Assembly (NCBI GenBank): GCA_963592135.1 | Contig: CAVAVP010000021.1 | Coordinates: 40,248 to 104,247 of the forward strand | Length of the DNA: 64,000 nucleotides | Direction: 5' to 3' | DNA from: a bacterium | Lineage (GTDB): Bacteria; Bacillota; Clostridia; Christensenellales; UBA3700 | Made by a program: the position numbers and the translations under genes | The notes under the pieces: model-generated | Told to the model about the DNA's origin: nothing | The model's input: the letters and a program-made list of their open reading frames with translations, nothing else | The model's database searches: none | Shown: positions 1 to 64,000 of the stretch, one piece after another | Numbering within the stretch: the stretch's first letter is position 1 | Layout of the letters: every line of letters begins with the position of its first letter

Positions 1-1
1 A

Positions 2-253
2 TATCTATGGGACGTTGGAGATAGAATTGGAATCAAGATAAAAGAAGATGACTTTAGATTCATAACACTAGATATGTCATTATCTGAAGAGGAAGTATCT
101 AATATTGTATATCATTTCAAACATAAAGAAATTTCTTCTGAAATAATAAAAGAAGAGGAAGCTGTTTTATCCGATGCGGAAAATATTATTTCTGAAATAA
201 TTGAAGATAACACACAAGAGACCACTAAAGAGGATGTTAAAGATGAAATTTAG
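2..253 (+). CDS. potA: C-terminal fragment of an ABC ATPase, probably PotA (partial, runs off the window start)
   Basis: The frame is open from the window edge to TAG at 251-253 (YLWDVGDRIGIKIKEDDF...). It lies directly upstream of potB and overlaps it. The acidic tail and the position fit the potABCD gene order. Confidence 0.45.
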   Translation, partial: YLWDVGDRIGIKIKEDDFRFITLDMSLSEEEVSNIVYHFKHKEISSEIIKEEEAVLSDAENIISEIIEDNTQETTKEDVKDEI

Positions 254-1043
254 ACATTTTTCAAGAAAGTACTTATCCATCCCCTATGGAGTATTTATGG
301 TAGTATTTATAATACTTCCTCTTGTAATTCTTTTCCTATATTCTTTTACTAAAACAAATAGAGATGGTTCTTTGTCTTTAAGTTTTACATTGGATAATTT
401 TAAAGCTGTATTTAGTTCTACTAATTTAAATATGTTAAAAAGATCCTTTAAAATCGGGATTATAACTTCTCTTGCATGTTTAATTCTTGGCTATCCTGTG
501 GCCTTAATTTTAAATAAATCAAATATAAAACACAAGAATGTTATAGTAATGCTTTTCATGCTCCCTATGTGGATTAATTTCTTAATTAGAACTCTTGCAA
601 CAAAAGCAGTATTCCAAGCAATGGATATAGAACTAGGAGAAAATGCAGTTATATTCACTATGATATACAATTACCTACCATATATGATTATGCCTATATA
701 CAATGTTGTAGAAAAAATAGATAAATGCCTATATGAGGGAGCAAGGGATTTAGGAGCTAATGAATTTAAAGTTTTAACAAAGGTTACCGTTCCTTTATCT
801 CTACCTGGTGTACTTTCTGGCATTACCATGGTATTTATGCCTTCTATTACAACCTTTGCTATTGCTAATATAATGAGTAATAATACTTATATATTAGTTG
901 GTGATTATATTTATAGCGAATCATTCATCAGCTTTAACATATCTAGTGCTATAAGTTTAATAATTTTAGTAATTATCGGAATATCTATGATTATAGTTAA
1001 CAAGTATGACAAGGATGGCACCGCTACAGGAGGTATGATGTAA
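243..1043 (+). CDS. potB: Spermidine/putrescine ABC transporter permease PotB
   Basis: Multi-TM protein with the binding-protein-dependent permease EAA-like loop (YEGARDLGANEFKVLTKVTVPL). The tracked ORF starts at 201. ATG at 243 follows GAGG (229-232), and ATG 234 is also possible. Its stop overlaps the potC ATG by 1 nt. Confidence 0.85.
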   Translation: MKFRHFSRKYLSIPYGVFMVVFIILPLVILFLYSFTKTNRDGSLSLSFTLDNFKAVFSSTNLNMLKRSFKIGIITSLACLILGYPVALILNKSNIKHKNVIVMLFMLPMWINFLIRTLATKAVFQAMDIELGENAVIFTMIYNYLPYMIMPIYNVVEKIDKCLYEGARDLGANEFKVLTKVTVPLSLPGVLSGITMVFMPSITTFAIANIMSNNTYILVGDYIYSESFISFNISSAISLIILVIIGISMIIVNKYDKDGTATGGMM

Positions 1044-1876
1044 TGAATAAAAATAAAATTAAATCAGTAACCTCTAAAACAATTTCATGGACATACATAG
1101 GTATAATACTAGTACTATTATATTTACCTATTATTTGGATGATTTTATGGTCGTTTACAGGTAGCATTTCTTTTACTCATTGGAGTGGCTTTACTTTAGA
1201 TAACTACAAGGATTTATTTACAGGAAGAAATGCCTCCTCTATTTTCGATGCATTAAAAAATACTTTAATAATCGCTTTTGGTTCTTCATTTATCGCTACA
1301 ATTTTAGGAACAGCAGCATCTATTGGTATTCATAGTATCAGAAAGAAAGCAATTAAAAATGCTTATAATAATGTAAATCAAATTCCTATGGTAAACTCGG
1401 AAATAGTAACCGCTATGTCTATGATGCTTTTATTCCAAGTATTACGTAGAATCTTCAATACTGGAAACTCACTAGAATTAATCGAAGTAATTTTAGCACA
1501 TGTTACATTCTGTACCCCATATGTAATACTAAATGTATCTCCAAGACTTACTCAATCAGATAACAAAATTTATGAGGCAGCTTTAGATTTAGGATGTAAT
1601 TATTGGCAAGCTATAACAAAAGTTGTTATTCCAGAGATAATGTCGGGTATTATAGTAGGATTTGTTATGGCATTTACTCTATCTATTGACGATTTTGTTA
1701 TTACAGAGTTTACTATTAACGGATTTGACACAATATCCACTCTAATCTACGCAAAACAAGCAGGCAAAAAATCTTTACCTACAGAGTTTAGAGCCCTATT
1801 TACAATTATATTCTTTATAATTTTAGGATTATTAATGTTTATAAATAAACCAGAAAAACAAATTAAAAACAAATAA
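1043..1876 (+). CDS. potC: Spermidine/putrescine ABC transporter permease PotC
   Basis: Six-TM permease with the loop YEAALDLGCNYWQAITKVVIPE. The TAATG junction with potB indicates translational coupling. Confidence 0.85.
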   Translation: MNKNKIKSVTSKTISWTYIGIILVLLYLPIIWMILWSFTGSISFTHWSGFTLDNYKDLFTGRNASSIFDALKNTLIIAFGSSFIATILGTAASIGIHSIRKKAIKNAYNNVNQIPMVNSEIVTAMSMMLLFQVLRRIFNTGNSLELIEVILAHVTFCTPYVILNVSPRLTQSDNKIYEAALDLGCNYWQAITKVVIPEIMSGIIVGFVMAFTLSIDDFVITEFTINGFDTISTLIYAKQAGKKSLPTEFRALFTIIFFIILGLLMFINKPEKQIKNK

Positions 1877-1889
1877 GGAGTTTATTAAG

Positions 1890-3200
1890 ATGAAAAAGAA
1901 AGTGGTTTTAATTTTAACAATAGTTTGCTTAGTTGCAATTTCTATTATTCCCCTTTTAACATCTTGTTCTAAAAGAGAAAACAAGTTGTTAATTCTAACA
2001 ATCGATGAATACTTAAATGAAGATTTAATAGAATCATTTGAAACTTATTATAAAGAAGTTACTGGTGAATCTATTACTGTTGAAGTATCTTATACTCCAA
2101 CTAACGAGGAAATGTATTCTAAAATAGCCATGTCAAAAGCTGATTATGATGTTATTGTTCCATCAGATTATATGGTTGAAAAAATGCAAGGTTTAGACCT
2201 TCTTTTAAAATTAGATTCATCTCTGGGAGAAGACATTAACGGAAATGCTATTGTAGATTATAGAAAAAATGTATCCACTTATTTAACAAGTGATGTGTTT
2301 GCAAAAAGTTCCACTGAATATTCTTGTGCTTATATGTGGGGAACATTAGGTATAGTTTACAATAGAGACAAGGTATCTACAAAAACAATAAAATCTAAAG
2401 GCTGGGACATGCTTTGGGATTCAACATACAAAATTCAAATGAAAGATAGCGTAAGAGATACTACCGCTGTTGCTGCCATTTATACCTACAAAGCAGAATT
2501 ACTTGAAGGAACCGTAAATGTTAATGATGTAATAAATTACACCGATGATACACAATTAAGCAAAATACAAGCCAATTTAATAAGGCAAAAGAAATTTTCA
2601 AACTTCTATGGCTATGAAACAGACAATGGAAAGACAGATGTAGTTGAAGGAAAATCAGACATATTATTGCAATGGTCAGGCGATGCTGTATATACATTAA
2701 GCGATGAGCATATTGAAGAAGTTTTAGGTGCTGAAGCTACCGCTCCATCTCTTGCATATTACGTTCCTTCCGAAGGCTCAAATGTTTGGTGTGATTATTG
2801 GGTAATTCCAAAATATGCTGTAAACACAAAAGCTGCCAATTTATGGATAAATTATATGTGTTCAGATGAAGCAGCCGTAGCTAGCATGGACTATATTGGT
2901 TATACATCAGCAATTGCTACACAAGAAACATTTAATTATGCAAACGCTGCCATAACTTATGCCAATGAAAACGAATTAGAAGCTGATGCTATTACTAGAT
3001 TGTCTTTGGAAGATTCAGACAGATTTATGTATTGTGATTTATCTTATTTCTTTACAACCATAGAGGATTCTAAAAATGTATTTACTGATTATGTTCAATA
3101 TCAACCAAAATCAGTAATAGAAAATTGTGCTGTCATGAGAGATTTTGGCGAAACAACACAAAAAATGCAAGATATGTGGACAAATGTTAAAAACGCATAA
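1890..3200 (+). CDS. potD: Polyamine-type ABC substrate-binding lipoprotein (PotD-like, long form)
   Basis: Signal peptide ending in the lipobox LLTSC. AAGGAG RBS at 1876-1881. It is the third gene after the two permeases, and PotD-like motifs are present (VIVPSDYMVEKM, NVWCDYWVIPK). Confidence 0.8.
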   Translation: MKKKVVLILTIVCLVAISIIPLLTSCSKRENKLLILTIDEYLNEDLIESFETYYKEVTGESITVEVSYTPTNEEMYSKIAMSKADYDVIVPSDYMVEKMQGLDLLLKLDSSLGEDINGNAIVDYRKNVSTYLTSDVFAKSSTEYSCAYMWGTLGIVYNRDKVSTKTIKSKGWDMLWDSTYKIQMKDSVRDTTAVAAIYTYKAELLEGTVNVNDVINYTDDTQLSKIQANLIRQKKFSNFYGYETDNGKTDVVEGKSDILLQWSGDAVYTLSDEHIEEVLGAEATAPSLAYYVPSEGSNVWCDYWVIPKYAVNTKAANLWINYMCSDEAAVASMDYIGYTSAIATQETFNYANAAITYANENELEADAITRLSLEDSDRFMYCDLSYFFTTIEDSKNVFTDYVQYQPKSVIENCAVMRDFGETTQKMQDMWTNVKNA

Positions 3201-3235
3201 TTAAAAATTATTCTTAAACAAAGTATTTTATATTT

Positions 3236-3274
3236 AAAAACCTAGACTTGTTCAATTCTTTGTCTAGGTTTTTT
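3236..3274 (+). terminator. Rho-independent terminator of the pot operon
   Basis: Stem CCTAGAC (3241-3247) pairs with GTCTAGG (3262-3268), flanked by an A-run and followed by TTTTTT. Confidence 0.7.
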
Positions 3275-3471
3275 GCACATAAATAAAACATTTTAAATAT
3301 ATTTATAATTTATTAATTTTTAATCTCATTATTTAGAACATTTTCTTGTAATAATACATTTATCTTTTAGCTCTTTTCCCTTAATACTTGCGTGTTAAAA
3401 ATTAATATACATTTTTGCATATTAGAATTTATAACAAAAAAAACACTTTATGAGAATTAATTTTTATAAGT

Positions 3472-5028
3472 CTAAATCTTAGATTTGTTTTTATAAGCTT
3501 GGAACTCTTTAGAATATGATTTCTTTTTGTTTGTTTTTTTAGACTTATTATCTTTATTCTTTGTAAAAATTTTAATATTTGAAGCTTTATCTTGCTTCTT
3601 TTTAGAAGCCTCTTCGCTTTTAGCCTCTTCTATTACAATTTTTCTTTTTCCTAATACTAGTCCTACGAGCTTCTTTATATTTTCTACTTTATCTTTTCCA
3701 ACTTCCACAAAAGAGAACGTGTCACCAACTTTAACATCAACTATTTCATGAACTTCTATTTTACACTTAGATGTTACAAGTTTTGTTAATGTATATTTAT
3801 CTAACATATCCTTTTTACCTACATTTAAGAAAAATCTTTGTGTGGCGTTATTCTTTTCAATTTTATGAAACTTATTAGAACCATCTTTAGGAAGAGTAAA
3901 TTTATCTTTAAACTCAGGTAAATCTATGTATTCTAACGCATTGTTAGTAATAGTTTGATAAGCTTGAACAAATCCTACTTGTGAAGAATCTATAATAGTA
4001 TATGCAGCTCCTGTTTTATTAGCTCTTGCAGTTCTTCCTATTCTATGAATATAGAAATCATTATCTGAAGGAGGATCAAAATTAAATATTACATTTATTG
4101 ACTCTACATCAATACCACGAGCAGCGACATCTGTAGCTACAAGCATTTCTATATCCCCATTCTTAAAGGATTTCATTATTTTGCTTCTTTCATTTTGTCT
4201 AATATCACTATGAATAACTGCGCAGTTTGCATGAGCTTTTGTTAATGCTTGATATAATTTATCTGCTCTTGCTTTTGTATTACAAAAAACAATACATCTA
4301 TTGTAATTATTAATTCTCTTTATATATAAAAGAGCAGAAACTCTTTGAGAGTCTTCTACCATGGTATAGTATTGTTTTATTTGTGGGATATTCTCTCCAT
4401 TAATTTTAGTTTCAATAAATAAAGGATCTTTAAACTTTTCATCCACAATTTCTTTTATTTGTTTTGGAATTGTAGCTGAGAATAATAAATTTTGTGTAGT
4501 CACCTGGGGAACAGCTTTCATTAATTTTTCAATATCCGCTCTAAACCCCATATCAAACATTTCATCGCCTTCATCTAAAACCAAGCATTTAGTTTCATTA
4601 AGTTTCAATGTATGTCTATCTAAATGATCAAGTAATCTTCCTGGAGTGCCTACTACAACTTGCGGCTTTTTTCTTAGAAATAATAATTGTCTTTGGAAGT
4701 TTTGTCCACCATAAATTCCGGCCACTCTAAAACTTTCATAATATTTAGTACACATTTTAAAAACATCACAAATTTGTGTAACTAATTCTCTTGTTGGACA
4801 AATTATTAAAGCTTGAACTTTATTTGATTCCCTCTCTACCTTTTTCATTATTGGCAAAACAAAAGCTAATGTCTTTCCAGTACCGGTAGGTGCCTTTGCT
4901 ACTATATTCTTGCCACATATTGCCTCTGGAATAACTTTTTCTTGTATGTCAGTCATTTCAACAATATTCTGTTCTTGAAGTGCCTTTATTATTAATGGAT
5001 CTATTTCTAATTCTTTAAATTCTTTCAT
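3472..5028 (-). CDS. DEAD-box ATP-dependent RNA helicase with a DbpA-type C-terminal RNA-binding domain and a Lys-rich tail
   Basis: Q-motif (TDIQ), motif I AKAPTGTGKT, motif II VLDEGDEM (DEGD variant), SAT, HRIGRTARA, and a DbpA-like FFLNVGKKD...VGDTFSFVEV. The tracked ORF starts at 5064. I prefer ATG 5028 (MKEFKELEI...). Confidence 0.9.
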   Translation of the reverse strand: MKEFKELEIDPLIIKALQEQNIVEMTDIQEKVIPEAICGKNIVAKAPTGTGKTLAFVLPIMKKVERESNKVQALIICPTRELVTQICDVFKMCTKYYESFRVAGIYGGQNFQRQLLFLRKKPQVVVGTPGRLLDHLDRHTLKLNETKCLVLDEGDEMFDMGFRADIEKLMKAVPQVTTQNLLFSATIPKQIKEIVDEKFKDPLFIETKINGENIPQIKQYYTMVEDSQRVSALLYIKRINNYNRCIVFCNTKARADKLYQALTKAHANCAVIHSDIRQNERSKIMKSFKNGDIEMLVATDVAARGIDVESINVIFNFDPPSDNDFYIHRIGRTARANKTGAAYTIIDSSQVGFVQAYQTITNNALEYIDLPEFKDKFTLPKDGSNKFHKIEKNNATQRFFLNVGKKDMLDKYTLTKLVTSKCKIEVHEIVDVKVGDTFSFVEVGKDKVENIKKLVGLVLGKRKIVIEEAKSEEASKKKQDKASNIKIFTKNKDNKSKKTNKKKSYSKEFQAYKNKSKI

Positions 5029-5035
5029 GGCTTGA

Positions 5036-5064
5036 ATTATATCACATGCCCTTTTATTTTGCAT
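5036..5064 (-). promoter_or_regulatory. Candidate promoter of the helicase gene (extended -10)
   Basis: The minus strand reads TGATATAAT (-10 at 5041-5036), with ATGCAA 17 nt upstream. ATG 5028 lies 7 nt after the -10, and there is no Shine-Dalgarno sequence. Confidence 0.45.
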
Positions 5065-5072
5065 TTAATTAC

Positions 5073-5100
5073 TTGCACAAAGTTAAAACTATTGTATAAT
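5073..5100 (+). promoter_or_regulatory. Candidate sigma-A promoter of the SDR gene
   Basis: TTGCAC (5073-5078), 16-nt spacer, TATAAT (5095-5100). ATG 5110 follows 9 nt later with no Shine-Dalgarno sequence. Confidence 0.5.
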
Positions 5101-5109
5101 TATATCAAT

Positions 5110-5841
5110 ATGAAAACAGCATTAATTTTAGGAGCATCTAGAGGGATTGGAGCGGCCATTGCAAAAGAATTTGCAAAGAATAATTATTTTGTTTGCATAA
5201 ACTATAATAAGTCTTTAAATGAGGCAAAATCTCTTTTAGAAAACATATCTAAAGATAATGGACAAGGAGAATTATTTAAAGCAAACATTTCAAACTTTAA
5301 CGAAGTTAATGATATGATTTCTACTATAATTTCAAAATATAAAAAAATTGATGTTTTAATAGTTTCTGCTGGTATTTCAAAACCTAATTTATTAATAGAT
5401 TCTTCTATAGCGGATATTTCCGCTATTATAAATACCAACCTACTTGGAACAATATACTCTTGTAAAGCAGTCTTACCTTATATGCTTTCTAATCACTTTG
5501 GGAAAATAATAACTATCTCTTCTATGTGGGGAGAGGTTGGCGCTTCATGTGAAAGTATATATTCTGCATCAAAAGGTGGCGTTATAGCCTTTACAAAAGC
5601 CCTTGCTAAAGAAGTGGGATATAATGGAATTAATGTTAATTGCATCAGTCCAGGGCTTGTTAATACTCAAATGAACAATAATTTATCTAAAGATGATATA
5701 AAGGAACTTATTGACTCTACTCCATCTTCAAGAATAGGTGAACCTATAGACATAGCAAAGGCCGCTTTATTTCTATCATCCGATGACGCTAGTTTTATTA
5801 ACGGCCAAGTAATTTCTATAAACGGTGGATTTATTATTTAG
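5110..5841 (+). CDS. Short-chain dehydrogenase/reductase, 3-oxoacyl-ACP reductase (FabG)-like
   Basis: N-terminal TGxxxGIG-type motif (ILGASRGIGAAIA), catalytic S...YSASK, and PGLVNT. The tracked ORF (5032) carries an implausible N-terminal extension, so ATG 5110 is chosen. Confidence 0.85.
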   Translation: MKTALILGASRGIGAAIAKEFAKNNYFVCINYNKSLNEAKSLLENISKDNGQGELFKANISNFNEVNDMISTIISKYKKIDVLIVSAGISKPNLLIDSSIADISAIINTNLLGTIYSCKAVLPYMLSNHFGKIITISSMWGEVGASCESIYSASKGGVIAFTKALAKEVGYNGINVNCISPGLVNTQMNNNLSKDDIKELIDSTPSSRIGEPIDIAKAALFLSSDDASFINGQVISINGGFII

Positions 5842-7553
5842 TCTGGAGTTACCGCAGCGTCTAAATACACACCCATATTATCTAGTATAGTTTGAATCGA
5901 AGAACCTGCAAGCTTAGAAACAGAAGATCTTCCACCTAAAACATAACATCTAAATGATTCAGAGTCCGTATAACTTAAATCATTAAATGCATTCTCATCA
6001 ATAACAAATGTTTTTGAAACACTATCACTATCAAAATATAGTGTTGTTATTTTACTTTTGTATACAATGCTTGAACCTAATTCATTAACTGCACCTGGTA
6101 GACATAATAATGAAAATTGTGAACCAGCGAATGCATATCCACTTATTTTCTTTATAGTATTTAGTTTATTTGCTGCAGTAAAAAATTTAAATGCGTAACT
6201 TTTCTTTGTTTTAGTACTATCTTGATAATAATAAGAATCATCATCATATAATCCTATATAAGCATATAAAGTAGTAGGTGTTGTTGTAGAAGAATAATAA
6301 TCTGTTACAACATAGTGATTAGTTTTTACTCCGTTTTTATTATAGTAAGAGTCTAATGTTGTTGTTCTAAAATAATCATTATATTCAACTTGTTCTATAG
6401 TTCCATCGCCCTTTGTATGATTAAACAATACCTTATAATTACAAGCTTTTGTTGATGTAGACGATGTTGCAAAGAAAGATAAAGCTCCATCATTAATTTT
6501 CTCTAATGATTCTGGAAGGATAAGTGGATTTGCAGATAAAAGTTGAATACAGCCCATAAACATTCCAGATGGTAAAGATTTCATATTATTTGGAAGAGTT
6601 ACGCTATTTAAAGCAGCACATGTTAAAAACATATTACTTCCTAAAACTGCACTTGTAGATAAGTTTTCATCAAATATAACTTTCTTTAACGATGTTGAAC
6701 CTGAAAAAGCATAATCCCCGATATCTGTAACCGATGGATAAATATAGAAATATTGGAAATTTAATTTTGTAGAAGCAAATGCATAATTTCCAATATAAGT
6801 CAATTTAGTCAACTTTAGTTCATCATCAGCTTTTGAATATAGTTGTGTATCATAAAAAGCATATTTACCTATAACTTCTATACCATTTTCACCATCATCA
6901 TAAACACCTATTTTTCTAACTGGACTTCCTCTAAATGCATTATCACCAATATCTTTTAGAGTTGTAGGTATTTTAATACAATCTAAACTATCACATTCAT
7001 AAAATGCATTATCACAAATTTCAGTTAAAGATTTTGGAAGTTCTAACCATTGATCACCATTTGTATCTGTTGTTATATCCTTACCTAAATATGTACACCC
7101 ATAGAAAGCATATGAACCAATATACGTAATAGAATCCGGCATTACAACAGTTCTAAGTGCTGTACAATTTTGGAAACAGTAAGCAGGAACGCTTGTTAAA
7201 TTTGATGGAAGCGTTACGGATACCAATACTGCATTTCCGCTAAAACAATAATCATCTAATTCAAGATTTGAATTATCTTCAAAAGAAAGAGAGGCAACTT
7301 TTGAATTGTTAAAAGCTTTTTGAGATATTGAAACAACTTTTTTACCCTCGATTTTCGCAGGAACGGTAAGTGATGTATTATCTCCATCATAAGACACTAT
7401 TGAAACGCCATTGCCTTCACTTACAACTGTATAATCTCCCAGAGTAAATTGTGAGTTTTGATTAATAGAATTCACAACAACTGCTATTGTTATAATTCCA
7501 ATTGCTAGTACTATAATTACAGCTAATGCTATTTGTTTTGAATATTTTTTCAT
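5838..7553 (-). CDS. N-terminally membrane-anchored BspA-type leucine-rich-repeat surface protein
   Basis: TM helix (IALAVIIVLAIGIITIAVVV) followed by many repeats of the I(G/C)xxAFxxCxxLxxVxIP type (LRR_5-like). RBS AGAGAGG precedes ATG 7553. Confidence 0.75.
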   Translation of the reverse strand: MKKYSKQIALAVIIVLAIGIITIAVVVNSINQNSQFTLGDYTVVSEGNGVSIVSYDGDNTSLTVPAKIEGKKVVSISQKAFNNSKVASLSFEDNSNLELDDYCFSGNAVLVSVTLPSNLTSVPAYCFQNCTALRTVVMPDSITYIGSYAFYGCTYLGKDITTDTNGDQWLELPKSLTEICDNAFYECDSLDCIKIPTTLKDIGDNAFRGSPVRKIGVYDDGENGIEVIGKYAFYDTQLYSKADDELKLTKLTYIGNYAFASTKLNFQYFYIYPSVTDIGDYAFSGSTSLKKVIFDENLSTSAVLGSNMFLTCAALNSVTLPNNMKSLPSGMFMGCIQLLSANPLILPESLEKINDGALSFFATSSTSTKACNYKVLFNHTKGDGTIEQVEYNDYFRTTTLDSYYNKNGVKTNHYVVTDYYSSTTTPTTLYAYIGLYDDDSYYYQDSTKTKKSYAFKFFTAANKLNTIKKISGYAFAGSQFSLLCLPGAVNELGSSIVYKSKITTLYFDSDSVSKTFVIDENAFNDLSYTDSESFRCYVLGGRSSVSKLAGSSIQTILDNMGVYLDAAVTPD

Positions 7554-7563
7554 TTTGACCTCT

Positions 7564-9318
7564 CTATTTAACCTCAGCATTTATTAAATCATATCTATCT
7601 GCTGCTTCTTTTATATTATCTCTTTTTAATGTAGAAGATGTTCTAGATTCTATATTTACATTGTTTAATGTAATATTAGATACATGTCTTGCAAACACTC
7701 CATATACTGGCAAATCCTTATAAATACTTAATTCATGAGATATAAAATATGAATGAATAACTCTTGTTATTTCAGGATAACCATTCATTCCTTCTTCATA
7801 TTTTGCATCACCGATATCTAATTCCTCTTGCGTATTTCTATATGCAGCTTTATAGTTAGCTATTGTAACATTTTCCACTCTATATGTTGTATTGTTATAA
7901 ACACATCCAGTTACTGCACTTGGCATTTCTACATTATTAGAAACCACATTGGAAATAGTTATTTTATTTATACTGCCTACCTCACCAATTGAGCCTGGAT
8001 ATGTATTTAATCTTGCCCCTAACCAAATTAAAAATGTTGCCGAAATACCTTCCATGTAAATATTGTCTACGTTCACATCATATATATTTGAGCCATCTGC
8101 GGATTCTATAGCAATCCCCGCATATCCACCAACTACACCTTCTGGCATTGCAAAATAACAATTAATGCAATCTATATTTTTTATTTCTTGTGTTGTTTCT
8201 GTTCCTATTTTAAAACAGTTTGCCATAGAAATAACTGTACATCTATTAAATGTTATATTTTTACAAACTTTAGTTCCATTTGCCTTAATACACAAACCAT
8301 CATCTGCTGTTGCAATAAATACATGTTTTACATCTACAGATTGACAACTTACAAAATCTAATCCATCGGCATTAGCAACATGAAGATTATTATCTATAAC
8401 ACTATCAACTATACTTATATCTTTACTATCTACAAACTTACAAGTCCAATTTGCCGAATCTTTAATTAAAACTGATTCGATATTAATATTCTCACAATTT
8501 GCAAAATATAAGGCATGTGGTCTTGATACTTCTATATCCCCCACCTTCTTTACTTTTCTTATCCTCTTTCTTGCTTGCAAAACTCTTGTTTTTAAATTAA
8601 ACTTTTCAAGAGGCTGCAAGGCCGAAGAATCTTCAGCCTCATCCGTAAAAGTTGCTCCATTACATATAATTGAACCTGGGCCATAAATTTTTATACTTGA
8701 AACACTTTTTCCCAATGTTCCCTCTGCATATAAAATACCTTTATTTGTAACATCTATATTATATTCAACACATTCTTGATAAGTAGGACCAATTAAAGAA
8801 CAATCTTTATTGATAACAATTGTTACATTGCTTTTAAGTTTAATTGGAGTCGTCTTATAATTTCCATCAACATAAAGTATTAAACTACCAGAAGATTCCT
8901 CAATTAAACTATTTATGATATTACCATTTTGAACAGGATTATTTGTATCTAATACTCCTTTTTCAGATAAATTATATGAATGAACAAAAAAGTCTTTAAT
9001 TTGAGACCAAATGGTTGTTGTATCATATAAATAATCTTCGTAATTTATATTTGCAATATACTCATTTGTTGAATCTAACGTATAAGTCTTTTTTAAATCA
9101 GAAATATTTTTATGAGTTACCGTAACTGTTGGATAATTAATGATAAAGAAATATAACCAAAGAACCATAGTAAATGCAAATATTATACAAAAAACAATAA
9201 TTGCTGAAATTATAGATGCCCTTTTTCTTGCATCCTTCCATACGCTTATTTTTTTATTAGTAGTAGAATCTTTTGAAAAATCAATTGACTCATTTTGGTT
9301 TAATTCTTCATTATCCAA
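7564..9318 (-). CDS. N-terminally anchored right-handed beta-helix protein, glycoside hydrolase family 28 (polygalacturonase)-like
   Basis: TM helix, then GH28-like strings (NADGLDF, ATADDGLCIKA, FKIGTE) and a periodic beta-helix texture. TTG start at 9318 is preceded by AGGAGA. Confidence 0.6.
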   Translation of the reverse strand: MDNEELNQNESIDFSKDSTTNKKISVWKDARKRASIISAIIVFCIIFAFTMVLWLYFFIINYPTVTVTHKNISDLKKTYTLDSTNEYIANINYEDYLYDTTTIWSQIKDFFVHSYNLSEKGVLDTNNPVQNGNIINSLIEESSGSLILYVDGNYKTTPIKLKSNVTIVINKDCSLIGPTYQECVEYNIDVTNKGILYAEGTLGKSVSSIKIYGPGSIICNGATFTDEAEDSSALQPLEKFNLKTRVLQARKRIRKVKKVGDIEVSRPHALYFANCENINIESVLIKDSANWTCKFVDSKDISIVDSVIDNNLHVANADGLDFVSCQSVDVKHVFIATADDGLCIKANGTKVCKNITFNRCTVISMANCFKIGTETTQEIKNIDCINCYFAMPEGVVGGYAGIAIESADGSNIYDVNVDNIYMEGISATFLIWLGARLNTYPGSIGEVGSINKITISNVVSNNVEMPSAVTGCVYNNTTYRVENVTIANYKAAYRNTQEELDIGDAKYEEGMNGYPEITRVIHSYFISHELSIYKDLPVYGVFARHVSNITLNNVNIESRTSSTLKRDNIKEAADRYDLINAEVK

Positions 9319-9519
9319 GGTACTATCTCCTATAAATATAAAATATTATAACATACGCGCATTTTATATAACAACAAAAGAAAATACTAGTTAAAGCTAA
9401 AGTTAATAGAGCTTGTTGTATACTTTTATTCTAAAAAAAAATCTGTTTTGGTTAAATGTATGCAAATACAAAAAATATATAAAAATAATCTATTGTCACG
9501 AATTTTAAAGTAAATTTCT

Positions 9520-9762
9520 TTATTTTAAAACCTCCCAATAACAAGTTTTCCTTGAGCCAACTTTTCTTATATTTCCAGATTTAAAAAGATTATCCAAATG
9601 TCTATAAATTGTAGGTTCAGATTTTATAGTTTGATTAGATAACTCTGGAATAGTAATATATTTATTTTCGATAATTAATTTTATAAGTTGTTCATCTAAG
9701 TTATTTATCTTATCATTTATCTTATTATTACGAGTTAAATATGATAAGACAAATAATGATTT
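9520..9762 (-). pseudogene. Orphan C-terminal winged-helix fragment of a COG2865-type (AlbA_2/HATPase_c_4 + HTH) putative regulator
   Basis: An 80-codon open frame with no ATG/GTG/TTG start. It ends ...ITIPELSNQTIKSEPTIYRHLDNLFKSGNIRKVGSRKTCYWEVLK*, the typical C-terminus of that family. It was absent from the ORF track. Confidence 0.35.
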
Positions 9763-9853
9763 TCAACTAAAATATAATGAATTGTTAAAAAAAATTGTTA
9801 AAAGACATAAATAAATCAATTATTTTTTGTACTTTTAATTGAATATTAAAATT

Positions 9854-11440
9854 TTACCATAAAGATAGAACCATAAGAGCAGCATTAATACCATCAACAG
9901 CCGCAGACATTATTCCGCCCGCATACCCTGCACCTTCTCCACATGGCATTAGACCTTTTATGGAACTTGAATAATTTCTATCTCTCATAATTCTAACAGG
10001 GCTTGAAGATCTTGTCTCGACACCTGTAAATAAGGCATCTGGGTTTGCAAATCCTTTTATTTTACTATCAAAAATTGGCATAGCTTTTAATAAAGATTCT
10101 ATTACATAATTTGGAAAACATTCACGCAAGTCTGCCTCCACAACACCTAGTGGATATGTAGGTTTTATTGTATTAAAACTTGTAGATATTTTTTTATTTT
10201 TTAAATCCTCATATCTTTGACATGGCGCCTTGTAATTTCCTCCTATTTTATATGCAAGTTTTTCATATTTTCTTTGAAACTCAACACCTGCTAAAACATT
10301 ATCACTTTTAAAATCTGATGGGTTTATACCAACTAAAAGCGCTGAATTTGCATTGATGCCATCTCGTTTAGATAAACTCATACCATTTGTAACTACCATT
10401 TCCTCCTCAGAGGCTGCAGCTACAACATATCCACCTGGGCACATACAAAAGCTATAGCAACTTCTGTTATTATCTAAATGACACGCAAGCTTGTATGGTG
10501 CGGGTTTTAAAAATGTATATTTATCTCCATATTGAGCAAGTGATATATCCTTTTGTAAATGTTCTACTCTAACACCTATTGAAAAAGCTTTTTGTTCCAT
10601 TAAAACTTTGCTAGATAGCATTTCAAACGTATCTCTTGCACTATGGCCTATTGCAAGTATACATAAATTAGTTTTTATTTCCTCTTTGTTTCCTTGTCTT
10701 TCAACTACGATAGATTCTAAGCTTCCAGCGTTTTGCTTTATATCTATTAACTTTGTATTAAAGAAGTACTCTCCTCCTAATTTTTCTATATCTTCCCTTA
10801 TGTTTTTAACAACATTTACTAAAACATCAGTACCAATATGAGGCTTTGCTTCATATAAGATGTTTGACTGGGCTCCATGAAGAACAAATTCTTTTAAAAC
10901 TGTATTTATAAGATAAGAAGATGTACCTGTATTTAATTTTCCATCAGAAAAAGTGCCGGCTCCACCCTCTCCGAATTGAATATTACACTCTTTATCTAAA
11001 ATTCCTTTTTCATTAAATACATTTACGCTTTGTTTCCTTTCATTAACACATTTTCCTCTTTCTATAACAATAGGTCTTAATCCAGCCTTAGCAAGAGTTA
11101 ATGCAGCAAACATACCACAAGGTCCAGAGCCAACAACAATAGGTCTTAATTTAACATTTTTTCTATTATAGGATTTTAACAAAAAATCTAGCGTAAAGTC
11201 TTGCTCTATATATTTAGAATATTTTAAATTTTTACTTAATTTTTTCTCATCATCAGATATTTCAACAGCAAGAGAATAAACATAATTTATTTCTTTTTTT
11301 CTTGAATCAATTGATTCTTTTAAAATTTTATAACTTTTAATTGAACTTGGCTTTATACGAAGTGTATTAGATAGAATTTTTTCAACATCTAATTTAGAGT
11401 GAATTATAGGCAACTTTATATCATTTACTTTGATTTGCAT
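9854..11440 (-). CDS. FAD-dependent oxidoreductase (COG2509-type uncharacterised dehydrogenase)
   Basis: Dinucleotide fold VVGSGPCGMFAAL, C-terminal GEGAGYAGGIMSAAVDG, length 528 aa. Confidence 0.8.
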   Translation of the reverse strand: MQIKVNDIKLPIIHSKLDVEKILSNTLRIKPSSIKSYKILKESIDSRKKEINYVYSLAVEISDDEKKLSKNLKYSKYIEQDFTLDFLLKSYNRKNVKLRPIVVGSGPCGMFAALTLAKAGLRPIVIERGKCVNERKQSVNVFNEKGILDKECNIQFGEGGAGTFSDGKLNTGTSSYLINTVLKEFVLHGAQSNILYEAKPHIGTDVLVNVVKNIREDIEKLGGEYFFNTKLIDIKQNAGSLESIVVERQGNKEEIKTNLCILAIGHSARDTFEMLSSKVLMEQKAFSIGVRVEHLQKDISLAQYGDKYTFLKPAPYKLACHLDNNRSCYSFCMCPGGYVVAAASEEEMVVTNGMSLSKRDGINANSALLVGINPSDFKSDNVLAGVEFQRKYEKLAYKIGGNYKAPCQRYEDLKNKKISTSFNTIKPTYPLGVVEADLRECFPNYVIESLLKAMPIFDSKIKGFANPDALFTGVETRSSSPVRIMRDRNYSSSIKGLMPCGEGAGYAGGIMSAAVDGINAALMVLSLW

Positions 11441-12564
11441 ATACTATCTACAACACATAAGGAAGATGCAAGAGCAAAGGATAAGTTATATCCTCCACAC
11501 TGTCCATCCACATCTAAAACCTCACCACATGCATAAACATTATTTAAAGTTTTTGACATATAGGTCTTATCATCAAAAAAGTTAACATCAAATCCACCTG
11601 ACATAACTTGCGCATTTTCTAGATTTGTAAGTCCATCAATTTTACACTTATAATTTTTCAGTTCAAATGCTATATCCTTTCCTTTAACATTTTGCGCTAT
11701 GGCTTTGTGAACAACGCCAATTAAAGGATTTGTAAGTTTAGAATTACTTAAATATTTTCTTAGATTATCTAGATTCATAGAAGGAACAAAATCAAGAAGA
11801 ACAAAAGCATTAACTTCATCTTTATTATTTTTTACCATCCATCTAGACAAATATATAGAAGCTTTAAAAGCTAAAATCCCCGAGATTGCTCCCTCTTTAA
11901 ATAAAATTTCGCCATCTTCACTAAATACCATTTTATTTTCTATATATAAAGACAATTTAACTTTAGCTCTTACCCCATTAGCGCCAATTATAGCCTTTGT
12001 TTTAAGAGGAACAAGTGCTTGCTTAAGTTTGGTTGTTTTTTGTCCTAAATCACCCAATAAGCCATGAGAGTTAATTCCAAACGATGCATTTGAGCCCGTA
12101 GCAAGCACTATTTTATTTGTTTCAATTTGTCTATTTGTTGTTTTTATAATATATCCATCGTTTTCTTTTTTTATAGATTTAACTTCTTCATTTAAAAGAA
12201 CATCTACTTTATATAAAGATAATTGATCCAAAAGAGCATTTAATATAGTGTTTGAACTTTCTGTATAAGGATATACTCTTCCCTCTTCATCTTCTTTAAG
12301 CATAACACCTAAATTTGAATAATAATTATACAAAACATCAAAGTTGTATTTTCCAATGGAATATTTCACAAAGTCCGTATTATAAAATGCAGCATTTAAG
12401 TCTCTATTTAAAATATTGCACTTTCCGTTTCCTGATGCTAATATCTTTTTTCCAAGCCTATCCTTTGCTTCAACTAAACAAACATCTACTCCGCTTTTCT
12501 TAAGTTCAAGAGAAGTTACTATTCCACCTAATCCGCCGCCTATTACCACAACTTGTTTTTCCAT
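11425..12564 (-). CDS. HI0933/BaiN-like flavoprotein (COG2081)
   Basis: VVVIGGGLGGIV, GNGKCNILN and the C-terminal GEVLDVDGQCGGYNL motif. It overlaps the downstream gene by 16 nt. Confidence 0.8.
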   Translation of the reverse strand: MEKQVVVIGGGLGGIVTSLELKKSGVDVCLVEAKDRLGKKILASGNGKCNILNRDLNAAFYNTDFVKYSIGKYNFDVLYNYYSNLGVMLKEDEEGRVYPYTESSNTILNALLDQLSLYKVDVLLNEEVKSIKKENDGYIIKTTNRQIETNKIVLATGSNASFGINSHGLLGDLGQKTTKLKQALVPLKTKAIIGANGVRAKVKLSLYIENKMVFSEDGEILFKEGAISGILAFKASIYLSRWMVKNNKDEVNAFVLLDFVPSMNLDNLRKYLSNSKLTNPLIGVVHKAIAQNVKGKDIAFELKNYKCKIDGLTNLENAQVMSGGFDVNFFDDKTYMSKTLNNVYACGEVLDVDGQCGGYNLSFALASSLCVVDSICKSK

Positions 12565-12700
12565 CTATAAAAGTATATCACAAATATCTAAACTTATTTA
12601 ATTTATATATCTCAATTTTGTAAAACTTGTAATAAACTACTAAATCATCCTATAGTTGCTAAATTTTTTGATTTTTGCAATTTTCTTTATTTTTATCCAC

Positions 12701-12745
12701 AAAAAAAATGGTATAGATTTTACCACCTATACCATTTATTTTTAT
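12701..12745 (-). terminator. Rho-independent terminator ending the giant-protein operon (bidirectional geometry)
   Basis: GGTATAG (12710-12716) pairs with CTATACC (12727-12733), with an A8 run on the plus side (a T-run on the minus strand). Confidence 0.7.
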
Positions 12746-12759
12746 AAAGTTTTTTCTAT

Positions 12760-13302
12760 TTATTTTGTTATTTTAATTTCTATATTATACACATAACCAT
12801 CTATTGTATGGGTATACTTTAATACAACACTTGTAACGTCCTTCGAACTATCCATCACCATAGAAATTGTAGCATTTGAAACTTCTCCACTAGAAACACT
12901 TAAATATTCTTTAGGGAAAGCAATTACAGCATTATATGTATTTGTTGATGTTACAATATCCTCTACAATTTTTGGATCACTAAAGTCTGATTCTGTATAT
13001 GTCAAACCACTTATCGTCCCTGAAAAAGTTGATGTTCCAAGTCCTAAATCATATGGATCGGTTTCTTTTCCGTTTGCATCTCTTGTATAAATAGTTTCTC
13101 CATCTTGAGATTTAACAGTAATTGCTACTTTACAATCTGAAAGATTTGCTGCTGCTGTAAAGAAGTCTGTTGCAGCAATACCTGAACCATTATTTGTTGT
13201 AGTACTATTTGGCTCAACAACATTATTATGACATGCAGAAAGAGCAACAATTAAAGAGATAACCAACACTAATATAACTAATAATAAATTTTTCTTTTTC
13301 AT
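12760..13302 (-). CDS. Small beta-rich lipoprotein, last gene of the giant-protein operon
   Basis: Signal peptide with lipobox LSAC. AGGAGG RBS sits in the 16-nt gap after the preceding gene's stop. I recognised no family. Confidence 0.7.
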   Translation of the reverse strand: MKKKNLLLVILVLVISLIVALSACHNNVVEPNSTTTNNGSGIAATDFFTAAANLSDCKVAITVKSQDGETIYTRDANGKETDPYDLGLGTSTFSGTISGLTYTESDFSDPKIVEDIVTSTNTYNAVIAFPKEYLSVSSGEVSNATISMVMDSSKDVTSVVLKYTHTIDGYVYNIEIKITK

Positions 13303-13318
13303 ATTTAATTACCTCCTA

Positions 13319-16300
13319 TTATTTAACCTTTTTATCTTTTTTCTTTTTTAATCCAACCATTAAGCCCGCTACTGCTAAACTTATTGCTGATGTAGAAGCT
13401 ACTTTAACCTTTAAAGATGTTTGTGCCGTTAAAGAAGCAACATCTCTTGCAGTTGTTACAGCGCTCTTTGCTGAATTTGTAAGTTTCTTATAATTATTCT
13501 TAACAGTTTCTAATTTAGAAGAATCTATTAATGATTTATCTTCACTACTTACATTTTCAATATTTGCAATGATAGTCTTGTATGTAGCTATGTCTTTAAA
13601 TCCAAAGCTGTTTGCAAGTCTGTTTAACTCTGAATTTACATTTGTTGGATCAAATGTTGTTGTAATAGCAATTGACATGACTTCAGACTCTAAATAGTTC
13701 TCTGATTCTAATACTTTTACATAAACTGTATAAGATTTCATTGCAGTCAAGTCTGAAATAGTATTACCCTCAGTTAAGTTTTCACCATCTAATCCAATAT
13801 TTAATGTATAACCTGCAAAATCTCCCTTAATAACAACTTTGTTATAGTGCAACTCTAAATCCGTTGCGTCTAATTTTGTTGTATCAAAAGCAGCCTTATT
13901 TACAGTAAATTGTAATGTGACATTGCTTTCAAACACTGCACTTCCTTCTGTTGCTGTTATATATACATAATAAGTTCCTGCGTTAACAACTTCTGTTAAT
14001 GAAATTGTTTCACCATATACAAACTCACTTGTACTATATACTGCCATTGACCATTCTGTTGTTGCAGCATTAGTATCTGGTTTAATTATGTCTATTAAAT
14101 TTTCTCCAGTATACGTTGTACTATTTGTTGCTAATGTCATATATTGAAGATCCTTAATAGTAATTTCTAGATTACCATTTTGCTCTACAGTTAAATTATA
14201 GTTGGCTGCATCTTCTCCTTCAAGTGTCATAACTACAACATTTGAATATGAACCAACTACAGCTGAACTATCTAATGATGGTGCTGTGTAAACATAAGTT
14301 AAATTAGCATCTGTTGCAAATTCTAATGAACCTGTTGAATAACTAAATCCTAAACCCGAGTTTGGAACAATTTGCGTATCACCAAATCCCATTGTCATAT
14401 TTTCAACAATTATAGATACATTTCTTTGTGTAATGACAAATGTTAAATCAGCATCTACATTTGCTGCGTATATGTAATTTTCATTATCTACGCCAGTTAC
14501 TCTTGCTGTATAAGTTCCAACATTAATTGGCAATAAATCATTTGTTTCATTATATAAAATTACAGCATTAACTTCATCACTATTTACAATTCCTTCAAAT
14601 ACTACTATGGCTTTCTTTTCTCTACCGCTATAAACCAAGTTTTCTGCAGCAACTATAGAAGATAAAGTTAAAGCCTTTGCTGTAACAATTACATTTCCTT
14701 CAATAGAAATTACATAATTATCTTTACTTGTTCCCGCACTCTCTGCCGTAACAGAATATGTTCCAACACTTGCTGTTGTAGCAGAAGCCTCTGTAGATAT
14801 CGTTGGATAAACATCATCTTCACCATAAATTGTATAACCGGCTTTAATAGTATAAGTTATTGTTGATGTATCTAATTCAGTTCCGTAGATTTTCTCATAA
14901 TCTGAAACAACAAATACAAGCTCTCTTGTTGAAACTACAAACTTGTTAGTTCCGTTTTCAACAGCAATTGTATAATTATCCTTGTTAGCACCGGTTGTTA
15001 AACCTACTATATCATATAATCCTGCATTAGCACTTGCTGCAATACCATCGGATGTTAATGCAATTTCCGCATCGTCTTTAGCAATAATCTCTCCTGACAC
15101 TACGCTAAAGTTTAATTTACCAACATATTCTTCTCCATAAACTTTTTGAGGTTCATTTGTAACATTTATAGTTATAACCATTGGCTTTACTTCAAATGCA
15201 ACATATGGATATCCATCGTTAGTCTTTGTTAAAGATGCATCGTTTGCATAGATAATTTCATAGTTATCTTTATTAATGTTGTTATTTACTACTGCTAAAT
15301 ATTCGCCTCTTTCAATAATAGAATCAACTTGCTCATATTTATCTTCACCAACCATCTTATAGCTTTCGCCTTCATAGTTATTATTTTTTACATAATATGT
15401 ATATGAAACACCATAATGTCTATTCGTAATATCTGTCTTTGTTAATCCAGATACTGAAGCAAAATCTACTAGATTTCCTATAACATTTTTACCAGTATAT
15501 GTTGTTGAAGTATCTAAACCTTCTGAATTAACAGTAATTGTTGCTGTCAACTTCTCAACATTATATACCATGTAATAAGATACTTCCGCATAGTTGGAAT
15601 ATGCTATTTGATTAAATGTAATTAATACTACATATAATCCCGTCTTTGAGGTAATAGCTGACGATGTAGCTTCACTTGAAACAGTATATACATCACCTTC
15701 TTTTGTTGCTGGATAATAAGCAAATGTACAATATATTTGTTCAAACGTTCCATCTTCTTCAGTTACACCTTTTAATACACAAGCAAGTGAATTATAACCA
15801 TTATAAATTTCACTTTCATAATATCCTTGTTGAGTTTCACCCTTAAAATCTATTGAAACACTTGGATACAACGATGTTAAATTATAATAAGGTTCATACT
15901 TAGTTCCACGTTCACTTTCAGTAAATGAACCTGATGCATATTCTCTTACTAGTATTGTACCTGCTTTATGTATAGTAACAATTCTTGTAATTTTAGTAAC
16001 AACTCCATCTGTTTCTGTCGTATTTACTACTTCACTGATATTTTCTCCTTCTTCGCTTGTATAGTTAGAAGATTCTACACTTGGAAGTAAGTAGTTTTTA
16101 GAAGAGGAACCTGAAGCTAGTGAAATATAAACATAATAATTACCTACAGATTCATAATCGTTACTTGAATCATAAGTAACACTTACAGCTGTTGGCTCAA
16201 ATACATCATATACAACAATATTAGCATTAATCATTGTTGTACTGTCATTAAACTTTGAATGAACAGTAGCTGATGAATCGCTTGTTGTAGCAACTATCCA

Positions 16301-19081
16301 TGTAGCTTGTTGCTCTTGCTTATTATATTGATATTCATCCATGTTTCTAAATAGAACGGATATTGTTCTTGGAGAAACTTCAATAGTCCACTCTGTTTGA
16401 ATAGCATCACTAATCTTATAGTTTTTATTAGACAATGTTTTTTCAACTACTATTTTATATGTTCCAGCATTCCAAATATTAGATGTTAAAACTTCATTTT
16501 TCTTATAATATTCATTAAGTGTTGGGAACGCTGCATCTGTTGTGTAACCAATAGATGAATATGTTCCATCTTCATTCTTTTGATAATACTCTACATTATT
16601 TAAAAGTCTATTTGCCGCAACCTTTGAATATGTTATTGTATAATAATTATTAACTATATAACCTACATCACCACCAATCAAACCAGATTTATATGTATAA
16701 GCAAAGTTTATATTTTTTCCACAATAAACAAAATCTTGAGGAGTTGTATAACTTTCACCATCTACATTATTTGTTAAAGTAGTCCAATCAGCCGTTACTT
16801 CTTTTTGATTAACTGTATATGTATATAAAGGTTGCCATTTTGTAGCTGTTCCTTTGTATTCTTCCTTATAGTAAGGATTATCTAATCTATATGCAACTAA
16901 ATGTAAATCTTCACTTAAGAAGTCAAATTTTGAATTTGCATCACCATTATATATTGCAAGTTCATAGTCTCCTGCTTCCTTTATATGATCACCGCCATAT
17001 GCAGCAAAGTTTCCAGCATCATATACTGTCCAAATAGAAGTATCTGTAAGCAACGTATTAGAGCCGTTTTTACTTATTTCGCTCTTATTTCCAGTATAAT
17101 TCAAACTAACCTTTGATGAACCATTATATGTTTTTAATATAACTGATGGCGGAGTAATACCACTTGTTGCATCATAAGTTTTAGAACCAAAATCAAATGT
17201 CGAAGTAGTTCCAAAACCGCTTTCATTAAATTCATAATATGTAGCTCTACCAAATGTTACTTTTGCTGTTAAACTTAAATCTGTCGCAGAACCCCTTGAA
17301 ATAGCAGTTTCTGGTGCATAAATCTTAAAATTATTTATTGCGTATTCTACATTTTTAGCTTCATTGTATAAACTCTTATTTACTTCAGTGAATCCAGTTC
17401 CCGTTATAGACATAGACCAAACAAAATAACCAGAATCTATTGTATAGTTTGAAAGTTTTGTTGAATCTCCAAAAATCAAAATATTTGCTTTTTTTGTACT
17501 ATTAGCCCAAACCAAATTAAATGCTTCTTGAGTAGAATCTCCAACTTTCTCAAAAGAACTTGAAGACTCACTATATATATATCTATCTATAAAGTTTGCA
17601 CCTGCTGCACCTTGCACACCATTTATTAACAATCCTGAATAACTAGCAGATCCATCAGAAAATGGATTACCGTCATTTTTTCCTTGAATTGGAGAAGTCA
17701 AATTAGTTGGCGAGTTTGCGGCGCATTGTGTTTCCAAATCTGACTTGCTTACAGTCATATAAACATTTGAGAAAGAACCCGTTGATGAAACTCCTGCTAA
17801 AATTCCACCATATATATATTGTCCATCAGAGATTCCACTATATTTGCTTTTATACGAAGAACCTATTTCAACGCAAGCGCAACCTGACCACGATGAAATA
17901 ACACCATCAATAGTTCCAGCCGTACATCCACTTGTTTGACTATGAGGAGCATACAAGTCGTTATCCTGCGTACAATTAGTTCCAACAATAATTCCAGAAA
18001 AACCTAATCTATCGTTGCCAGAATCATAACTTGGAGCTTGAACATCTGAAATTATATATCCAGAACCTGCGGCTGAAATATTATACATCTCAGCATTATT
18101 ACACAATGTTCCTGCAAAACCTCCTATAAATGTACGTGGAGATAGTCTTTTAAGGAGCCCACTTTTTACACCTTGAGCTACTCCTCTTATATATGATTTA
18201 CTTTCCATTGTTACTTTTGAATTTGAAAGTACAGTCGTTGTATTATAACCATCCCAAACTCCAGAATATCCACCAATGATTAAGGTGCCAAGTCCATCAT
18301 CATCATGTCCAGTTTTACTACTTTGGTAGCAAAACTCAATATAAGAGTTACTTGCAAAAGTTAGTGAGCAATTATCTATTGCAGCACCATAGGCATAGCC
18401 AAAAACTACTCCTAACGAAACTGGTCTATCTAGTTGGTTTCCCCCACCATTTGAATTAAAATCAGCCTTCCAATTACCTGAAAACTTAAAATTCGTATTT
18501 TTAACTTCACAATTATAGCCATACGAACCAAGAAATCCTGCTGAAAAGAATCCTGTATTACCATTTTGATTTTTACCAAATGGAGTATTATTAGAATCAT
18601 AATGAGGAAAATAACTCATATCCATAAAGAAATTACTTCCTTGTTTAAACACATCTTTTCCTTTTTCAGTATTTGTTGAACAATTATAGGTAATTGTATA
18701 TCCACAACCATCTAAATAAGCATATTTAAAAACAGAAGCTGTAAAGTTTGCACCCGAATATGTAATATCATTAGTAAGGTATCCATATATTTTATTATCT
18801 GCTGTCGTAGAACTATCATTAGCTGTGTTTACGAACGCTGTTAGTTCTTCTGAGCTTGAAATTTTATGAGCACCCGCTATAGATGCATATGGAGAAATAT
18901 ATCCACTTTCTACAACTCCATTAAACCCTGCATTTAAATCTGTCGTATCTGCTGATGCTTCATTGATACTTATAACACCATCTTCTTGATTAAATACAAC
19001 ACATAAAGAGGCAACAAGTGTCATTACAACAACCAAACTAATTAATGTTATTATTAGATATTTTTTATTAATATTTGTCAT
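13319..19081 (-). CDS. Giant (1920 aa) surface protein: signal peptide, GLUG-motif beta-helix head, long Ig/MBG-like repeat stalk, C-terminal TM plus Lys-rich tail
   Basis: Uninterrupted 5.8-kb ORF. GLUG-like strings include IGGFAGT, GGYSGV and IYGGILAGV...NVYM. MBG(YGX)-like modules include KVYGEEY...AGLYDIVGL...NYTIAVENG...V and EKIYGTEL...VGTYSVTAE...NYVISIEGNVIVTAK. It ends AISLAVAGLMVGLKKKKDKKVK and has no LPXTG. Confidence 0.85.
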   Translation of the reverse strand: MTNINKKYLIITLISLVVVMTLVASLCVVFNQEDGVISINEASADTTDLNAGFNGVVESGYISPYASIAGAHKISSSEELTAFVNTANDSSTTADNKIYGYLTNDITYSGANFTASVFKYAYLDGCGYTITYNCSTNTEKGKDVFKQGSNFFMDMSYFPHYDSNNTPFGKNQNGNTGFFSAGFLGSYGYNCEVKNTNFKFSGNWKADFNSNGGGNQLDRPVSLGVVFGYAYGAAIDNCSLTFASNSYIEFCYQSSKTGHDDDGLGTLIIGGYSGVWDGYNTTTVLSNSKVTMESKSYIRGVAQGVKSGLLKRLSPRTFIGGFAGTLCNNAEMYNISAAGSGYIISDVQAPSYDSGNDRLGFSGIIVGTNCTQDNDLYAPHSQTSGCTAGTIDGVISSWSGCACVEIGSSYKSKYSGISDGQYIYGGILAGVSSTGSFSNVYMTVSKSDLETQCAANSPTNLTSPIQGKNDGNPFSDGSASYSGLLINGVQGAAGANFIDRYIYSESSSSFEKVGDSTQEAFNLVWANSTKKANILIFGDSTKLSNYTIDSGYFVWSMSITGTGFTEVNKSLYNEAKNVEYAINNFKIYAPETAISRGSATDLSLTAKVTFGRATYYEFNESGFGTTSTFDFGSKTYDATSGITPPSVILKTYNGSSKVSLNYTGNKSEISKNGSNTLLTDTSIWTVYDAGNFAAYGGDHIKEAGDYELAIYNGDANSKFDFLSEDLHLVAYRLDNPYYKEEYKGTATKWQPLYTYTVNQKEVTADWTTLTNNVDGESYTTPQDFVYCGKNINFAYTYKSGLIGGDVGYIVNNYYTITYSKVAANRLLNNVEYYQKNEDGTYSSIGYTTDAAFPTLNEYYKKNEVLTSNIWNAGTYKIVVEKTLSNKNYKISDAIQTEWTIEVSPRTISVLFRNMDEYQYNKQEQQATWIVATTSDSSATVHSKFNDSTTMINANIVVYDVFEPTAVSVTYDSSNDYESVGNYYVYISLASGSSSKNYLLPSVESSNYTSEEGENISEVVNTTETDGVVTKITRIVTIHKAGTILVREYASGSFTESERGTKYEPYYNLTSLYPSVSIDFKGETQQGYYESEIYNGYNSLACVLKGVTEEDGTFEQIYCTFAYYPATKEGDVYTVSSEATSSAITSKTGLYVVLITFNQIAYSNYAEVSYYMVYNVEKLTATITVNSEGLDTSTTYTGKNVIGNLVDFASVSGLTKTDITNRHYGVSYTYYVKNNNYEGESYKMVGEDKYEQVDSIIERGEYLAVVNNNINKDNYEIIYANDASLTKTNDGYPYVAFEVKPMVITINVTNEPQKVYGEEYVGKLNFSVVSGEIIAKDDAEIALTSDGIAASANAGLYDIVGLTTGANKDNYTIAVENGTNKFVVSTRELVFVVSDYEKIYGTELDTSTITYTIKAGYTIYGEDDVYPTISTEASATTASVGTYSVTAESAGTSKDNYVISIEGNVIVTAKALTLSSIVAAENLVYSGREKKAIVVFEGIVNSDEVNAVILYNETNDLLPINVGTYTARVTGVDNENYIYAANVDADLTFVITQRNVSIIVENMTMGFGDTQIVPNSGLGFSYSTGSLEFATDANLTYVYTAPSLDSSAVVGSYSNVVVMTLEGEDAANYNLTVEQNGNLEITIKDLQYMTLATNSTTYTGENLIDIIKPDTNAATTEWSMAVYSTSEFVYGETISLTEVVNAGTYYVYITATEGSAVFESNVTLQFTVNKAAFDTTKLDATDLELHYNKVVIKGDFAGYTLNIGLDGENLTEGNTISDLTAMKSYTVYVKVLESENYLESEVMSIAITTTFDPTNVNSELNRLANSFGFKDIATYKTIIANIENVSSEDKSLIDSSKLETVKNNYKKLTNSAKSAVTTARDVASLTAQTSLKVKVASTSAISLAVAGLMVGLKKKKDKKVK

Positions 19082-19095
19082 TTTTATTACCTCCT

Positions 19096-22000
19096 TTAAA
19101 ATGTTGCTTTTCCGTCATTTGACGATTTTTTCTTTGCTTTTGCTTTAGCCTTAGATTTTACTTTTGCTTTAGCTTTCTTTTTCTTTTTAGAAACGCTCAC
19201 TCCCACGGCTATTCCTACTATGACTACTACTATTCCACCGGCTGCTGCAGCTATTAAAATAATGTTGTTCTTAATTAAATCAACAATTCCACCACCATCG
19301 CCGCTAGATTCTTCGCCATCACTTGTTGTAGTTGTTGAACCATCTTTTGATGCTTGAGCAATTGTTATTGTTGCTGTTACATCAGAATAGAAGTTAGCAT
19401 CAGCAAATATCATCTTTATTGTGTAATCACCTGCAGGCAAACATCCATCTTCGTCAAGTTCAACTTTTTCACCATTTACATCATAGTATTCGAAAGATAC
19501 ATAATCAGTATCTCCATTTTTATCATACTCAGCATAAAGGTTGCTTAAATCTGTAGAAGAATTTATTTTATTTATTCTACTAGACAAAAATGAAAAGTCT
19601 ATATCTGTTACTTTCTTTTGCGAAATTACAACTTTAACTTGTATGGTTTCTGTTGCATATTCGGTTGATGTAAATGTTATTTTACCAAAGTGAGTTCCTG
19701 CAGTATAAGGAATAGCCTCATCATCATACTCTACATCTACCGCAACTCCCTTATACCATACCTTATCGATGATCTTTGCAGATTCCCCGCCTGATAAATA
19801 TGAAACTTTCATATTACCATTTTCATCTAAATCAAACCCTTTAAATTGTCCTGGATGGAATGCTCCATCATATTCAACATTATTAACCTCTACAGGTGTA
19901 ATACCATTAATCTTTGTTTTATCAATAGTTAATGTTGCTGAAAGTTGTAATGTTCTATGGTTTTCAAGAGTAACTATTGCAAGAACTGTATAACTATTAA
20001 CTTCTGAGAATAATTGTAAGTATCCTTTTTGATCTAATACTTCTTTTCCGCTCGCATCAGTTTTGTATGTTCCTGCATAAGCCTCTGTTCCATATTTATA
20101 TTCTTCCCCGTTATATCTATATATAAGTTCCGCACCCATATCTAAGTATTTCTTTAATGCAGAATTTTCAGAATCATCAATTACAAATGAATAGTAATTA
20201 TTTGCTCCTTCATAGTATGTATAAATATCTTCGAATGTTATACCTTCCATATTTGCTTCTTCAACAATTAAATTAACTTGTTTTGAAGATGCATCAAAGT
20301 TGTTATCACCAAGGAAGGAAACTTTGAATATATAAGTTCCTGCATCGGTAAAGTTCGCTGGAGATAATTCGTTTACCGTTATATACTTTCTTGTAACTTC
20401 ATCAAATACTTGAATTTGAAGAATATCCGTCAAGTCTGTACTTCTATTTATAACTCCGTTGTTGTATGTCCAATATTGTGTAATATCATCCCATACGCCA
20501 ACAACAGTGGATTTTGAATTTACTCCGGTTACTAATACATTTCCTAATGTATAGTTATAGGTGTGTGGGTTTCCATCATATGTTATAGTTACATCATCAA
20601 TACTCATACTTGTTTTAGCTTTTGTTATTTCAATATAAGTATCGGCGTATGATTGATCATAGAAATAATCATTACCCGCAATTTCAATTTGTACTAAATA
20701 TTTTCCTACAGCATAAATACTTTCTAACTTTTCAGATGAAGGAACATTATTTACTACCAAGTAGTAAGAAATTGTAAAGTTGCCTATTTTACATACATCT
20801 ACAGCAGGGTCAAACGAGTCATCATTCTTTATTTCCACACCTGATGTTGATTTTAGTTCAAATGGAATATTATAACCTGAATATTCATAAGTTTGTGCAG
20901 TTAAGTCTAAAGATAGGTAACCCTTAACAATTGAGAATGTTATTGGATTTTTAGAATTGCTTACTGAATAATTTCCATCATCAATAGTTAATTTAACGTA
21001 ATATATATTTATTACATTTATAACATCTTCAGATATCAAATTAGTGCATTCTTCATCTAAATAGTATTTTATTGTAGCATTTTGTGTCTCACCAAACACA
21101 TCAGTATATGTTCCATCTATCTTATGTGAAACTCCATCATATGTTAATGTTGGAGAATATCCTTTAACTCCATCTAATGTTGTTAATACAGAAACTGATT
21201 TAGGACTAATTACTATCTCAGAGCTTGTAACATTTAGTATATAATTTCCTTCATCTTTAATAAAATCAGCTGAAACTGTATAAGTTCCCACATTTGGATA
21301 TGCTACTATTTTTCCATTTTCATATGTACATTGTGCATCTGAAACGACTTTTAGCGTAACTACATCTCCAGCTTCACCATCTACCCTTATTGTTTTTGGA
21401 ATTTCTGTTCCGTAAACATAAGACGACTTAAGTTGATCTACATAATTTGCCATTACTACATTAATTGTAGATGGAGATATTGTTGTTGTTATTTGATCAT
21501 AAACTTTACTCTCCTGTAAAAGCACGGTAAAATCTGTAAATTCTCTACCATCTGTAAAGAAGAATAAATATTTACCCTCATAAGCATCTATTCCTTCAAC
21601 GGATATGGAGATTTGTCTACTACCTGCGTTTGCAGAAGAATAAATAGCCGTTACCTTTGTATATTCAGTTAATATATCTGGAGATGAGAACGAATACTTG
21701 TCTGAATATAAAATTGTTGTTGTAGAATTTAATTCATCATTTGTTCCATCTTCATATACCTTTACTACCAAAGAAACATCTGCAACATCCTTTGCATCAT
21801 AGTTTTTACTAAATAAACTACTTAACTCATCACCTGACATTGAAGATAATGCTTTATCTCCATAGTAAATATTATCAAGTGTAATACTCATATACGCAAT
21901 AACTACGTTAATTGTCCATCTTATAGATTCTTCATAATTTTCAGCACCATTAGTTACATAGCCATCACCATTAGCGTATGATGTTGCATAAATACCTTCT

Positions 22001-25000
22001 GTTGAGACTAGTCTCATCTTAAATGTTGCATTCTTTATTTCAAAATCTAATACAAAAGTATTTGCTTGATTAGATTTAATTTCTTTTTCATAATTCACCC
22101 AAATATCTTCATTATTTTCATCTTGCTCATACGAATATTGCAAGTAAGCCCCTGATGCACCAAACACCGGAATAAAGTTAATTTTTACTGAAACTGGACA
22201 ATATTCCATAGTTGCATAATAAACTAAATATTCAGAATAATTTAGAGCAAAGACATTTGTAAGCGCTGTTTTTGTTGTATCTATTCTAACACTAAATGTC
22301 TTTTCAACTGTATTTCCTGCATTATCTGTATAATATACAGTTTGACTAGAATTTTTTCCATCCAATTTTAATGAACAACTCCACTTTGATGATGTCACAA
22401 GGGTATAATCTGTATGACCAGAACCTGAAACAATTCCTGACATTGAGTTATCATTTACTTCATAAGTAATTAATACATCTGTTGTTAACCATTCAGATAA
22501 ATCACTTGTAGATAATTGAAGTCCCTTATGATCAACTGCACTTTCGTCATATTCAAAGTACTTAACGCTCTTAATAATTGGTGCTGCATTATCTACGAAA
22601 CATTGGGCACTTGTTGTACCTATCTTTAAGTATTCTGGAGCACTAGACCCCTCTTCATATAATGGGTTTTCAATATACGCATTAAAGTTATATGTAAACT
22701 TTCCTGATTCGCTGACAGTGTAGGTTACATTAATCGCAGATTCATCAACAGGATTATATATAGATTCTGTTCCATTACCTTTCTTATAAGTATAATATTG
22801 CATTGCGCCGGCCTTGTTTAAATAAGATATAGTAATAGTATCTGAACTTACCCAGTTTTCCGAAGAACTTAAATTCGTTGCTGTAAACATAGAACTTGTT
22901 CCTTGATATATAGCATACTCATAAATAAAGTTCGAATCATACTCAGCAAGAACACATGCTGTATCATCATAATATATAAAGTCAGTCGATGTTGCCCCGT
23001 CTCTTTCAGTTACATTTATTTTTATTGAATAAGTGTAAAGTCCTGGAATATATGTATCTGCCTGATCTTTTATATTGTAAGTATATGCAGTCTCTTCTTG
23101 ATTTTCGTCAAGAAGTGTTAACTTTGTTGTCATTATATAAGCATCACTATTTAAAACAACTTCCTCGCCTGTATTTCTTGTTAAAACAAGTTTAGGTGCA
23201 TTAACAGCAGTACCATTATAATATTTTGCATTATTTGTAATAAAATTATTTGTGTTGACTATTGTGTTTGTGTCTAAGAATGATGCTTCAACTTTCTCAC
23301 CAAATGTATATATAACAGCACCTTTTCTATTACCAGAAAGTTTAAATATTTGTGCGCCAACTTGATCAGAAGCTATAACTAATGTCCCATCAACAACTCC
23401 TCTTTCGTTAGATGCATATTGAAGTGACCAAATAAACTTACCTAAACCCGTTTTTGTATCAGATAAATTGAAATTTATGTAAGTAGTTGTTATTTCATCA
23501 TCTATACTTCCTGTTCCTGTATAATTATCTCCATCAAAAAAGCCTTCTGCGACTGCTTCTACTCTAATTGGGTCTTCTGTTTTTGAATAATCATAAGAAA
23601 CCCTTAGACTTCCATATGTAGTTGTCTTATATATTTCTGTCCATGAGCCATATAAAATTGAACCTGTTGTATTATCACCGCAAGTATCTAGTGTCGTATA
23701 AGTCTTACCATTATCATTACTTTGAGATTGAACAAGACCTATATAATCATATAAAATTACAATATTTTTAACTTCTGGACTTGAACCTATATTATCAAAT
23801 AAACCACCTGCTATAGATTTTTCAGTACTTACAGCTTCAGACAAACTATTAAATCTAAATCTAGCACTTGAGCCTGTCCAAGCTGAAATTATACCATCTA
23901 TTTGCCCTGCGTTTACGGCCTCTGTTGAGTAAGCGTCAACGCCAGATATTATCATAGTTGCACCTACTGCACCACCAGCGAATCCATAACCGCCATTCTC
24001 ATTTCTTGACGAACCAGTATCATGAGCAATATTTGCTCTAACAACACCACTTCCTTTTAGTGAACAATTTACTATTTTTGCTGTATCATCAGCCGGCTTT
24101 ATACCACCAGCAAGGCCACCTGCCACCGCTAATGCTTTTTTAGTAGCGGAAGTATCCATAGAACCATCAGATAAACATAAAATACCACCCTCGTTTATTA
24201 GAGTTGTTCTTGTTAATAATCCATTTGGACCTACAAATCCAACTACACCGCCTACAATTCCTGAATTGTGGCACATACCCGGAGCGGCATAACCACCATT
24301 ATTATTTTGTTCATCTTTGTGGTCTATAGCAAAATCTTCTTGTATGTCAATAGTACAATTTTCAATTGTTCCATTATATAAAAGTCCACATACAAGGCCT
24401 ACAACCATTGTTTGAATTTTTATACCCCAGTCTTTTGAACCATAATATACTAGTGTTCCTTTAGATGTTGATAATTCTGAATAAACATTTAAATTTGAAT
24501 TCCAAACAAAGTTACAATTTGCAATAATTCCTTGATTAACACCAGTTATCATACCAGCATAACCATATCCATAATAAGACCTATTCCCTAATTTTGCGTA
24601 ATAGGTTGTATTTGAAGATAATTCGCCAACAACACCTGAATAACCATCATTTAAATAAAACTCTGAACCTCCAACTGGTGATGTCATATTAATTGTATAA
24701 CCATTGCCATCTAAAATACCATAGAATGTACCGTTATTAAGCCACTTACCACTACGGGAATTAGAATATAGTGTTTGCATATTATAGTCTATATCATTAG
24801 CAACAAAACCTACATTCTTATTAGCAGTTGTAACGCTACAACTATCTATAAAGGATAAAAGTTCAGCTCCTGTTGTAATCTTTACAATACTATAACTTGA
24901 ATCATATTTAGTTGAAATATAATCATAATTTAGGTGATATTTTCCATCACTACCTAATGTATATTTTCCGCCTTCGTCAGAGGAAATTATTTTGTTGTCT

Positions 25001-25170
25001 GAGCCATATAAATACCCATCAACAACGTCAAAGTCAGTAAACAATACTGTATCTGCGTTGACAGAATTATTAGCTGCATTTTGCGTAGTTTGTGTAAGAG
25101 CACAAATTAGTGCAATTATACAAACTACAGCCATTAAACTTATAATTATAGATTTATTAGTTTTACTCAT
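19096..25170 (-). CDS. Giant (about 2024 aa) surface protein, paralogous architecture: signal peptide, GLUG-motif head, repeat stalk, C-terminal TM plus poly-Lys/Ala tail
   Basis: Uninterrupted 6.1-kb ORF. ATG 25170 lies 1 nt after the upstream stop, with GGAGGA in the upstream gene's last codons. GLUG-like strings include GYAGMITGVNQGIIANCNF and AVAGGLAGG...IVNCSL. The C-terminus is IILIAAAAGGIVVVIVGIAVGVSVSKKKKKAKAKVKSKAKAKAKKK. Confidence 0.85.
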   Translation of the reverse strand: MSKTNKSIIISLMAVVCIIALICALTQTTQNAANNSVNADTVLFTDFDVVDGYLYGSDNKIISSDEGGKYTLGSDGKYHLNYDYISTKYDSSYSIVKITTGAELLSFIDSCSVTTANKNVGFVANDIDYNMQTLYSNSRSGKWLNNGTFYGILDGNGYTINMTSPVGGSEFYLNDGYSGVVGELSSNTTYYAKLGNRSYYGYGYAGMITGVNQGIIANCNFVWNSNLNVYSELSTSKGTLVYYGSKDWGIKIQTMVVGLVCGLLYNGTIENCTIDIQEDFAIDHKDEQNNNGGYAAPGMCHNSGIVGGVVGFVGPNGLLTRTTLINEGGILCLSDGSMDTSATKKALAVAGGLAGGIKPADDTAKIVNCSLKGSGVVRANIAHDTGSSRNENGGYGFAGGAVGATMIISGVDAYSTEAVNAGQIDGIISAWTGSSARFRFNSLSEAVSTEKSIAGGLFDNIGSSPEVKNIVILYDYIGLVQSQSNDNGKTYTTLDTCGDNTTGSILYGSWTEIYKTTTYGSLRVSYDYSKTEDPIRVEAVAEGFFDGDNYTGTGSIDDEITTTYINFNLSDTKTGLGKFIWSLQYASNERGVVDGTLVIASDQVGAQIFKLSGNRKGAVIYTFGEKVEASFLDTNTIVNTNNFITNNAKYYNGTAVNAPKLVLTRNTGEEVVLNSDAYIMTTKLTLLDENQEETAYTYNIKDQADTYIPGLYTYSIKINVTERDGATSTDFIYYDDTACVLAEYDSNFIYEYAIYQGTSSMFTATNLSSSENWVSSDTITISYLNKAGAMQYYTYKKGNGTESIYNPVDESAINVTYTVSESGKFTYNFNAYIENPLYEEGSSAPEYLKIGTTSAQCFVDNAAPIIKSVKYFEYDESAVDHKGLQLSTSDLSEWLTTDVLITYEVNDNSMSGIVSGSGHTDYTLVTSSKWSCSLKLDGKNSSQTVYYTDNAGNTVEKTFSVRIDTTKTALTNVFALNYSEYLVYYATMEYCPVSVKINFIPVFGASGAYLQYSYEQDENNEDIWVNYEKEIKSNQANTFVLDFEIKNATFKMRLVSTEGIYATSYANGDGYVTNGAENYEESIRWTINVVIAYMSITLDNIYYGDKALSSMSGDELSSLFSKNYDAKDVADVSLVVKVYEDGTNDELNSTTTILYSDKYSFSSPDILTEYTKVTAIYSSANAGSRQISISVEGIDAYEGKYLFFFTDGREFTDFTVLLQESKVYDQITTTISPSTINVVMANYVDQLKSSYVYGTEIPKTIRVDGEAGDVVTLKVVSDAQCTYENGKIVAYPNVGTYTVSADFIKDEGNYILNVTSSEIVISPKSVSVLTTLDGVKGYSPTLTYDGVSHKIDGTYTDVFGETQNATIKYYLDEECTNLISEDVINVINIYYVKLTIDDGNYSVSNSKNPITFSIVKGYLSLDLTAQTYEYSGYNIPFELKSTSGVEIKNDDSFDPAVDVCKIGNFTISYYLVVNNVPSSEKLESIYAVGKYLVQIEIAGNDYFYDQSYADTYIEITKAKTSMSIDDVTITYDGNPHTYNYTLGNVLVTGVNSKSTVVGVWDDITQYWTYNNGVINRSTDLTDILQIQVFDEVTRKYITVNELSPANFTDAGTYIFKVSFLGDNNFDASSKQVNLIVEEANMEGITFEDIYTYYEGANNYYSFVIDDSENSALKKYLDMGAELIYRYNGEEYKYGTEAYAGTYKTDASGKEVLDQKGYLQLFSEVNSYTVLAIVTLENHRTLQLSATLTIDKTKINGITPVEVNNVEYDGAFHPGQFKGFDLDENGNMKVSYLSGGESAKIIDKVWYKGVAVDVEYDDEAIPYTAGTHFGKITFTSTEYATETIQVKVVISQKKVTDIDFSFLSSRINKINSSTDLSNLYAEYDKNGDTDYVSFEYYDVNGEKVELDEDGCLPAGDYTIKMIFADANFYSDVTATITIAQASKDGSTTTTSDGEESSGDGGGIVDLIKNNIILIAAAAGGIVVVIVGIAVGVSVSKKKKKAKAKVKSKAKAKAKKKSSNDGKATF

Positions 25171-25171
25171 A

Positions 25172-28100
25172 TTAGTCCTCCACTCTACCTGTAACAAATA
25201 CCATAATTGAAGAAGTTTGTTCTAGTGTTCCAGATCCAATACCTATAGTTACATTTGCATATAATTGATTAGATACTGTTAATCTATAATAATCAGTATT
25301 TACATCAAATTTAGCACCTGCACCATATTTTGTAATCTTTTGATAACTTGTTTCATCTAATGTGTAGAATGTGCCAGTTGTATTTTCATCTACTACAGCA
25401 ATTTCTCTTGTGTAGTAAGTTAATGTGTCTGAATAATTTGTTCCTGTTAATGTTACTGGATAGAATTTTCCATCTAAGCGGAAGTAGTAACTACCAGTTG
25501 AAGCACTAGTTAAATCTTTAGCTTCATTAAATGCATAATAAGTCTTTGTAGTGTCATTCTTACCATTTCCTCTTAATACTATAGAATCATACTCTCCTTT
25601 AACATAGAATACGCCTCTTGTTGAAGCTTCAACTGATTCATCTAAAGTATATTCAAATTTTGTTTCATGTATAATACCTGCTTGATATCCATATTTGCTT
25701 CCTTTTCCATCATTTAGTGTAGTTAAATCAATTTCACAATCAACATATTCGCTAGTTCCATCAGTAAAGTATACAAGAAGTCTTGACTTTACCTTACCTT
25801 GTCTCTTTTGAGCAGCTGTTAGTCCTTCGCCATTATAAAGCACTTCATAGTAACTTGTGTCAGAGAAACTATCGGTAGCAGCATTATATGTTTGATAATA
25901 TGAATCAACTGCACTTATATAATCGACAGTCTTTGTAGCAAACTCTACATCTACAGATAATTGAATTTGATACTCTTCACCATATCCAATATAATAGTAA
26001 ATTGTTTCTTCTCCGCCCTCTGGAGATATATTTAATACTGCTAAATCCCAATATACAGGAAGATTATATGTTGTTGTCTCATTCTCAACAACAAGTTTGC
26101 ATTGAACTCCATCAACCTCGTATATCTTAGTTTCAGTATTATAGTTGTACTCGCTTGATTTTCTAAGTTCTTGTTTTAAAGCTGAAGCTTCATTTAGAGT
26201 ATTAACTGATTGAGAATAATAAACCTTATTATCTTCAACACCTACTAATTTAACTATATAACTTGTAATCCATGAAATATCCATTTGGCTTTCGAATATA
26301 TCATAAGTTAATGTACCATTGTCCATTAAGGTATATGAATATGGATCAATTGGACTACTTGTTATGCTTGATGTATCGACTATAATTTGATCTACGCTAC
26401 GATCTAGAATTTCTACATTAACATTAAAGCTTAAGTTATTAGTTAACCAACATGTGGCAACTAAATTATTTTGAGCAGACATTGTAACTTTAAAGTTGTA
26501 TTCCCACTTAGCTACATCCATTGTACCTATTGTTCCATTTTCATAAACTACAGTTACGCTTGATGGTAATGCTTTATTACCTAAGAAGTTAACTTTTACT
26601 GGGTCAATTTGATATACGCCACCCATGTAATCGCTTCCCAATAACATTAATCCTGTTATTGCAGTTCCATCTACCTCAACGTTAACAATACTTGTTTGAT
26701 AGAATGGATTTGAACCATTTACAAGTAATCCTGTAACTATACCATCTTCATTATACTTAGCAACATCAAATCCTATAGTGATTGTAAATTGTGTATAATC
26801 ATTCATGTAATCTACATTAAATGCATCAACTTCTATCCAATCCCAAGCTATAGGAAGTTCTAGAACCTTATTATTTGTAAATTTAACATAAGCTGAACTT
26901 GGATAATAATCATGCTTATCTGCTAAGTTATTATATTCATAAGGATTAATAGTGAATGTTTGTTTTGTTAATTCTTTATCAAAGTAGATTGCCGAAATTT
27001 CATTTCTACTTACTGATACTTTAACATCTTGTGTCCATTTAAAAGTATCGCCTGAAGCATAAGCTAATTCATCTAGAGAAACTTTAGCTATTGATGAATA
27101 ATCGTTATTATTATTCCACTTGTAATCAATATTTGAATCAACACCTGACCAAACAACGTTTACATCTCCTTGATATGCATTTTCACCTTCATCATAATTT
27201 ACTGTTACCTTTGTTTGATAAGGGTTGTATGCTTCATTGTTTACTGGGTCAGTTAAGTATAAGTAATATTCATATGGTTGAATATCTAGCGTATTGTTCT
27301 TTTCACCAAACACAACAGATGAAACTTTCTTTGAAGGAACATCAAATACGATTGTAACAGTTTGTTCGTTATTTGTTCCGCTCATTACGGTTGCTTTTAT
27401 ATCATATTGAGCTGCAGAAATGTCATGAGTTGTAAATCTGTCAAATAATTCTGTAGCATTACCATAATCCCATGTAGCATCTAAGAATCCATATGTTCCA
27501 TCGCTATACTTAAAGTATAGTGTTGATGGAGTATAGTCATTTATTGATGTTGTTGAATCAAAATTATATAGGTCTATAGTAATCTTATTATCACTAGCAC
27601 CAGAAATTACTGTATCAACAATAGTTGAATCTAAATACTTAATTGTAAATGGAGCTTCAACGCCATTAGCAAACTTGATATAAACTGTTTGCTCCCATCC
27701 GCCATCTTTAGAATCCGCATTACAATAAGCATAATCTGTAATAATACCGCTATCTGCTACGCCATTTGACTTCGTATATATACTCATTGAAGATACAGGA
27801 AGTCTTCTTTCAACTCCATCAGTTGTATATACCATAATATATTCTGGTAATGACTCATAAACATGCATAGATAGAGTTTCAATCTTTTCAATTGAAGCGC
27901 TACTTCTTATCTTTAATTTAATAGTCATTGTTGCTGTATTTGCACCACTATTAAATGGAGCAGTTGCAGTAATGTAGTAAATACCTGGATTTGTATAACT
28001 ATCTAAGTTCGCAAAAGATAAATCTTTATTCATAGAAGTTATAGTATCTGAATATTTTCCTGTACTTATATCAAATGCTTGGAATCCAGTAATCTTAAAT

Positions 28101-31100
28101 GAAACGCTAGCCTTATATATATTTTGACCTTTTTGATAAGTAGCTTCCTTGTTTGTGAAATTTTCACCTACCATTGTATTATATGCATTTTCCGCATTTG
28201 TATATAAATATGGATCATAAGTTACTGTTGCTGGAATTTGATCCCATGTAATAGCGCCATCTACACCTGTATATGTAGAATCACCTACAGCATTTGAAGT
28301 ATTGAATATGTATACATTTGTAAAGTATGAACTTGATCTACCTGCAGAATATGTCTTTGTACTTTCCGTATTATAGAATGTTAATACATTTCCATTATCA
28401 TCCGTAACTGCTTGTCCATGATCTTGATTAGTTAAATAGATATTAGTTAATTGTCCTCTAACCAAATTTAGACCAAGATGTGATTCATTTGTTACAGCAA
28501 ATGGTATAAATCTATTTATAATATTACCAATTTGGTTTTCTAAATTACTTGTAACTAACATAGAAATTAATCCTGAAGATAAAGATACTCCAGCTAGATT
28601 CTTTAATACATCTGCCAAGATGCTTGGAACTTGATCCATTAAATCATCAAATGTAGCTCCACCATCAATTCTATTCCAGTATACCTTAGCTAAATAGTTG
28701 CTTGAGAATGTACCTTCAGCAAGTTCGGCTAAGTTTAGAATTGTTTCTTGTCCAAAAATATAATACATTAAGTTATCTATTAATGAGTTAAAGTTATAAG
28801 GATCTATCTCAACATCAAGATTCATTATTCCTAGTTTTGTTGTTTGATCAACGCTTAAATAAATCTTTACTAAATCAATAAGGCTTGTAATGTCTAAATT
28901 CGAGAATAATGCAGAAATACCAGATACTACATTTAAGTCATAGTAATCATAGTAATCCTTTGTTCCTTCATGACGAGAAATCTTACAAATATAGAACTTA
29001 TATGTAGTTGTTGAGTTTCCACTTTCATCCGTTGTTGTCTTTTCAATTCTATAAACATTGTTTAAGTTTGAAACCGATGCTGTTGGGAAATTCTTAGGTG
29101 ATGTATATGAAGTATTTATAGATAAAGCAGTAAAGCCAGACCCATTATACATTTGAATTTCATCATCATTATAATTTGAAGAAGTTCCATTAGTCTTATA
29201 GAATAATTGTCCAACTTCATAAGTCGAAGCCTTACTTGTAACACCTGTCCAACCAGCTGTTGATACAACTTGAGTCGCAGATACACTGCCACTTGTTATA
29301 ATTGTATCTTCTTCCTCTGTACTTTCTGTTGATGTAGAAGTATCCGGTTGAGTTGTTGTATCTTCAACTCCTAAGTCTTCATTTGTATCTTTTATTAATC
29401 CTGAAACTAAATTATTAATAGAATCAAGCACTCCATCTAATGTTCCACTTAACATGCTTACTAAGTCTAAATCAATAGAAACAGTACCAACCTTTGAACC
29501 TACATCAACCACGTATTTAATTAAGTTATTACAAATAGTTAAGTTCATCTTACCTTTTGTATAATCTAATTCTACATATACAAGTGGAGTCTTTGAACCA
29601 GCACCGGTATTATTGAATTCAGTTTCATCAATATCTGCAATTGTTACTAATATTGAGCCCTTAGCTGCACTCTTACCATCTGTATTAGATAAGCTTCTCT
29701 TTGAGTCTAGTTTTTCAATATAAATTCTTGTATATTCAGGGGATCCTGTTGTGGATGTATATTGATTCAAATCTATATATAGACCTAATTCTAGATTCTT
29801 TAATATAGACTTAATTAAATATTCACCCTTTGTTGCATTCCAATCAGGAATTTGGTCTAAGTCTATATCAAATGAGGCATCGCCACCCGCTTCAAGTTCA
29901 ATTTCAACATCTGCCCAAATAGAGTTTTCTATTTCAGCATTAAGTGCAAGTTTGCCAGCAAGTATATCAACGTTTAAATCTATTCCTAAATCTAATCCTA
30001 GGCTATATCCTAACAATTCCCTGAATAATGATTCAAAGACATCAGCCGCAACAGACGCAAATATTGTTGTATCTTTAATAGACAAACTAGATAAAATAAC
30101 AGCAATTAAATTATCTGAAATACTTACATCTTCATCCGAACCTGAAACATCTCCGTCTGACGTAGAAACATCTCCATCTGATGTAGAAACATCAGTATTA
30201 CCTGCATTTTCTTGTGGCTGTGTTGTTACTTCAGTTGATGAAGAAACTTCATCTGAATTAGATGTGTCGCCACCTATTAAATTCTCAAGTAATCCACCAA
30301 CAATACTTGTTAAAGATAAATCTCCAACACCATCAAGTATTGATTGTAATGCAGTTCCTAACTTAGCAATTGCTGGAACATTAACTAATTCAACATCAAA
30401 TAGTCCAAGGCCATTTAAATCTAATACAACGCTGTTGTTATAGATATAAACACCTAGCCATACATTACCCTCATAAATAACTTCTATCTTAATTTGTGTT
30501 TGCTTAAAGTTATCTAGATTTAAGTGTAATTGAGCTATTATTTGTACTTGAGTTTTCCAATCGTCGAAATCTACTTCAATTGGAATATTAAATGAACTTG
30601 CTTGTTCCGCAACAATATTGTCTACGATCTTATTAATATCCCATATTGAATTTAATACTTCTGCATCTAGTGTTAATGTTAACTTCATATCACCAATGGT
30701 TTGAATAATTGCATCAATTAAATCGTCATGGTATTTTGTAGTTTCAGCTGCTAACTTCTCAGTCTTCGTTTCATATTTACTCTTTAAAGTAGTTGCTGAA
30801 CCAATCTGTACAGGCGCCTTTTTAGTTCCTGTTTGAATATTAATCTTTAGGTCATCATCAAAATAATTTCCTGTTTCTTCTGTCCATTTTGGGATTAAAG
30901 CTCCAGATACTGTTAAATCTAAACCTTTTGATCTTGAAGCTACAAGTTCAACTGTTAAATCGAATACTTCAGCTAAATCCATGCCTAAATTAACATTAAA
31001 TACACCTAATAACTCTTGAACAGCAACAATTGATGCAGATATAGCAACTATATCCTCATTTACTAAAATTGCAAGAGCATTTGAAATGTCAACCATTGAG

Positions 31101-34100
31101 TCAAACTCATCAGCAACAACATTTGATGTAGTTGTTCCTTCAAGTCCTAAAAGTTTAGATAAATCAAAGGATAAATCTAATATTTCTTTATCACCTAGCA
31201 AGCCATAGATTAAACTTGTATAGTCTAAATCCATAGCTAAGTTTGGTAATACAATGTTTAATAGTTTTAGATTTTCAAGTTCAATATAGACATGATTTCC
31301 TACACCATAAATACCTAGTATTGTTGTGTTAGCTGGAACCATTTCATTTGCTCCAAATGCAATTGAAGAATCATTTGTTACAAGTTCTACAACTAAAATA
31401 CTATTTTCACTATTTTCTTTATCTAAAGACAAACCAATATTTAATGAAACATCTAATTTAAAATCATTTGTAAATTCCCATAATAATTGCATTTCTTTAA
31501 TCTCGTCAAGACCAAATAAGGCGATAAGTGGAGCAAGGTTATAAGCACCTTGAGAGAATTCCACACTTAAGTTTAGAGAAACTAATGTTCCACCTAGTAT
31601 ATCTACTAATAATTTTGACACACTATCTACGTAATCTTTTTCTTCAACAATGTAATAATCTGTCTCTGGATTATATGCAACTTGTCCCTCACCTGTTCCC
31701 AAAGCTACTAGAGTGTATTCTTTAGTAGTATTATTATATACATAATATTCTCCACTCGAAGATGAAGTTAATCCTGTTGCTAAAACTCTTCTATGCGTCT
31801 TAGATAGAATATACCCCTCCAGATTTGTTTTTGCACCAAAGTAACCGCTGTATGAAGTTCCACCTAAATCCGGATTAAACTTCTTTAATCCTTCAGTTGT
31901 ATAACAAATCATAATGTCATGAATAGATATAGCAGCTTCTAATCCATCTGTTGCAATAGTAGTTGTAATATATTCGCCTTCGTCTAAGCCATAGCCTACT
32001 ACCCAATAATCCTTATATACATAAGCTCTTACATACTTCTTACCAGTTGGATCAACATCTAAAGATTTAACATTAGTGCTAATTGCGCCGCCGTAAAATG
32101 CACATTCTGAGCCATTTTCGTCTTTTCCTAAAACAACCTCTTTAGTAAAATCAGAATCGATATAGAACTTTCCTTCATTTACATAAACTTGGCTATAGTT
32201 ATCTATTACATCATCTCCAACAAGAGTAAACTCAGTTGTAAGCGCTGAATCTGAATAGTATGTAGAACCACTTACAAATACTAAGCTCTTATAAGCAGCC
32301 TTAGTTCCTATATACCAATAATCATCAGCACCAATATATGCTGAACGAGAATCAAGGCCTGCAGCAATTGTTATAGAATCAATATGACCTTCTTCTTGGA
32401 AGTTAATGCTTAAACCAGCGGTTAAGCCTTTTGGCCAACTGAATCCTAAATCACCAGCAAGTGATGTTAAAGCTTTCCAGAATATATCATTAAGTGTTAT
32501 TTCTATTGCTGTTTCTGTATCATTAGCAGAGAAAATATCTCCAAATCCAACAACTGAACCAATACCTTTTAGAAGTGTAATAAAGTCTGTGGATACATGG
32601 TAATTACCATCTTCATCATAAACTAGAGATATACAATCCATATTTGTAATTTCACTTGATGCAGAAATAGTTCCACCCTCAAGAGTTGACTCATCATTTG
32701 ATGTATATCTAGCGTTTAGTATATCTTCCCATTTTGTCCAATCTGAAATTCCTAGAGTTTCACTAAATACATTATCCAATGCATTTGTAACTAAATTTAC
32801 CACATATTGAACAAGCGATGGAACACCATCAAGGTTAACTTTAATATTGCTACAAGCAAAATAATTGCTTAAAACGCCATTGCCGTCACCATCTGTTAAA
32901 TTAACATAAAGTGCTCCATTCTTATAATAAACGGCTATCATTGGATAAGAATCTAGACAATTACCATTTACATCAATAAGATATAATTCAAGCATTATAA
33001 GGTTATTATCTACAAGTACCTCTTTCCCGTTTTCGTCAATAATCGTATCCTTACCATAATTCAAATCTAAATCTAGTGCTGCTTCTAATCTAAATCCTGT
33101 AGCACCATCTACTAAAATTACCCCTTCAGGTAGTAATGTTTTACCTAGTACACTGTTTGCAACAGAACCAACGTCTAATGCTCCTTGTGTATCTAATGTT
33201 ATATCTAAAGAAAATGCAATGTTTGTTAAGCTAAATGAAGTATAATTTATGCAATTATACGCTCTTTGTGAAATACCAATATCGGCTTTTGTATTTTGAT
33301 AAATTGTGTCAGAATTCAAATCTACATAAAGCAAATATACAGGATTCTCCGTTGTAGATTTTGTTTTATCCTTTGCAGTAAAGGCAAATCTAGTTGTTAC
33401 GCCATCAACTGTTGTACCTTCAACTTGTACAGTCATACTTGGAAGCCATCCATCAATAAATGTTAATAGTGGATCCAAGTCTAAATCGAAACTTAACGAC
33501 CCTCCTATAAGTGCAGGAAGCATTCCAACAATACTCTTTAGTGTCGTTGTTAACGCATTGATTTTAACTTCCATCGCATAGGTTGATGTTACCACACCAG
33601 TTGTAGTATCTGTAGAGGTTTTAACAACAGCATTACCAAAAATAAAGGGAACTACAAGTCCAATTATACTTGATACAGACAAATTAACACCTGCACTAGA
33701 AATTAAATCATCTAGCATTTTAAATAAATCACCTTTTAATTGGCCATCATAATTTCCATCTGAAATAAAGTTCTTAAGAGCAGAAACCAATTGAATCATA
33801 TAATCCATGTTAAAGTCTTCAAAATATACAAGAGGAGAATCTTCTCCTTTATCTAAATACATTTTCTCACCTATAACATAGAATCCCCATTGAAGCTCTC
33901 CTTCTTCTTCTTTTGTTATTTGTGTAGCCATATCAGCAGTTGTTAATGCTAAATGGCCTATTACTTCTCCATTTTGATTAACTAAATCGCCTGAGTTTTC
34001 AGTATTATCTCCAGCACCTTCTGTAGTATCTTCAGTACCATCTGGATCAATAGGACCTACTGGGGTTTCTTTGACATTAGACATATCAACGACCTTTATT

Positions 34101-34558
34101 ACAAGTTCGTTGTCCAACCCGTCTTGATCTTGGTCTAAATTGGCTCTAAATATAAATCTCTTTTTTGAAGTTTGTTGAGTATCTTTATCTGTTACGTCTA
34201 AATCCGCATAGAAATTTAAAACTTTATAGTTTCCTTCTTCCGCATTAACCTTCGAGCCACCAATCAACGTAGCCATACAAACAAGTGGTTTCATTACTGA
34301 AGTTTGAACTCCAGTTTCTTGCCCCTTATTATTTTCATCAGTTTTAGTAGGCTTTGTTGGACGTTTAGTAGGCGTAGTTGTGGTAGTTGTTGGTTTCGTA
34401 GTTGTGGTAGTTGTAGTATCATCTCCACCTGTATCGGTAGTATCTGTAGTAGTTGTACTTCCTCCACCGGTTACATTACAACCAACGAACACTGCAACTA
34501 GCGAAACTAATAACAGTATCACGATAATTGTACTTAAAATAACATTGCTTTTTTTCAT
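25172..34558 (-). CDS. Giant (about 3128 aa) lipoprotein: lipobox, Thr/Pro-rich stalk, about 2000-aa unassigned beta-rich core, C-terminal array of Big_4-like Ig repeats
   Basis: Uninterrupted 9.4-kb ORF. I prefer ATG 34558, which has GGAG 8 nt upstream; the tracked start is 34579. The signal peptide ends FVGC. A TTTTDTTDTGGDDTTTTTTTKPTTTTTTPTKRPTKPTK linker follows. C-terminal repeats carry LP..V.V.Y.(D/N)G...W(D/E) signatures. There is no C-terminal TM. Confidence 0.85.
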   Translation of the reverse strand: MKKSNVILSTIIVILLLVSLVAVFVGCNVTGGGSTTTTDTTDTGGDDTTTTTTTKPTTTTTTPTKRPTKPTKTDENNKGQETGVQTSVMKPLVCMATLIGGSKVNAEEGNYKVLNFYADLDVTDKDTQQTSKKRFIFRANLDQDQDGLDNELVIKVVDMSNVKETPVGPIDPDGTEDTTEGAGDNTENSGDLVNQNGEVIGHLALTTADMATQITKEEEGELQWGFYVIGEKMYLDKGEDSPLVYFEDFNMDYMIQLVSALKNFISDGNYDGQLKGDLFKMLDDLISSAGVNLSVSSIIGLVVPFIFGNAVVKTSTDTTTGVVTSTYAMEVKINALTTTLKSIVGMLPALIGGSLSFDLDLDPLLTFIDGWLPSMTVQVEGTTVDGVTTRFAFTAKDKTKSTTENPVYLLYVDLNSDTIYQNTKADIGISQRAYNCINYTSFSLTNIAFSLDITLDTQGALDVGSVANSVLGKTLLPEGVILVDGATGFRLEAALDLDLNYGKDTIIDENGKEVLVDNNLIMLELYLIDVNGNCLDSYPMIAVYYKNGALYVNLTDGDGNGVLSNYFACSNIKVNLDGVPSLVQYVVNLVTNALDNVFSETLGISDWTKWEDILNARYTSNDESTLEGGTISASSEITNMDCISLVYDEDGNYHVSTDFITLLKGIGSVVGFGDIFSANDTETAIEITLNDIFWKALTSLAGDLGFSWPKGLTAGLSINFQEEGHIDSITIAAGLDSRSAYIGADDYWYIGTKAAYKSLVFVSGSTYYSDSALTTEFTLVGDDVIDNYSQVYVNEGKFYIDSDFTKEVVLGKDENGSECAFYGGAISTNVKSLDVDPTGKKYVRAYVYKDYWVVGYGLDEGEYITTTIATDGLEAAISIHDIMICYTTEGLKKFNPDLGGTSYSGYFGAKTNLEGYILSKTHRRVLATGLTSSSSGEYYVYNNTTKEYTLVALGTGEGQVAYNPETDYYIVEEKDYVDSVSKLLVDILGGTLVSLNLSVEFSQGAYNLAPLIALFGLDEIKEMQLLWEFTNDFKLDVSLNIGLSLDKENSENSILVVELVTNDSSIAFGANEMVPANTTILGIYGVGNHVYIELENLKLLNIVLPNLAMDLDYTSLIYGLLGDKEILDLSFDLSKLLGLEGTTTSNVVADEFDSMVDISNALAILVNEDIVAISASIVAVQELLGVFNVNLGMDLAEVFDLTVELVASRSKGLDLTVSGALIPKWTEETGNYFDDDLKINIQTGTKKAPVQIGSATTLKSKYETKTEKLAAETTKYHDDLIDAIIQTIGDMKLTLTLDAEVLNSIWDINKIVDNIVAEQASSFNIPIEVDFDDWKTQVQIIAQLHLNLDNFKQTQIKIEVIYEGNVWLGVYIYNNSVVLDLNGLGLFDVELVNVPAIAKLGTALQSILDGVGDLSLTSIVGGLLENLIGGDTSNSDEVSSSTEVTTQPQENAGNTDVSTSDGDVSTSDGDVSGSDEDVSISDNLIAVILSSLSIKDTTIFASVAADVFESLFRELLGYSLGLDLGIDLNVDILAGKLALNAEIENSIWADVEIELEAGGDASFDIDLDQIPDWNATKGEYLIKSILKNLELGLYIDLNQYTSTTGSPEYTRIYIEKLDSKRSLSNTDGKSAAKGSILVTIADIDETEFNNTGAGSKTPLVYVELDYTKGKMNLTICNNLIKYVVDVGSKVGTVSIDLDLVSMLSGTLDGVLDSINNLVSGLIKDTNEDLGVEDTTTQPDTSTSTESTEEEDTIITSGSVSATQVVSTAGWTGVTSKASTYEVGQLFYKTNGTSSNYNDDEIQMYNGSGFTALSINTSYTSPKNFPTASVSNLNNVYRIEKTTTDESGNSTTTYKFYICKISRHEGTKDYYDYYDLNVVSGISALFSNLDITSLIDLVKIYLSVDQTTKLGIMNLDVEIDPYNFNSLIDNLMYYIFGQETILNLAELAEGTFSSNYLAKVYWNRIDGGATFDDLMDQVPSILADVLKNLAGVSLSSGLISMLVTSNLENQIGNIINRFIPFAVTNESHLGLNLVRGQLTNIYLTNQDHGQAVTDDNGNVLTFYNTESTKTYSAGRSSSYFTNVYIFNTSNAVGDSTYTGVDGAITWDQIPATVTYDPYLYTNAENAYNTMVGENFTNKEATYQKGQNIYKASVSFKITGFQAFDISTGKYSDTITSMNKDLSFANLDSYTNPGIYYITATAPFNSGANTATMTIKLKIRSSASIEKIETLSMHVYESLPEYIMVYTTDGVERRLPVSSMSIYTKSNGVADSGIITDYAYCNADSKDGGWEQTVYIKFANGVEAPFTIKYLDSTIVDTVISGASDNKITIDLYNFDSTTSINDYTPSTLYFKYSDGTYGFLDATWDYGNATELFDRFTTHDISAAQYDIKATVMSGTNNEQTVTIVFDVPSKKVSSVVFGEKNNTLDIQPYEYYLYLTDPVNNEAYNPYQTKVTVNYDEGENAYQGDVNVVWSGVDSNIDYKWNNNNDYSSIAKVSLDELAYASGDTFKWTQDVKVSVSRNEISAIYFDKELTKQTFTINPYEYNNLADKHDYYPSSAYVKFTNNKVLELPIAWDWIEVDAFNVDYMNDYTQFTITIGFDVAKYNEDGIVTGLLVNGSNPFYQTSIVNVEVDGTAITGLMLLGSDYMGGVYQIDPVKVNFLGNKALPSSVTVVYENGTIGTMDVAKWEYNFKVTMSAQNNLVATCWLTNNLSFNVNVEILDRSVDQIIVDTSSITSSPIDPYSYTLMDNGTLTYDIFESQMDISWITSYIVKLVGVEDNKVYYSQSVNTLNEASALKQELRKSSEYNYNTETKIYEVDGVQCKLVVENETTTYNLPVYWDLAVLNISPEGGEETIYYYIGYGEEYQIQLSVDVEFATKTVDYISAVDSYYQTYNAATDSFSDTSYYEVLYNGEGLTAAQKRQGKVKSRLLVYFTDGTSEYVDCEIDLTTLNDGKGSKYGYQAGIIHETKFEYTLDESVEASTRGVFYVKGEYDSIVLRGNGKNDTTKTYYAFNEAKDLTSASTGSYYFRLDGKFYPVTLTGTNYSDTLTYYTREIAVVDENTTGTFYTLDETSYQKITKYGAGAKFDVNTDYYRLTVSNQLYANVTIGIGSGTLEQTSSIMVFVTGRVED
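30122..30193 (-). repeat. In-frame 21-bp tandem repeat (about 3.5 copies) encoding DVS(T/G)SD(G/E)
   Basis: Plus-strand units are GAAACATCTCCGTCTGACGTA (30144-30164), GAAACATCTCCATCTGATGTA (30165-30185), the partial GAAACATC, and a diverged copy upstream. The protein reads DVSTSDGDVSTSDGDVSGSDEDVSISD. Confidence 0.8.
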
Positions 34559-34652
34559 AAATTTCTCCACTTTGCGCATTCATAGAAATTTTTATTTTGT
34601 ACACGTATATTATATTAGGGCTCTTAATCAAAACTTAAATAATCTTAGCTAT

Positions 34653-34806
34653 TGTAAAATCTCTCAAAAGAAACTCTCAAACGTTCCCATTTTTCTAGTT
34701 TTTTTATGTAAATTTTTTTTGATTTTTTTATTTTTCGTTATTAATTTTTTCACAAAGATTGATTTTTTGTAAAATTTTTGTAAAATTTAATAAATTTATG
34801 TATAAG
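34653..34806. promoter_or_regulatory. Control region of the giant operon with phased TGTAAAAT repeats (candidate response-regulator boxes)
   Basis: TGTAAAAT occurs at 34653, 34768 and 34779. The last two are perfect TTTTTGTAAAAT units 11 bp apart. Related TGTAAATT is at 34707 and TGTATAAG at 34799. All lie in the 284-bp gap between the kinase stop and the giant gene's preferred start (34558). Confidence 0.3.
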
Positions 34807-34842
34807 ATACTGTTAAGATAGCACTATTTTTCGGAAATATTC

Positions 34843-36138
34843 TTAAAACTCTCTTTCTTTTGGAAACTCAAGCACTACTTTTAATCCTTTAGAACTGTTA
34901 GTTTCCGCATACACTCTACCTTTTAGAGCTATCATAATTGCCTTCACAATAGAAAGGCCAAGACCTGAACCCCCTGTTTCGCTATTTCGAGAATAGTCAG
35001 TCCTATAGAATCTTTCAAAAATGTTTTGAAGTTCACTCTCTGCAACGCCATTTCCGCTGTCTGCAACAATAATTTCATATTTTAGTTTTGTACTTTTTAA
35101 AGTGACTTCGATTTTATCTTTTCTATCAGTATATTTTACAGCATTATCTAAAAGAATAATTATTGCCTGCTTTATTTTATCTTCATCAGTATAACTTCTA
35201 ACACCTTTTTGTACATGCGATATCATCTCTTTTTCATCAAGTTCACACATCATTTGAAAAGGCTCAATTGCATCTAAAACTATAGATGAAATGTCACATT
35301 CTTTCTTTTGCAAAATAAGCCTATCCGAGTCTGCCTTAGAAAGTGTCAACATATCCTTTACCATTCGACTTAATCGACCCGTTTCATGGGTAATTGCAAC
35401 CAACTTATCCGACACATCTTCAATTTGTTTTTCAGGCTCCGACATAATGTTTGAAACTCCGGACTTTATAATAGCAAGTGGCGTATTAAACTCATGTGAA
35501 ATATCTGAAATAAGTCTACTATTTCTATTAATTGCATCTTCATAGTTTGCCGATTGTTTTCCAACCCAAAAATAAGAGAATGTAAACAAAATTGCAAATG
35601 CAACAATAAATATACCGATAGACGTCCACATTACCGCCAAAAAGGCCTTATATTCCTCAGTTACATCCAAAAATACTACATACAAGAAACACCCACCAGA
35701 ATTACCGGCCATCCAATCGTCTTCATTATTTTCATTATAGGCTATCCTGTATCTTTCCTTTCCTATAGTGGTTTTATTCCCAAGTTTTACACAATCTACA
35801 TAACTGCTCGGAAAATCATCTTTGTTAACACTTTTTGGAATATCATACGAAACCAAGTTGCCTTCTTTATCAAAATAGAAAACCGCACAATCCGAATAGA
35901 TATCCGTAAGATTAGTTCTCTTTATTCCTGGAGTGTCTAAAAAGGCACAATTTTTTACAGCGGTTGCAATAACCTCAATTTGTTCTTTTGATTGATCCTC
36001 AATTGTGCTATATGATAAAAAACATGAAATCACAATGACAAATAAAATTAACAAGCCCGGAATTAGTATACTAACTCCAAGCAAATTTTTAGCTCTTTTT
36101 TCAGTCTCTGCTTTTGTATAAATATCCTTAATCTTCAT
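34843..36138 (-). CDS. Sensor histidine kinase (two TM helices, extracytoplasmic loop, HisKA + HATPase_c)
   Basis: H-box SHEFNTPL, N-box LLDNAVKYT, G-boxes DSGNG and GGSGLGLSIV. It overlaps the response-regulator stop by 11 nt. Confidence 0.9.
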   Translation of the reverse strand: MKIKDIYTKAETEKRAKNLLGVSILIPGLLILFVIVISCFLSYSTIEDQSKEQIEVIATAVKNCAFLDTPGIKRTNLTDIYSDCAVFYFDKEGNLVSYDIPKSVNKDDFPSSYVDCVKLGNKTTIGKERYRIAYNENNEDDWMAGNSGGCFLYVVFLDVTEEYKAFLAVMWTSIGIFIVAFAILFTFSYFWVGKQSANYEDAINRNSRLISDISHEFNTPLAIIKSGVSNIMSEPEKQIEDVSDKLVAITHETGRLSRMVKDMLTLSKADSDRLILQKKECDISSIVLDAIEPFQMMCELDEKEMISHVQKGVRSYTDEDKIKQAIIILLDNAVKYTDRKDKIEVTLKSTKLKYEIIVADSGNGVAESELQNIFERFYRTDYSRNSETGGSGLGLSIVKAIMIALKGRVYAETNSSKGLKVVLEFPKEREF

Positions 36139-36808
36139 CTACGTTCTTATCGTCCCACATATACCCGATATTTTTTATTGTCTTTAGGTAATGTTTTACT
36201 CCATGTTGCTCTAAAACTTTTCTAATATTGCTTACATATACCTCAGTAACTGTAACTATGGTATCCGAGTTATATCCCCACACTCTATTAAACAATTGCT
36301 CTTTAGATATAATCATATTTCTATTTCTTATTAGGTATTCGACTATATCGTACATTTTGCCTGCAAGTTTTACATACTCCCCGTTAATTTTAAGCATTTT
36401 ACCAACATAATCAAGTTCTAAGTTATCTTTTACGTATTTTGTAGAGAAGTTATTGTTATATCTTCTCATAACAGCCTCTGCCCTCGCTAAAAGTTCATCA
36501 TTTTCAAAAGGTTTTGCTATATAATCATCAGCACCAAGTTTTAATCCTTCTATCTTTTTATCTGTACTATCTATAGCCGTTAAAATAATAACAGGAGAAG
36601 TATTAGTTTTTCTTAATCTAGATAAAAACTCAAAACCATTTAATTTAGGAAGCATTAAATCTAAAATTATTAAATCATAACTTCCATGCTCAGCAAGATA
36701 TAACCCCTCTTCTCCATCAAGAGCACTATCGCTATCTCCAAGTTTGCTTAAAACATCTCTTATTGATTGATTTAATGTTGCGTTATCCTCAACTACTAGA
36801 AACTTCAT
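36128..36808 (-). CDS. OmpR/PhoB-family response regulator
   Basis: Receiver domain (FLVVEDN, ILDLMLP, KPF) plus a winged-helix trans_reg_C domain (VYVSNIRKV...IKNIGYMW). ATG 36808 is preceded by AAGGAGA. Confidence 0.9.
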   Translation of the reverse strand: MKFLVVEDNATLNQSIRDVLSKLGDSDSALDGEEGLYLAEHGSYDLIILDLMLPKLNGFEFLSRLRKTNTSPVIILTAIDSTDKKIEGLKLGADDYIAKPFENDELLARAEAVMRRYNNNFSTKYVKDNLELDYVGKMLKINGEYVKLAGKMYDIVEYLIRNRNMIISKEQLFNRVWGYNSDTIVTVTEVYVSNIRKVLEQHGVKHYLKTIKNIGYMWDDKNVDED

Positions 36809-37535
36809 TTTCGTTCTCCTTCTCATTTATTTTACTTTCACTGCTTTTATTATTTAGATTAACAAATCCTTTCTCGACTAGCAATTGCTTACTATCTATT
36901 AGATAAATATGTTCTCTATCGGAATCACATACCACATATAGTTTACCCTCAAACTCCTCTATATGGGTAGTAAAATTACACTTTTTACATTTACCTATTG
37001 AATTAATTTCGTACAATTTTTTATTTGTATAAAGCGTAGGTGGATCTCCATATTTTATTTTCTTTATAGCAAGATTTGTTTTCATCATTTTAAATAAAAC
37101 AATGACATAATTCAATTCTGATATAAATAATGCAACATACACAGTACACCTTATAAACAAAACAAAAATCGCAATTAGTTTTATATTCTTGTTAATATCG
37201 AAATCACCCAATATTTTCATAATAACAACCATAAAAAATGTAACTACGATTTCCGCTATAATTTTAAAAATACTTAATCTTTTGCTTTTATTTGCATCAG
37301 CAATCTCACTAATCGCAATATTCTCTAAACTCCAATGCTCGACATTTTCAACATCTTTTGACTGTAAAGCTGCTTTTGACATAAGATATTGTTTTTCTCT
37401 TTCCCTTTCTTGCGATCTACCACTTAATCTTTCAAAAAAGGATAGCTTTTTTTTGCCTTGAAGTTCTGTTCCACAATGTGGACAAAAAACATCGCTATCG
37501 CTAACTTCCCTTCCACAATTGTTACAAATTTTCAT
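36789..37535 (-). CDS. Zinc-ribbon membrane protein (N-terminal CxxC...CxxC, 2-3 TM helices, C-terminal second Cys cluster)
   Basis: CNNCGREVSDSDVFCPHCG at the N-terminus, hydrophobic helices in the middle, and CKKCNFTTHIEEFEGKLYVVC near the C-terminus. It overlaps both neighbouring genes. Confidence 0.6.
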   Translation of the reverse strand: MKICNNCGREVSDSDVFCPHCGTELQGKKKLSFFERLSGRSQEREREKQYLMSKAALQSKDVENVEHWSLENIAISEIADANKSKRLSIFKIIAEIVVTFFMVVIMKILGDFDINKNIKLIAIFVLFIRCTVYVALFISELNYVIVLFKMMKTNLAIKKIKYGDPPTLYTNKKLYEINSIGKCKKCNFTTHIEEFEGKLYVVCDSDREHIYLIDSKQLLVEKGFVNLNNKSSESKINEKENENEVSSS

Positions 37536-38247
37536 TTTTTACCCTCTTATTTTTGTTAATAATCATATTTGCAACACAACCCCCTAAAGCTATAGCAGCA
37601 AACAATCCTATTAACCAAATCCCCCAGCCAGTCGTTACACTAACACCTATTGCAGACGATTTTATATATACTACAATTATCGATATAAAAATAACCGCAA
37701 CAACTAGCGCAAATATTCCGCTACTTATAAGAAGCGATAGAAAATTTTTCTTCCCTTTCTTTCTACTAATTACGCCACAAACTATTATGTCTATGTAACT
37801 TAACACCATACAAATCGTAGTTATATACGCAAAGATACCTAATACATTAATAGCTTGCTTTGTACTTTCAGAAACATAAGCCCCTTCATCAATAATTTTT
37901 TCTATTTTTTCCCAAGATTCACTAGATGTAGCACTTACTCCTATTTTTTCAAGAGAAAATCTATATCCTGAATTAATTCCTCTTAATGGAGCAATTAAAA
38001 TGTCTAAAACTGATATTGTAAAGTTTGAATATTCTCCATTTTCTTGGACCTCTTCCAAATCTAGTTTTACAGAAACACTATATAACGAAGACAATATTAG
38101 TAGAAAAAATAAAACCACAAGTACAAAAACAAGAGCTATGTTAAAAATCGAGTTGAAATCTTTTATTTCACCTTTTTTTTGTGCAACATTTTTGTTATTT
38201 GCATTATTTTCTCTATTTATATTTTTCTTTTTACTTCTACTTGACAT
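37522..38247 (-). CDS. Polytopic membrane protein of unknown function, first gene of the TCS operon
   Basis: Basic N-terminus (SSRSKKKNINRENNANNKN), one TM, a loop of about 90 aa, then 3-4 TM helices. ATG 38247 is preceded by GAGGAA. Confidence 0.55.
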   Translation of the reverse strand: MSSRSKKKNINRENNANNKNVAQKKGEIKDFNSIFNIALVFVLVVLFFLLILSSLYSVSVKLDLEEVQENGEYSNFTISVLDILIAPLRGINSGYRFSLEKIGVSATSSESWEKIEKIIDEGAYVSESTKQAINVLGIFAYITTICMVLSYIDIIVCGVISRKKGKKNFLSLLISSGIFALVVAVIFISIIVVYIKSSAIGVSVTTGWGIWLIGLFAAIALGGCVANMIINKNKRVKNENL

Positions 38248-38485
38248 ATTTCCTCGTCTTTGAATTATACAATATTTAAAAATTATTAACAATTATATAA
38301 AATCAATTACATTTTTGTAAGATTTTTTTAAAATCATGATGATACACGCTAAGATAAAAAACAGACCATCGTGTTAATGAGTTTTTAATAATTCTCTTTG
38401 GCCTCGTTCTGGTTTTAATGTTAAGAGACTTTTGCATCTTTAATTTCCACTTGTTGCATTTTTAAAATTATAACGTTGCAAATTG

Positions 38486-38514
38486 TTGCATTACAAAAAT
38501 ATTATATATATAAT
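38486..38514 (+). promoter_or_regulatory. Candidate sigma-A promoter of the hydrolase/lepB operon
   Basis: TTGCAT (38486-38491), 17-nt spacer, TATAAT (38509-38514). ATG 38522 lies 7 nt after the -10. Confidence 0.5.
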
Positions 38515-38521
38515 ATGTGGT

Positions 38522-40183
38522 ATGGAAAATAATGTTATATTAACACCAAAACAAGTATGGGAAGGATATGATCCTCATAAAGAGCCATTAAGACCCTCTT
38601 ATTTAAGATTCGAAGAAGTTAATGGCAATTATGAGATTGAAGGTTATATCGATGGAGAATTACATACAAATGAAATTACTAGAATCTACGTTAAGGGATA
38701 TATTCCAATTACTTCTGATATAAACTCAAACATTATTTTCATAAACTCTTTTTCTGAAGCCAACATTATTTCATTTGGACAAATGCAATACACAAAGCAA
38801 GGGTTTGGCGTGTTTTCATTTGATTACTATGGCAAGAAAAAAGATTCTCTTAAATATACTAGATATCCAAAAGACATAAGTTACGCAAACTATGAAGAAT
38901 CCGGCGAACATTTAAATCATGCAACGCCCACTGCAAAAGACACTTGTGTTTATATTTGGGATAAAGTTTGCATGAGAACAATCAACTTTATAAAGCAACT
39001 AAGAGGAGCAGATTCAAAAATCTTTTTATGTGGATATCAAAATGGAGCCGACATTGCTTGGCAAGTTGCAGCTATAGACAAAAGAGTTGATGCTGTTGCA
39101 ACTATATTAAACGCAGGATGGAGAGAATATAAAGATTATCCAAAATTACTAGGCATAGAACCGCCAGTAGATGACGAAAGAAAACGTTGGTTTACAGGAA
39201 GTGCAACTGCAACTTATATAAATTTTGTTAAATGCCCTGCTCTTTGCGTTATTTCTTCTAATGGCACTTTAACTCCTCTTGATAGGATTGAAGATACACT
39301 TTCATTAATCCAAAAAAATAAGAAAATGGCAACATTGTATATTGCAGTTGGGCTGTCTGATACTATAACTTATACTTCAAGAAAATTATTTTCATCTTGG
39401 ATTAATGCAATTGCACAAAACAAGCAATTAATTTATAATCCCGAAATCAAGTTAACTAAAGCTAAAGACGGAACAGTAAAAGCAACAATAAAAGCAGATA
39501 AAATATCCGAACTGGCAGCAGTTATAGTTCACTACTCTTATGATGAACTTGATCCTACACTTCGTTCATGGTCAAGTGAAAATGTATCTTTATCTAATTT
39601 ATCCACAACCATTCCTGTTTACACTTCAACGAAACTTATTTTTGCATATGTTTCAGTCACATATGCAAACGAAGTAAAATTATCTTCTATTCCAGTTCAT
39701 ATTAATATTGATGACAGTTTTACAAGAAGTCCTATAAAGAAAAATAGAATAATCTACCAAAAGAATTTTGGAACAAGAGGGTGGATTTTAGAACAAGATA
39801 AATCTCTTCTAGAGTTTTTGGAGGCCAAAATACAAGAAGGTCCTCTTGGAATAAGCGGAATCACCGGGTCTTATGGCAATTTAAGTACATATGCAATCGG
39901 TGACTATAAATATAAATCAGATAATCAAAACCTATTACAGTTTGTTGCAGCACCTAGAGATAACAGAAAACTTGAAGTAAAAATAATAACAAGCACACAG
40001 GGTTTATATGAAACTTATTCCACAATCGTTCAGTTATCTGGTGGAGTATGGACAAAATGCTCTTTAAAAATTTCTGACTTTAAAACAAAAGACAGAATAC
40101 CTTTAAGGGACTGGGGTGATATCAAAAAAATAACATTTGTAGATATTAAAAACACCCTAATTAACAATATTATTTGGGTTTAA
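38522..40183 (+). CDS. Alpha/beta-hydrolase-like protein (acetyl-xylan-esterase/dienelactone-hydrolase-like N-terminal half) with an unassigned C-terminal beta-rich domain
   Basis: The N-terminus (QVWEGYDPHKEPL) and overall layout resemble AXE1-type esterases. I could not pin down a catalytic triad by eye. The tracked TTG start at 38483 is less likely. Confidence 0.45.
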   Translation: MENNVILTPKQVWEGYDPHKEPLRPSYLRFEEVNGNYEIEGYIDGELHTNEITRIYVKGYIPITSDINSNIIFINSFSEANIISFGQMQYTKQGFGVFSFDYYGKKKDSLKYTRYPKDISYANYEESGEHLNHATPTAKDTCVYIWDKVCMRTINFIKQLRGADSKIFLCGYQNGADIAWQVAAIDKRVDAVATILNAGWREYKDYPKLLGIEPPVDDERKRWFTGSATATYINFVKCPALCVISSNGTLTPLDRIEDTLSLIQKNKKMATLYIAVGLSDTITYTSRKLFSSWINAIAQNKQLIYNPEIKLTKAKDGTVKATIKADKISELAAVIVHYSYDELDPTLRSWSSENVSLSNLSTTIPVYTSTKLIFAYVSVTYANEVKLSSIPVHINIDDSFTRSPIKKNRIIYQKNFGTRGWILEQDKSLLEFLEAKIQEGPLGISGITGSYGNLSTYAIGDYKYKSDNQNLLQFVAAPRDNRKLEVKIITSTQGLYETYSTIVQLSGGVWTKCSLKISDFKTKDRIPLRDWGDIKKITFVDIKNTLINNIIWV

Positions 40184-40185
40184 TA

Positions 40186-40746
40186 ATGGATAGTGAAATT
40201 TATATTAGAACACCCGAATCTAAAAACAAGAAAAGAGCAATAGTAGCAATAAATACTATACTTGTAATTGTAATTGTACTTTTATTAATTGTACTTTGCT
40301 CTATAAATACTATATGGTCCCCTTTTACCATAAAAGGGGTTTCTATGCAAGAAACTCTTCATGAAGGAGACAAAATAGTAATAATTGAAAAGTGGTATGA
40401 ATTAACATTTGGCGACATTATCGTATTTGAAAAAGATAATGAAAAAAAGGTAATCAAACGCGTTATTGGAATGCCTAATGATATAATTAGGTTTGATAAC
40501 TTAACCTATACTTGGTATAGAAACGATGTTGCACTTAATGAACCTTATGTTACATGTGCATACAATAATAATTACTTAACTTCTCTAACATCTTCGGTTT
40601 TTACTGAACTTACAACTACTGGTTTAATGGTTAAGGAAAATGAGTTATTTGTACTAGGAGACAACCGAGTAAAATCAAACGATAGCCACATTTATGGATG
40701 TATATCTCAAGATGCTATAATCGGAAAATATTTATTTACTTACTAA
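40186..40746 (+). CDS. lepB: Signal peptidase I (S26 family)
   Basis: TM anchor, catalytic GVSMQETL (Ser box), VIKRVIGMPND (Lys box) and GDNRVKSNDSH. Confidence 0.9.
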   Translation: MDSEIYIRTPESKNKKRAIVAINTILVIVIVLLLIVLCSINTIWSPFTIKGVSMQETLHEGDKIVIIEKWYELTFGDIIVFEKDNEKKVIKRVIGMPNDIIRFDNLTYTWYRNDVALNEPYVTCAYNNNYLTSLTSSVFTELTTTGLMVKENELFVLGDNRVKSNDSHIYGCISQDAIIGKYLFTY

Positions 40747-40762
40747 TTGGAGGTATTGTTAT

Positions 40763-40939
40763 ATGACAAACAAAGAAAGACAAGCTAAATTAGACAAACA
40801 AAAATGGGAATTATCTGAAAGAACAGGTAAAGACATGTGTGGTACATTTGATCACTGTGTTGTTTGCAAACACGAAAAAGAATACCCTTGTGCTAAAGCA
40901 TACATTAGAGCTCATAGAGTTGCACAAGATAAGGAGTAA
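40763..40939 (+). CDS. Small (58 aa) Cys4 protein, not in the ORF track
   Basis: GGAGG RBS at 40749-40753. Translation: MTNKERQAKLDKQKWELSERTGKDMCGTFDHCVVCKHEKEYPCAKAYIRAHRVAQDKE*. It fills the gap between lepB and the ACT gene exactly, and its stop codon is immediately preceded by the next gene's RBS (AAGGAG). Confidence 0.5.
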   Translation: MTNKERQAKLDKQKWELSERTGKDMCGTFDHCVVCKHEKEYPCAKAYIRAHRVAQDKE

Positions 40940-40942
40940 TTT

Positions 40943-41233
40943 ATGAAAGCTATAGTTTCTGTTATTGGTACCGATACAAAAGGTATCATTGCCAAAGTAT
41001 CAACTGCATTGTATGAAATGAATATAAATATTGAAAATATTTCACAAACTATTATGCAAAAATATTTCACAATGATTATGGCTGTTGATTTTTCTGATTC
41101 AACACTTAATTTCAATGAAATACAAACCAACCTTACAAGTCTTGGCATAAAAATTGGTGTTGAAATACATATCCAATTACAATCCATTTTTGATAGTATG
41201 CACCAAGTTTCAACATCTTCAAATAAGATTTAA
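40943..41233 (+). CDS. ACT-domain protein (UPF0237 family)
   Basis: MKAIVSVIGTDTKGIIAKVS... is typical of UPF0237 and always pairs with the UPF0210 gene that follows. Confidence 0.85.
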   Translation: MKAIVSVIGTDTKGIIAKVSTALYEMNINIENISQTIMQKYFTMIMAVDFSDSTLNFNEIQTNLTSLGIKIGVEIHIQLQSIFDSMHQVSTSSNKI

Positions 41234-41248
41234 AAAAGAGGGGTTAAA

Positions 41249-42598
41249 ATGTACTCAAGTAATGAAATTTTAGAAACAATCAATATGGTTTCACATCAAC
41301 ACTTAGATGTAAGAACCATAACTTTAGGAATCTCTCTTTTAGATTGCATCTCTGATGATAAAAAGAAAACTTGCGATAAAATCTATGACAAAATAATGAA
41401 AAAGGCAAGCAATATTGTAAAGGTAGGAGAAGATATTTCTAACGAGATAGGTGTTCCTATTGTCAATAAAAGAATATCTGTAACCCCTATCAGTTTAGTG
41501 ACAGCCGCATCAAAAGGCCATCTTGAAGTTATAAAGATATTAGATAAAGCTGCAAACGAAATAGGTATAGATTTCTTGGGCGGCTACTCTGCTTTGGTTC
41601 ATAAAGGAATGACGCCGTATGAAAAAGAGTTTATCTTATCTATTCCAGAAGCACTTGCAACTACTAATAAAATTTGTTCTTCTGTAAATGTTGCAACTAC
41701 AAAAGCCGGAATTAATATGGATGCAATTAAGATTATGGGTAATGTTATTAAAGATTGTGCTTACCTAACAAAAGATCAAGATTCTTTAGGATGTGCAAAA
41801 CTTGTTGTTTTTGCAAATGCTGTTGAGGATAATCCATTTATGGCAGGTGCCTTTTTGGGAGTTGGTGAAGATGATACCGTTGTAAACGTTGGAGTATCAG
41901 GCCCAGGCGTTGTAAAAAGCGCACTTGAAAACATTGACGGCGATTTAACTGAAGTTGCTGAATGTATAAAACAAACCGCATTTAAAATAACAAGAGTTGG
42001 TCAACTTGTATCAAAAGAAGCTGCAAAACGATTAAATGCTTCTACAGGTATTGTTGATTTATCTTTAGCTCCTACTCCTGTTATAGGTGATAGTGTTGCT
42101 CATATTCTTGAAGAAATTGGCCTTGAAAGGATTGGCGGATTCGGAACTACAGCAACACTTGCTATGCTTAATGATGCAGTAAAAAAAGGTGGACTTATGG
42201 CATGCTCTGCTGTTGGAGGTCTATCTGGAGCTTTCATCCCTGTTTCTGAGGACATAGGAATGATTAATGGTGTTAAATCAGGCAATTTAAGTTTAGAAAA
42301 ATTAGAAGCAATGACTGCAGTTTGTTCTGTAGGCTTAGATATGTTTGCGGTACCTGGTGATACATCTAGCGAAGTTTTATCCGCAATCATCGCAGATGAA
42401 ATCTCAATTGGGGTTGTAAATCAAAAAACAACAGCTGTCAGAGTAATTCCTGTATATGGCAAGAAAGCTGGCGAATATGCTGAATTTGGAGGGCTACTAG
42501 GACGTGCACCAATTATGAATATTAACACTTCAAGCCCAGCAAAATTTATTAATCGTGGAGGCAGAATTCCTGCTCCATTACATAGCTTTAAAAACTAG
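41249..42598 (+). CDS. UPF0210/DUF711 family protein
   Basis: N-terminal [27 protein letters not shown], length about 450 aa, and the conserved partnership with the ACT protein. Confidence 0.85.
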
Positions 42599-42606
42599 GA
42601 GATCTT

Positions 42607-43323
42607 ATGTTAATTGAAGGAAGAAACCCAATAAAAGAAGCATTAAATAGTGATAGTCTAACTATAACAAAAATTTCAGTAGCTAAAGGCTCTCATGATT
42701 TACAAGACTTAATTGATATTGCCAGAGCAAAGGGAATTCGTATTGACTTTGTAGATAGACAATTATTAGATAAACAAAGTGTAACAAAGCATCATCAAGG
42801 AATAATTGCAAACGCAGAAGAATTTAAATATACATCTCTTAAAGAGGTAATAACTCCTAAAGAAAACAAACCTTTATTTCTTATACTATTAGATAACATA
42901 GAAGATCCTCATAATTTAGGAAGTATTATAAGAGTTGCTGAATGTTTAGGCGTTGATGGCATAATTATTCCTAATAAACGTTGTGCTACTGTTAATACTA
43001 CTGTTTTAAAGGTATCAACAGGCGCAGCTTCTTATGTAAAAATTGCTATGGTAAACAATATTAATGATGTTATAAGAGAACTAAAAGACAATTTCGTTAC
43101 TGTTTGTTGCGCTGACATGAATGGAGAAATTATTTATAACGCCAATTTAACAGGAGACATAGCATTAGTTATTGGCAATGAAGGTTCTGGCGTAAAACAA
43201 TTAACACGTAAACTTTGTGATAAAATTGTTGCAATACCTCAATTTGGAAAAATTAACTCGCTAAACGCATCGGTTGCATGTGGAATAATTTGCTCCGAAA
43301 TAGTAAGACAACGTTTAAATTAA
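42607..43323 (+). CDS. rlmB: SpoU/TrmH-family 23S rRNA 2'-O-ribose methyltransferase (RlmB/YacO-like)
   Basis: N-terminal substrate-binding domain (IEGRNPIKEAL), then SpoU motifs (DNIEDPHNLGSIIRVAE, LVIGNEGSGV, SLNASVACGI). Confidence 0.85.
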   Translation: MLIEGRNPIKEALNSDSLTITKISVAKGSHDLQDLIDIARAKGIRIDFVDRQLLDKQSVTKHHQGIIANAEEFKYTSLKEVITPKENKPLFLILLDNIEDPHNLGSIIRVAECLGVDGIIIPNKRCATVNTTVLKVSTGAASYVKIAMVNNINDVIRELKDNFVTVCCADMNGEIIYNANLTGDIALVIGNEGSGVKQLTRKLCDKIVAIPQFGKINSLNASVACGIICSEIVRQRLN

Positions 43324-43349
43324 TAAAAAAATATATAACGTATATCAAT

Positions 43350-43380
43350 ATTAATGAGCACCTTTCAAGTGCTCATTAAT
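43350..43380. terminator. Bidirectional terminator between convergent rlmB and the sigma-factor gene
   Basis: Perfect 12-bp stem: ATTAATGAGCAC (43350-43361) pairs with GTGCTCATTAAT (43369-43380), with a 7-nt loop. Confidence 0.7.
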
Positions 43381-43505
43381 AATTTTAAAACATAAATAAC
43401 TCCATATAGTAATAGTATTTTTAAACTTCTATATAAAAGTCAAAGAGCGATGAATGCATTTTTTACCTTTCGTCACACCTTAATATTACTATTTTTTTAT
43501 TTTAT

Positions 43506-44126
43506 CTATATTTTTTTCTTATAATATTTTTTTATCTTTTGAATTGTATTATCTACTTTTTTACTTGTAATATTTAATTTTTTTGCAATCTCATCATAAC
43601 TATTAAATTGTATATAAAGTCTAAGTATTTCTTTTTCCGTATCATTTAAATTGCTCATAATATTTTCTAACTTATCTTTTTTAATCAATTCTTCTTCTTT
43701 TTCGATTAATTCCTCTTCTGGAGTTTTAGACGGATCTTTTATATTACCCAAAAGGTCATATTCATCACTATCAGCATCTTTATTATTTTTCTGGTATCCT
43801 ATATTTTTTTTAAAAACAGATTCTTTCCTTATATAATCCAAAATCTTGTTTTTTATACAAACCCCTGCATATGTTGTAAATGTGACATCCTTTTCCGGAT
43901 TATATGTATTAATAGCATTATATAATCCCAAACTTCCCTCTTGTAGCAAATCTAAATCTTTATCGTCATATTGGCCACCATTTTCTTTTATTATTTTGTT
44001 AATAGTGGCTTTTATTAAATTTTCACAAGAAGTTATTAGATCATCAATTTCTTTGTCAACATTTTTGTTGTTTTTTCTTAATAATTGAATTTCATTAAAT
44101 TTTTTATTTATTTCTTCATTCTTCAT
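43506..44126 (-). CDS. Sigma-70-family sigma factor, SigH-like
   Basis: Region 2 (DLLQEGSLGLYNAINTYNPEKDVTFTTYAGVCIKNKILDYIRK) and a region 4 HTH (SYDEIAKKLNITSKKVDNTIQKIKK). It follows mini-RNase III, as sigH does in Bacillota. Confidence 0.8.
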   Translation of the reverse strand: MKNEEINKKFNEIQLLRKNNKNVDKEIDDLITSCENLIKATINKIIKENGGQYDDKDLDLLQEGSLGLYNAINTYNPEKDVTFTTYAGVCIKNKILDYIRKESVFKKNIGYQKNNKDADSDEYDLLGNIKDPSKTPEEELIEKEEELIKKDKLENIMSNLNDTEKEILRLYIQFNSYDEIAKKLNITSKKVDNTIQKIKKYYKKKI

Positions 44127-44517
44127 TTTTTAAAAATAATTTTAATCTCTCTTGCTGACCGGTTAAATATAAATAACCTATAACTGCCTCAAAGCCTGTG
44201 GCTTCTAGATATTCAAGAACTGATGCATGCTTAGCTACATTATTTACGTGAGAATTACGTGCTCTATGAAAAATTTCATTTTCTTCCTCATTTAAAGATT
44301 CTTTTAATTCATTAATAAGTTTAGCTTGAGCCTTAGCATTAACCTCTTCAGATACTTTTTCATGAAGCTTATGCGTTTTTAAAGTGGTAGTTGTTGCAAA
44401 CTTTTCTCTCGAATATAATGAATGCACTGCATCCCCTATATAAGCAAGCACAAGAGGGTTCATCTCTCGTGCTTGGGCTTTTGTTAATATATTTTTATTT
44501 TCTGGAATAAAATTCAT
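44116..44517 (-). CDS. mrnC: Mini-ribonuclease 3
   Basis: LAYIGDAVHSLYSREKF... and ATGFEAVIGYLYL, length about 130 aa. Confidence 0.85.
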   Translation of the reverse strand: MNFIPENKNILTKAQAREMNPLVLAYIGDAVHSLYSREKFATTTTLKTHKLHEKVSEEVNAKAQAKLINELKESLNEEENEIFHRARNSHVNNVAKHASVLEYLEATGFEAVIGYLYLTGQQERLKLFLKNEE

Positions 44518-45173
44518 TATTTGCTATACTTTGAAACGAAATAGTCAAATAACAATTCATCGCTATATTCTTTAGCGCCAGTTGCTTTTAATGTCTCTTG
44601 TTTTATGTATTCATAACAATTCTTTTCTACACAACGTAAAACTTCAAAAGCTTCATCCATATCTTTCCCTACACAGAATACGCCATGGTTTGCCATGAAA
44701 CATGCATTTCTTCCTTTCATAGCCTCCACTGTGCCATTCTTTAAGGTTTTTGTTCCTGGAAGACCATATTTTCCAACCTTTACATTTCCACCAACTAATT
44801 TTTGCATTTCTTCATTCATTACTGGAAGTTCTTTTCTACAAGAAGCAAAAATTGAGCAGAATATAGGATGTGAGTGAATACAAGCATTAACTTCTTTTCT
44901 ATCTGCCATAATTGCAGCATGAATTTTTCTTTCACTTGTTGGCTTCTTTCCCTTTTCCCAAATAGAAGGATCAGATATTTGAACTACAGGCATATCTTCT
45001 GGCGTTAATGCAATGTAATCTAATCCTGTTGGAGTAACTAACATATGGTCATCATCTAACCTTGCAGATGTATTTCCCCATGTTCCTTGAACTAAATTTT
45101 CTTTTAATAAATTTACTCCACTATCTTTTATAACTTGTCTTAAAACTTTCTCTTGTTCTTCAGTCCATGCCAT
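44517..45173 (-). CDS. Class II aldolase/adducin-family protein (FucA/AraD-like), metal ligands intact
   Basis: CIHSHP and MANHGVFCVGKDMDEAF motifs. TAATG junction with mrnC. Confidence 0.8.
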   Translation of the reverse strand: MAWTEEQEKVLRQVIKDSGVNLLKENLVQGTWGNTSARLDDDHMLVTPTGLDYIALTPEDMPVVQISDPSIWEKGKKPTSERKIHAAIMADRKEVNACIHSHPIFCSIFASCRKELPVMNEEMQKLVGGNVKVGKYGLPGTKTLKNGTVEAMKGRNACFMANHGVFCVGKDMDEAFEVLRCVEKNCYEYIKQETLKATGAKEYSDELLFDYFVSKYSK

Positions 45174-45177
45174 AATA

Positions 45178-45801
45178 CTATTCCTCCTCTACTTGTAAGT
45201 TAGCTTGGTTTGCTTTACTATATTTCTTTTGATAAACAAATTGCATTAATTTTGCTTCAAATAAATTAATTGTAACATTCTTACCAACCACAGAGCTTGC
45301 AACAAAGCAATGGGCTGCTTTATCTAAAACTAATACACAAGTATAAGCTTCATCTAAAGATCTTCCTGTTGTTATACAACCATCATCTTCTATTAATGTA
45401 GAATTATGACCTTTTAAGTTTTTAACAATGCTATCTACATCATTTTTTGCAGTTTTACACTTTGGTCCCACGATTTGAGCCATATCGTCTAATACTGTAG
45501 GAATTGTAACCCCTGCTTTTGCTACTGGGTTAACCCATTTTGGATGAACATGACAAACAGCATTTGATGTTTCTTTTGATGTGTAGATGTTTGCATGCAA
45601 TATATACTCTTTATCTGTAGCAGATGCCATATCTATCTTTAATACATCTTCTTCTTTAAGGCTATCTAATGCAACTCCTAATTTAGTAATATACATATAA
45701 CCCTTATGAGCCCTCATAGAAATACATGCTGTATTTTCGTTAACACCTTCTTCTGCAAGTCTCTTTGCATATTCTAGTATCTTTTCAATGTATTTATTCA
45801 T
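45178..45801 (-). CDS. Class II aldolase/adducin-family paralog with an altered third metal-ligand position
   Basis: VCHVHP is present. The usual NHG box reads IEDDGCITTGRSLDEAY. Confidence 0.75.
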   Translation of the reverse strand: MNKYIEKILEYAKRLAEEGVNENTACISMRAHKGYMYITKLGVALDSLKEEDVLKIDMASATDKEYILHANIYTSKETSNAVCHVHPKWVNPVAKAGVTIPTVLDDMAQIVGPKCKTAKNDVDSIVKNLKGHNSTLIEDDGCITTGRSLDEAYTCVLVLDKAAHCFVASSVVGKNVTINLFEAKLMQFVYQKKYSKANQANLQVEEE

Positions 45802-45842
45802 ATAAATTCTCTCCTTTTTAATATTGAATATATAGTATTTTT

Positions 45843-47441
45843 CTAATTTTTCTCATTTAAAATTCTAAAAGCTTTTTTATTTTGTTTATATAATGACTTA
45901 AACACTTCAAAACCTTTATCATAAACCTCTTCTTTCAATTTAAGATTTGGCTTATAGGCTTTCTTTGCAGGAATAAATTTCTTTATATCAGTAAAAGAAG
46001 GAATAACACCTAAACCCACTCCAACACAAGCAGCAGCGCCAACAGCGCCAATATTTTGTGGGCTCTCGACTGTTTCTATAACTTTACCTGTAATATCGGC
46101 TAAAACTTGGCAAGTGAAGTCATCAAGTGCGCCACCGCCTACAAATCTAATAACATCAGAAGTTTTAACTTTTCTATCTGAAGCCTCTATCATCCATCTC
46201 TTGTGATAGCAAATTCCCTCTAAAACTGCCCTGATCAAATCTCTCTTTCCAGTCTCTAAAGAAATATTAAAGAACATTCCTCTTGCATTTGAATCTTCAA
46301 AAGGACATCTATTTCCATGTAGCCATGGAGTAAATATTACGCCATCTGCTCCTGCTGGAACTTCATCAACTACAGAGATCATATACTTATATAGATTAAT
46401 ATATTTTGATTCTGAATCATCTGTAACTTTTTGTTTTTGAGAATAAACACCAACTTCATCAAGGGCGATGTGATCTTTTACCCACTCAAAACATTTACTT
46501 GAAGTTTCAAGCTCTGCAAAGTAGTTAAATCTTCCAGGTTCTGCGCCTACGGTTGCTGCAATCATTGTTGTAACATCAACTACTGATTTATCTGTAATAG
46601 TTCCTACCCAACCTGATGTTCCTGAATATACGTGAGTATCTCCAAGTCCTGTAGCGCCGGCTCCTACACCAATTAGATTAGCATCCATACCACCACCAAA
46701 TACCTTTATTCCTGAAACAATTCCAAGTTCTTTTGCAGGTCCTTCTAAAGTAACACCTGCTGCCTCTGATGACGCAATTAATCTTGGCATATGATCTGGA
46801 TTTACTCCAAACATATTACAAATTTTCTTTGAAAAACTTTTCTTTTTATAATCGTAAAGCAATGTTCCAAAAGCGGAATCATATGTCATTACAAATTCGC
46901 CAGTCATTCTGCAAATTAAATATTCTTTAACATCAAGCCATTTATGTACTCTTGCAAAATTATCTGGTTCATGCTTTTTTACCCAGTTATATTTCCAAAC
47001 AGGATCTTTAACTGAAACTGGAGCCGCTCCTGTTATTAAAAGTGCAGGAATTAATTTTTTAATATTTCCACCTGCAATTTGTAAACCATAAGAAATTCCT
47101 TCTTTCATTTCTTGAGAAGCTCTTTGATCCATATATGAAAATGCTCTATGAACAGGAACGCCATTTTTGTCTACAAGTACAAGCCCTTGCGCTTGTGAGC
47201 AAAATGAAATACCATCAACCATTTCAGGTTTAATGTCAGTCTTTTGAAAAACTTTTTTTGTAGTAGAGCACATAGCATTCCACCAATCGTTAGGATCTTG
47301 CTCAGCGCCCCCATCTTCATAAACATATAAATCATACCCTTCTGATGCAGATGCTACAATTTTAATTCCTTCCTCAATTTCAATTAAGCAAGTTTTTATT
47401 CCTGTTGTTCCTACATCATAGGCCAAAGCATACTTTTTCAT
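45843..47441 (-). CDS. FGGY-family carbohydrate kinase
   Basis: N-terminal YALAYDVGTTGIKT, the central and C-terminal FGGY halves (GGGMDANL, RFVGGGA), length 532 aa. Confidence 0.85.
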   Translation of the reverse strand: MKKYALAYDVGTTGIKTCLIEIEEGIKIVASASEGYDLYVYEDGGAEQDPNDWWNAMCSTTKKVFQKTDIKPEMVDGISFCSQAQGLVLVDKNGVPVHRAFSYMDQRASQEMKEGISYGLQIAGGNIKKLIPALLITGAAPVSVKDPVWKYNWVKKHEPDNFARVHKWLDVKEYLICRMTGEFVMTYDSAFGTLLYDYKKKSFSKKICNMFGVNPDHMPRLIASSEAAGVTLEGPAKELGIVSGIKVFGGGMDANLIGVGAGATGLGDTHVYSGTSGWVGTITDKSVVDVTTMIAATVGAEPGRFNYFAELETSSKCFEWVKDHIALDEVGVYSQKQKVTDDSESKYINLYKYMISVVDEVPAGADGVIFTPWLHGNRCPFEDSNARGMFFNISLETGKRDLIRAVLEGICYHKRWMIEASDRKVKTSDVIRFVGGGALDDFTCQVLADITGKVIETVESPQNIGAVGAAACVGVGLGVIPSFTDIKKFIPAKKAYKPNLKLKEEVYDKGFEVFKSLYKQNKKAFRILNEKN

Positions 47442-47464
47442 ATAGTCCTCTTAAATGCATAAAT

Positions 47465-47495
47465 GGGGATTACACTTTTTTTTGGTGTAACCCCC
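47465..47495 (-). other. Intercistronic stem-loop between the aminotransferase and kinase genes
   Basis: GGGGATTACAC (47465-47475), T8 loop, GTGTAACCCC (47485-47494). That gives a stem of about 10 bp with one bulge. On the minus strand it is followed by AUUUAUGCAUUU. Confidence 0.5.
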
Positions 47496-47514
47496 ATGGT
47501 TAATTTTTTATATT

Positions 47515-49221
47515 TTAATTTTTCTTAGATGCTTTATATTCATTTAATAACTTTTCAGCATCTGCTTTTGCTGCAGCTTTCTTTGCATCGATTTCAGCCA
47601 TTTGAGCTTTAGCTTTTTCTAATCCTTTAGCTTTCTCTTCTTTATGTCTCTTATCGTAAGCGGCGATTTGATCTTCAATCTTGCCTGTTTCTTTTACCAT
47701 CTTAAATACATCTTCAAATCTATTTAATGCTTCATCAATAACATCATCTGTATCTGCCATAGATGTATATAATCTTGAACCAGCAAGAGTTACAATACCA
47801 TTTGCCATATAAGCAGCACCCATATGCTCCATAGCTTCCTTTCTTACCATCATCATACTCTTCTTAGATAATGCGTTAACTACATTTAAGATATTCATTG
47901 ATGAGAAGTCGAAACTCATAGCAGCAGAACACTCTAAGTGGCAAATAGAACCTTGGTTATAGGCAACATATGGTAACTTATATTGGTCAATTAACTTAAC
48001 AAGTCCATCTGTTAATCTATCACCAGCTTTACCAGCCTTTACACACGCATTGTTCTTAGCAATTTCTTTCATACATACATAACCAGCCATAGAAGATAGA
48101 GGGTTAGCGGCAAGTGTACCGCCTACATATGCTTTCTTCATTAAGCCACCTACGCCAGCAGCCATTAAGTCAACATATTCTTTCTTACCACCTACACCAC
48201 CAGCAGCAGGATATCCACCAGCGACGATTTTACCAAATACTGTTAAATCTGGATGAACACCAAATAATCCTTGGGCACCACCTAAACCTACTCTGAAGCC
48301 TGTTACAACTTCATCAAAGATTAATAAGGCACCATACTTATCACACAATGCTCTTACTAATTGATTGTACTTCCAAGCAACTGGTCTTGTACCTGATTCT
48401 GGGCCAACTGGTTCAATAAGAATAGCAGCTGTACCACCTCTTAATTGGTTAAGTTTTAAATAACTTTCCATCATTTCTATATTATCTGGTTGAACTTCAT
48501 CTACAATTGAGTGAATCTTTGATGGAATACCATAAGACTCTAAGAAGTTTCTTGTTCCTGGAATTTTCAAACCATAAACTAATTGATCTGACCAACCATG
48601 GTATGCACCACCAACTTTAATAATTCTCTTATGACCTGTGGCACATCTAGCAATACGAATAGCGGCCATATCAGCTTCTGTACCAGAACCTAACATACGG
48701 AACTTTTCAACGTATGGCATATGCTTATTAATTTCTTTAGCAATTAATAATTCAGCTTCATGGAATAAACCTGTAACTGGACCACAATCTTTAATTAACT
48801 TAATAGCTTCTTCTTGAACTCCTGGGAAGTTAGATCCTAAAATTGTAGGACCACCAGCTTGTAAGAAGTCGAAGTATTTATTGCCATCAGCATCGTATAA
48901 GTAAGCTCCTTCAGCCTTTGTCATGCACATTGGGAATGGCTTATTGAATGCCAAATTATGTTGTACACCGCCTGGAATAAACTTCTTAGCTTCTGCTGTA
49001 ACTTCTTTTGACTTTGCACACTTAGTTTCATAATAACCTTTTACAATGTCTTTTTCATAAATGTCTTGGGGAATAGAATAAATATTCTTGTCTGTTAATT
49101 CCTTTAATGCATCTCTAATGTTTTGTGGTTCAGCCCAACGAGTAACACCGTATTCAGAACTTGGGTTTTTGTATTCAGCACCCTTACGTAATTCTTCTAC
49201 ACTAGTATACTTAATTTCCAT
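47515..49221 (-). CDS. Class-III (GSA-aminomutase-like) PLP-dependent aminotransferase with a Lys/Ala-rich C-terminal tail
   Basis: Fold-type I class III strings (LGSGTEADMAAIRIAR, IFDEVVTGFR, GKIVAGGYP). ATG 49221 is preceded by AAAGGAGA. The tail reads KEEKAKGLEKAKAQMAEIDAKKAAAKADAEKLLNEYKASKKN. Confidence 0.85.
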   Translation of the reverse strand: MEIKYTSVEELRKGAEYKNPSSEYGVTRWAEPQNIRDALKELTDKNIYSIPQDIYEKDIVKGYYETKCAKSKEVTAEAKKFIPGGVQHNLAFNKPFPMCMTKAEGAYLYDADGNKYFDFLQAGGPTILGSNFPGVQEEAIKLIKDCGPVTGLFHEAELLIAKEINKHMPYVEKFRMLGSGTEADMAAIRIARCATGHKRIIKVGGAYHGWSDQLVYGLKIPGTRNFLESYGIPSKIHSIVDEVQPDNIEMMESYLKLNQLRGGTAAILIEPVGPESGTRPVAWKYNQLVRALCDKYGALLIFDEVVTGFRVGLGGAQGLFGVHPDLTVFGKIVAGGYPAAGGVGGKKEYVDLMAAGVGGLMKKAYVGGTLAANPLSSMAGYVCMKEIAKNNACVKAGKAGDRLTDGLVKLIDQYKLPYVAYNQGSICHLECSAAMSFDFSSMNILNVVNALSKKSMMMVRKEAMEHMGAAYMANGIVTLAGSRLYTSMADTDDVIDEALNRFEDVFKMVKETGKIEDQIAAYDKRHKEEKAKGLEKAKAQMAEIDAKKAAAKADAEKLLNEYKASKKN

Positions 49222-49329
49222 AATTGTCTCCTTTTTGTTTGTTTGTATTTTAACATTATCAATTTTAACAAACAAAGCCATATGTAGTCAATATATATTT
49301 TTATATATAAATATATAGTGAATTGCTGC

Positions 49330-49359
49330 TTGACTATCTCAATGTCAAAAAATTATACT
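49330..49359 (+). promoter_or_regulatory. Candidate sigma-A promoter of the M28 peptidase gene
   Basis: TTGACT (49330-49335), 18-nt spacer, TATACT (49354-49359). Confidence 0.45.
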
Positions 49360-49385
49360 TAAAGCAATAACAAATGAGGTAATCT

Positions 49386-50672
49386 ATGAAAGATTCTACA
49401 ATACAAGAAAATGCACAACTAACATATGATTTAATTAGCGATGTTGTAAATTCAACAGGACCTAGACTTCCAGGGTCTGAAGAAGAAAAAAAAGGTGCGA
49501 ATATTTTTGCAAAGCAACTTGACTCTTTTGGCTTTGAACCACATGTTGAAAAATTTAAGGTTTCACCACGTGCATCTGTTGCCTCAGTACCAACTTTAGG
49601 TATTTTAGGTTTTGCGGCAATTGCAGCTTTTTATTTATCACCTGCAATTACGTTTGTAATAAGCATTTTAATTTTAACATATAGCATATTACAAATTTTT
49701 ACATACACTGGAGCTTTTGATTTTATTGCACAAAAATATCACTCTCAAAACGTTTATGCATCCATTGAGCCAAAGAATTCTCAAATAGATAGAACCATCG
49801 TTTTATCAGGCCACATAGACTCTTCTTGGAATTGGAAGCTTTCACTACAAAATCCTAAAACTCTAACCATAAAATTATCTCTTGGAACATTAGCTATTGT
49901 CTTTTTATTTTTCTTATCTTTAGTTGCTGTTTGTAAAGGCGCTAGAGATTTTACATATTGGGAAACAAATATAATAGACCAGGAAAATGGCACAATTGAA
50001 AATGTAGGAAATTTAATTATGATGTTACTTCCACTTTTATCTATTCCAGGATGTTTTTGGTTAACACAATTCTTAACATTAAATAAAGAGAGTGCTTGTC
50101 CAGGCGCTATGGATAATATGTCAGGAGTAGCCCTATCTTTAGTATGTTTAAAATATTTTAAAGAACACCCTGAAAGCATGCCAAAAAACACAAAATTAAT
50201 GTGCGTTGCATTCGGAAGCGAAGAAGCAGGTCTTAAAGGATCTAAAGAGTTTTGTAAGGTTCATAAAAAAGAATTCAATAACCACTACTATGTATTAAAT
50301 CTTGATTCATTTAGAGATAAAGATTCCTTTAATGTTATCGAAGGAGATAGATGGATGGGATCACATTTTGACAAAGAATTAGTCAATTTATCCCTTAAAA
50401 CCATGGAAGAATTAGAAATCGAAAACCCTATTAAATTTACAAACCCAGCGGGCGGATGTGACTCTACATCATTCTATAGAGCAGGTGTTAAAACAGTTAC
50501 CCTATCTGGACAAAGTACTAAACCTACGGATTATTACCACACAAATAAAGACACTGTATCTAACTTAAAAATGGATGCACTTGAACAAGGTTTTGAATTA
50601 GTTACAACACTAGTCCCTAGGATAGCCGAAATGGATATATTAAAATCTTCAAAACCCACTAAAATTAAATAA
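49386..50672 (+). CDS. M28-family metallopeptidase with integrated TM helices
   Basis: M28 ligand strings in order: SGHIDS, GAMDNMSGVA, GSEEAGLKGS, LNLDS, YHTNKD. About four hydrophobic helices are present, two of them between the HxD and DN boxes. Confidence 0.8.
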   Translation: MKDSTIQENAQLTYDLISDVVNSTGPRLPGSEEEKKGANIFAKQLDSFGFEPHVEKFKVSPRASVASVPTLGILGFAAIAAFYLSPAITFVISILILTYSILQIFTYTGAFDFIAQKYHSQNVYASIEPKNSQIDRTIVLSGHIDSSWNWKLSLQNPKTLTIKLSLGTLAIVFLFFLSLVAVCKGARDFTYWETNIIDQENGTIENVGNLIMMLLPLLSIPGCFWLTQFLTLNKESACPGAMDNMSGVALSLVCLKYFKEHPESMPKNTKLMCVAFGSEEAGLKGSKEFCKVHKKEFNNHYYVLNLDSFRDKDSFNVIEGDRWMGSHFDKELVNLSLKTMEELEIENPIKFTNPAGGCDSTSFYRAGVKTVTLSGQSTKPTDYYHTNKDTVSNLKMDALEQGFELVTTLVPRIAEMDILKSSKPTKIK

Positions 50673-50690
50673 AAATATTGAAGTAATATA

Positions 50691-50730
50691 AAAAAATTAG
50701 CAGCCACTTTTAAATGACTGCTATTTTTTA
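50691..50730. terminator. Bidirectional terminator between the M28 peptidase and DUF975 genes
   Basis: TAGCAGCCA pairs with TGACTGCTA (one mismatch), flanked by an A7 run and TTTTTT. Confidence 0.6.
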
Positions 50731-50749
50731 CAACTTATTTTAAATTTTA

Positions 50750-51481
50750 TTATTCTTTTGTAAATACATCTTCTACTTTATCTACAGGTTCTGCGTCTAC
50801 AGGTTCTGCATCTACAACTTCACCATCACTCTCTTGCTTGATTTCAAGTTCTGGGAATGTTCCTGGATGATTTAATTCATACTCCTTCTTTAAATTTTCA
50901 TAGTATAAGAATATTGTAAAATTAATATATTGTCCCTTCCAAATAGACAAGATGCCGAATGTTAATGCTATTAATAATTCCCAACCAATGAAACTTATTT
51001 CTAATACAAATAATTCCCACTTATGGCCCTTCATCATATCTCTACTTAATTTTAGACTATCTATAATTCCTCTTTTTGAAGTATTTTCAGGATCGGACAT
51101 TAAGAATGGTACCATAGCATATGCATAAGTTAAGATAACTCCAGGTACGATTACTATACTTCCTAAAAGTATTAATAAAGTTGAAAGTGCACTTGCCCCA
51201 AAATAACTAATTAGTTTTTCTAATTCTTTCATTGGAGTAAACATTCCTACAAGTTCAGTTTCGCCTTTTCTTATATAATTGAATTCCCATACAAAAAATC
51301 CATAGCTTACCACCATGCTAAGCAAAGCGCCTACCCAGACTACCCATGGCGATATTGCGCCAAATATGCTAGAAATAGCAACAGAGATTAATGCATAGAT
51401 TAAAAGTGGTAAAAATGTTACGCCTATTTTACCATCTACTAACTTTTTTGATTGCTCTTTTAATTCTTGACGTGTTGGCAT
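50750..51481 (-). CDS. DUF975-family integral membrane protein with an acidic VDAEP-repeat tail
   Basis: Topology and N-terminus (RQELKEQSKKLVDGKIGV) are typical of DUF975. The C-terminus is VVDAEPVDAEPVDKVED. Confidence 0.7.
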   Translation of the reverse strand: MPTRQELKEQSKKLVDGKIGVTFLPLLIYALISVAISSIFGAISPWVVWVGALLSMVVSYGFFVWEFNYIRKGETELVGMFTPMKELEKLISYFGASALSTLLILLGSIVIVPGVILTYAYAMVPFLMSDPENTSKRGIIDSLKLSRDMMKGHKWELFVLEISFIGWELLIALTFGILSIWKGQYINFTIFLYYENLKKEYELNHPGTFPELEIKQESDGEVVDAEPVDAEPVDKVEDVFTKE

Positions 51482-51484
51482 ATA

Positions 51485-52105
51485 TTAAACCTCACATATT
51501 TTATTTTTTTCACCTTTAGAGTATATACAACCACAATAGTTTTGTCTATATAATTTTAACTCTTTTGATAATTGAATTGATCTCAAGTACCCACCTTTTT
51601 TCTTAAAATCGTTAACTAGGTATAAGATTTCTTTATTTTTCGAAATTTCTTCTCCTATATCATTTAATTTTTTTGCATTTTTATATGGCGATATAGAAAG
51701 AGTTGATGCAAAATAATTGAAATTATTTTTAATTGCGTATTCCATAGTTTTTTCAAGTCTTAGTCTATAACAAATAGCACATCTATCTCCGCCCTCTTTA
51801 CACTCTTCAAAACCTTTTATTTTCTCTATCCACTCACTAGGGCTGTACTTTTCATAGACCGTCTTTACACCTTGGAATTTACTTACAATTTTCACAAACT
51901 CTCCATATCTTTTATTGTATTCTTCTATTGACTCCATATTGGGATTATAAAAATATAAAGTTATATCAAAATATTTGCTTAAATATTCAACACAATAAGA
52001 AGAACATGGTGCACAACAAGCATGCAAAAGCAAACTCGGTCTTTCTTTTAAATTTTCTAAAATATTATCTAATTCTAGTTGATAGTTTCTATTAGTAGGA
52101 TTCAT
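51485..52105 (-). CDS. queH: Epoxyqueuosine reductase QueH (DUF208)
   Basis: LLLHACCAPCSSY, CAICYRLRLEKT and YRQNYCGC cysteine motifs, length about 206 aa. Confidence 0.9.
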   Translation of the reverse strand: MNPTNRNYQLELDNILENLKERPSLLLHACCAPCSSYCVEYLSKYFDITLYFYNPNMESIEEYNKRYGEFVKIVSKFQGVKTVYEKYSPSEWIEKIKGFEECKEGGDRCAICYRLRLEKTMEYAIKNNFNYFASTLSISPYKNAKKLNDIGEEISKNKEILYLVNDFKKKGGYLRSIQLSKELKLYRQNYCGCIYSKGEKNKICEV

Positions 52106-53249
52106 TTAATAAAGTTAAAATACTTTCCTCTTCCATGGCTTTACAATTATCCGCTACAGTCTTTGCAATATCATCTAAATCTTCCTCTGGAATATTAAAA
52201 TCACTTAGTTTAGAGTTGAAATCTACATATTCATTTACTTTGTCATATAAGCTTTCAATGGCAAAAATTGCCCTTTCAGATCTTTTATCTCTTTCAACTA
52301 ATGCGTAATCATTTTCCGAAATCATTGAGTTTAAACTATAACCAAAAGATTCACTTAATTCTTGTTTTTTTAGATATTGTCTAAACAAAATTGCAAAAAT
52401 ATTAGAATAATTAGCATGGTATCTATCTGAAATAACATCAGATATTACCGCTAAAGTCTGTTTTCTAAGCATTGAGTATGCAGCACCAGCGAGAACTACT
52501 GCCTCCATAATTTTTGTTCTATACACTTTTTCAGCATTTTTTAAAATACTTTTTTCCAAATATTCAAACACAAGTTTTATGGCAACATCTGCATATATTT
52601 TAGATATTAGCGTTGAGTCTTCTTGTGCAAAACATTCTATGGATAATGCAAGTGCATACAAACCATAAGTTGCAATAGATTTTGGCGGCAACGTGTCTGT
52701 CATAACAGAATCAACAACAACAATATTGCTCTCCGCATATTTTGTATCAAATTCATATATTTTATTGTTTTTAAGGTCGCTTATTCTAACAAAATTGCTT
52801 ATTTCAAAACCTGATGCAAGGTTTGTTGGCACAACTATTAAAGGAACGTTTCTAACAGCAAAATTATCTATACCTTCTATTGCATAATGAGAAATATAAT
52901 TTTGATCTTCCGTTAATAGAATTTTAGCGCCTTTAGCTGCCATTATTGCTGCTTTTTTACCAACCGCTATAATACAATCACAATTACCTGCTTTATAGTT
53001 TATGGCTATTCTTTCGCAATCCTTATTTGTGGCTACATCCTGTATTTTTCTATATGTCGCACAAATTTCTATGTTTTGTGATTTAAATATGTTTTTAACA
53101 TAATTCCAGTTACCTACTCTATAAGATATTTCATCACTTAAAAGAAGAACCCTCTTACAATTTAATTGTGCAAGTTCATAAGGCAAGTTATATATTGCTT
53201 TATCACCAACTAATAATTTTACATTATTATCAAATATATACTCCTGCAT
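52092..53249 (-). CDS. Iron-containing alcohol dehydrogenase-family paralog, apparently lacking most metal ligands
   Basis: The Fe-ADH fold order is recognisable (AVGKKAAIMAAK, VVPTNLASGFEIS). The GxDAxxHxxE box reads GLYALALSIE, and the HxxxH region reads AVISDVIS. ATG 53249 forms a TAATG overlap with the upstream stop and follows AGGAG. Confidence 0.7.
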   Translation of the reverse strand: MQEYIFDNNVKLLVGDKAIYNLPYELAQLNCKRVLLLSDEISYRVGNWNYVKNIFKSQNIEICATYRKIQDVATNKDCERIAINYKAGNCDCIIAVGKKAAIMAAKGAKILLTEDQNYISHYAIEGIDNFAVRNVPLIVVPTNLASGFEISNFVRISDLKNNKIYEFDTKYAESNIVVVDSVMTDTLPPKSIATYGLYALALSIECFAQEDSTLISKIYADVAIKLVFEYLEKSILKNAEKVYRTKIMEAVVLAGAAYSMLRKQTLAVISDVISDRYHANYSNIFAILFRQYLKKQELSESFGYSLNSMISENDYALVERDKRSERAIFAIESLYDKVNEYVDFNSKLSDFNIPEEDLDDIAKTVADNCKAMEEESILTLLNESY

Positions 53250-54436
53250 TACAAGCACTCCTTTAGTATGTTAATTAAGTTTTCTTTACTTGGTTTTTTG
53301 GGAGTTGCAACTAACTCTTCATTAGTTAACACCTCTTGAGCAATACTTTCTAAATCAGCTTCTTTAATTCCATATTCAGATAATTTTGTATTTATTTTAA
53401 ATTCTGTGGATATAAAATTTATTATGTTATCAAAAATACGTATAAAGGCTTCTGATCTATCATTATCGTTTAATGTAGAGAACTCCTTTGCGCCTAATGA
53501 AAATAAAAGCATTTGTGCATATTCTTTCTCACAAACATCCTTATTAAACTCTAGGCAAACTTTTACAACACAACAAACTGCAACATTATGTTGAATATTA
53601 TATTTTGCAGTTATACTATTAGATATTGCGTGAACAAGACCACTAAAGATATTTGAACATCCTATTGCAGATAAACATGCTGCTCTTTGCAAGTTATATA
53701 AACTTTCTGGACTTGTATTTATAACAGCATTCTGAAAATTATTTTTTATCATAAACAATGACATTTTTGAAAAACTTTTTGTTATTTCATTTCCATTTAA
53801 ACTTACATAAGATTCTACATTATGCGTCATTATATCTATAAGATTTAAAAGTATTTCTTGTTTTGATAATGTTCCTAACATTCTAGGATCTAAAACACAA
53901 ACAGATGGCTCTATTATGTCCGAAATAAATTTAATTGGGATTTTCCTTTCGTTATCTATAATAACTGCACTTGCCGATACTTCGCATCCTGAACCAAAAG
54001 TTGTTGGAAAAACTGCAAAAGGAATGATCCTTTGTCTTATAGCACAATCTATTCCTCTGTATTCGAGCAAGTTTCTGCTATTAGTTGCAAGCAAAAGTTC
54101 TAGGGCTTTCGCAGCATATATAGCACGTGTTCCGCCTATGGCCACTATCGAATCACAACCACTTTTTCTAAACTCTATATAAATTTTATCTACATCTTCG
54201 ATGCTTGTTGCATTTTCTAGATTATAATAAGTTTTTCCAACACAAATATCTTCAATTTTATCAAATGCAGCTTTTACAATTTGGATAACACCCGTTTTTT
54301 GAACATCCTTATCTGAAATAATAAAAACTCTATAAGCTCCAAGAGTATGTAATTTATTAATACCCTCTTCTATGCCTTTTTCACTGACTATAATGCTAAC
54401 TTTATTAGAAAATTGGAAAAAATCTTTTTTTATCAT
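53249..54436 (-). CDS. Iron-containing alcohol dehydrogenase-family protein, metal ligands present
   Basis: AIGGTRAIYAAK, FPTTFGSGCEVS, LIDIMTHNVESYVS, VHAISNSITAKYNIQHNVA. ATG 54436 forms an ATGA overlap with the upstream gene. Confidence 0.8.
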   Translation of the reverse strand: MIKKDFFQFSNKVSIIVSEKGIEEGINKLHTLGAYRVFIISDKDVQKTGVIQIVKAAFDKIEDICVGKTYYNLENATSIEDVDKIYIEFRKSGCDSIVAIGGTRAIYAAKALELLLATNSRNLLEYRGIDCAIRQRIIPFAVFPTTFGSGCEVSASAVIIDNERKIPIKFISDIIEPSVCVLDPRMLGTLSKQEILLNLIDIMTHNVESYVSLNGNEITKSFSKMSLFMIKNNFQNAVINTSPESLYNLQRAACLSAIGCSNIFSGLVHAISNSITAKYNIQHNVAVCCVVKVCLEFNKDVCEKEYAQMLLFSLGAKEFSTLNDNDRSEAFIRIFDNIINFISTEFKINTKLSEYGIKEADLESIAQEVLTNEELVATPKKPSKENLINILKECL

Positions 54437-54942
54437 AGCCACCCTCTAAATATTAAAACAAACCTTGCTTTAATAGAAAAATTATAACTCATAGGTTTTT
54501 CTTTTAAATACTTATCTCTTCTTAATTTTGTAGAATATGTTGCCTGGGCAATATCAAACATCTTCAAAACTTTTATTCCGAGTTCAATATCACCTTTTAT
54601 TACTAGTCTTGATTGGTTAAATGCATCGGTTACAGACATTAAATTTTGCAAAACTGGAGCTGCTAAATCTATACTTTTAAACATAACATAAGCATCTTCT
54701 TTTACTGTTACGTTTTTCTTTAATGAAAGTTTTAATTTATTACCAACTTTTTCACAAACTGCAGTTCTCTTTGCCGGGAATGTAGTTATATAAATTTTAG
54801 AATAATCAGGCATTGATTCTACCATTTCTTTAACTCTAGGGTCTTCCTCAGCACATACACGCAAGGAAGCAACTAGGCTCATAAGTCTAGTAAATGCATG
54901 TAGATTTTTTAGATTTTCTTTAACTGCAAATATATTTAGCAT
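54433..54942 (-). CDS. Hypothetical protein, possibly SCP2/sterol-carrier-like
   Basis: 169 aa. The C-terminal LVIKGDIELGIKVLKMFD resembles the SCP2 signature. It is translationally coupled to the Fe-ADH genes. The assignment is weak. Confidence 0.4.
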   Translation of the reverse strand: MLNIFAVKENLKNLHAFTRLMSLVASLRVCAEEDPRVKEMVESMPDYSKIYITTFPAKRTAVCEKVGNKLKLSLKKNVTVKEDAYVMFKSIDLAAPVLQNLMSVTDAFNQSRLVIKGDIELGIKVLKMFDIAQATYSTKLRRDKYLKEKPMSYNFSIKARFVLIFRGWL

Positions 54943-55199
54943 TCTGTTCCTTAATCAAAGATTATTTTAACATATGTTAAAAGTTGTTGTCTATATACTA
55001 TAACTTTTTTCAAAAAATGTTAAATTAAAAACTTAAATTAAAATTCATCTTAATCTTATTTTTTTATTTAATTTTTTGTAGAATTCGCAAAAACACAAAA
55101 TTTACCATATTCTCTATATTTTTGAATAACTATCGACTAATGTTTTCACCATCTTTCGGTTATTTTACACCTTTTCAATTTTTTATACTACAATTTATT

Positions 55200-55240
55200 A
55201 AAAAAAAATAATCATCCACTTTTAAAGCGAATGATTATTT
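55200..55240 (-). terminator. Rho-independent terminator of the ABC exporter operon
   Basis: AATAATCAT (55207-55215) pairs with ATGATTATT (55231-55239), with an A9 run on the plus strand (a U-run on the minus-strand transcript). Confidence 0.65.
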
Positions 55241-55262
55241 TACTTATCTTTAGAATAGGGTT

Positions 55263-56852
55263 TTATAGTGGCAAATCTTTCTTTCTAAACTTAATATCAC
55301 CTAGAATATATCCAACAAGGCCGATTGCAACAAGTATAGCTAATTTCCAAATCCAAGTCGTTGTTCCATTTAGTATTGATACAACATCAAATAAAGTTAT
55401 TAGTGATACATAGTTAAAGTAATTTAAGGCACTTATTCTTACAACAGATGGAATTACAGATGAACCAAATAATCCTAACATTGTTGCAACCAAGAAGAAC
55501 ATTGAAAGACCACCTCCGATTGACATAGCTCTTTTTGATCTGTCGTAGTAACATGATGCAAAGAAGTTAATTCCACTTAATGCAAACATTACCATGAATG
55601 CTCCTAAATTAATAAGCATTAATTTTGAAATTGTAAGACTTGTTTGAACATCTACTATTTCAAAACATACTATTGCAGTTATAGTAGTGCAAATAAACAT
55701 TAATAGAAGTGATAATACTAGATATAATCCTTGCGTAAATGTCACTTGTCTACGTTTTGTTGATGTAGATAGAACATAAGCCATAGAACCTGAATCAACT
55801 TGGCCTGCTATCAAGTTATTAGCTGACATAATTAGATAAATTATAGGAAGTAGTAATCCTGCCATTTTAAAGAATATAGAACCAACAATTAAACCATATA
55901 GATCCATTTGCCCTATTTCTTCAATTCCACTTGCAACCTCTTCTGGCAATTTATCCAACAATGAACCGGCTACACTAACATTTAACTCTTCTTTTATGTT
56001 GTTTACCTTTGTCTCATATTCTTCTATAGATAAACTAGAATCTATTTGTGAAATTTCATATGTTAATTTTTCTTGATATTCCAAACTTGCTTCATAAGAA
56101 GTCTTATAAACATTATTATATGTGAATCCCATAGCGTCGTATTTTTCTCTATTAACACCATAGTCACTTAAAGTTTTAAGCAATTCTTTTATTGTACTTT
56201 CTTTATTCATTTGTCCAGCGACCAGCATTGATGTTGTTTTATATGCACGATTTTCTCTAAACTCTACTCTCTCTTTTGATTTTATATAGTTAGAAAGGGC
56301 TATTGCTGTTTCTCCTTTTGAAATACTTTCTATATCTACTTTCATGTATGAAAGAAGTGCACTTTTATAATCTTCAGGCACTTCTTCGCCATATTCTGTA
56401 TACATAGCTTTTGTTATAACATTAGGATTAATAGTTACATATGCACTAGATGATATTGTATATTTTTCCTTAAATTTATCTAAAGCATAGTTATATGCTG
56501 GTGTTACATATGTATCTTGAAAACTAGACGAGTTAGCTGAATAAGAATTATAGGTATCTAATGTATTTATTTCATTAAACTTTTTAGTAAACTCTGAATC
56601 AAATAATTCACATGCCTCAGAAGATTTTTTATATTCCGCAACTGCATTCTTTTTTACATTTGCGGTAATTGTTTCTTTTATAATTGTATCTTCAACATTT
56701 TCTTTCATTGAAGAAAGTGAAGAAGTACCAGATATAAGCATAACGCATGCTAACATAAAACATACTGCTACTGTTATAATAGCCCACATTAAGCCGTTTG
56801 CCTTACAAGATTGCTTAAACAACGCTTTTGAAAATAAATTAATATCTTTCAT
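55263..56852 (-). CDS. ABC-2-type exporter permease with a large extracytoplasmic loop
   Basis: TM1, then a soluble loop of about 270 aa, then five C-terminal TM helices. ATG 56852 follows GGAG and overlaps the ATPase stop. Confidence 0.75.
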   Translation of the reverse strand: MKDINLFSKALFKQSCKANGLMWAIITVAVCFMLACVMLISGTSSLSSMKENVEDTIIKETITANVKKNAVAEYKKSSEACELFDSEFTKKFNEINTLDTYNSYSANSSSFQDTYVTPAYNYALDKFKEKYTISSSAYVTINPNVITKAMYTEYGEEVPEDYKSALLSYMKVDIESISKGETAIALSNYIKSKERVEFRENRAYKTTSMLVAGQMNKESTIKELLKTLSDYGVNREKYDAMGFTYNNVYKTSYEASLEYQEKLTYEISQIDSSLSIEEYETKVNNIKEELNVSVAGSLLDKLPEEVASGIEEIGQMDLYGLIVGSIFFKMAGLLLPIIYLIMSANNLIAGQVDSGSMAYVLSTSTKRRQVTFTQGLYLVLSLLLMFICTTITAIVCFEIVDVQTSLTISKLMLINLGAFMVMFALSGINFFASCYYDRSKRAMSIGGGLSMFFLVATMLGLFGSSVIPSVVRISALNYFNYVSLITLFDVVSILNGTTTWIWKLAILVAIGLVGYILGDIKFRKKDLPL

Positions 56853-57768
56853 TTTGCATCTCCTTTTGCTTTTGCATAATTTCATTAAAATGTTTCTCTA
56901 AACTATATTTAACCTCAGATATAAATTTAACATTTAGAGTCTTTAAACTATTAAATAATTCATTAATGTCTTCTTTGGGTAGTGATACTGTAACTTGATT
57001 ATATTCGCTTTGATCTCTTATGATTTTAAACTTAAGTTCTTTGAATTTTTTATAAGATTCTACATCATTAAATTCGATTTTAAAATCTACTACATTTCTA
57101 TTTCTTATTTCATTCATATTAGCAACATCTATTATTTTGCCATCTGAAATTAAAGCGACTCTATCACAAGTCTCCTCCATCTCATTAAACATATGTGATG
57201 ACATAAATATAGTTTTCCCCTTTTTATGCTCCTCACCTATTATTTCCAAGAACGCATCTCTCATTAGTGGGTCAAGGCCTGTTGTTGGCTCATCTAATAT
57301 AATTATTGGTTGGTCGTTCATAAGCGCTGCAACTAATGCTGTTTTTTGTTTCATACCTTTACTCATTCTCTTTAAGTTAGCATGAGGATCTAATTGTAAA
57401 CGTTTAATAAGTTCGTTTGCATAATCAAAAGAATTCATTCCTAAAAATTCAGCTTGGCATTTTAGGAAATTAATACCTGTTTTTAAATCAGGGAACGCAA
57501 TCTCCCCTGGCACATATCCAACAAGTTTTGCTATCTTATCTTGATTTTTCCAAGACTCTAAGCCATTTACATAAGCATTACCTTTGGTTGGTTTAATAAA
57601 TCCTAAAATACTTCTAATAGTAGTTGTTTTACCACTTCCGTTTGTGCCAACAAAACCTATCATCTCCCCTTTGTTTATTACAAGATTTTCATCAAATACA
57701 CCTCTAGAGAAACCATAGTCTTTAGTTAAATCTTTTAGTTCAATTAAACCATTATCTTTAAGTTCCAT
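56839..57768 (-). CDS. ABC transporter ATP-binding protein
   Basis: Walker A GTNGSGKTT, signature MSKGMKQK, Walker B IIILDEPTTGLD. Confidence 0.9.
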   Translation of the reverse strand: MELKDNGLIELKDLTKDYGFSRGVFDENLVINKGEMIGFVGTNGSGKTTTIRSILGFIKPTKGNAYVNGLESWKNQDKIAKLVGYVPGEIAFPDLKTGINFLKCQAEFLGMNSFDYANELIKRLQLDPHANLKRMSKGMKQKTALVAALMNDQPIIILDEPTTGLDPLMRDAFLEIIGEEHKKGKTIFMSSHMFNEMEETCDRVALISDGKIIDVANMNEIRNRNVVDFKIEFNDVESYKKFKELKFKIIRDQSEYNQVTVSLPKEDINELFNSLKTLNVKFISEVKYSLEKHFNEIMQKQKEMQNERY

Positions 57769-58700
57769 TACAATACACCTCCAAAGTTTTTGTCTTCTTT
57801 GTAGAACTTCATGAAATAATCTTCCAAAGTTTCTTTTATATTGTTAAATTCTTTTATTTTAAAATTTGACATAAATGAAACAACATTATTTATATCTTTA
57901 TCATCAGCTTGAACGAATATCTCTTTTTTCTCTTGATTTTCTTTTAGAATATTAATCAAACCAGAATCAATTGTAGTTTTAAAGTTATCATATTCTTCAC
58001 TAGATTCAAATACGATTCTATATTGCTTTAAAGTAGCATGTTTAAGGTCATTTGCAATAAATTCAGATATAATCTTGCCATCTTTGATAATTGCAATTCT
58101 ATCACAAGTTGCATCTACCTCTGAGAATATGTGACTAGAAAGCAAAATAGTCTTGCCTCTATTTTTTTCTTCAACAATGAACTTAATAAATCTTTGTTGC
58201 ATAACCGGATCTAGTCCTGATGTTGGCTCATCTAGTATTAAAACTTCTGGGTCTGACATGAAAGCACATACAATTGCTAATTTTCTTTTAACACCTAAAG
58301 ACATATGCTTTGTATCACCTTTAAGAACATTGTCCTCAAGTTCAAAAAGATTAATCATTTTATCAAGCATTTCCTTATTATGTATTTTGTACATATCTTG
58401 CATCATAGAAATAAATTCATACCCAGTCAAACCTTGAGGTAAAGCTATCTCACCTGGAATATAACCTACATGCGATAATATTTTTGAATAGTCTTTAAAC
58501 GAATCAAAGTCTAGAATCTTTGTGTTACCACTATCTGGTTTAGAAAATCCCATAAGATGTCTTATGGTTGTAGACTTTCCCGCACCATTAGGCCCTAAGA
58601 ATCCAAAAACCTCTCCTTTTTCGATTTTAAAGGAAATGTCAAATACGCCACGCCCCGATCCATAATCCTTAACCAAATTATTAACTTCAATAACGCTCAT
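57768..58700 (-). CDS. ABC transporter ATP-binding protein (second, paralogous)
   Basis: Walker A GPNGAGKST, signature MSLGVKRK, Walker B VLILDEPTSGLD. There is a 1-nt overlap with the next gene. Confidence 0.9.
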   Translation of the reverse strand: MSVIEVNNLVKDYGSGRGVFDISFKIEKGEVFGFLGPNGAGKSTTIRHLMGFSKPDSGNTKILDFDSFKDYSKILSHVGYIPGEIALPQGLTGYEFISMMQDMYKIHNKEMLDKMINLFELEDNVLKGDTKHMSLGVKRKLAIVCAFMSDPEVLILDEPTSGLDPVMQQRFIKFIVEEKNRGKTILLSSHIFSEVDATCDRIAIIKDGKIISEFIANDLKHATLKQYRIVFESSEEYDNFKTTIDSGLINILKENQEKKEIFVQADDKDINNVVSFMSNFKIKEFNNIKETLEDYFMKFYKEDKNFGGVL

Positions 58701-58768
58701 AATAAATTGTCCTTTTTGTACTCACGTTCAATTTCAAACTTGAGTTTGATTTTTTTTAACGAACATAT

Positions 58769-58809
58769 TATAATACTTAATTGTGAAAAATCAATAATCA
58801 ATTTCACAA
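58769..58809 (+). promoter_or_regulatory. Candidate tetR promoter -10 and palindromic operator
   Basis: ATTATAAT (58767-58774) reads as a -10 on both strands. The inverted repeat TTGTGAAA (58781-58788) ... TTTCACAA (58802-58809) encloses AATCAATAATCAA. Confidence 0.5.
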
Positions 58810-58885
58810 AAAGAGATAATCAATCTTCGTATTATAGTTCGATATTGGACAAATATAATAAATTTGATTAAAATTTGGAGGGTTT

Positions 58886-59464
58886 ATGTCTACAACTTAT
58901 AGGAATTCAATTAAAACACACGATTTAATTAGAAAAATTTTTGCCGATTTAGTATCTGAAAAGCAAGATATTACAAAAATTACAGTTAAAGAATTAGTTG
59001 ATAGAGCTGATATATCTAAATCAACTTTTTATTGTCATTATCAGGACATTTTTGCGGTTGCCGAAGAATTTGAACAAGAAATATTATCTCTATTAAATGA
59101 CACACTGAATACTTACATGAAGGAACACCCGGAAGAGTTTGCTCCTTATGTAAAAAAAATAATTGAGCATTTAAAAGAAAATGAGCCACTATATAGAAAA
59201 ATATTAATAACAGATATTCCAATTAGATTCATAACTAAATTAAAACAAATTTGTAATGAAAAAATAAATAAAGATATTCATCTAAATGCTCTTTCATCTG
59301 AGCCTAATTTAAGAATGACCGAAATTGACTTTTTAACAAATGGAATAATCCATTTGTTTGTTGACTATTTTAAAGGTGAAATAAAATTATCTTTAGATGA
59401 AATAGGAGAACTTTGCAGTAAACTACTATATAGATTAGTTCATGAAACTAACTTACAATCATAG
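58886..59464 (+). CDS. TetR/AcrR-family transcriptional regulator
   Basis: N-terminal HTH (ITVKELVDRADISKSTFYCHYQDIF). It is divergent from the ABC exporter. GGAGGG RBS. Confidence 0.85.
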   Translation: MSTTYRNSIKTHDLIRKIFADLVSEKQDITKITVKELVDRADISKSTFYCHYQDIFAVAEEFEQEILSLLNDTLNTYMKEHPEEFAPYVKKIIEHLKENEPLYRKILITDIPIRFITKLKQICNEKINKDIHLNALSSEPNLRMTEIDFLTNGIIHLFVDYFKGEIKLSLDEIGELCSKLLYRLVHETNLQS

Positions 59465-59491
59465 TTTAAAATTTATTTAGTTTTTAATAAA

Positions 59492-60632
59492 TCAGTCTAG
59501 AAGTTCTTTTATTCCAACCTGAATAAAGTTTTCTATGTTTTTTAATCTTTTACCATCCAAGTTATATCTTGGATGTTTTTTAAATTTAAAATTGATTAGT
59601 TTTCTTATTTGTTTCTTTTGAACTTCGCTTATTAGAGGTTTCACAAAACCAACAAAATCATCATAAGAAGTGGATATCTTGTTTTTAATATTCCTTAGCA
59701 TTATTTAATTCATTGTCTAAGGCGTAGTTAAATAAAGATAAACCATTGTCAAATATAGGAGCTGGCTTGCAAATAGTATTTGTTGAATTATCTATTAGCA
59801 ACCCAAAAATTTTCAAAATGCCTATCTATATTACAAATAATAGCATCAAAAACAAACATACTTATAAGAGAATTATAATAATCTTCCCCAAGTTTTTATA
59901 ATATTCTAAAAATTTTTCTATTGTATAATTCTTTATTAATCTACCAATTGGAATATACGAATGATTTATATCGGCAAATAACTCGCACGTAGAACATATA
60001 AAATTCTTCCAATAAGCTAAATTATATTCAATCACTTCTAATCACATTTTTTAGCAATTTGATATGCATAAAACTCTGAATATGATTCCTTGCCTGCATT
60101 AGCAAATCCTGATGTACCTGATTTATATAAATACAATTTTCCATTAATTCTTCTCCATCATTTAGCCAACATCCCATTTCTTGTAAACTCCGGTGAAAAA
60201 ATTAATGTTTTTCTAATATTAGTGCTTCCATAACCGGTAAACGCGACATAAGACAAAATCCTACTTATCCTATGATTAAACAAATTATATTAAAAAAATC
60301 ACCATCAAAATTCTCATCTACAACCCAATACGAATCATTTAAGGAAAGCCCTTTACATATGTTTATTATTGCAATTTTTTCTGTGTAACATATACCAAAT
60401 CTACTTAAAATATTATCAACATATGCTCTATTTGAAGGTATATTTCTATTTTTTAACACATCTCTACACCCTCTCTTGACTGCTCCATATCCAATGGTAG
60501 CAATTTTTCATTTAAAATTTTTAAATTCGAAACATTACATCTACTATCATTATTTTTACTCAAATCAAATATTGCTATTGGTGTATTATATTGCTTTAAG
60601 ATATACATGGTTTGATTATACAAAGTTTTCAT
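59492..60632 (-). pseudogene. Decayed HipA-like Ser/Thr kinase (toxin) gene with multiple frameshifts/stops
   Basis: Fragments on the minus strand in three frames, in order: MKTLYNQTMYILKQYNTPIAIFDL...REGVEMC*; LKNRNIPSNRAYVDNILSRFGI...SLNDSYWV; INGKLYLYKSGTSGFANAGKESYSEFYAYQIAK; MFVFDAIICNIDRHFEN (catalytic DRH..N); FGLLIDNSTNTICKPAPIFDNGLSLFNYALDNELN; and a C-terminal 69-aa ORF. Confidence 0.6.
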
Positions 60633-60722
60633 TTCTTTCTCAATTTAAGATTATTAATTTTCTATATATGGACAAAATTCCTTTTTTATTTTAATATATA
60701 TAATAAATACGGAGGAAGTTAA

Positions 60723-61412
60723 ATGAGAATTCTACTTGTTGAAGATTCTATAAGTTTATGCGAAGCTTTAAAGGCGGTTTTAGAAAGAGAAAAATTCGAA
60801 GTTCAATGTGTTCACGATGGAGATATGGGCCTTGAATATGGTTTAAGTGGAATTTTTGATTTGATTATTCTAGATGTTATGATGCCTAAAAAGAATGGCT
60901 TTGAAGTACTTGAGGAACTTAGAAAAAACAAAATTACTACTCCAATTATCATGCTTACTGCTCTATCTCAAGAATTAAATAAGGTTCAAGGTTTAGACAT
61001 GGGAGCAGATGATTACTTGGCAAAGCCTTTCTCAACTCCTGAACTTCTTGCTAGAATTAGAGCAATTTTAAGAAGAAGAGGTGGAGATGTTTCTTCTGAC
61101 AATACTATGACTTACGGAAACGCTTCATTAAATATTTCTTGCTACGTTTTATCTAATGGTGACAAATCTGTAAAACTTTCAAACAAAGAATGTGAAATTT
61201 TAAGATATATGTTTGAAAGACCAAAACAAGTTGCTGAAAAAGAAGCTCTAATAAATAAAGTTTGGGGATTTGACAATGAATTTGAATCAAATTCATTGGA
61301 AGTTTTTATTTCATTTGTAAGAAAAAAAATAGCATATATTGATGCTAATTTTACAATACAATCTATAAGAGGAGTAGGATATCAACTACAACCTAAAAAT
61401 GAATCCATTTAA
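60723..61412 (+). CDS. OmpR/PhoB-family response regulator
   Basis: ILLVEDS, ILDVMMP, KPF and the winged helix (LEVFISFVRKK...IRGVGYQL). GGAGG RBS. Confidence 0.9.
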   Translation: MRILLVEDSISLCEALKAVLEREKFEVQCVHDGDMGLEYGLSGIFDLIILDVMMPKKNGFEVLEELRKNKITTPIIMLTALSQELNKVQGLDMGADDYLAKPFSTPELLARIRAILRRRGGDVSSDNTMTYGNASLNISCYVLSNGDKSVKLSNKECEILRYMFERPKQVAEKEALINKVWGFDNEFESNSLEVFISFVRKKIAYIDANFTIQSIRGVGYQLQPKNESI

Positions 61413-62619
61413 ACAATTACATGTAAAATTCTTAATAATCCTTATTGTGGCTGTAGGTACACTTCTTGCAGTTACTTTAGGCACAATATTTATTGTTTCC
61501 TACACCACAAGATATCAAGATATTTACAAGCAAGTAGATGATGCTTATCTTTATGCTGCACCATACCCTTCAAATTCAAAATCGAAATATGTTGTTCTTG
61601 AAGATGACACTTTAAAAACCACATATGGACTTGATTTCTTTAATGATTCAGAAAAGAAAAATATTTGTTCATCTTTAACAAATACGTCAATAGAAGATTT
61701 TGATAAATATTATAAACTTTCTATTGGTGATTATTATTTTTGTTATAAAGTAAAGGAATTCGTTAGCGATTCAAACACAAACATGACTGTTTATTGCATG
61801 GTAGAAACAACAGAGCAAGTTAAAGGGCTTTATTCTTTAGGTTCAATACTAATTATTGTATTTGCAGTCGCCATGATATTCATTGCCCTATTAAGTTATT
61901 TCCTAGCAAAGAGCGCCATGCTTCCCGTAAAAGAAGCCTTTGAAAAAGAAAAAGATTTAGTGGCAAATGCTTCTCATGAATTAAAAACTCCACTTACTGT
62001 AGCTAGAACAAATCTAGAACTAGTTGCTTCAGATCCAAATGCAACTATTGCCGAAAACATAAAATGGATAGAATCGGCAAGATACCAAATAGACAGAATG
62101 AATAACCTTATTCTACAAATGCTCGAACTTTCAAAGATGGAAAGACCAGATTATGTAGTACAAAAAAGTGATATTAATATAAGCGATATAATTGAAGGTA
62201 TTTTACTATCTTTTGAAGCAGTCTGCTATGAAAGAAATGTTAGATTCGTATCTGAAATACAACCTGACATAATTTATTCATGCAACCATGTTGAAATGGA
62301 AAAATTAATTACTATTCTTATAGATAATGCCCTAAAATACACTCAATCTGGTGGAGAAATTTGTGTTACTATGGCTAAAACGCTAAAACTCATTTCTATT
62401 AAAGTTACAAACACTGGTGATGGAATTCCACAAGAAAAACTTAGTAAGATATTTGACAGATTCTATAAACTTGATGAATCACATAGAGAATCAGGTAATA
62501 GTTTTGGACTTGGTCTTAGTATTGCAAAATTAATCACAACTTCTATAGGTGGAGATATTAAATGTCTTAGTGAAGTTGGCAAATATACAACATTTGAAAT
62601 TACTTTGCCTATACGTTAA
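61399..62619 (+). CDS. Sensor histidine kinase
   Basis: Two TM helices flank a loop of about 120 aa. H-box ASHELKTPL, N-box LIDNALKYT, DTGDGI, GLGLSIAK. It overlaps the regulator gene. Confidence 0.9.
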   Translation: MNPFKQLHVKFLIILIVAVGTLLAVTLGTIFIVSYTTRYQDIYKQVDDAYLYAAPYPSNSKSKYVVLEDDTLKTTYGLDFFNDSEKKNICSSLTNTSIEDFDKYYKLSIGDYYFCYKVKEFVSDSNTNMTVYCMVETTEQVKGLYSLGSILIIVFAVAMIFIALLSYFLAKSAMLPVKEAFEKEKDLVANASHELKTPLTVARTNLELVASDPNATIAENIKWIESARYQIDRMNNLILQMLELSKMERPDYVVQKSDINISDIIEGILLSFEAVCYERNVRFVSEIQPDIIYSCNHVEMEKLITILIDNALKYTQSGGEICVTMAKTLKLISIKVTNTGDGIPQEKLSKIFDRFYKLDESHRESGNSFGLGLSIAKLITTSIGGDIKCLSEVGKYTTFEITLPIR

Positions 62620-63356
62620 TCCTTATTATAAAGCTTTTTAGCCCGAATAGTCATTTCACCATTCTCTTCATAAACAACAATGTCTTCTAGTTGTAAACCT
62701 GGTGCTCCATTTTTTTGAGCTTCTATAATAAATGTATCTATGCTTTTAGATCTTTTTGGATATATAAACGTTATTTTTTTAGGCTCTAGCTTATATTTTT
62801 TTAAAGAAAAAATAACTTCAGCCATTCTTTCTGACTTGTGTATCATGTAAAACTTCCCTGAATACTTTAATATTTCTGATGCTGATTTACAAATACCATC
62901 TAAATCACAAGTAGACTCTGTTCTAGATAAAGAAATTTCTTTATTTAAAGATTTTTGCCCCGTGCTTTCTTTAAAATATGGAGGATTACAAACTACCACT
63001 TTTACAGATTCTTTTCCCAAAACTTTACTTGCATTTTTTATATCGTCATTTATAATTGTAATTTTATCTTGAAGTTCATTTAATTCAACATTTCGTCTCG
63101 CAAGATTGGCTGCACTTTCTTGAATTTCAATACCTATTGCTTTTTTTGCATTAGTCTTTACAAGTGCAAGTATAGCTATAACGCCTGTTCCTGTACCAAA
63201 ATCGACAATAGTGTCTAAGGAGGTTGCTCTTACTAAATTAGCAAGAAGCACAGTATCAGATGAAAAACAATATAAGTCCTTATCTTGTATTATATGCAAA
63301 TCTTTGTATTGTAAATCGTCTAATCTTTCATTGTCTTTTAATATTACTTCTTTCAT
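62616..63356 (-). CDS. SAM-dependent methyltransferase, tRNA1(Val) (adenine37-N6)-methyltransferase (TrmN6/YfiC)-like
   Basis: SAM motif I (IVDFGTGTGVIA) and the NPPYF catalytic motif. Confidence 0.8.
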   Translation of the reverse strand: MKEVILKDNERLDDLQYKDLHIIQDKDLYCFSSDTVLLANLVRATSLDTIVDFGTGTGVIAILALVKTNAKKAIGIEIQESAANLARRNVELNELQDKITIINDDIKNASKVLGKESVKVVVCNPPYFKESTGQKSLNKEISLSRTESTCDLDGICKSASEILKYSGKFYMIHKSERMAEVIFSLKKYKLEPKKITFIYPKRSKSIDTFIIEAQKNGAPGLQLEDIVVYEENGEMTIRAKKLYNKD

Positions 63357-63417
63357 AACTCTATTATTTTAACATAGATTGAAAATTATAAGGAAATTTT
63401 TATTACATTTTCTTTGT

Positions 63418-63446
63418 TTGACAATTACTAAAATGCATTTTATAAT
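63418..63446 (+). promoter_or_regulatory. Consensus sigma-A promoter of the tRNA-Arg gene
   Basis: TTGACA (63418-63423), exactly 17 nt, TATAAT (63441-63446). The tRNA begins 14 nt downstream. Confidence 0.75.
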
Positions 63447-63460
63447 AATTCAAGAATTAT

Positions 63461-63538
63461 GGTTCATTAGCTCAGTTGGATTAGAGCGTTGCGCTACGGA
63501 CGCAAAGGTCGGGGGTTCGAGTCCCTCATGGATCACCA
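63461..63538 (+). tRNA. tRNA-Arg (anticodon ACG), CCA encoded
   Basis: Cloverleaf folded by hand: acceptor GGTTCAT/ATGGATC, D stem GCTC/GAGC, anticodon stem TTGCG/CGCAA with loop CT-ACG-GA, 5-nt variable loop, T arm GGGGG-TTCGAGT-CCCTC, discriminator A, then CCA. Confidence 0.9.
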
Positions 63539-63546
63539 CCTAAATT

Positions 63547-63586
63547 AAAGAAGTCGCAATTTATGTGCGACTTCTTTGCTTTTTTC
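63547..63586. terminator. Bidirectional terminator after tRNA-Arg and after the FtsX permease gene
   Basis: AAAGAAGTCGCA (63547-63558) pairs with TGCGACTTCTTT (63566-63577), followed by GCTTTTTT. Confidence 0.7.
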
Positions 63587-63598
63587 TATATAAAGTCA

Positions 63599-64000
63599 TT
63601 ATTCTGCCTTTAGCGAAGAAACCATATCTATTTTTTTAACTTTCAATGATGTCAACCAACTCATGATGAAACTTACTACTAAAGATAACACTATACTAAT
63701 AACGTAAACATACCAATCACACACTACTGTTAATTCATATTCACTCGCTAACATTTTATATAGGAACTTTAAAGTTAGATATCCTGCTGGACAACCTAAT
63801 ACTACACCTATTACACTTAACCATATATTTTGAGATATTAAAATCCAACCTATAACCTTATCTTTAAAACCTAGAACTTTTAAAGTTGCCAACTCTCTAT
63901 ATCTTTCAATAAACGTCATACTTCCAAGATTATACAAAACCACAAAAGCAAGTACAAGCGAGAATATAACCAAAACAACAATCATCATATTCATTATCTC
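63599..64000 (-). CDS. FtsX-family ABC transporter permease, C-terminal part (gene continues beyond the window)
   Basis: FIERYRELATLKVLGF... followed by three TM helices is the canonical FtsX C-terminal module. The frame stays open to the window edge. Confidence 0.8.
   Translation of the reverse strand, partial: EIMNMMIVVLVIFSLVLAFVVLYNLGSMTFIERYRELATLKVLGFKDKVIGWILISQNIWLSVIGVVLGCPAGYLTLKFLYKMLASEYELTVVCDWYVYVISIVLSLVVSFIMSWLTSLKVKKIDMVSSLKAE

Follow-up and report, generated by a model that had tools for sequence, protein, structure and literature searches.

A CiaRH-like two-component system beside an operon for giant surface proteins in a gut Clostridia bacterium: a candidate regulated surface-fibril cassette

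The window, that is the whole 64-kb stretch of DNA analysed here, derives from an uncultured gut Clostridia bacterium and carries on its minus strand four tightly coupled genes (3128, 2024, 1920 and 180 aa; the three giants are termed G1, G2 and G3) that form an operon of ~22 kb flanked by a terminator and a four-gene regulatory operon (Table 1). Direct re-reading of the ORFs, their ribosome-binding sites (RBSs) and the 1-, 14- and 16-nt junctions bore out the operon proposed in a preliminary description of this DNA: the TAA of G1 is separated by 1 nt from the ATG of G2, with GGAGGA lying within the final G1 codons, and AGGAGG is present in both the 14-nt G2/G3 gap and the 16-nt gap preceding the 180-aa lipoprotein gene. 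Alternative starts would extend G1 to 3135 aa (25172-34579) and, from a TTG, G2 to 2033 aa (19096-25197); the NCBI record carries the 3128-aa form of G1, which begins at an RBS-preceded ATG at 34558, and the 2024-aa form of G2, which begins at the ATG at 25170. The terminator previously noted at the operon end was recovered as well (one site found versus 0.2 expected), as were the upstream kinase, OmpR-type regulator, zinc-ribbon and polytopic membrane protein genes, each overlapping its neighbour by 11-38 nt. A gap of 263 nt between the kinase gene and G1 contains the giant operon's own promoter, which makes this operon a transcription unit distinct from that of the two-component system (TCS).

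Table 1. Features of the locus, in window coordinates.
Feature	Position	Strand	Basis or content
Giant-operon terminator, intrinsic	12696..12745	-	13-bp stem 12706-12737, 6-nt loop, T-run
180-aa lipoprotein, last operon gene	12760..13302	-	ORF call; lipobox LSAC
G3, 1920 aa	13319..19081	-	Signal peptide ASA/D (predicted cleavage at slash), beta-helix head, Ig/MBG stalk, C-terminal hydrophobic stretch + KKKKDKKVK
G3 stalk MBG (YGX-type) segment	14474..15049	-	PF18676 MBG_2, 29.7 bits (cut-off 25), three stretches, E=1e-6
G3 head domain	17723..18895	-	aa ~63-453; predicted right-handed beta-helix, paralogous to G2 head
G2, 2024 aa	19096..25170	-	Signal peptide VNA/D (predicted cleavage at slash), beta-helix head, Ig-like stalk, C-terminal TM, long Lys-rich tail ending ...DGKATF
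G1, 3128 aa	25172..34558	-	Lipobox VFVGC, Thr/Pro linker, three ~200-aa modules, acidic linkers, C-terminal Ig-like (Big_4) array
G1 C-terminal ~1000 aa, predicted Ig-like array (Big_4 type)	25175..28282	-	PF07532 Big_4 at aa ~2670-2695
G1 module copy 3	30218..30808	-	aa 1258-1454; iterated module HMM iE 2e-40
G1 module copy 2	31088..31699	-	aa 961-1164; iterated module HMM iE 8e-47
G1 module copy 1	32690..33322	-	aa 420-630 (3135-aa numbering); iterated module HMM iE 1e-27
Giant-operon promoter TTTAAG-N5-ATTAAG-N10-TAATAT	34607..34639	-	Putative response-regulator box in place of -35, plus -10
Sensor histidine kinase	34843..36138	-	HisKA + HATPase_c, two TM segments, ~115-aa extracytoplasmic loop
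OmpR-family response regulator	36128..36826	-	CiaR-like recognition helix; domain and helix comparison
Zinc-ribbon protein, co-operonic with TCS	36789..37535	-	Two TM segments; ORF/domain/TM calls
Polytopic membrane protein, first regulatory-operon gene	37522..38292	-	~4 TM; probable ATG start 38247

By sequence comparison, G1 belongs to a rare family of predicted giant lipoproteins that has neither a name nor a prior description. An exhaustive profile search of 1.84 billion representatives returned 57 clusters, with members all of 1.2-7.1 kaa, and a word-index search yielded 5 matches only. An N-terminal lipobox is present in 44 of the 47 full-length members, and G1 is probably lipidated at its N-terminal Cys. 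The ~200-aa module, traced with an iterated HMM, recurs in tandem (3-13 copies per member) and is followed by Big_4 Ig-like domains; in G1, copies 2 and 3 match each other's HMMs (1e-6 and 2.5e-11). The module has no Pfam or PDB match. PF07532 Big_4 (27.8 bits in G1 versus a cut-off of 22.1) was the sole Pfam domain detected, and no significant PDB match was found for G1 either. Big_4 is also present in the distant family members P0025 and P0041, and a recurrent sequence pattern suggests that the entire C-terminal stretch of G1 is an Ig-like array. The AF2 model of G1 has a pLDDT of 36.

G2 and G3 are fibrillar-adhesin-like proteins, ordinary in kind, that share a beta-helix head and a divergent Ig/MBG stalk. 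Their heads are paralogous (BLASTP of G3 versus G2, E=5e-12 over ~480 aa). An AF2 model of the G3 head (pLDDT block means mostly 66-91, model residues 20-330) retrieved as its top three Foldseek matches the IgA1 proteases 7uvk, 6xjb and 6xja (probability 0.84-0.94, E about 0.03), and weak matches included the S-layer domains SbsC and Sap (probability <=0.04). The label GLUG-type, applied to both proteins in the preliminary description, is weakly supported by Pfam, where the scores (17.6 bits for G3, and 15.6 bits) lie below the 20.5 cut-off; the best fold matches are to the GLUG beta-helix of IgA1 proteases. No internal repeat was found by BLASTP self-comparison of the giants. G3 has only 9 homologs in 5.8 billion clusters, none with a name, and G2 orthologs in the related loci L001-L010 are 24-86% identical.

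That the giants are surface proteins devoid of enzyme domains also held: export signals are present, and domain searches found no enzyme, sortase, secretion-ATPase or glycosyltransferase domain in the four operon products, no LPXTG in any of the three giants and no SLH, CWB2 or other wall-binding domain in the giants. The 180-aa lipoprotein has no Pfam or NCBIfam match. The earlier proposal of opposite anchoring fits G1, with its lipobox, and G2, whose C-terminus has a clear TM segment and Lys-rich tail, while the hydrophobic stretch of G3 is shorter than that of G2. AXA cleavage sites and the C-terminal TM/Lys-rich tails are conserved in G2 and G3, and their N-terminal signals, previously described as cleavable or anchoring, are therefore more likely cleaved.

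The promoter motif of the giant operon is unique within the window (0.05 expected per 64 kb), and all 11 low- and mid-GC loci (the window, L001, L002, L004-L009, L012 and L013) have a single match to TTAAG-N5-WTTWAG-N10-TAnnnT, placed 59-86 nt ahead of the G1-type start codon; the strict box was not found in the L014-L017 lineage. In streptococci, CiaR-activated promoters contain the direct repeat NTTAAG-N5-TTTAAG 10 nt upstream of the -10, replacing the -35 (PMC3091779). The recognition helix of the regulator encoded here (VTEVYVSNIRKVL) matches CiaR at 9-10 of 13 positions, with 9 of 13 against the CiaR sequence VVEVYVSKVRKKL. The adjacency of the regulator gene and the overlap of the box with the operon promoter suggest direct activation: the neighbouring two-component regulator appears to switch on the giant operon via a CiaR-type promoter, presumably by binding the box. 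The conserved promoter and the CiaR-like helix give the earlier idea of control by the adjacent TCS concrete support.

Conservation was assessed in related loci, all of them from MAGs or metagenomes. G1, G2 and G3 keep one order across the low-GC clade (the full set in L001, L002, L004-L006 and L008, with G1 truncated by the contig end in L003 and G3 likewise in L007) and across a clade of 44-48% GC (L009-L011). In L012, L013 and L014-L017, amid unrelated flanks, 14-85 nt separate a G1-type gene from the next gene, which encodes a giant with a G2-type head, and the G1-type/G2-type pair occurs in five lineages with a GC of 30-53%. Much of the co-conservation within the low-GC clade reflects shared synteny that extends to the housekeeping flanks. 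L012 and L013 lack G3; the 180-aa lipoprotein is found only in the low-GC clade (an ortholog of 35% identity sits at the equivalent position in L003) and does not follow G3 in L011; L009 and L012-L017 have neither the kinase nor either membrane protein, the zinc-ribbon protein being kept only in the low-GC clade (26-88% identity). The regulator is present without the kinase in L009 and L014-L017, and L012 and L013 keep the box with no adjacent regulator, L012 having an ECF sigma/RsgI pair instead. Kinase identity is 45-95% in L001-L008, and that of the regulator is 82-98% in L001-L008, 56% in L009 and 43% in L014; between species the regulator keeps 82-90% identity (98% in the near-identical L004), where that of the giants is only 28-47%. 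The conserved core is the G1-type plus G2-type pair, often with the response regulator, and not the whole 25-kb set that had been put forward as one module; G3, the 180-aa lipoprotein, the kinase and the two membrane proteins are lineage-specific. The preliminary description did not recognise the combination as a described system, and no homology to a characterised adhesin operon was found, the homologs being without names in any source. This result and the co-conservation of the giant genes both speak for the earlier interpretation.

We favour, with a probability of about 0.6, the interpretation that the locus is a regulated surface-fibril cassette whose giants act as partners under a CiaRH-like switch. 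A TCS whose kinase carries an extracytoplasmic loop and whose regulator is of the OmpR family, co-transcribed with two small membrane proteins, would sense an envelope or environmental cue, and the phosphorylated regulator would bind the direct repeat in place of the -35, 10 nt upstream of TAATAT, activating a single long mRNA, translationally coupled, that runs to the 12.7-kb terminator. The products, none with a catalytic domain, would all be exported. Lipidated G1 would extend outward as a rod of three ~200-aa modules and linkers, then ~1000 aa of Ig-like domains, and G2 and G3, having lost their signal peptides, would remain attached through a hydrophobic helix at the C-terminus, with the Lys-rich tail in the cytoplasm, each holding a GLUG-type beta-helix head at the tip of a long divergent Ig/MBG stalk. 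With an N-terminal lipid anchor on G1 and a C-terminal anchor on G2 and G3, the two protein types would have opposite polarity, and because G1-type and G2-type genes always co-travel, we infer that their products are partners within a single fibrillar layer, adhesive or coat-forming, which may attach to host glycans, particles or other cells.

Adhesins like G2 and G3 often work on their own, and duplication gives rise to arrays of giant adhesin genes, which counts against partnership. Also weighing against the cassette reading are the low-confidence G1 model, the E of about 0.03 for the head's fold match with Pfam GLUG below threshold, the housekeeping synteny in the low-GC clade, the loci that have the box without an adjacent regulator or the regulator without a kinase, the L014-L017 lineage without the strict box, and the short C-terminal hydrophobic stretch of G3. 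G1, G2 and G3 could be independent adhesins with their own ligands that accumulated by duplication at one site, with no assembly and with shared regulation that is merely convenient. The paralogous heads of G2 and G3 are what duplication predicts, G3 is dispensable in L012 and L013, the fast evolution of the giants relative to the regulator is typical of adhesins under diversifying selection, and Apilactobacillus kunkeei has 5 consecutive genes for giant surface proteins with N-terminal beta-solenoids (PMC12863079). Yet G1-type and G2-type proteins share no sequence relationship, and their genes nevertheless remain adjacent, ordered and closely spaced across the five lineages despite differing flanks, a conserved heterologous pair not explicable by duplication, and we regard independent adhesins as a serious but rather unlikely alternative.

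It is improbable, in our judgement, that the giants instead make up an envelope scaffold or S-layer substitute, a structural coat present constitutively for envelope integrity and tuned by a CiaRH-like system under cell-wall stress. CiaRH is an envelope-integrity system (PMC3091779), which the promoter and recognition helix recall, and giants that are membrane-anchored at both polarities and non-repetitive, unlike typical variable-repeat adhesins, would suit such a coat, as would the S-layer domains among the Foldseek matches; however, those matches have a probability of at most 0.04, wall-binding domains were not found in the giants, a beta-helix head on an MBG stalk is adhesin architecture, and a family as rare as that of G1 is not a general envelope component. 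Still more doubtful, to the point of being very improbable, is that G1 serves the envelope as a bridge-like or carrier protein (a beta-groove for lipids or hydrophobic ligands, or a TULIP-like repeat) with G2 and G3 as mere neighbours. Its modules, tandem up to 13 times in the family, give the impression in a low-confidence DSSP trace of alternating long amphipathic-looking strands and helices, but comparison with Pfam, NCBIfam and PDB linked G1 to no lipid-transfer family by sequence, and the C-terminal third of G1 consists of Ig-like (Big_4) sequence of the kind present in surface proteins. Moreover, the host clade is labelled Clostridia/Christensenella and is presumably monoderm, and there would therefore be no second membrane for G1 to bridge.

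The surface-fibril cassette resembles several known systems in part. With Gram-positive fibrillar adhesins, as defined by Monzon et al. (PMC8286594), G2 and G3 have in common a signal peptide, an N-terminal beta-helix, a long MBG_2 stalk, a C-terminal anchor and the absence of an enzyme domain, but they are anchored by a hydrophobic helix and Lys-rich tail rather than by LPXTG, their stalk domains are so diverged that BLASTP shows no internal repeat, and they are obligately paired with the unrelated giant lipoprotein G1. Giant1-5 of A. kunkeei are likewise encoded by consecutive genes and are extracellular proteins of 3-8 kaa with signal peptides, N-terminal beta-solenoid heads and elongated repeat regions (PMC12863079); these lack a TM or lipid anchor and attach via a C-terminal SH3b-like DUF5776, a domain not found at the present locus, and their cluster has no lipoprotein partner and no reported dedicated TCS with a conserved box. 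The likeness to streptococcal CiaRH (PMC3091779) comprises the recognition helix, the box with its 10-nt spacing and the kinase topology (two TM segments and an outer loop), and is proposed as a resemblance, not as orthology to CiaR/CiaH; the host here is a Clostridia MAG rather than a streptococcus, the TCS is co-operonic with two extra membrane proteins, and the known CiaR regulon (htrA, csRNAs and others) includes no giant surface proteins. Control of giant surface proteins by a TCS has a counterpart in ArlRS-MgrA of Staphylococcus aureus, which is reported to govern the expression of very large surface proteins (Ebh, SraP, SasG) that alter adhesion and clumping (PMC6548404); that control is indirect via MgrA, repressive and directed at scattered targets, whereas at the present locus the regulator gene is adjacent and its putative box overlaps the operon promoter.

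Calling ORFs across the locus, which occupies about one third of the 64-kb window, and reading the junctions directly confirmed the architecture outlined in the preliminary description: four consecutive minus-strand genes encode three giant proteins (G1, G2 and G3) and a small lipoprotein, with tight junctions, ribosome-binding sites and a terminator at the end (see table). G1 ends in GTG GAG GAC TAA and is followed after a single base by the ATG of G2, and the G2/G3 and G3/lipoprotein gaps (14 nt and 16 nt, respectively) each contain AGGAGG. The lengths recorded by NCBI are exactly 3128, 2024, 1920 and 180 aa, and the sole name for these products in any source is 'hypothetical protein'. A gap of 263 nt separates G1 from the kinase gene of the upstream regulatory operon, whose mutually overlapping two-component system (TCS) and membrane-protein genes were likewise corroborated: they encode a HisKA/HATPase_c kinase, an OmpR-type regulator, a zinc-ribbon protein with two TM segments and a polytopic membrane protein. 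The window has a GC content of ~30% and a consistently negative GC skew along most of its length, and among genomes, MAGs with the labels Christensenella sp., Clostridiales or Clostridia come closest.

Coordinates of features in the window and, where a locus is named, in related loci
Feature	Position	Strand	Details
BspA-type LRR_5 protein (580 aa) and GH28-like protein (584 aa)	5838-9318	-	downstream of the operon
Two FAD-dependent proteins	9854-12564	-	HI0933-like, FAD-depend_C; downstream of the operon
Terminator stem	12706-12737		13 bp plus T-run
180-aa lipoprotein gene	12760-13302	-	180-aa form matches NCBI record
G3 gene	13319-19081	-	1920 aa; matches NCBI record
G2 gene	19096-25197	-	2033 aa from TTG; 2024 aa from ATG at 25170
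G2 C-terminus	19099-19120	-	DGKATF ending
G1 gene	25172-34579	-	3135 aa; 3128 aa from ATG at 34558 behind GGAG ribosome-binding site
Promoter pattern TTAAG-N5-(T/A)TT(A/T)AG-N10-TAnnnT	34607-34638	-	34607-34639 with preceding T
Direct repeat TTTAAG-TTTTG-ATTAAG	34623-34639
Tandem repeat TTTTACAAAAA-TTTTACAAAAA	34763-34786	-	kinase-G1 intergenic; ~205 nt upstream of first in-frame G1 ATG (34579)
566-aa protein gene	38483-40183	+	cytoplasmic-looking product, no Pfam match, no TM segment; divergent from regulatory operon
S26 signal peptidase I gene	40174-40746	+	overlaps 566-aa gene; divergent from regulatory operon
L012, ECF sigma factor, 770-aa RsgI-like anti-sigma protein, two small membrane proteins	4814-9387		upstream of cassette; HELSH motif in one small membrane protein
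L012, second complete CiaR-type promoter	30219-30250	+	TTAAGGAATCTTTAAG-N10-TATTAT; before 367-aa lipoprotein behind G1/G2-type pair
L009, region of the orphan regulator	7753-9628		no kinase gene nearby
L014, region of the orphan regulator	1726-4464		no kinase gene nearby

Whole-protein Pfam and NCBIfam scans left the giants without a match, chunked Pfam scans returned MBG_2, Big_4 and sub-threshold GLUG (the Ig-like hits in G2 also being sub-threshold), and PDB sequence and profile searches with G1, G2, G3 and a 14-member profile of the G1 repeat module (see below) gave chance-level matches at E>0.1, including isocitrate dehydrogenase and TSST-1. The scans and a motif check bore out that the four operon products lack an LPXTG motif and any enzyme or secretion-machinery domain; near the C-termini of the giants no LPXTG-like motif, as expected for sortase anchoring, was found. 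Nor did we detect Ser-rich repeat tracts in the giants (Ser content 8-10%) or secA2, secY2 or glycosyltransferase genes around the locus in the window, as would mark a serine-rich repeat protein with accessory Sec export, and neither whole-protein nor chunked Pfam scans of the giants matched DUF5776, the SH3b-like wall-binding domain of the A. kunkeei giants. G1 (...AVFVGC) and the 180-aa protein (...VALSAC) carry a lipobox of the form [LVIF][ASTVI][GAS]C and are predicted substrates of Lgt/Lsp.

A word-indexed search of 5.8 billion clusters yielded five G1 relatives, and an exhaustive profile search with G1 aa 440-1440 among 1.84 billion representatives retrieved 57 proteins of 1.2-7.1 kaa each. 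None of ten checked clusters of this family has a name in any source, six distant members revealed no Pfam domain besides Big_4, and just 6 of 185,579 GTDB species representatives harbour a close G1 relative. Iterated HMM searches showed that a ~200-aa module recurs in tandem across the conserved region, with three copies in G1 (aa 420-630, 961-1164 and 1258-1454; iE 1e-27 to 8e-47), 11-12 copies in the members P0025 and P0026 and 13 copies in the 7116-aa member P0035. BLASTP self-comparison detected no internal repeats in the giants, the module repeats requiring HMM iteration, and the 14-member module profile has no relative in the PDB. An AF2 model of G1 aa 86-1285, built on a 5-sequence alignment before the family was found, reached a pLDDT of just 36 and is unusable. 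A lipobox lies within the first 70 aa in 44 of the 47 full-length family members, and in the C-terminal ~1000 residues of G1 at least one Big_4 Ig-like domain scores above cut-off and a 'PxxVxVxYxDG...W' pattern recurs. From the lipobox, the tandem modules and the Ig-like C-terminus, we therefore read G1 as a modular surface protein of an undescribed family, with a predicted N-terminal lipid anchor and probably an elongated shape. G1 represents a new giant-lipoprotein family, and its new repeat module, aligned from 111 copies, is now open to modelling and to use as a search profile.

The first ~480 residues of G2 and G3 (the head) are paralogous (24% identity, E=5e-12), and neither protein is related to G1 by sequence comparison. 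When G3 aa 44-1000 was modelled with AF2, the head alone came out with confidence (pLDDT block means mostly 66-91, model residues 20-330), as short beta-strands throughout, with the stalk region at low confidence. In Foldseek, the top three PDB matches of this model are IgA1 proteases from Gemella and pneumococcus (7uvk, 6xjb and 6xja; probability 0.84-0.94, E 0.03-0.04, TM 0.15-0.16 when normalised on the 957-aa query). Among the other, far weaker matches are more beta-helix proteins, such as a carrageenase, phage depolymerases, a pectin methylesterase and the binding region of the L. reuteri SRRP. GLUG (Pfam PF07581) is hit at the right position by G3 (17.6 bits) and G2 (15.6 bits), below the cut-off of 20.5 bits, and is absent from whole-protein Pfam scans of both. 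Because of these scores, a GLUG-type beta-helix is a reasonable reading of the predicted head, but membership of the family is not established; Pfam support for the earlier 'GLUG-type' designation stays below the cut-off. By analogy with the beta-helices of SRRP and IgA1 proteases, it is plausible that the head serves as a binding domain.

Behind the head, the stalk of G3 matches MBG_2 in three stretches (29.7 bits, cut-off 25), and that of G2 gives Big_13 and MBG_3 matches that are all sub-threshold. Both proteins bear the sequence pattern of a signal peptide plus anchor: G2/G3 orthologs share AXA sites (ASA|D, VNA|D, ANA|A...) at 35-45 residues from the N-terminus, and at the other end a hydrophobic segment, short in G3, that precedes a Lys/Arg-rich tail. 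The G2 tails of loci L001-L008 (from related MAGs and metagenomes, as are L009-L017) all end in D(K/R)A(Q/T)F-COOH, for example ...KDKAQF, ...KDRAQF or ...KDRATF, and those of the high-GC clade end in ...KAKGIV or ...KKAGIV instead. This conserved tail motif hints at a cytoplasmic binding partner or a sorting signal.

Comparison of the window with these loci revealed how far the giants are conserved together. The low-GC clade (window and L001-L008; GC 30-34%) keeps the whole layout of divergent 566-aa protein and S26 signal peptidase, membrane protein(s), regulator, kinase, G1, G2 and G3, with a counterpart of the 180-aa lipoprotein in L003 alone; this layout by itself is shared synteny, since the flanking housekeeping genes are conserved as well. 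A second clade (L009-L011; GC 44-48%) encodes G1 of ~2600 aa, G2 of ~1900 aa, G3 of ~2150 aa and a regulator that is 56% identical to that of the window. Within 10 kb it has neither the kinase and the membrane proteins nor the pair of 566-aa protein and signal peptidase, and in L011 no lipoprotein comes after G3. The apparent loss of G3 in L009 is an artefact, as the ORF extends past the locus end and hence went unlisted. In L012 (GC 38%), a 4300-aa G1-type gene is followed after 22 nt by a 2384-aa MBG_2/MBG_3 giant, which has a TM segment at its C-terminus and a short tail rich in Lys (KKKSIKL), and then by a 367-aa lipoprotein, to which the 180-aa lipoprotein has no detectable relation. L013 (GC 33%) carries a 3175-aa G1-type gene and then a 2271-aa giant, and L014-L017 (GC 53% in L014) carry the regulator, a ~2-kb gap, a G1-type gene of 7108-7116 aa and then a giant of >4000 aa. 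The downstream giants of L012 (7e-21), L013 (1e-6) and L015 (2e-4) match an HMM of the G2/G3 head in their N-terminal portions. On the strength of these matches and the distant loci, the invariant core is therefore a G1-type gene followed by a G2-type gene. The co-conservation anticipated for the locus holds for this core. As judged from the compared loci, G3 and the small lipoprotein, like the kinase and the accessory membrane proteins, are lineage-specific additions. The adjacency of unrelated giants in the same order across such divergence argues for a functional partnership between the G1-type and G2-type proteins.

The 566-aa/signal peptidase pair lies beside the locus in L001-L008 (44-96% identity). 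We rejected the two as dedicated export partners and do not count them as parts of the system, because they are confined to the syntenic low-GC clade (absent from L009 and L012-L017); their adjacency may be plain synteny, though an S26 peptidase dedicated to the long G2/G3 signal peptides is conceivable. On the other side of the locus, the two FAD-dependent proteins likewise come after G3 in L003 and the high-GC L011, and the chromosomal neighbourhood is therefore old.

Alignment of nine loci upstream of G1 unearthed an invariant direct repeat and then a -10-like element in otherwise diverged sequence. Its TTAAG and TT(A/T)AG cores are invariant in these nine loci and also present in L012 and L013. 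In CiaR-activated streptococcal promoters, the repeat NTTAAG-N5-TTTAAG is essential for CiaR-mediated regulation, and the promoter search model places it ten nt upstream of the -10 (PMC3091779). The window repeat conforms to this arrangement, standing in place of a -35 element, and an N10 spacer leading to TAATAT or TAnnnT occurs in 11/11 loci of the low/mid-GC lineages. The complete promoter pattern has a single site in the window, with 0.05 expected per 64 kb in first-order Markov simulations of the window, and occurs once each in L001, L002, L004-L009 and L013 and twice in L012 (upstream of the G1-type gene and 69 nt upstream of the lipoprotein gene), and in every locus carrying the box one copy lies 59-86 nt ahead of the start codon of the G1-type gene. 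The strict pattern has no match in the L014-L017 lineage, and our search ahead of the TCS operon found no box that could serve autoregulation. The putative recognition helix of the regulator, VTEVYVSN(I/L)RKxL in the window, L001-L007 and L014, is identical at 9/13 positions to that of CiaR, VVEVYVSKVRKKL (PMC3091779), and the helix of L009, VVEVYMSKLRKIL, at 10/13. No CiaR-specific model is among the 25 NCBIfam matches listed out of 101, all 25 being below their cut-offs. The regulator is 82-90% identical between species whose giants are 28-47% identical, as would be expected if a conserved controller governed surface proteins that evolve fast. The proposal that the adjacent TCS regulates the giants thus gains support from the conserved CiaR-type promoter and the CiaR-like helix, and most likely the adjacent regulator activates the operon directly from the predicted box.

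Box and TCS do not always travel together: the box persists in L012 and L013, which have no regulator nearby, and L009 and L014-L017 have the regulator without the kinase. Between this orphan regulator and the G1-type gene lie 1.2-2 kb devoid of called genes or long ORFs. The sigma/anti-sigma genes of L012, where the box is still present, suggest alternative or additional control. Besides the box, the tandem TTTTACAAAAA repeat of the window may be a second regulatory site; most other loci feature TTTTGTAAAATTT, its inverted orientation, ~150-165 nt upstream, with two copies 11 nt apart in L009.

The boldest reading, to which we give a probability of about 20%, is that the G1-type and G2-type proteins are obligate partners that stand antiparallel (N- versus C-anchored) in an undescribed heteromeric surface fibre or coat of a group of uncultured gut Clostridia, built with a new ~200-aa structural module and deployed by a CiaRH-like envelope sensor. 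In our main reading, which we consider somewhat more likely than not, the kinase and the two membrane partners would detect an envelope signal, upon which the phosphorylated regulator would bind the TTTAAG repeat and recruit RNA polymerase to a promoter without a -35, giving one coupled transcript for G1, G2, G3 and the small lipoprotein. G1 would then be lipidated and project its Ig-like C-terminus outward, G2 and G3 would be cleaved, tail-anchored and project their beta-helix heads outward, and the giants would jointly build up a fibrillar layer that is adhesive or coat-like. The chief rival holds that the giants are independent adhesins that are merely clustered, likened to the Giant1-5 array of A. 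kunkeei (PMC12863079); the conserved pairing of heterologous G1-type and G2-type genes argues against it, and we consider it clearly less likely than the main reading. Alternatively, the giants could form an S-layer-like scaffold, which appears improbable, or G1 could act as a carrier or bridge, which we deem less probable still. The conserved two-partner cassette predicts that its proteins stand in a specific relationship to each other at the cell surface.

Neither an obligate G1-type/G2-type cassette nor combinations of GLUG, MBG, giant lipoprotein and Christensenellaceae were found in the literature searched. With every product 'hypothetical' in every database, the locus amounts to a substantial, conserved and unannotated surface apparatus of uncultured gut Clostridia, and the giants would be prime candidates for holding the niche if they indeed mediate attachment to host mucus, particles or partner microbes. 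The CiaR-type box ahead of a 22-kb operon outside streptococci offers a testable regulatory link and can be used to find the rest of the regulon in MAGs.

Overall, the locus encodes regulated giant surface proteins, a known kind of system, and opens no new category of biology. On sequence and model evidence, G2 and G3 appear to be additions to a known kind of protein, fibrillar adhesins that combine a beta-helix head with an MBG stalk: as in the definition of Monzon et al., a predicted head would be held on a stalk away from the cell, with a predicted membrane helix as anchor in place of the sortase signal. The giants of A. kunkeei differ in their C-terminal DUF5776/SH3b-like domains, of which the Pfam scans found none in those of the window. 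On sequence, the TCS-promoter pair resembles streptococcal CiaRH in three promoter/helix features.
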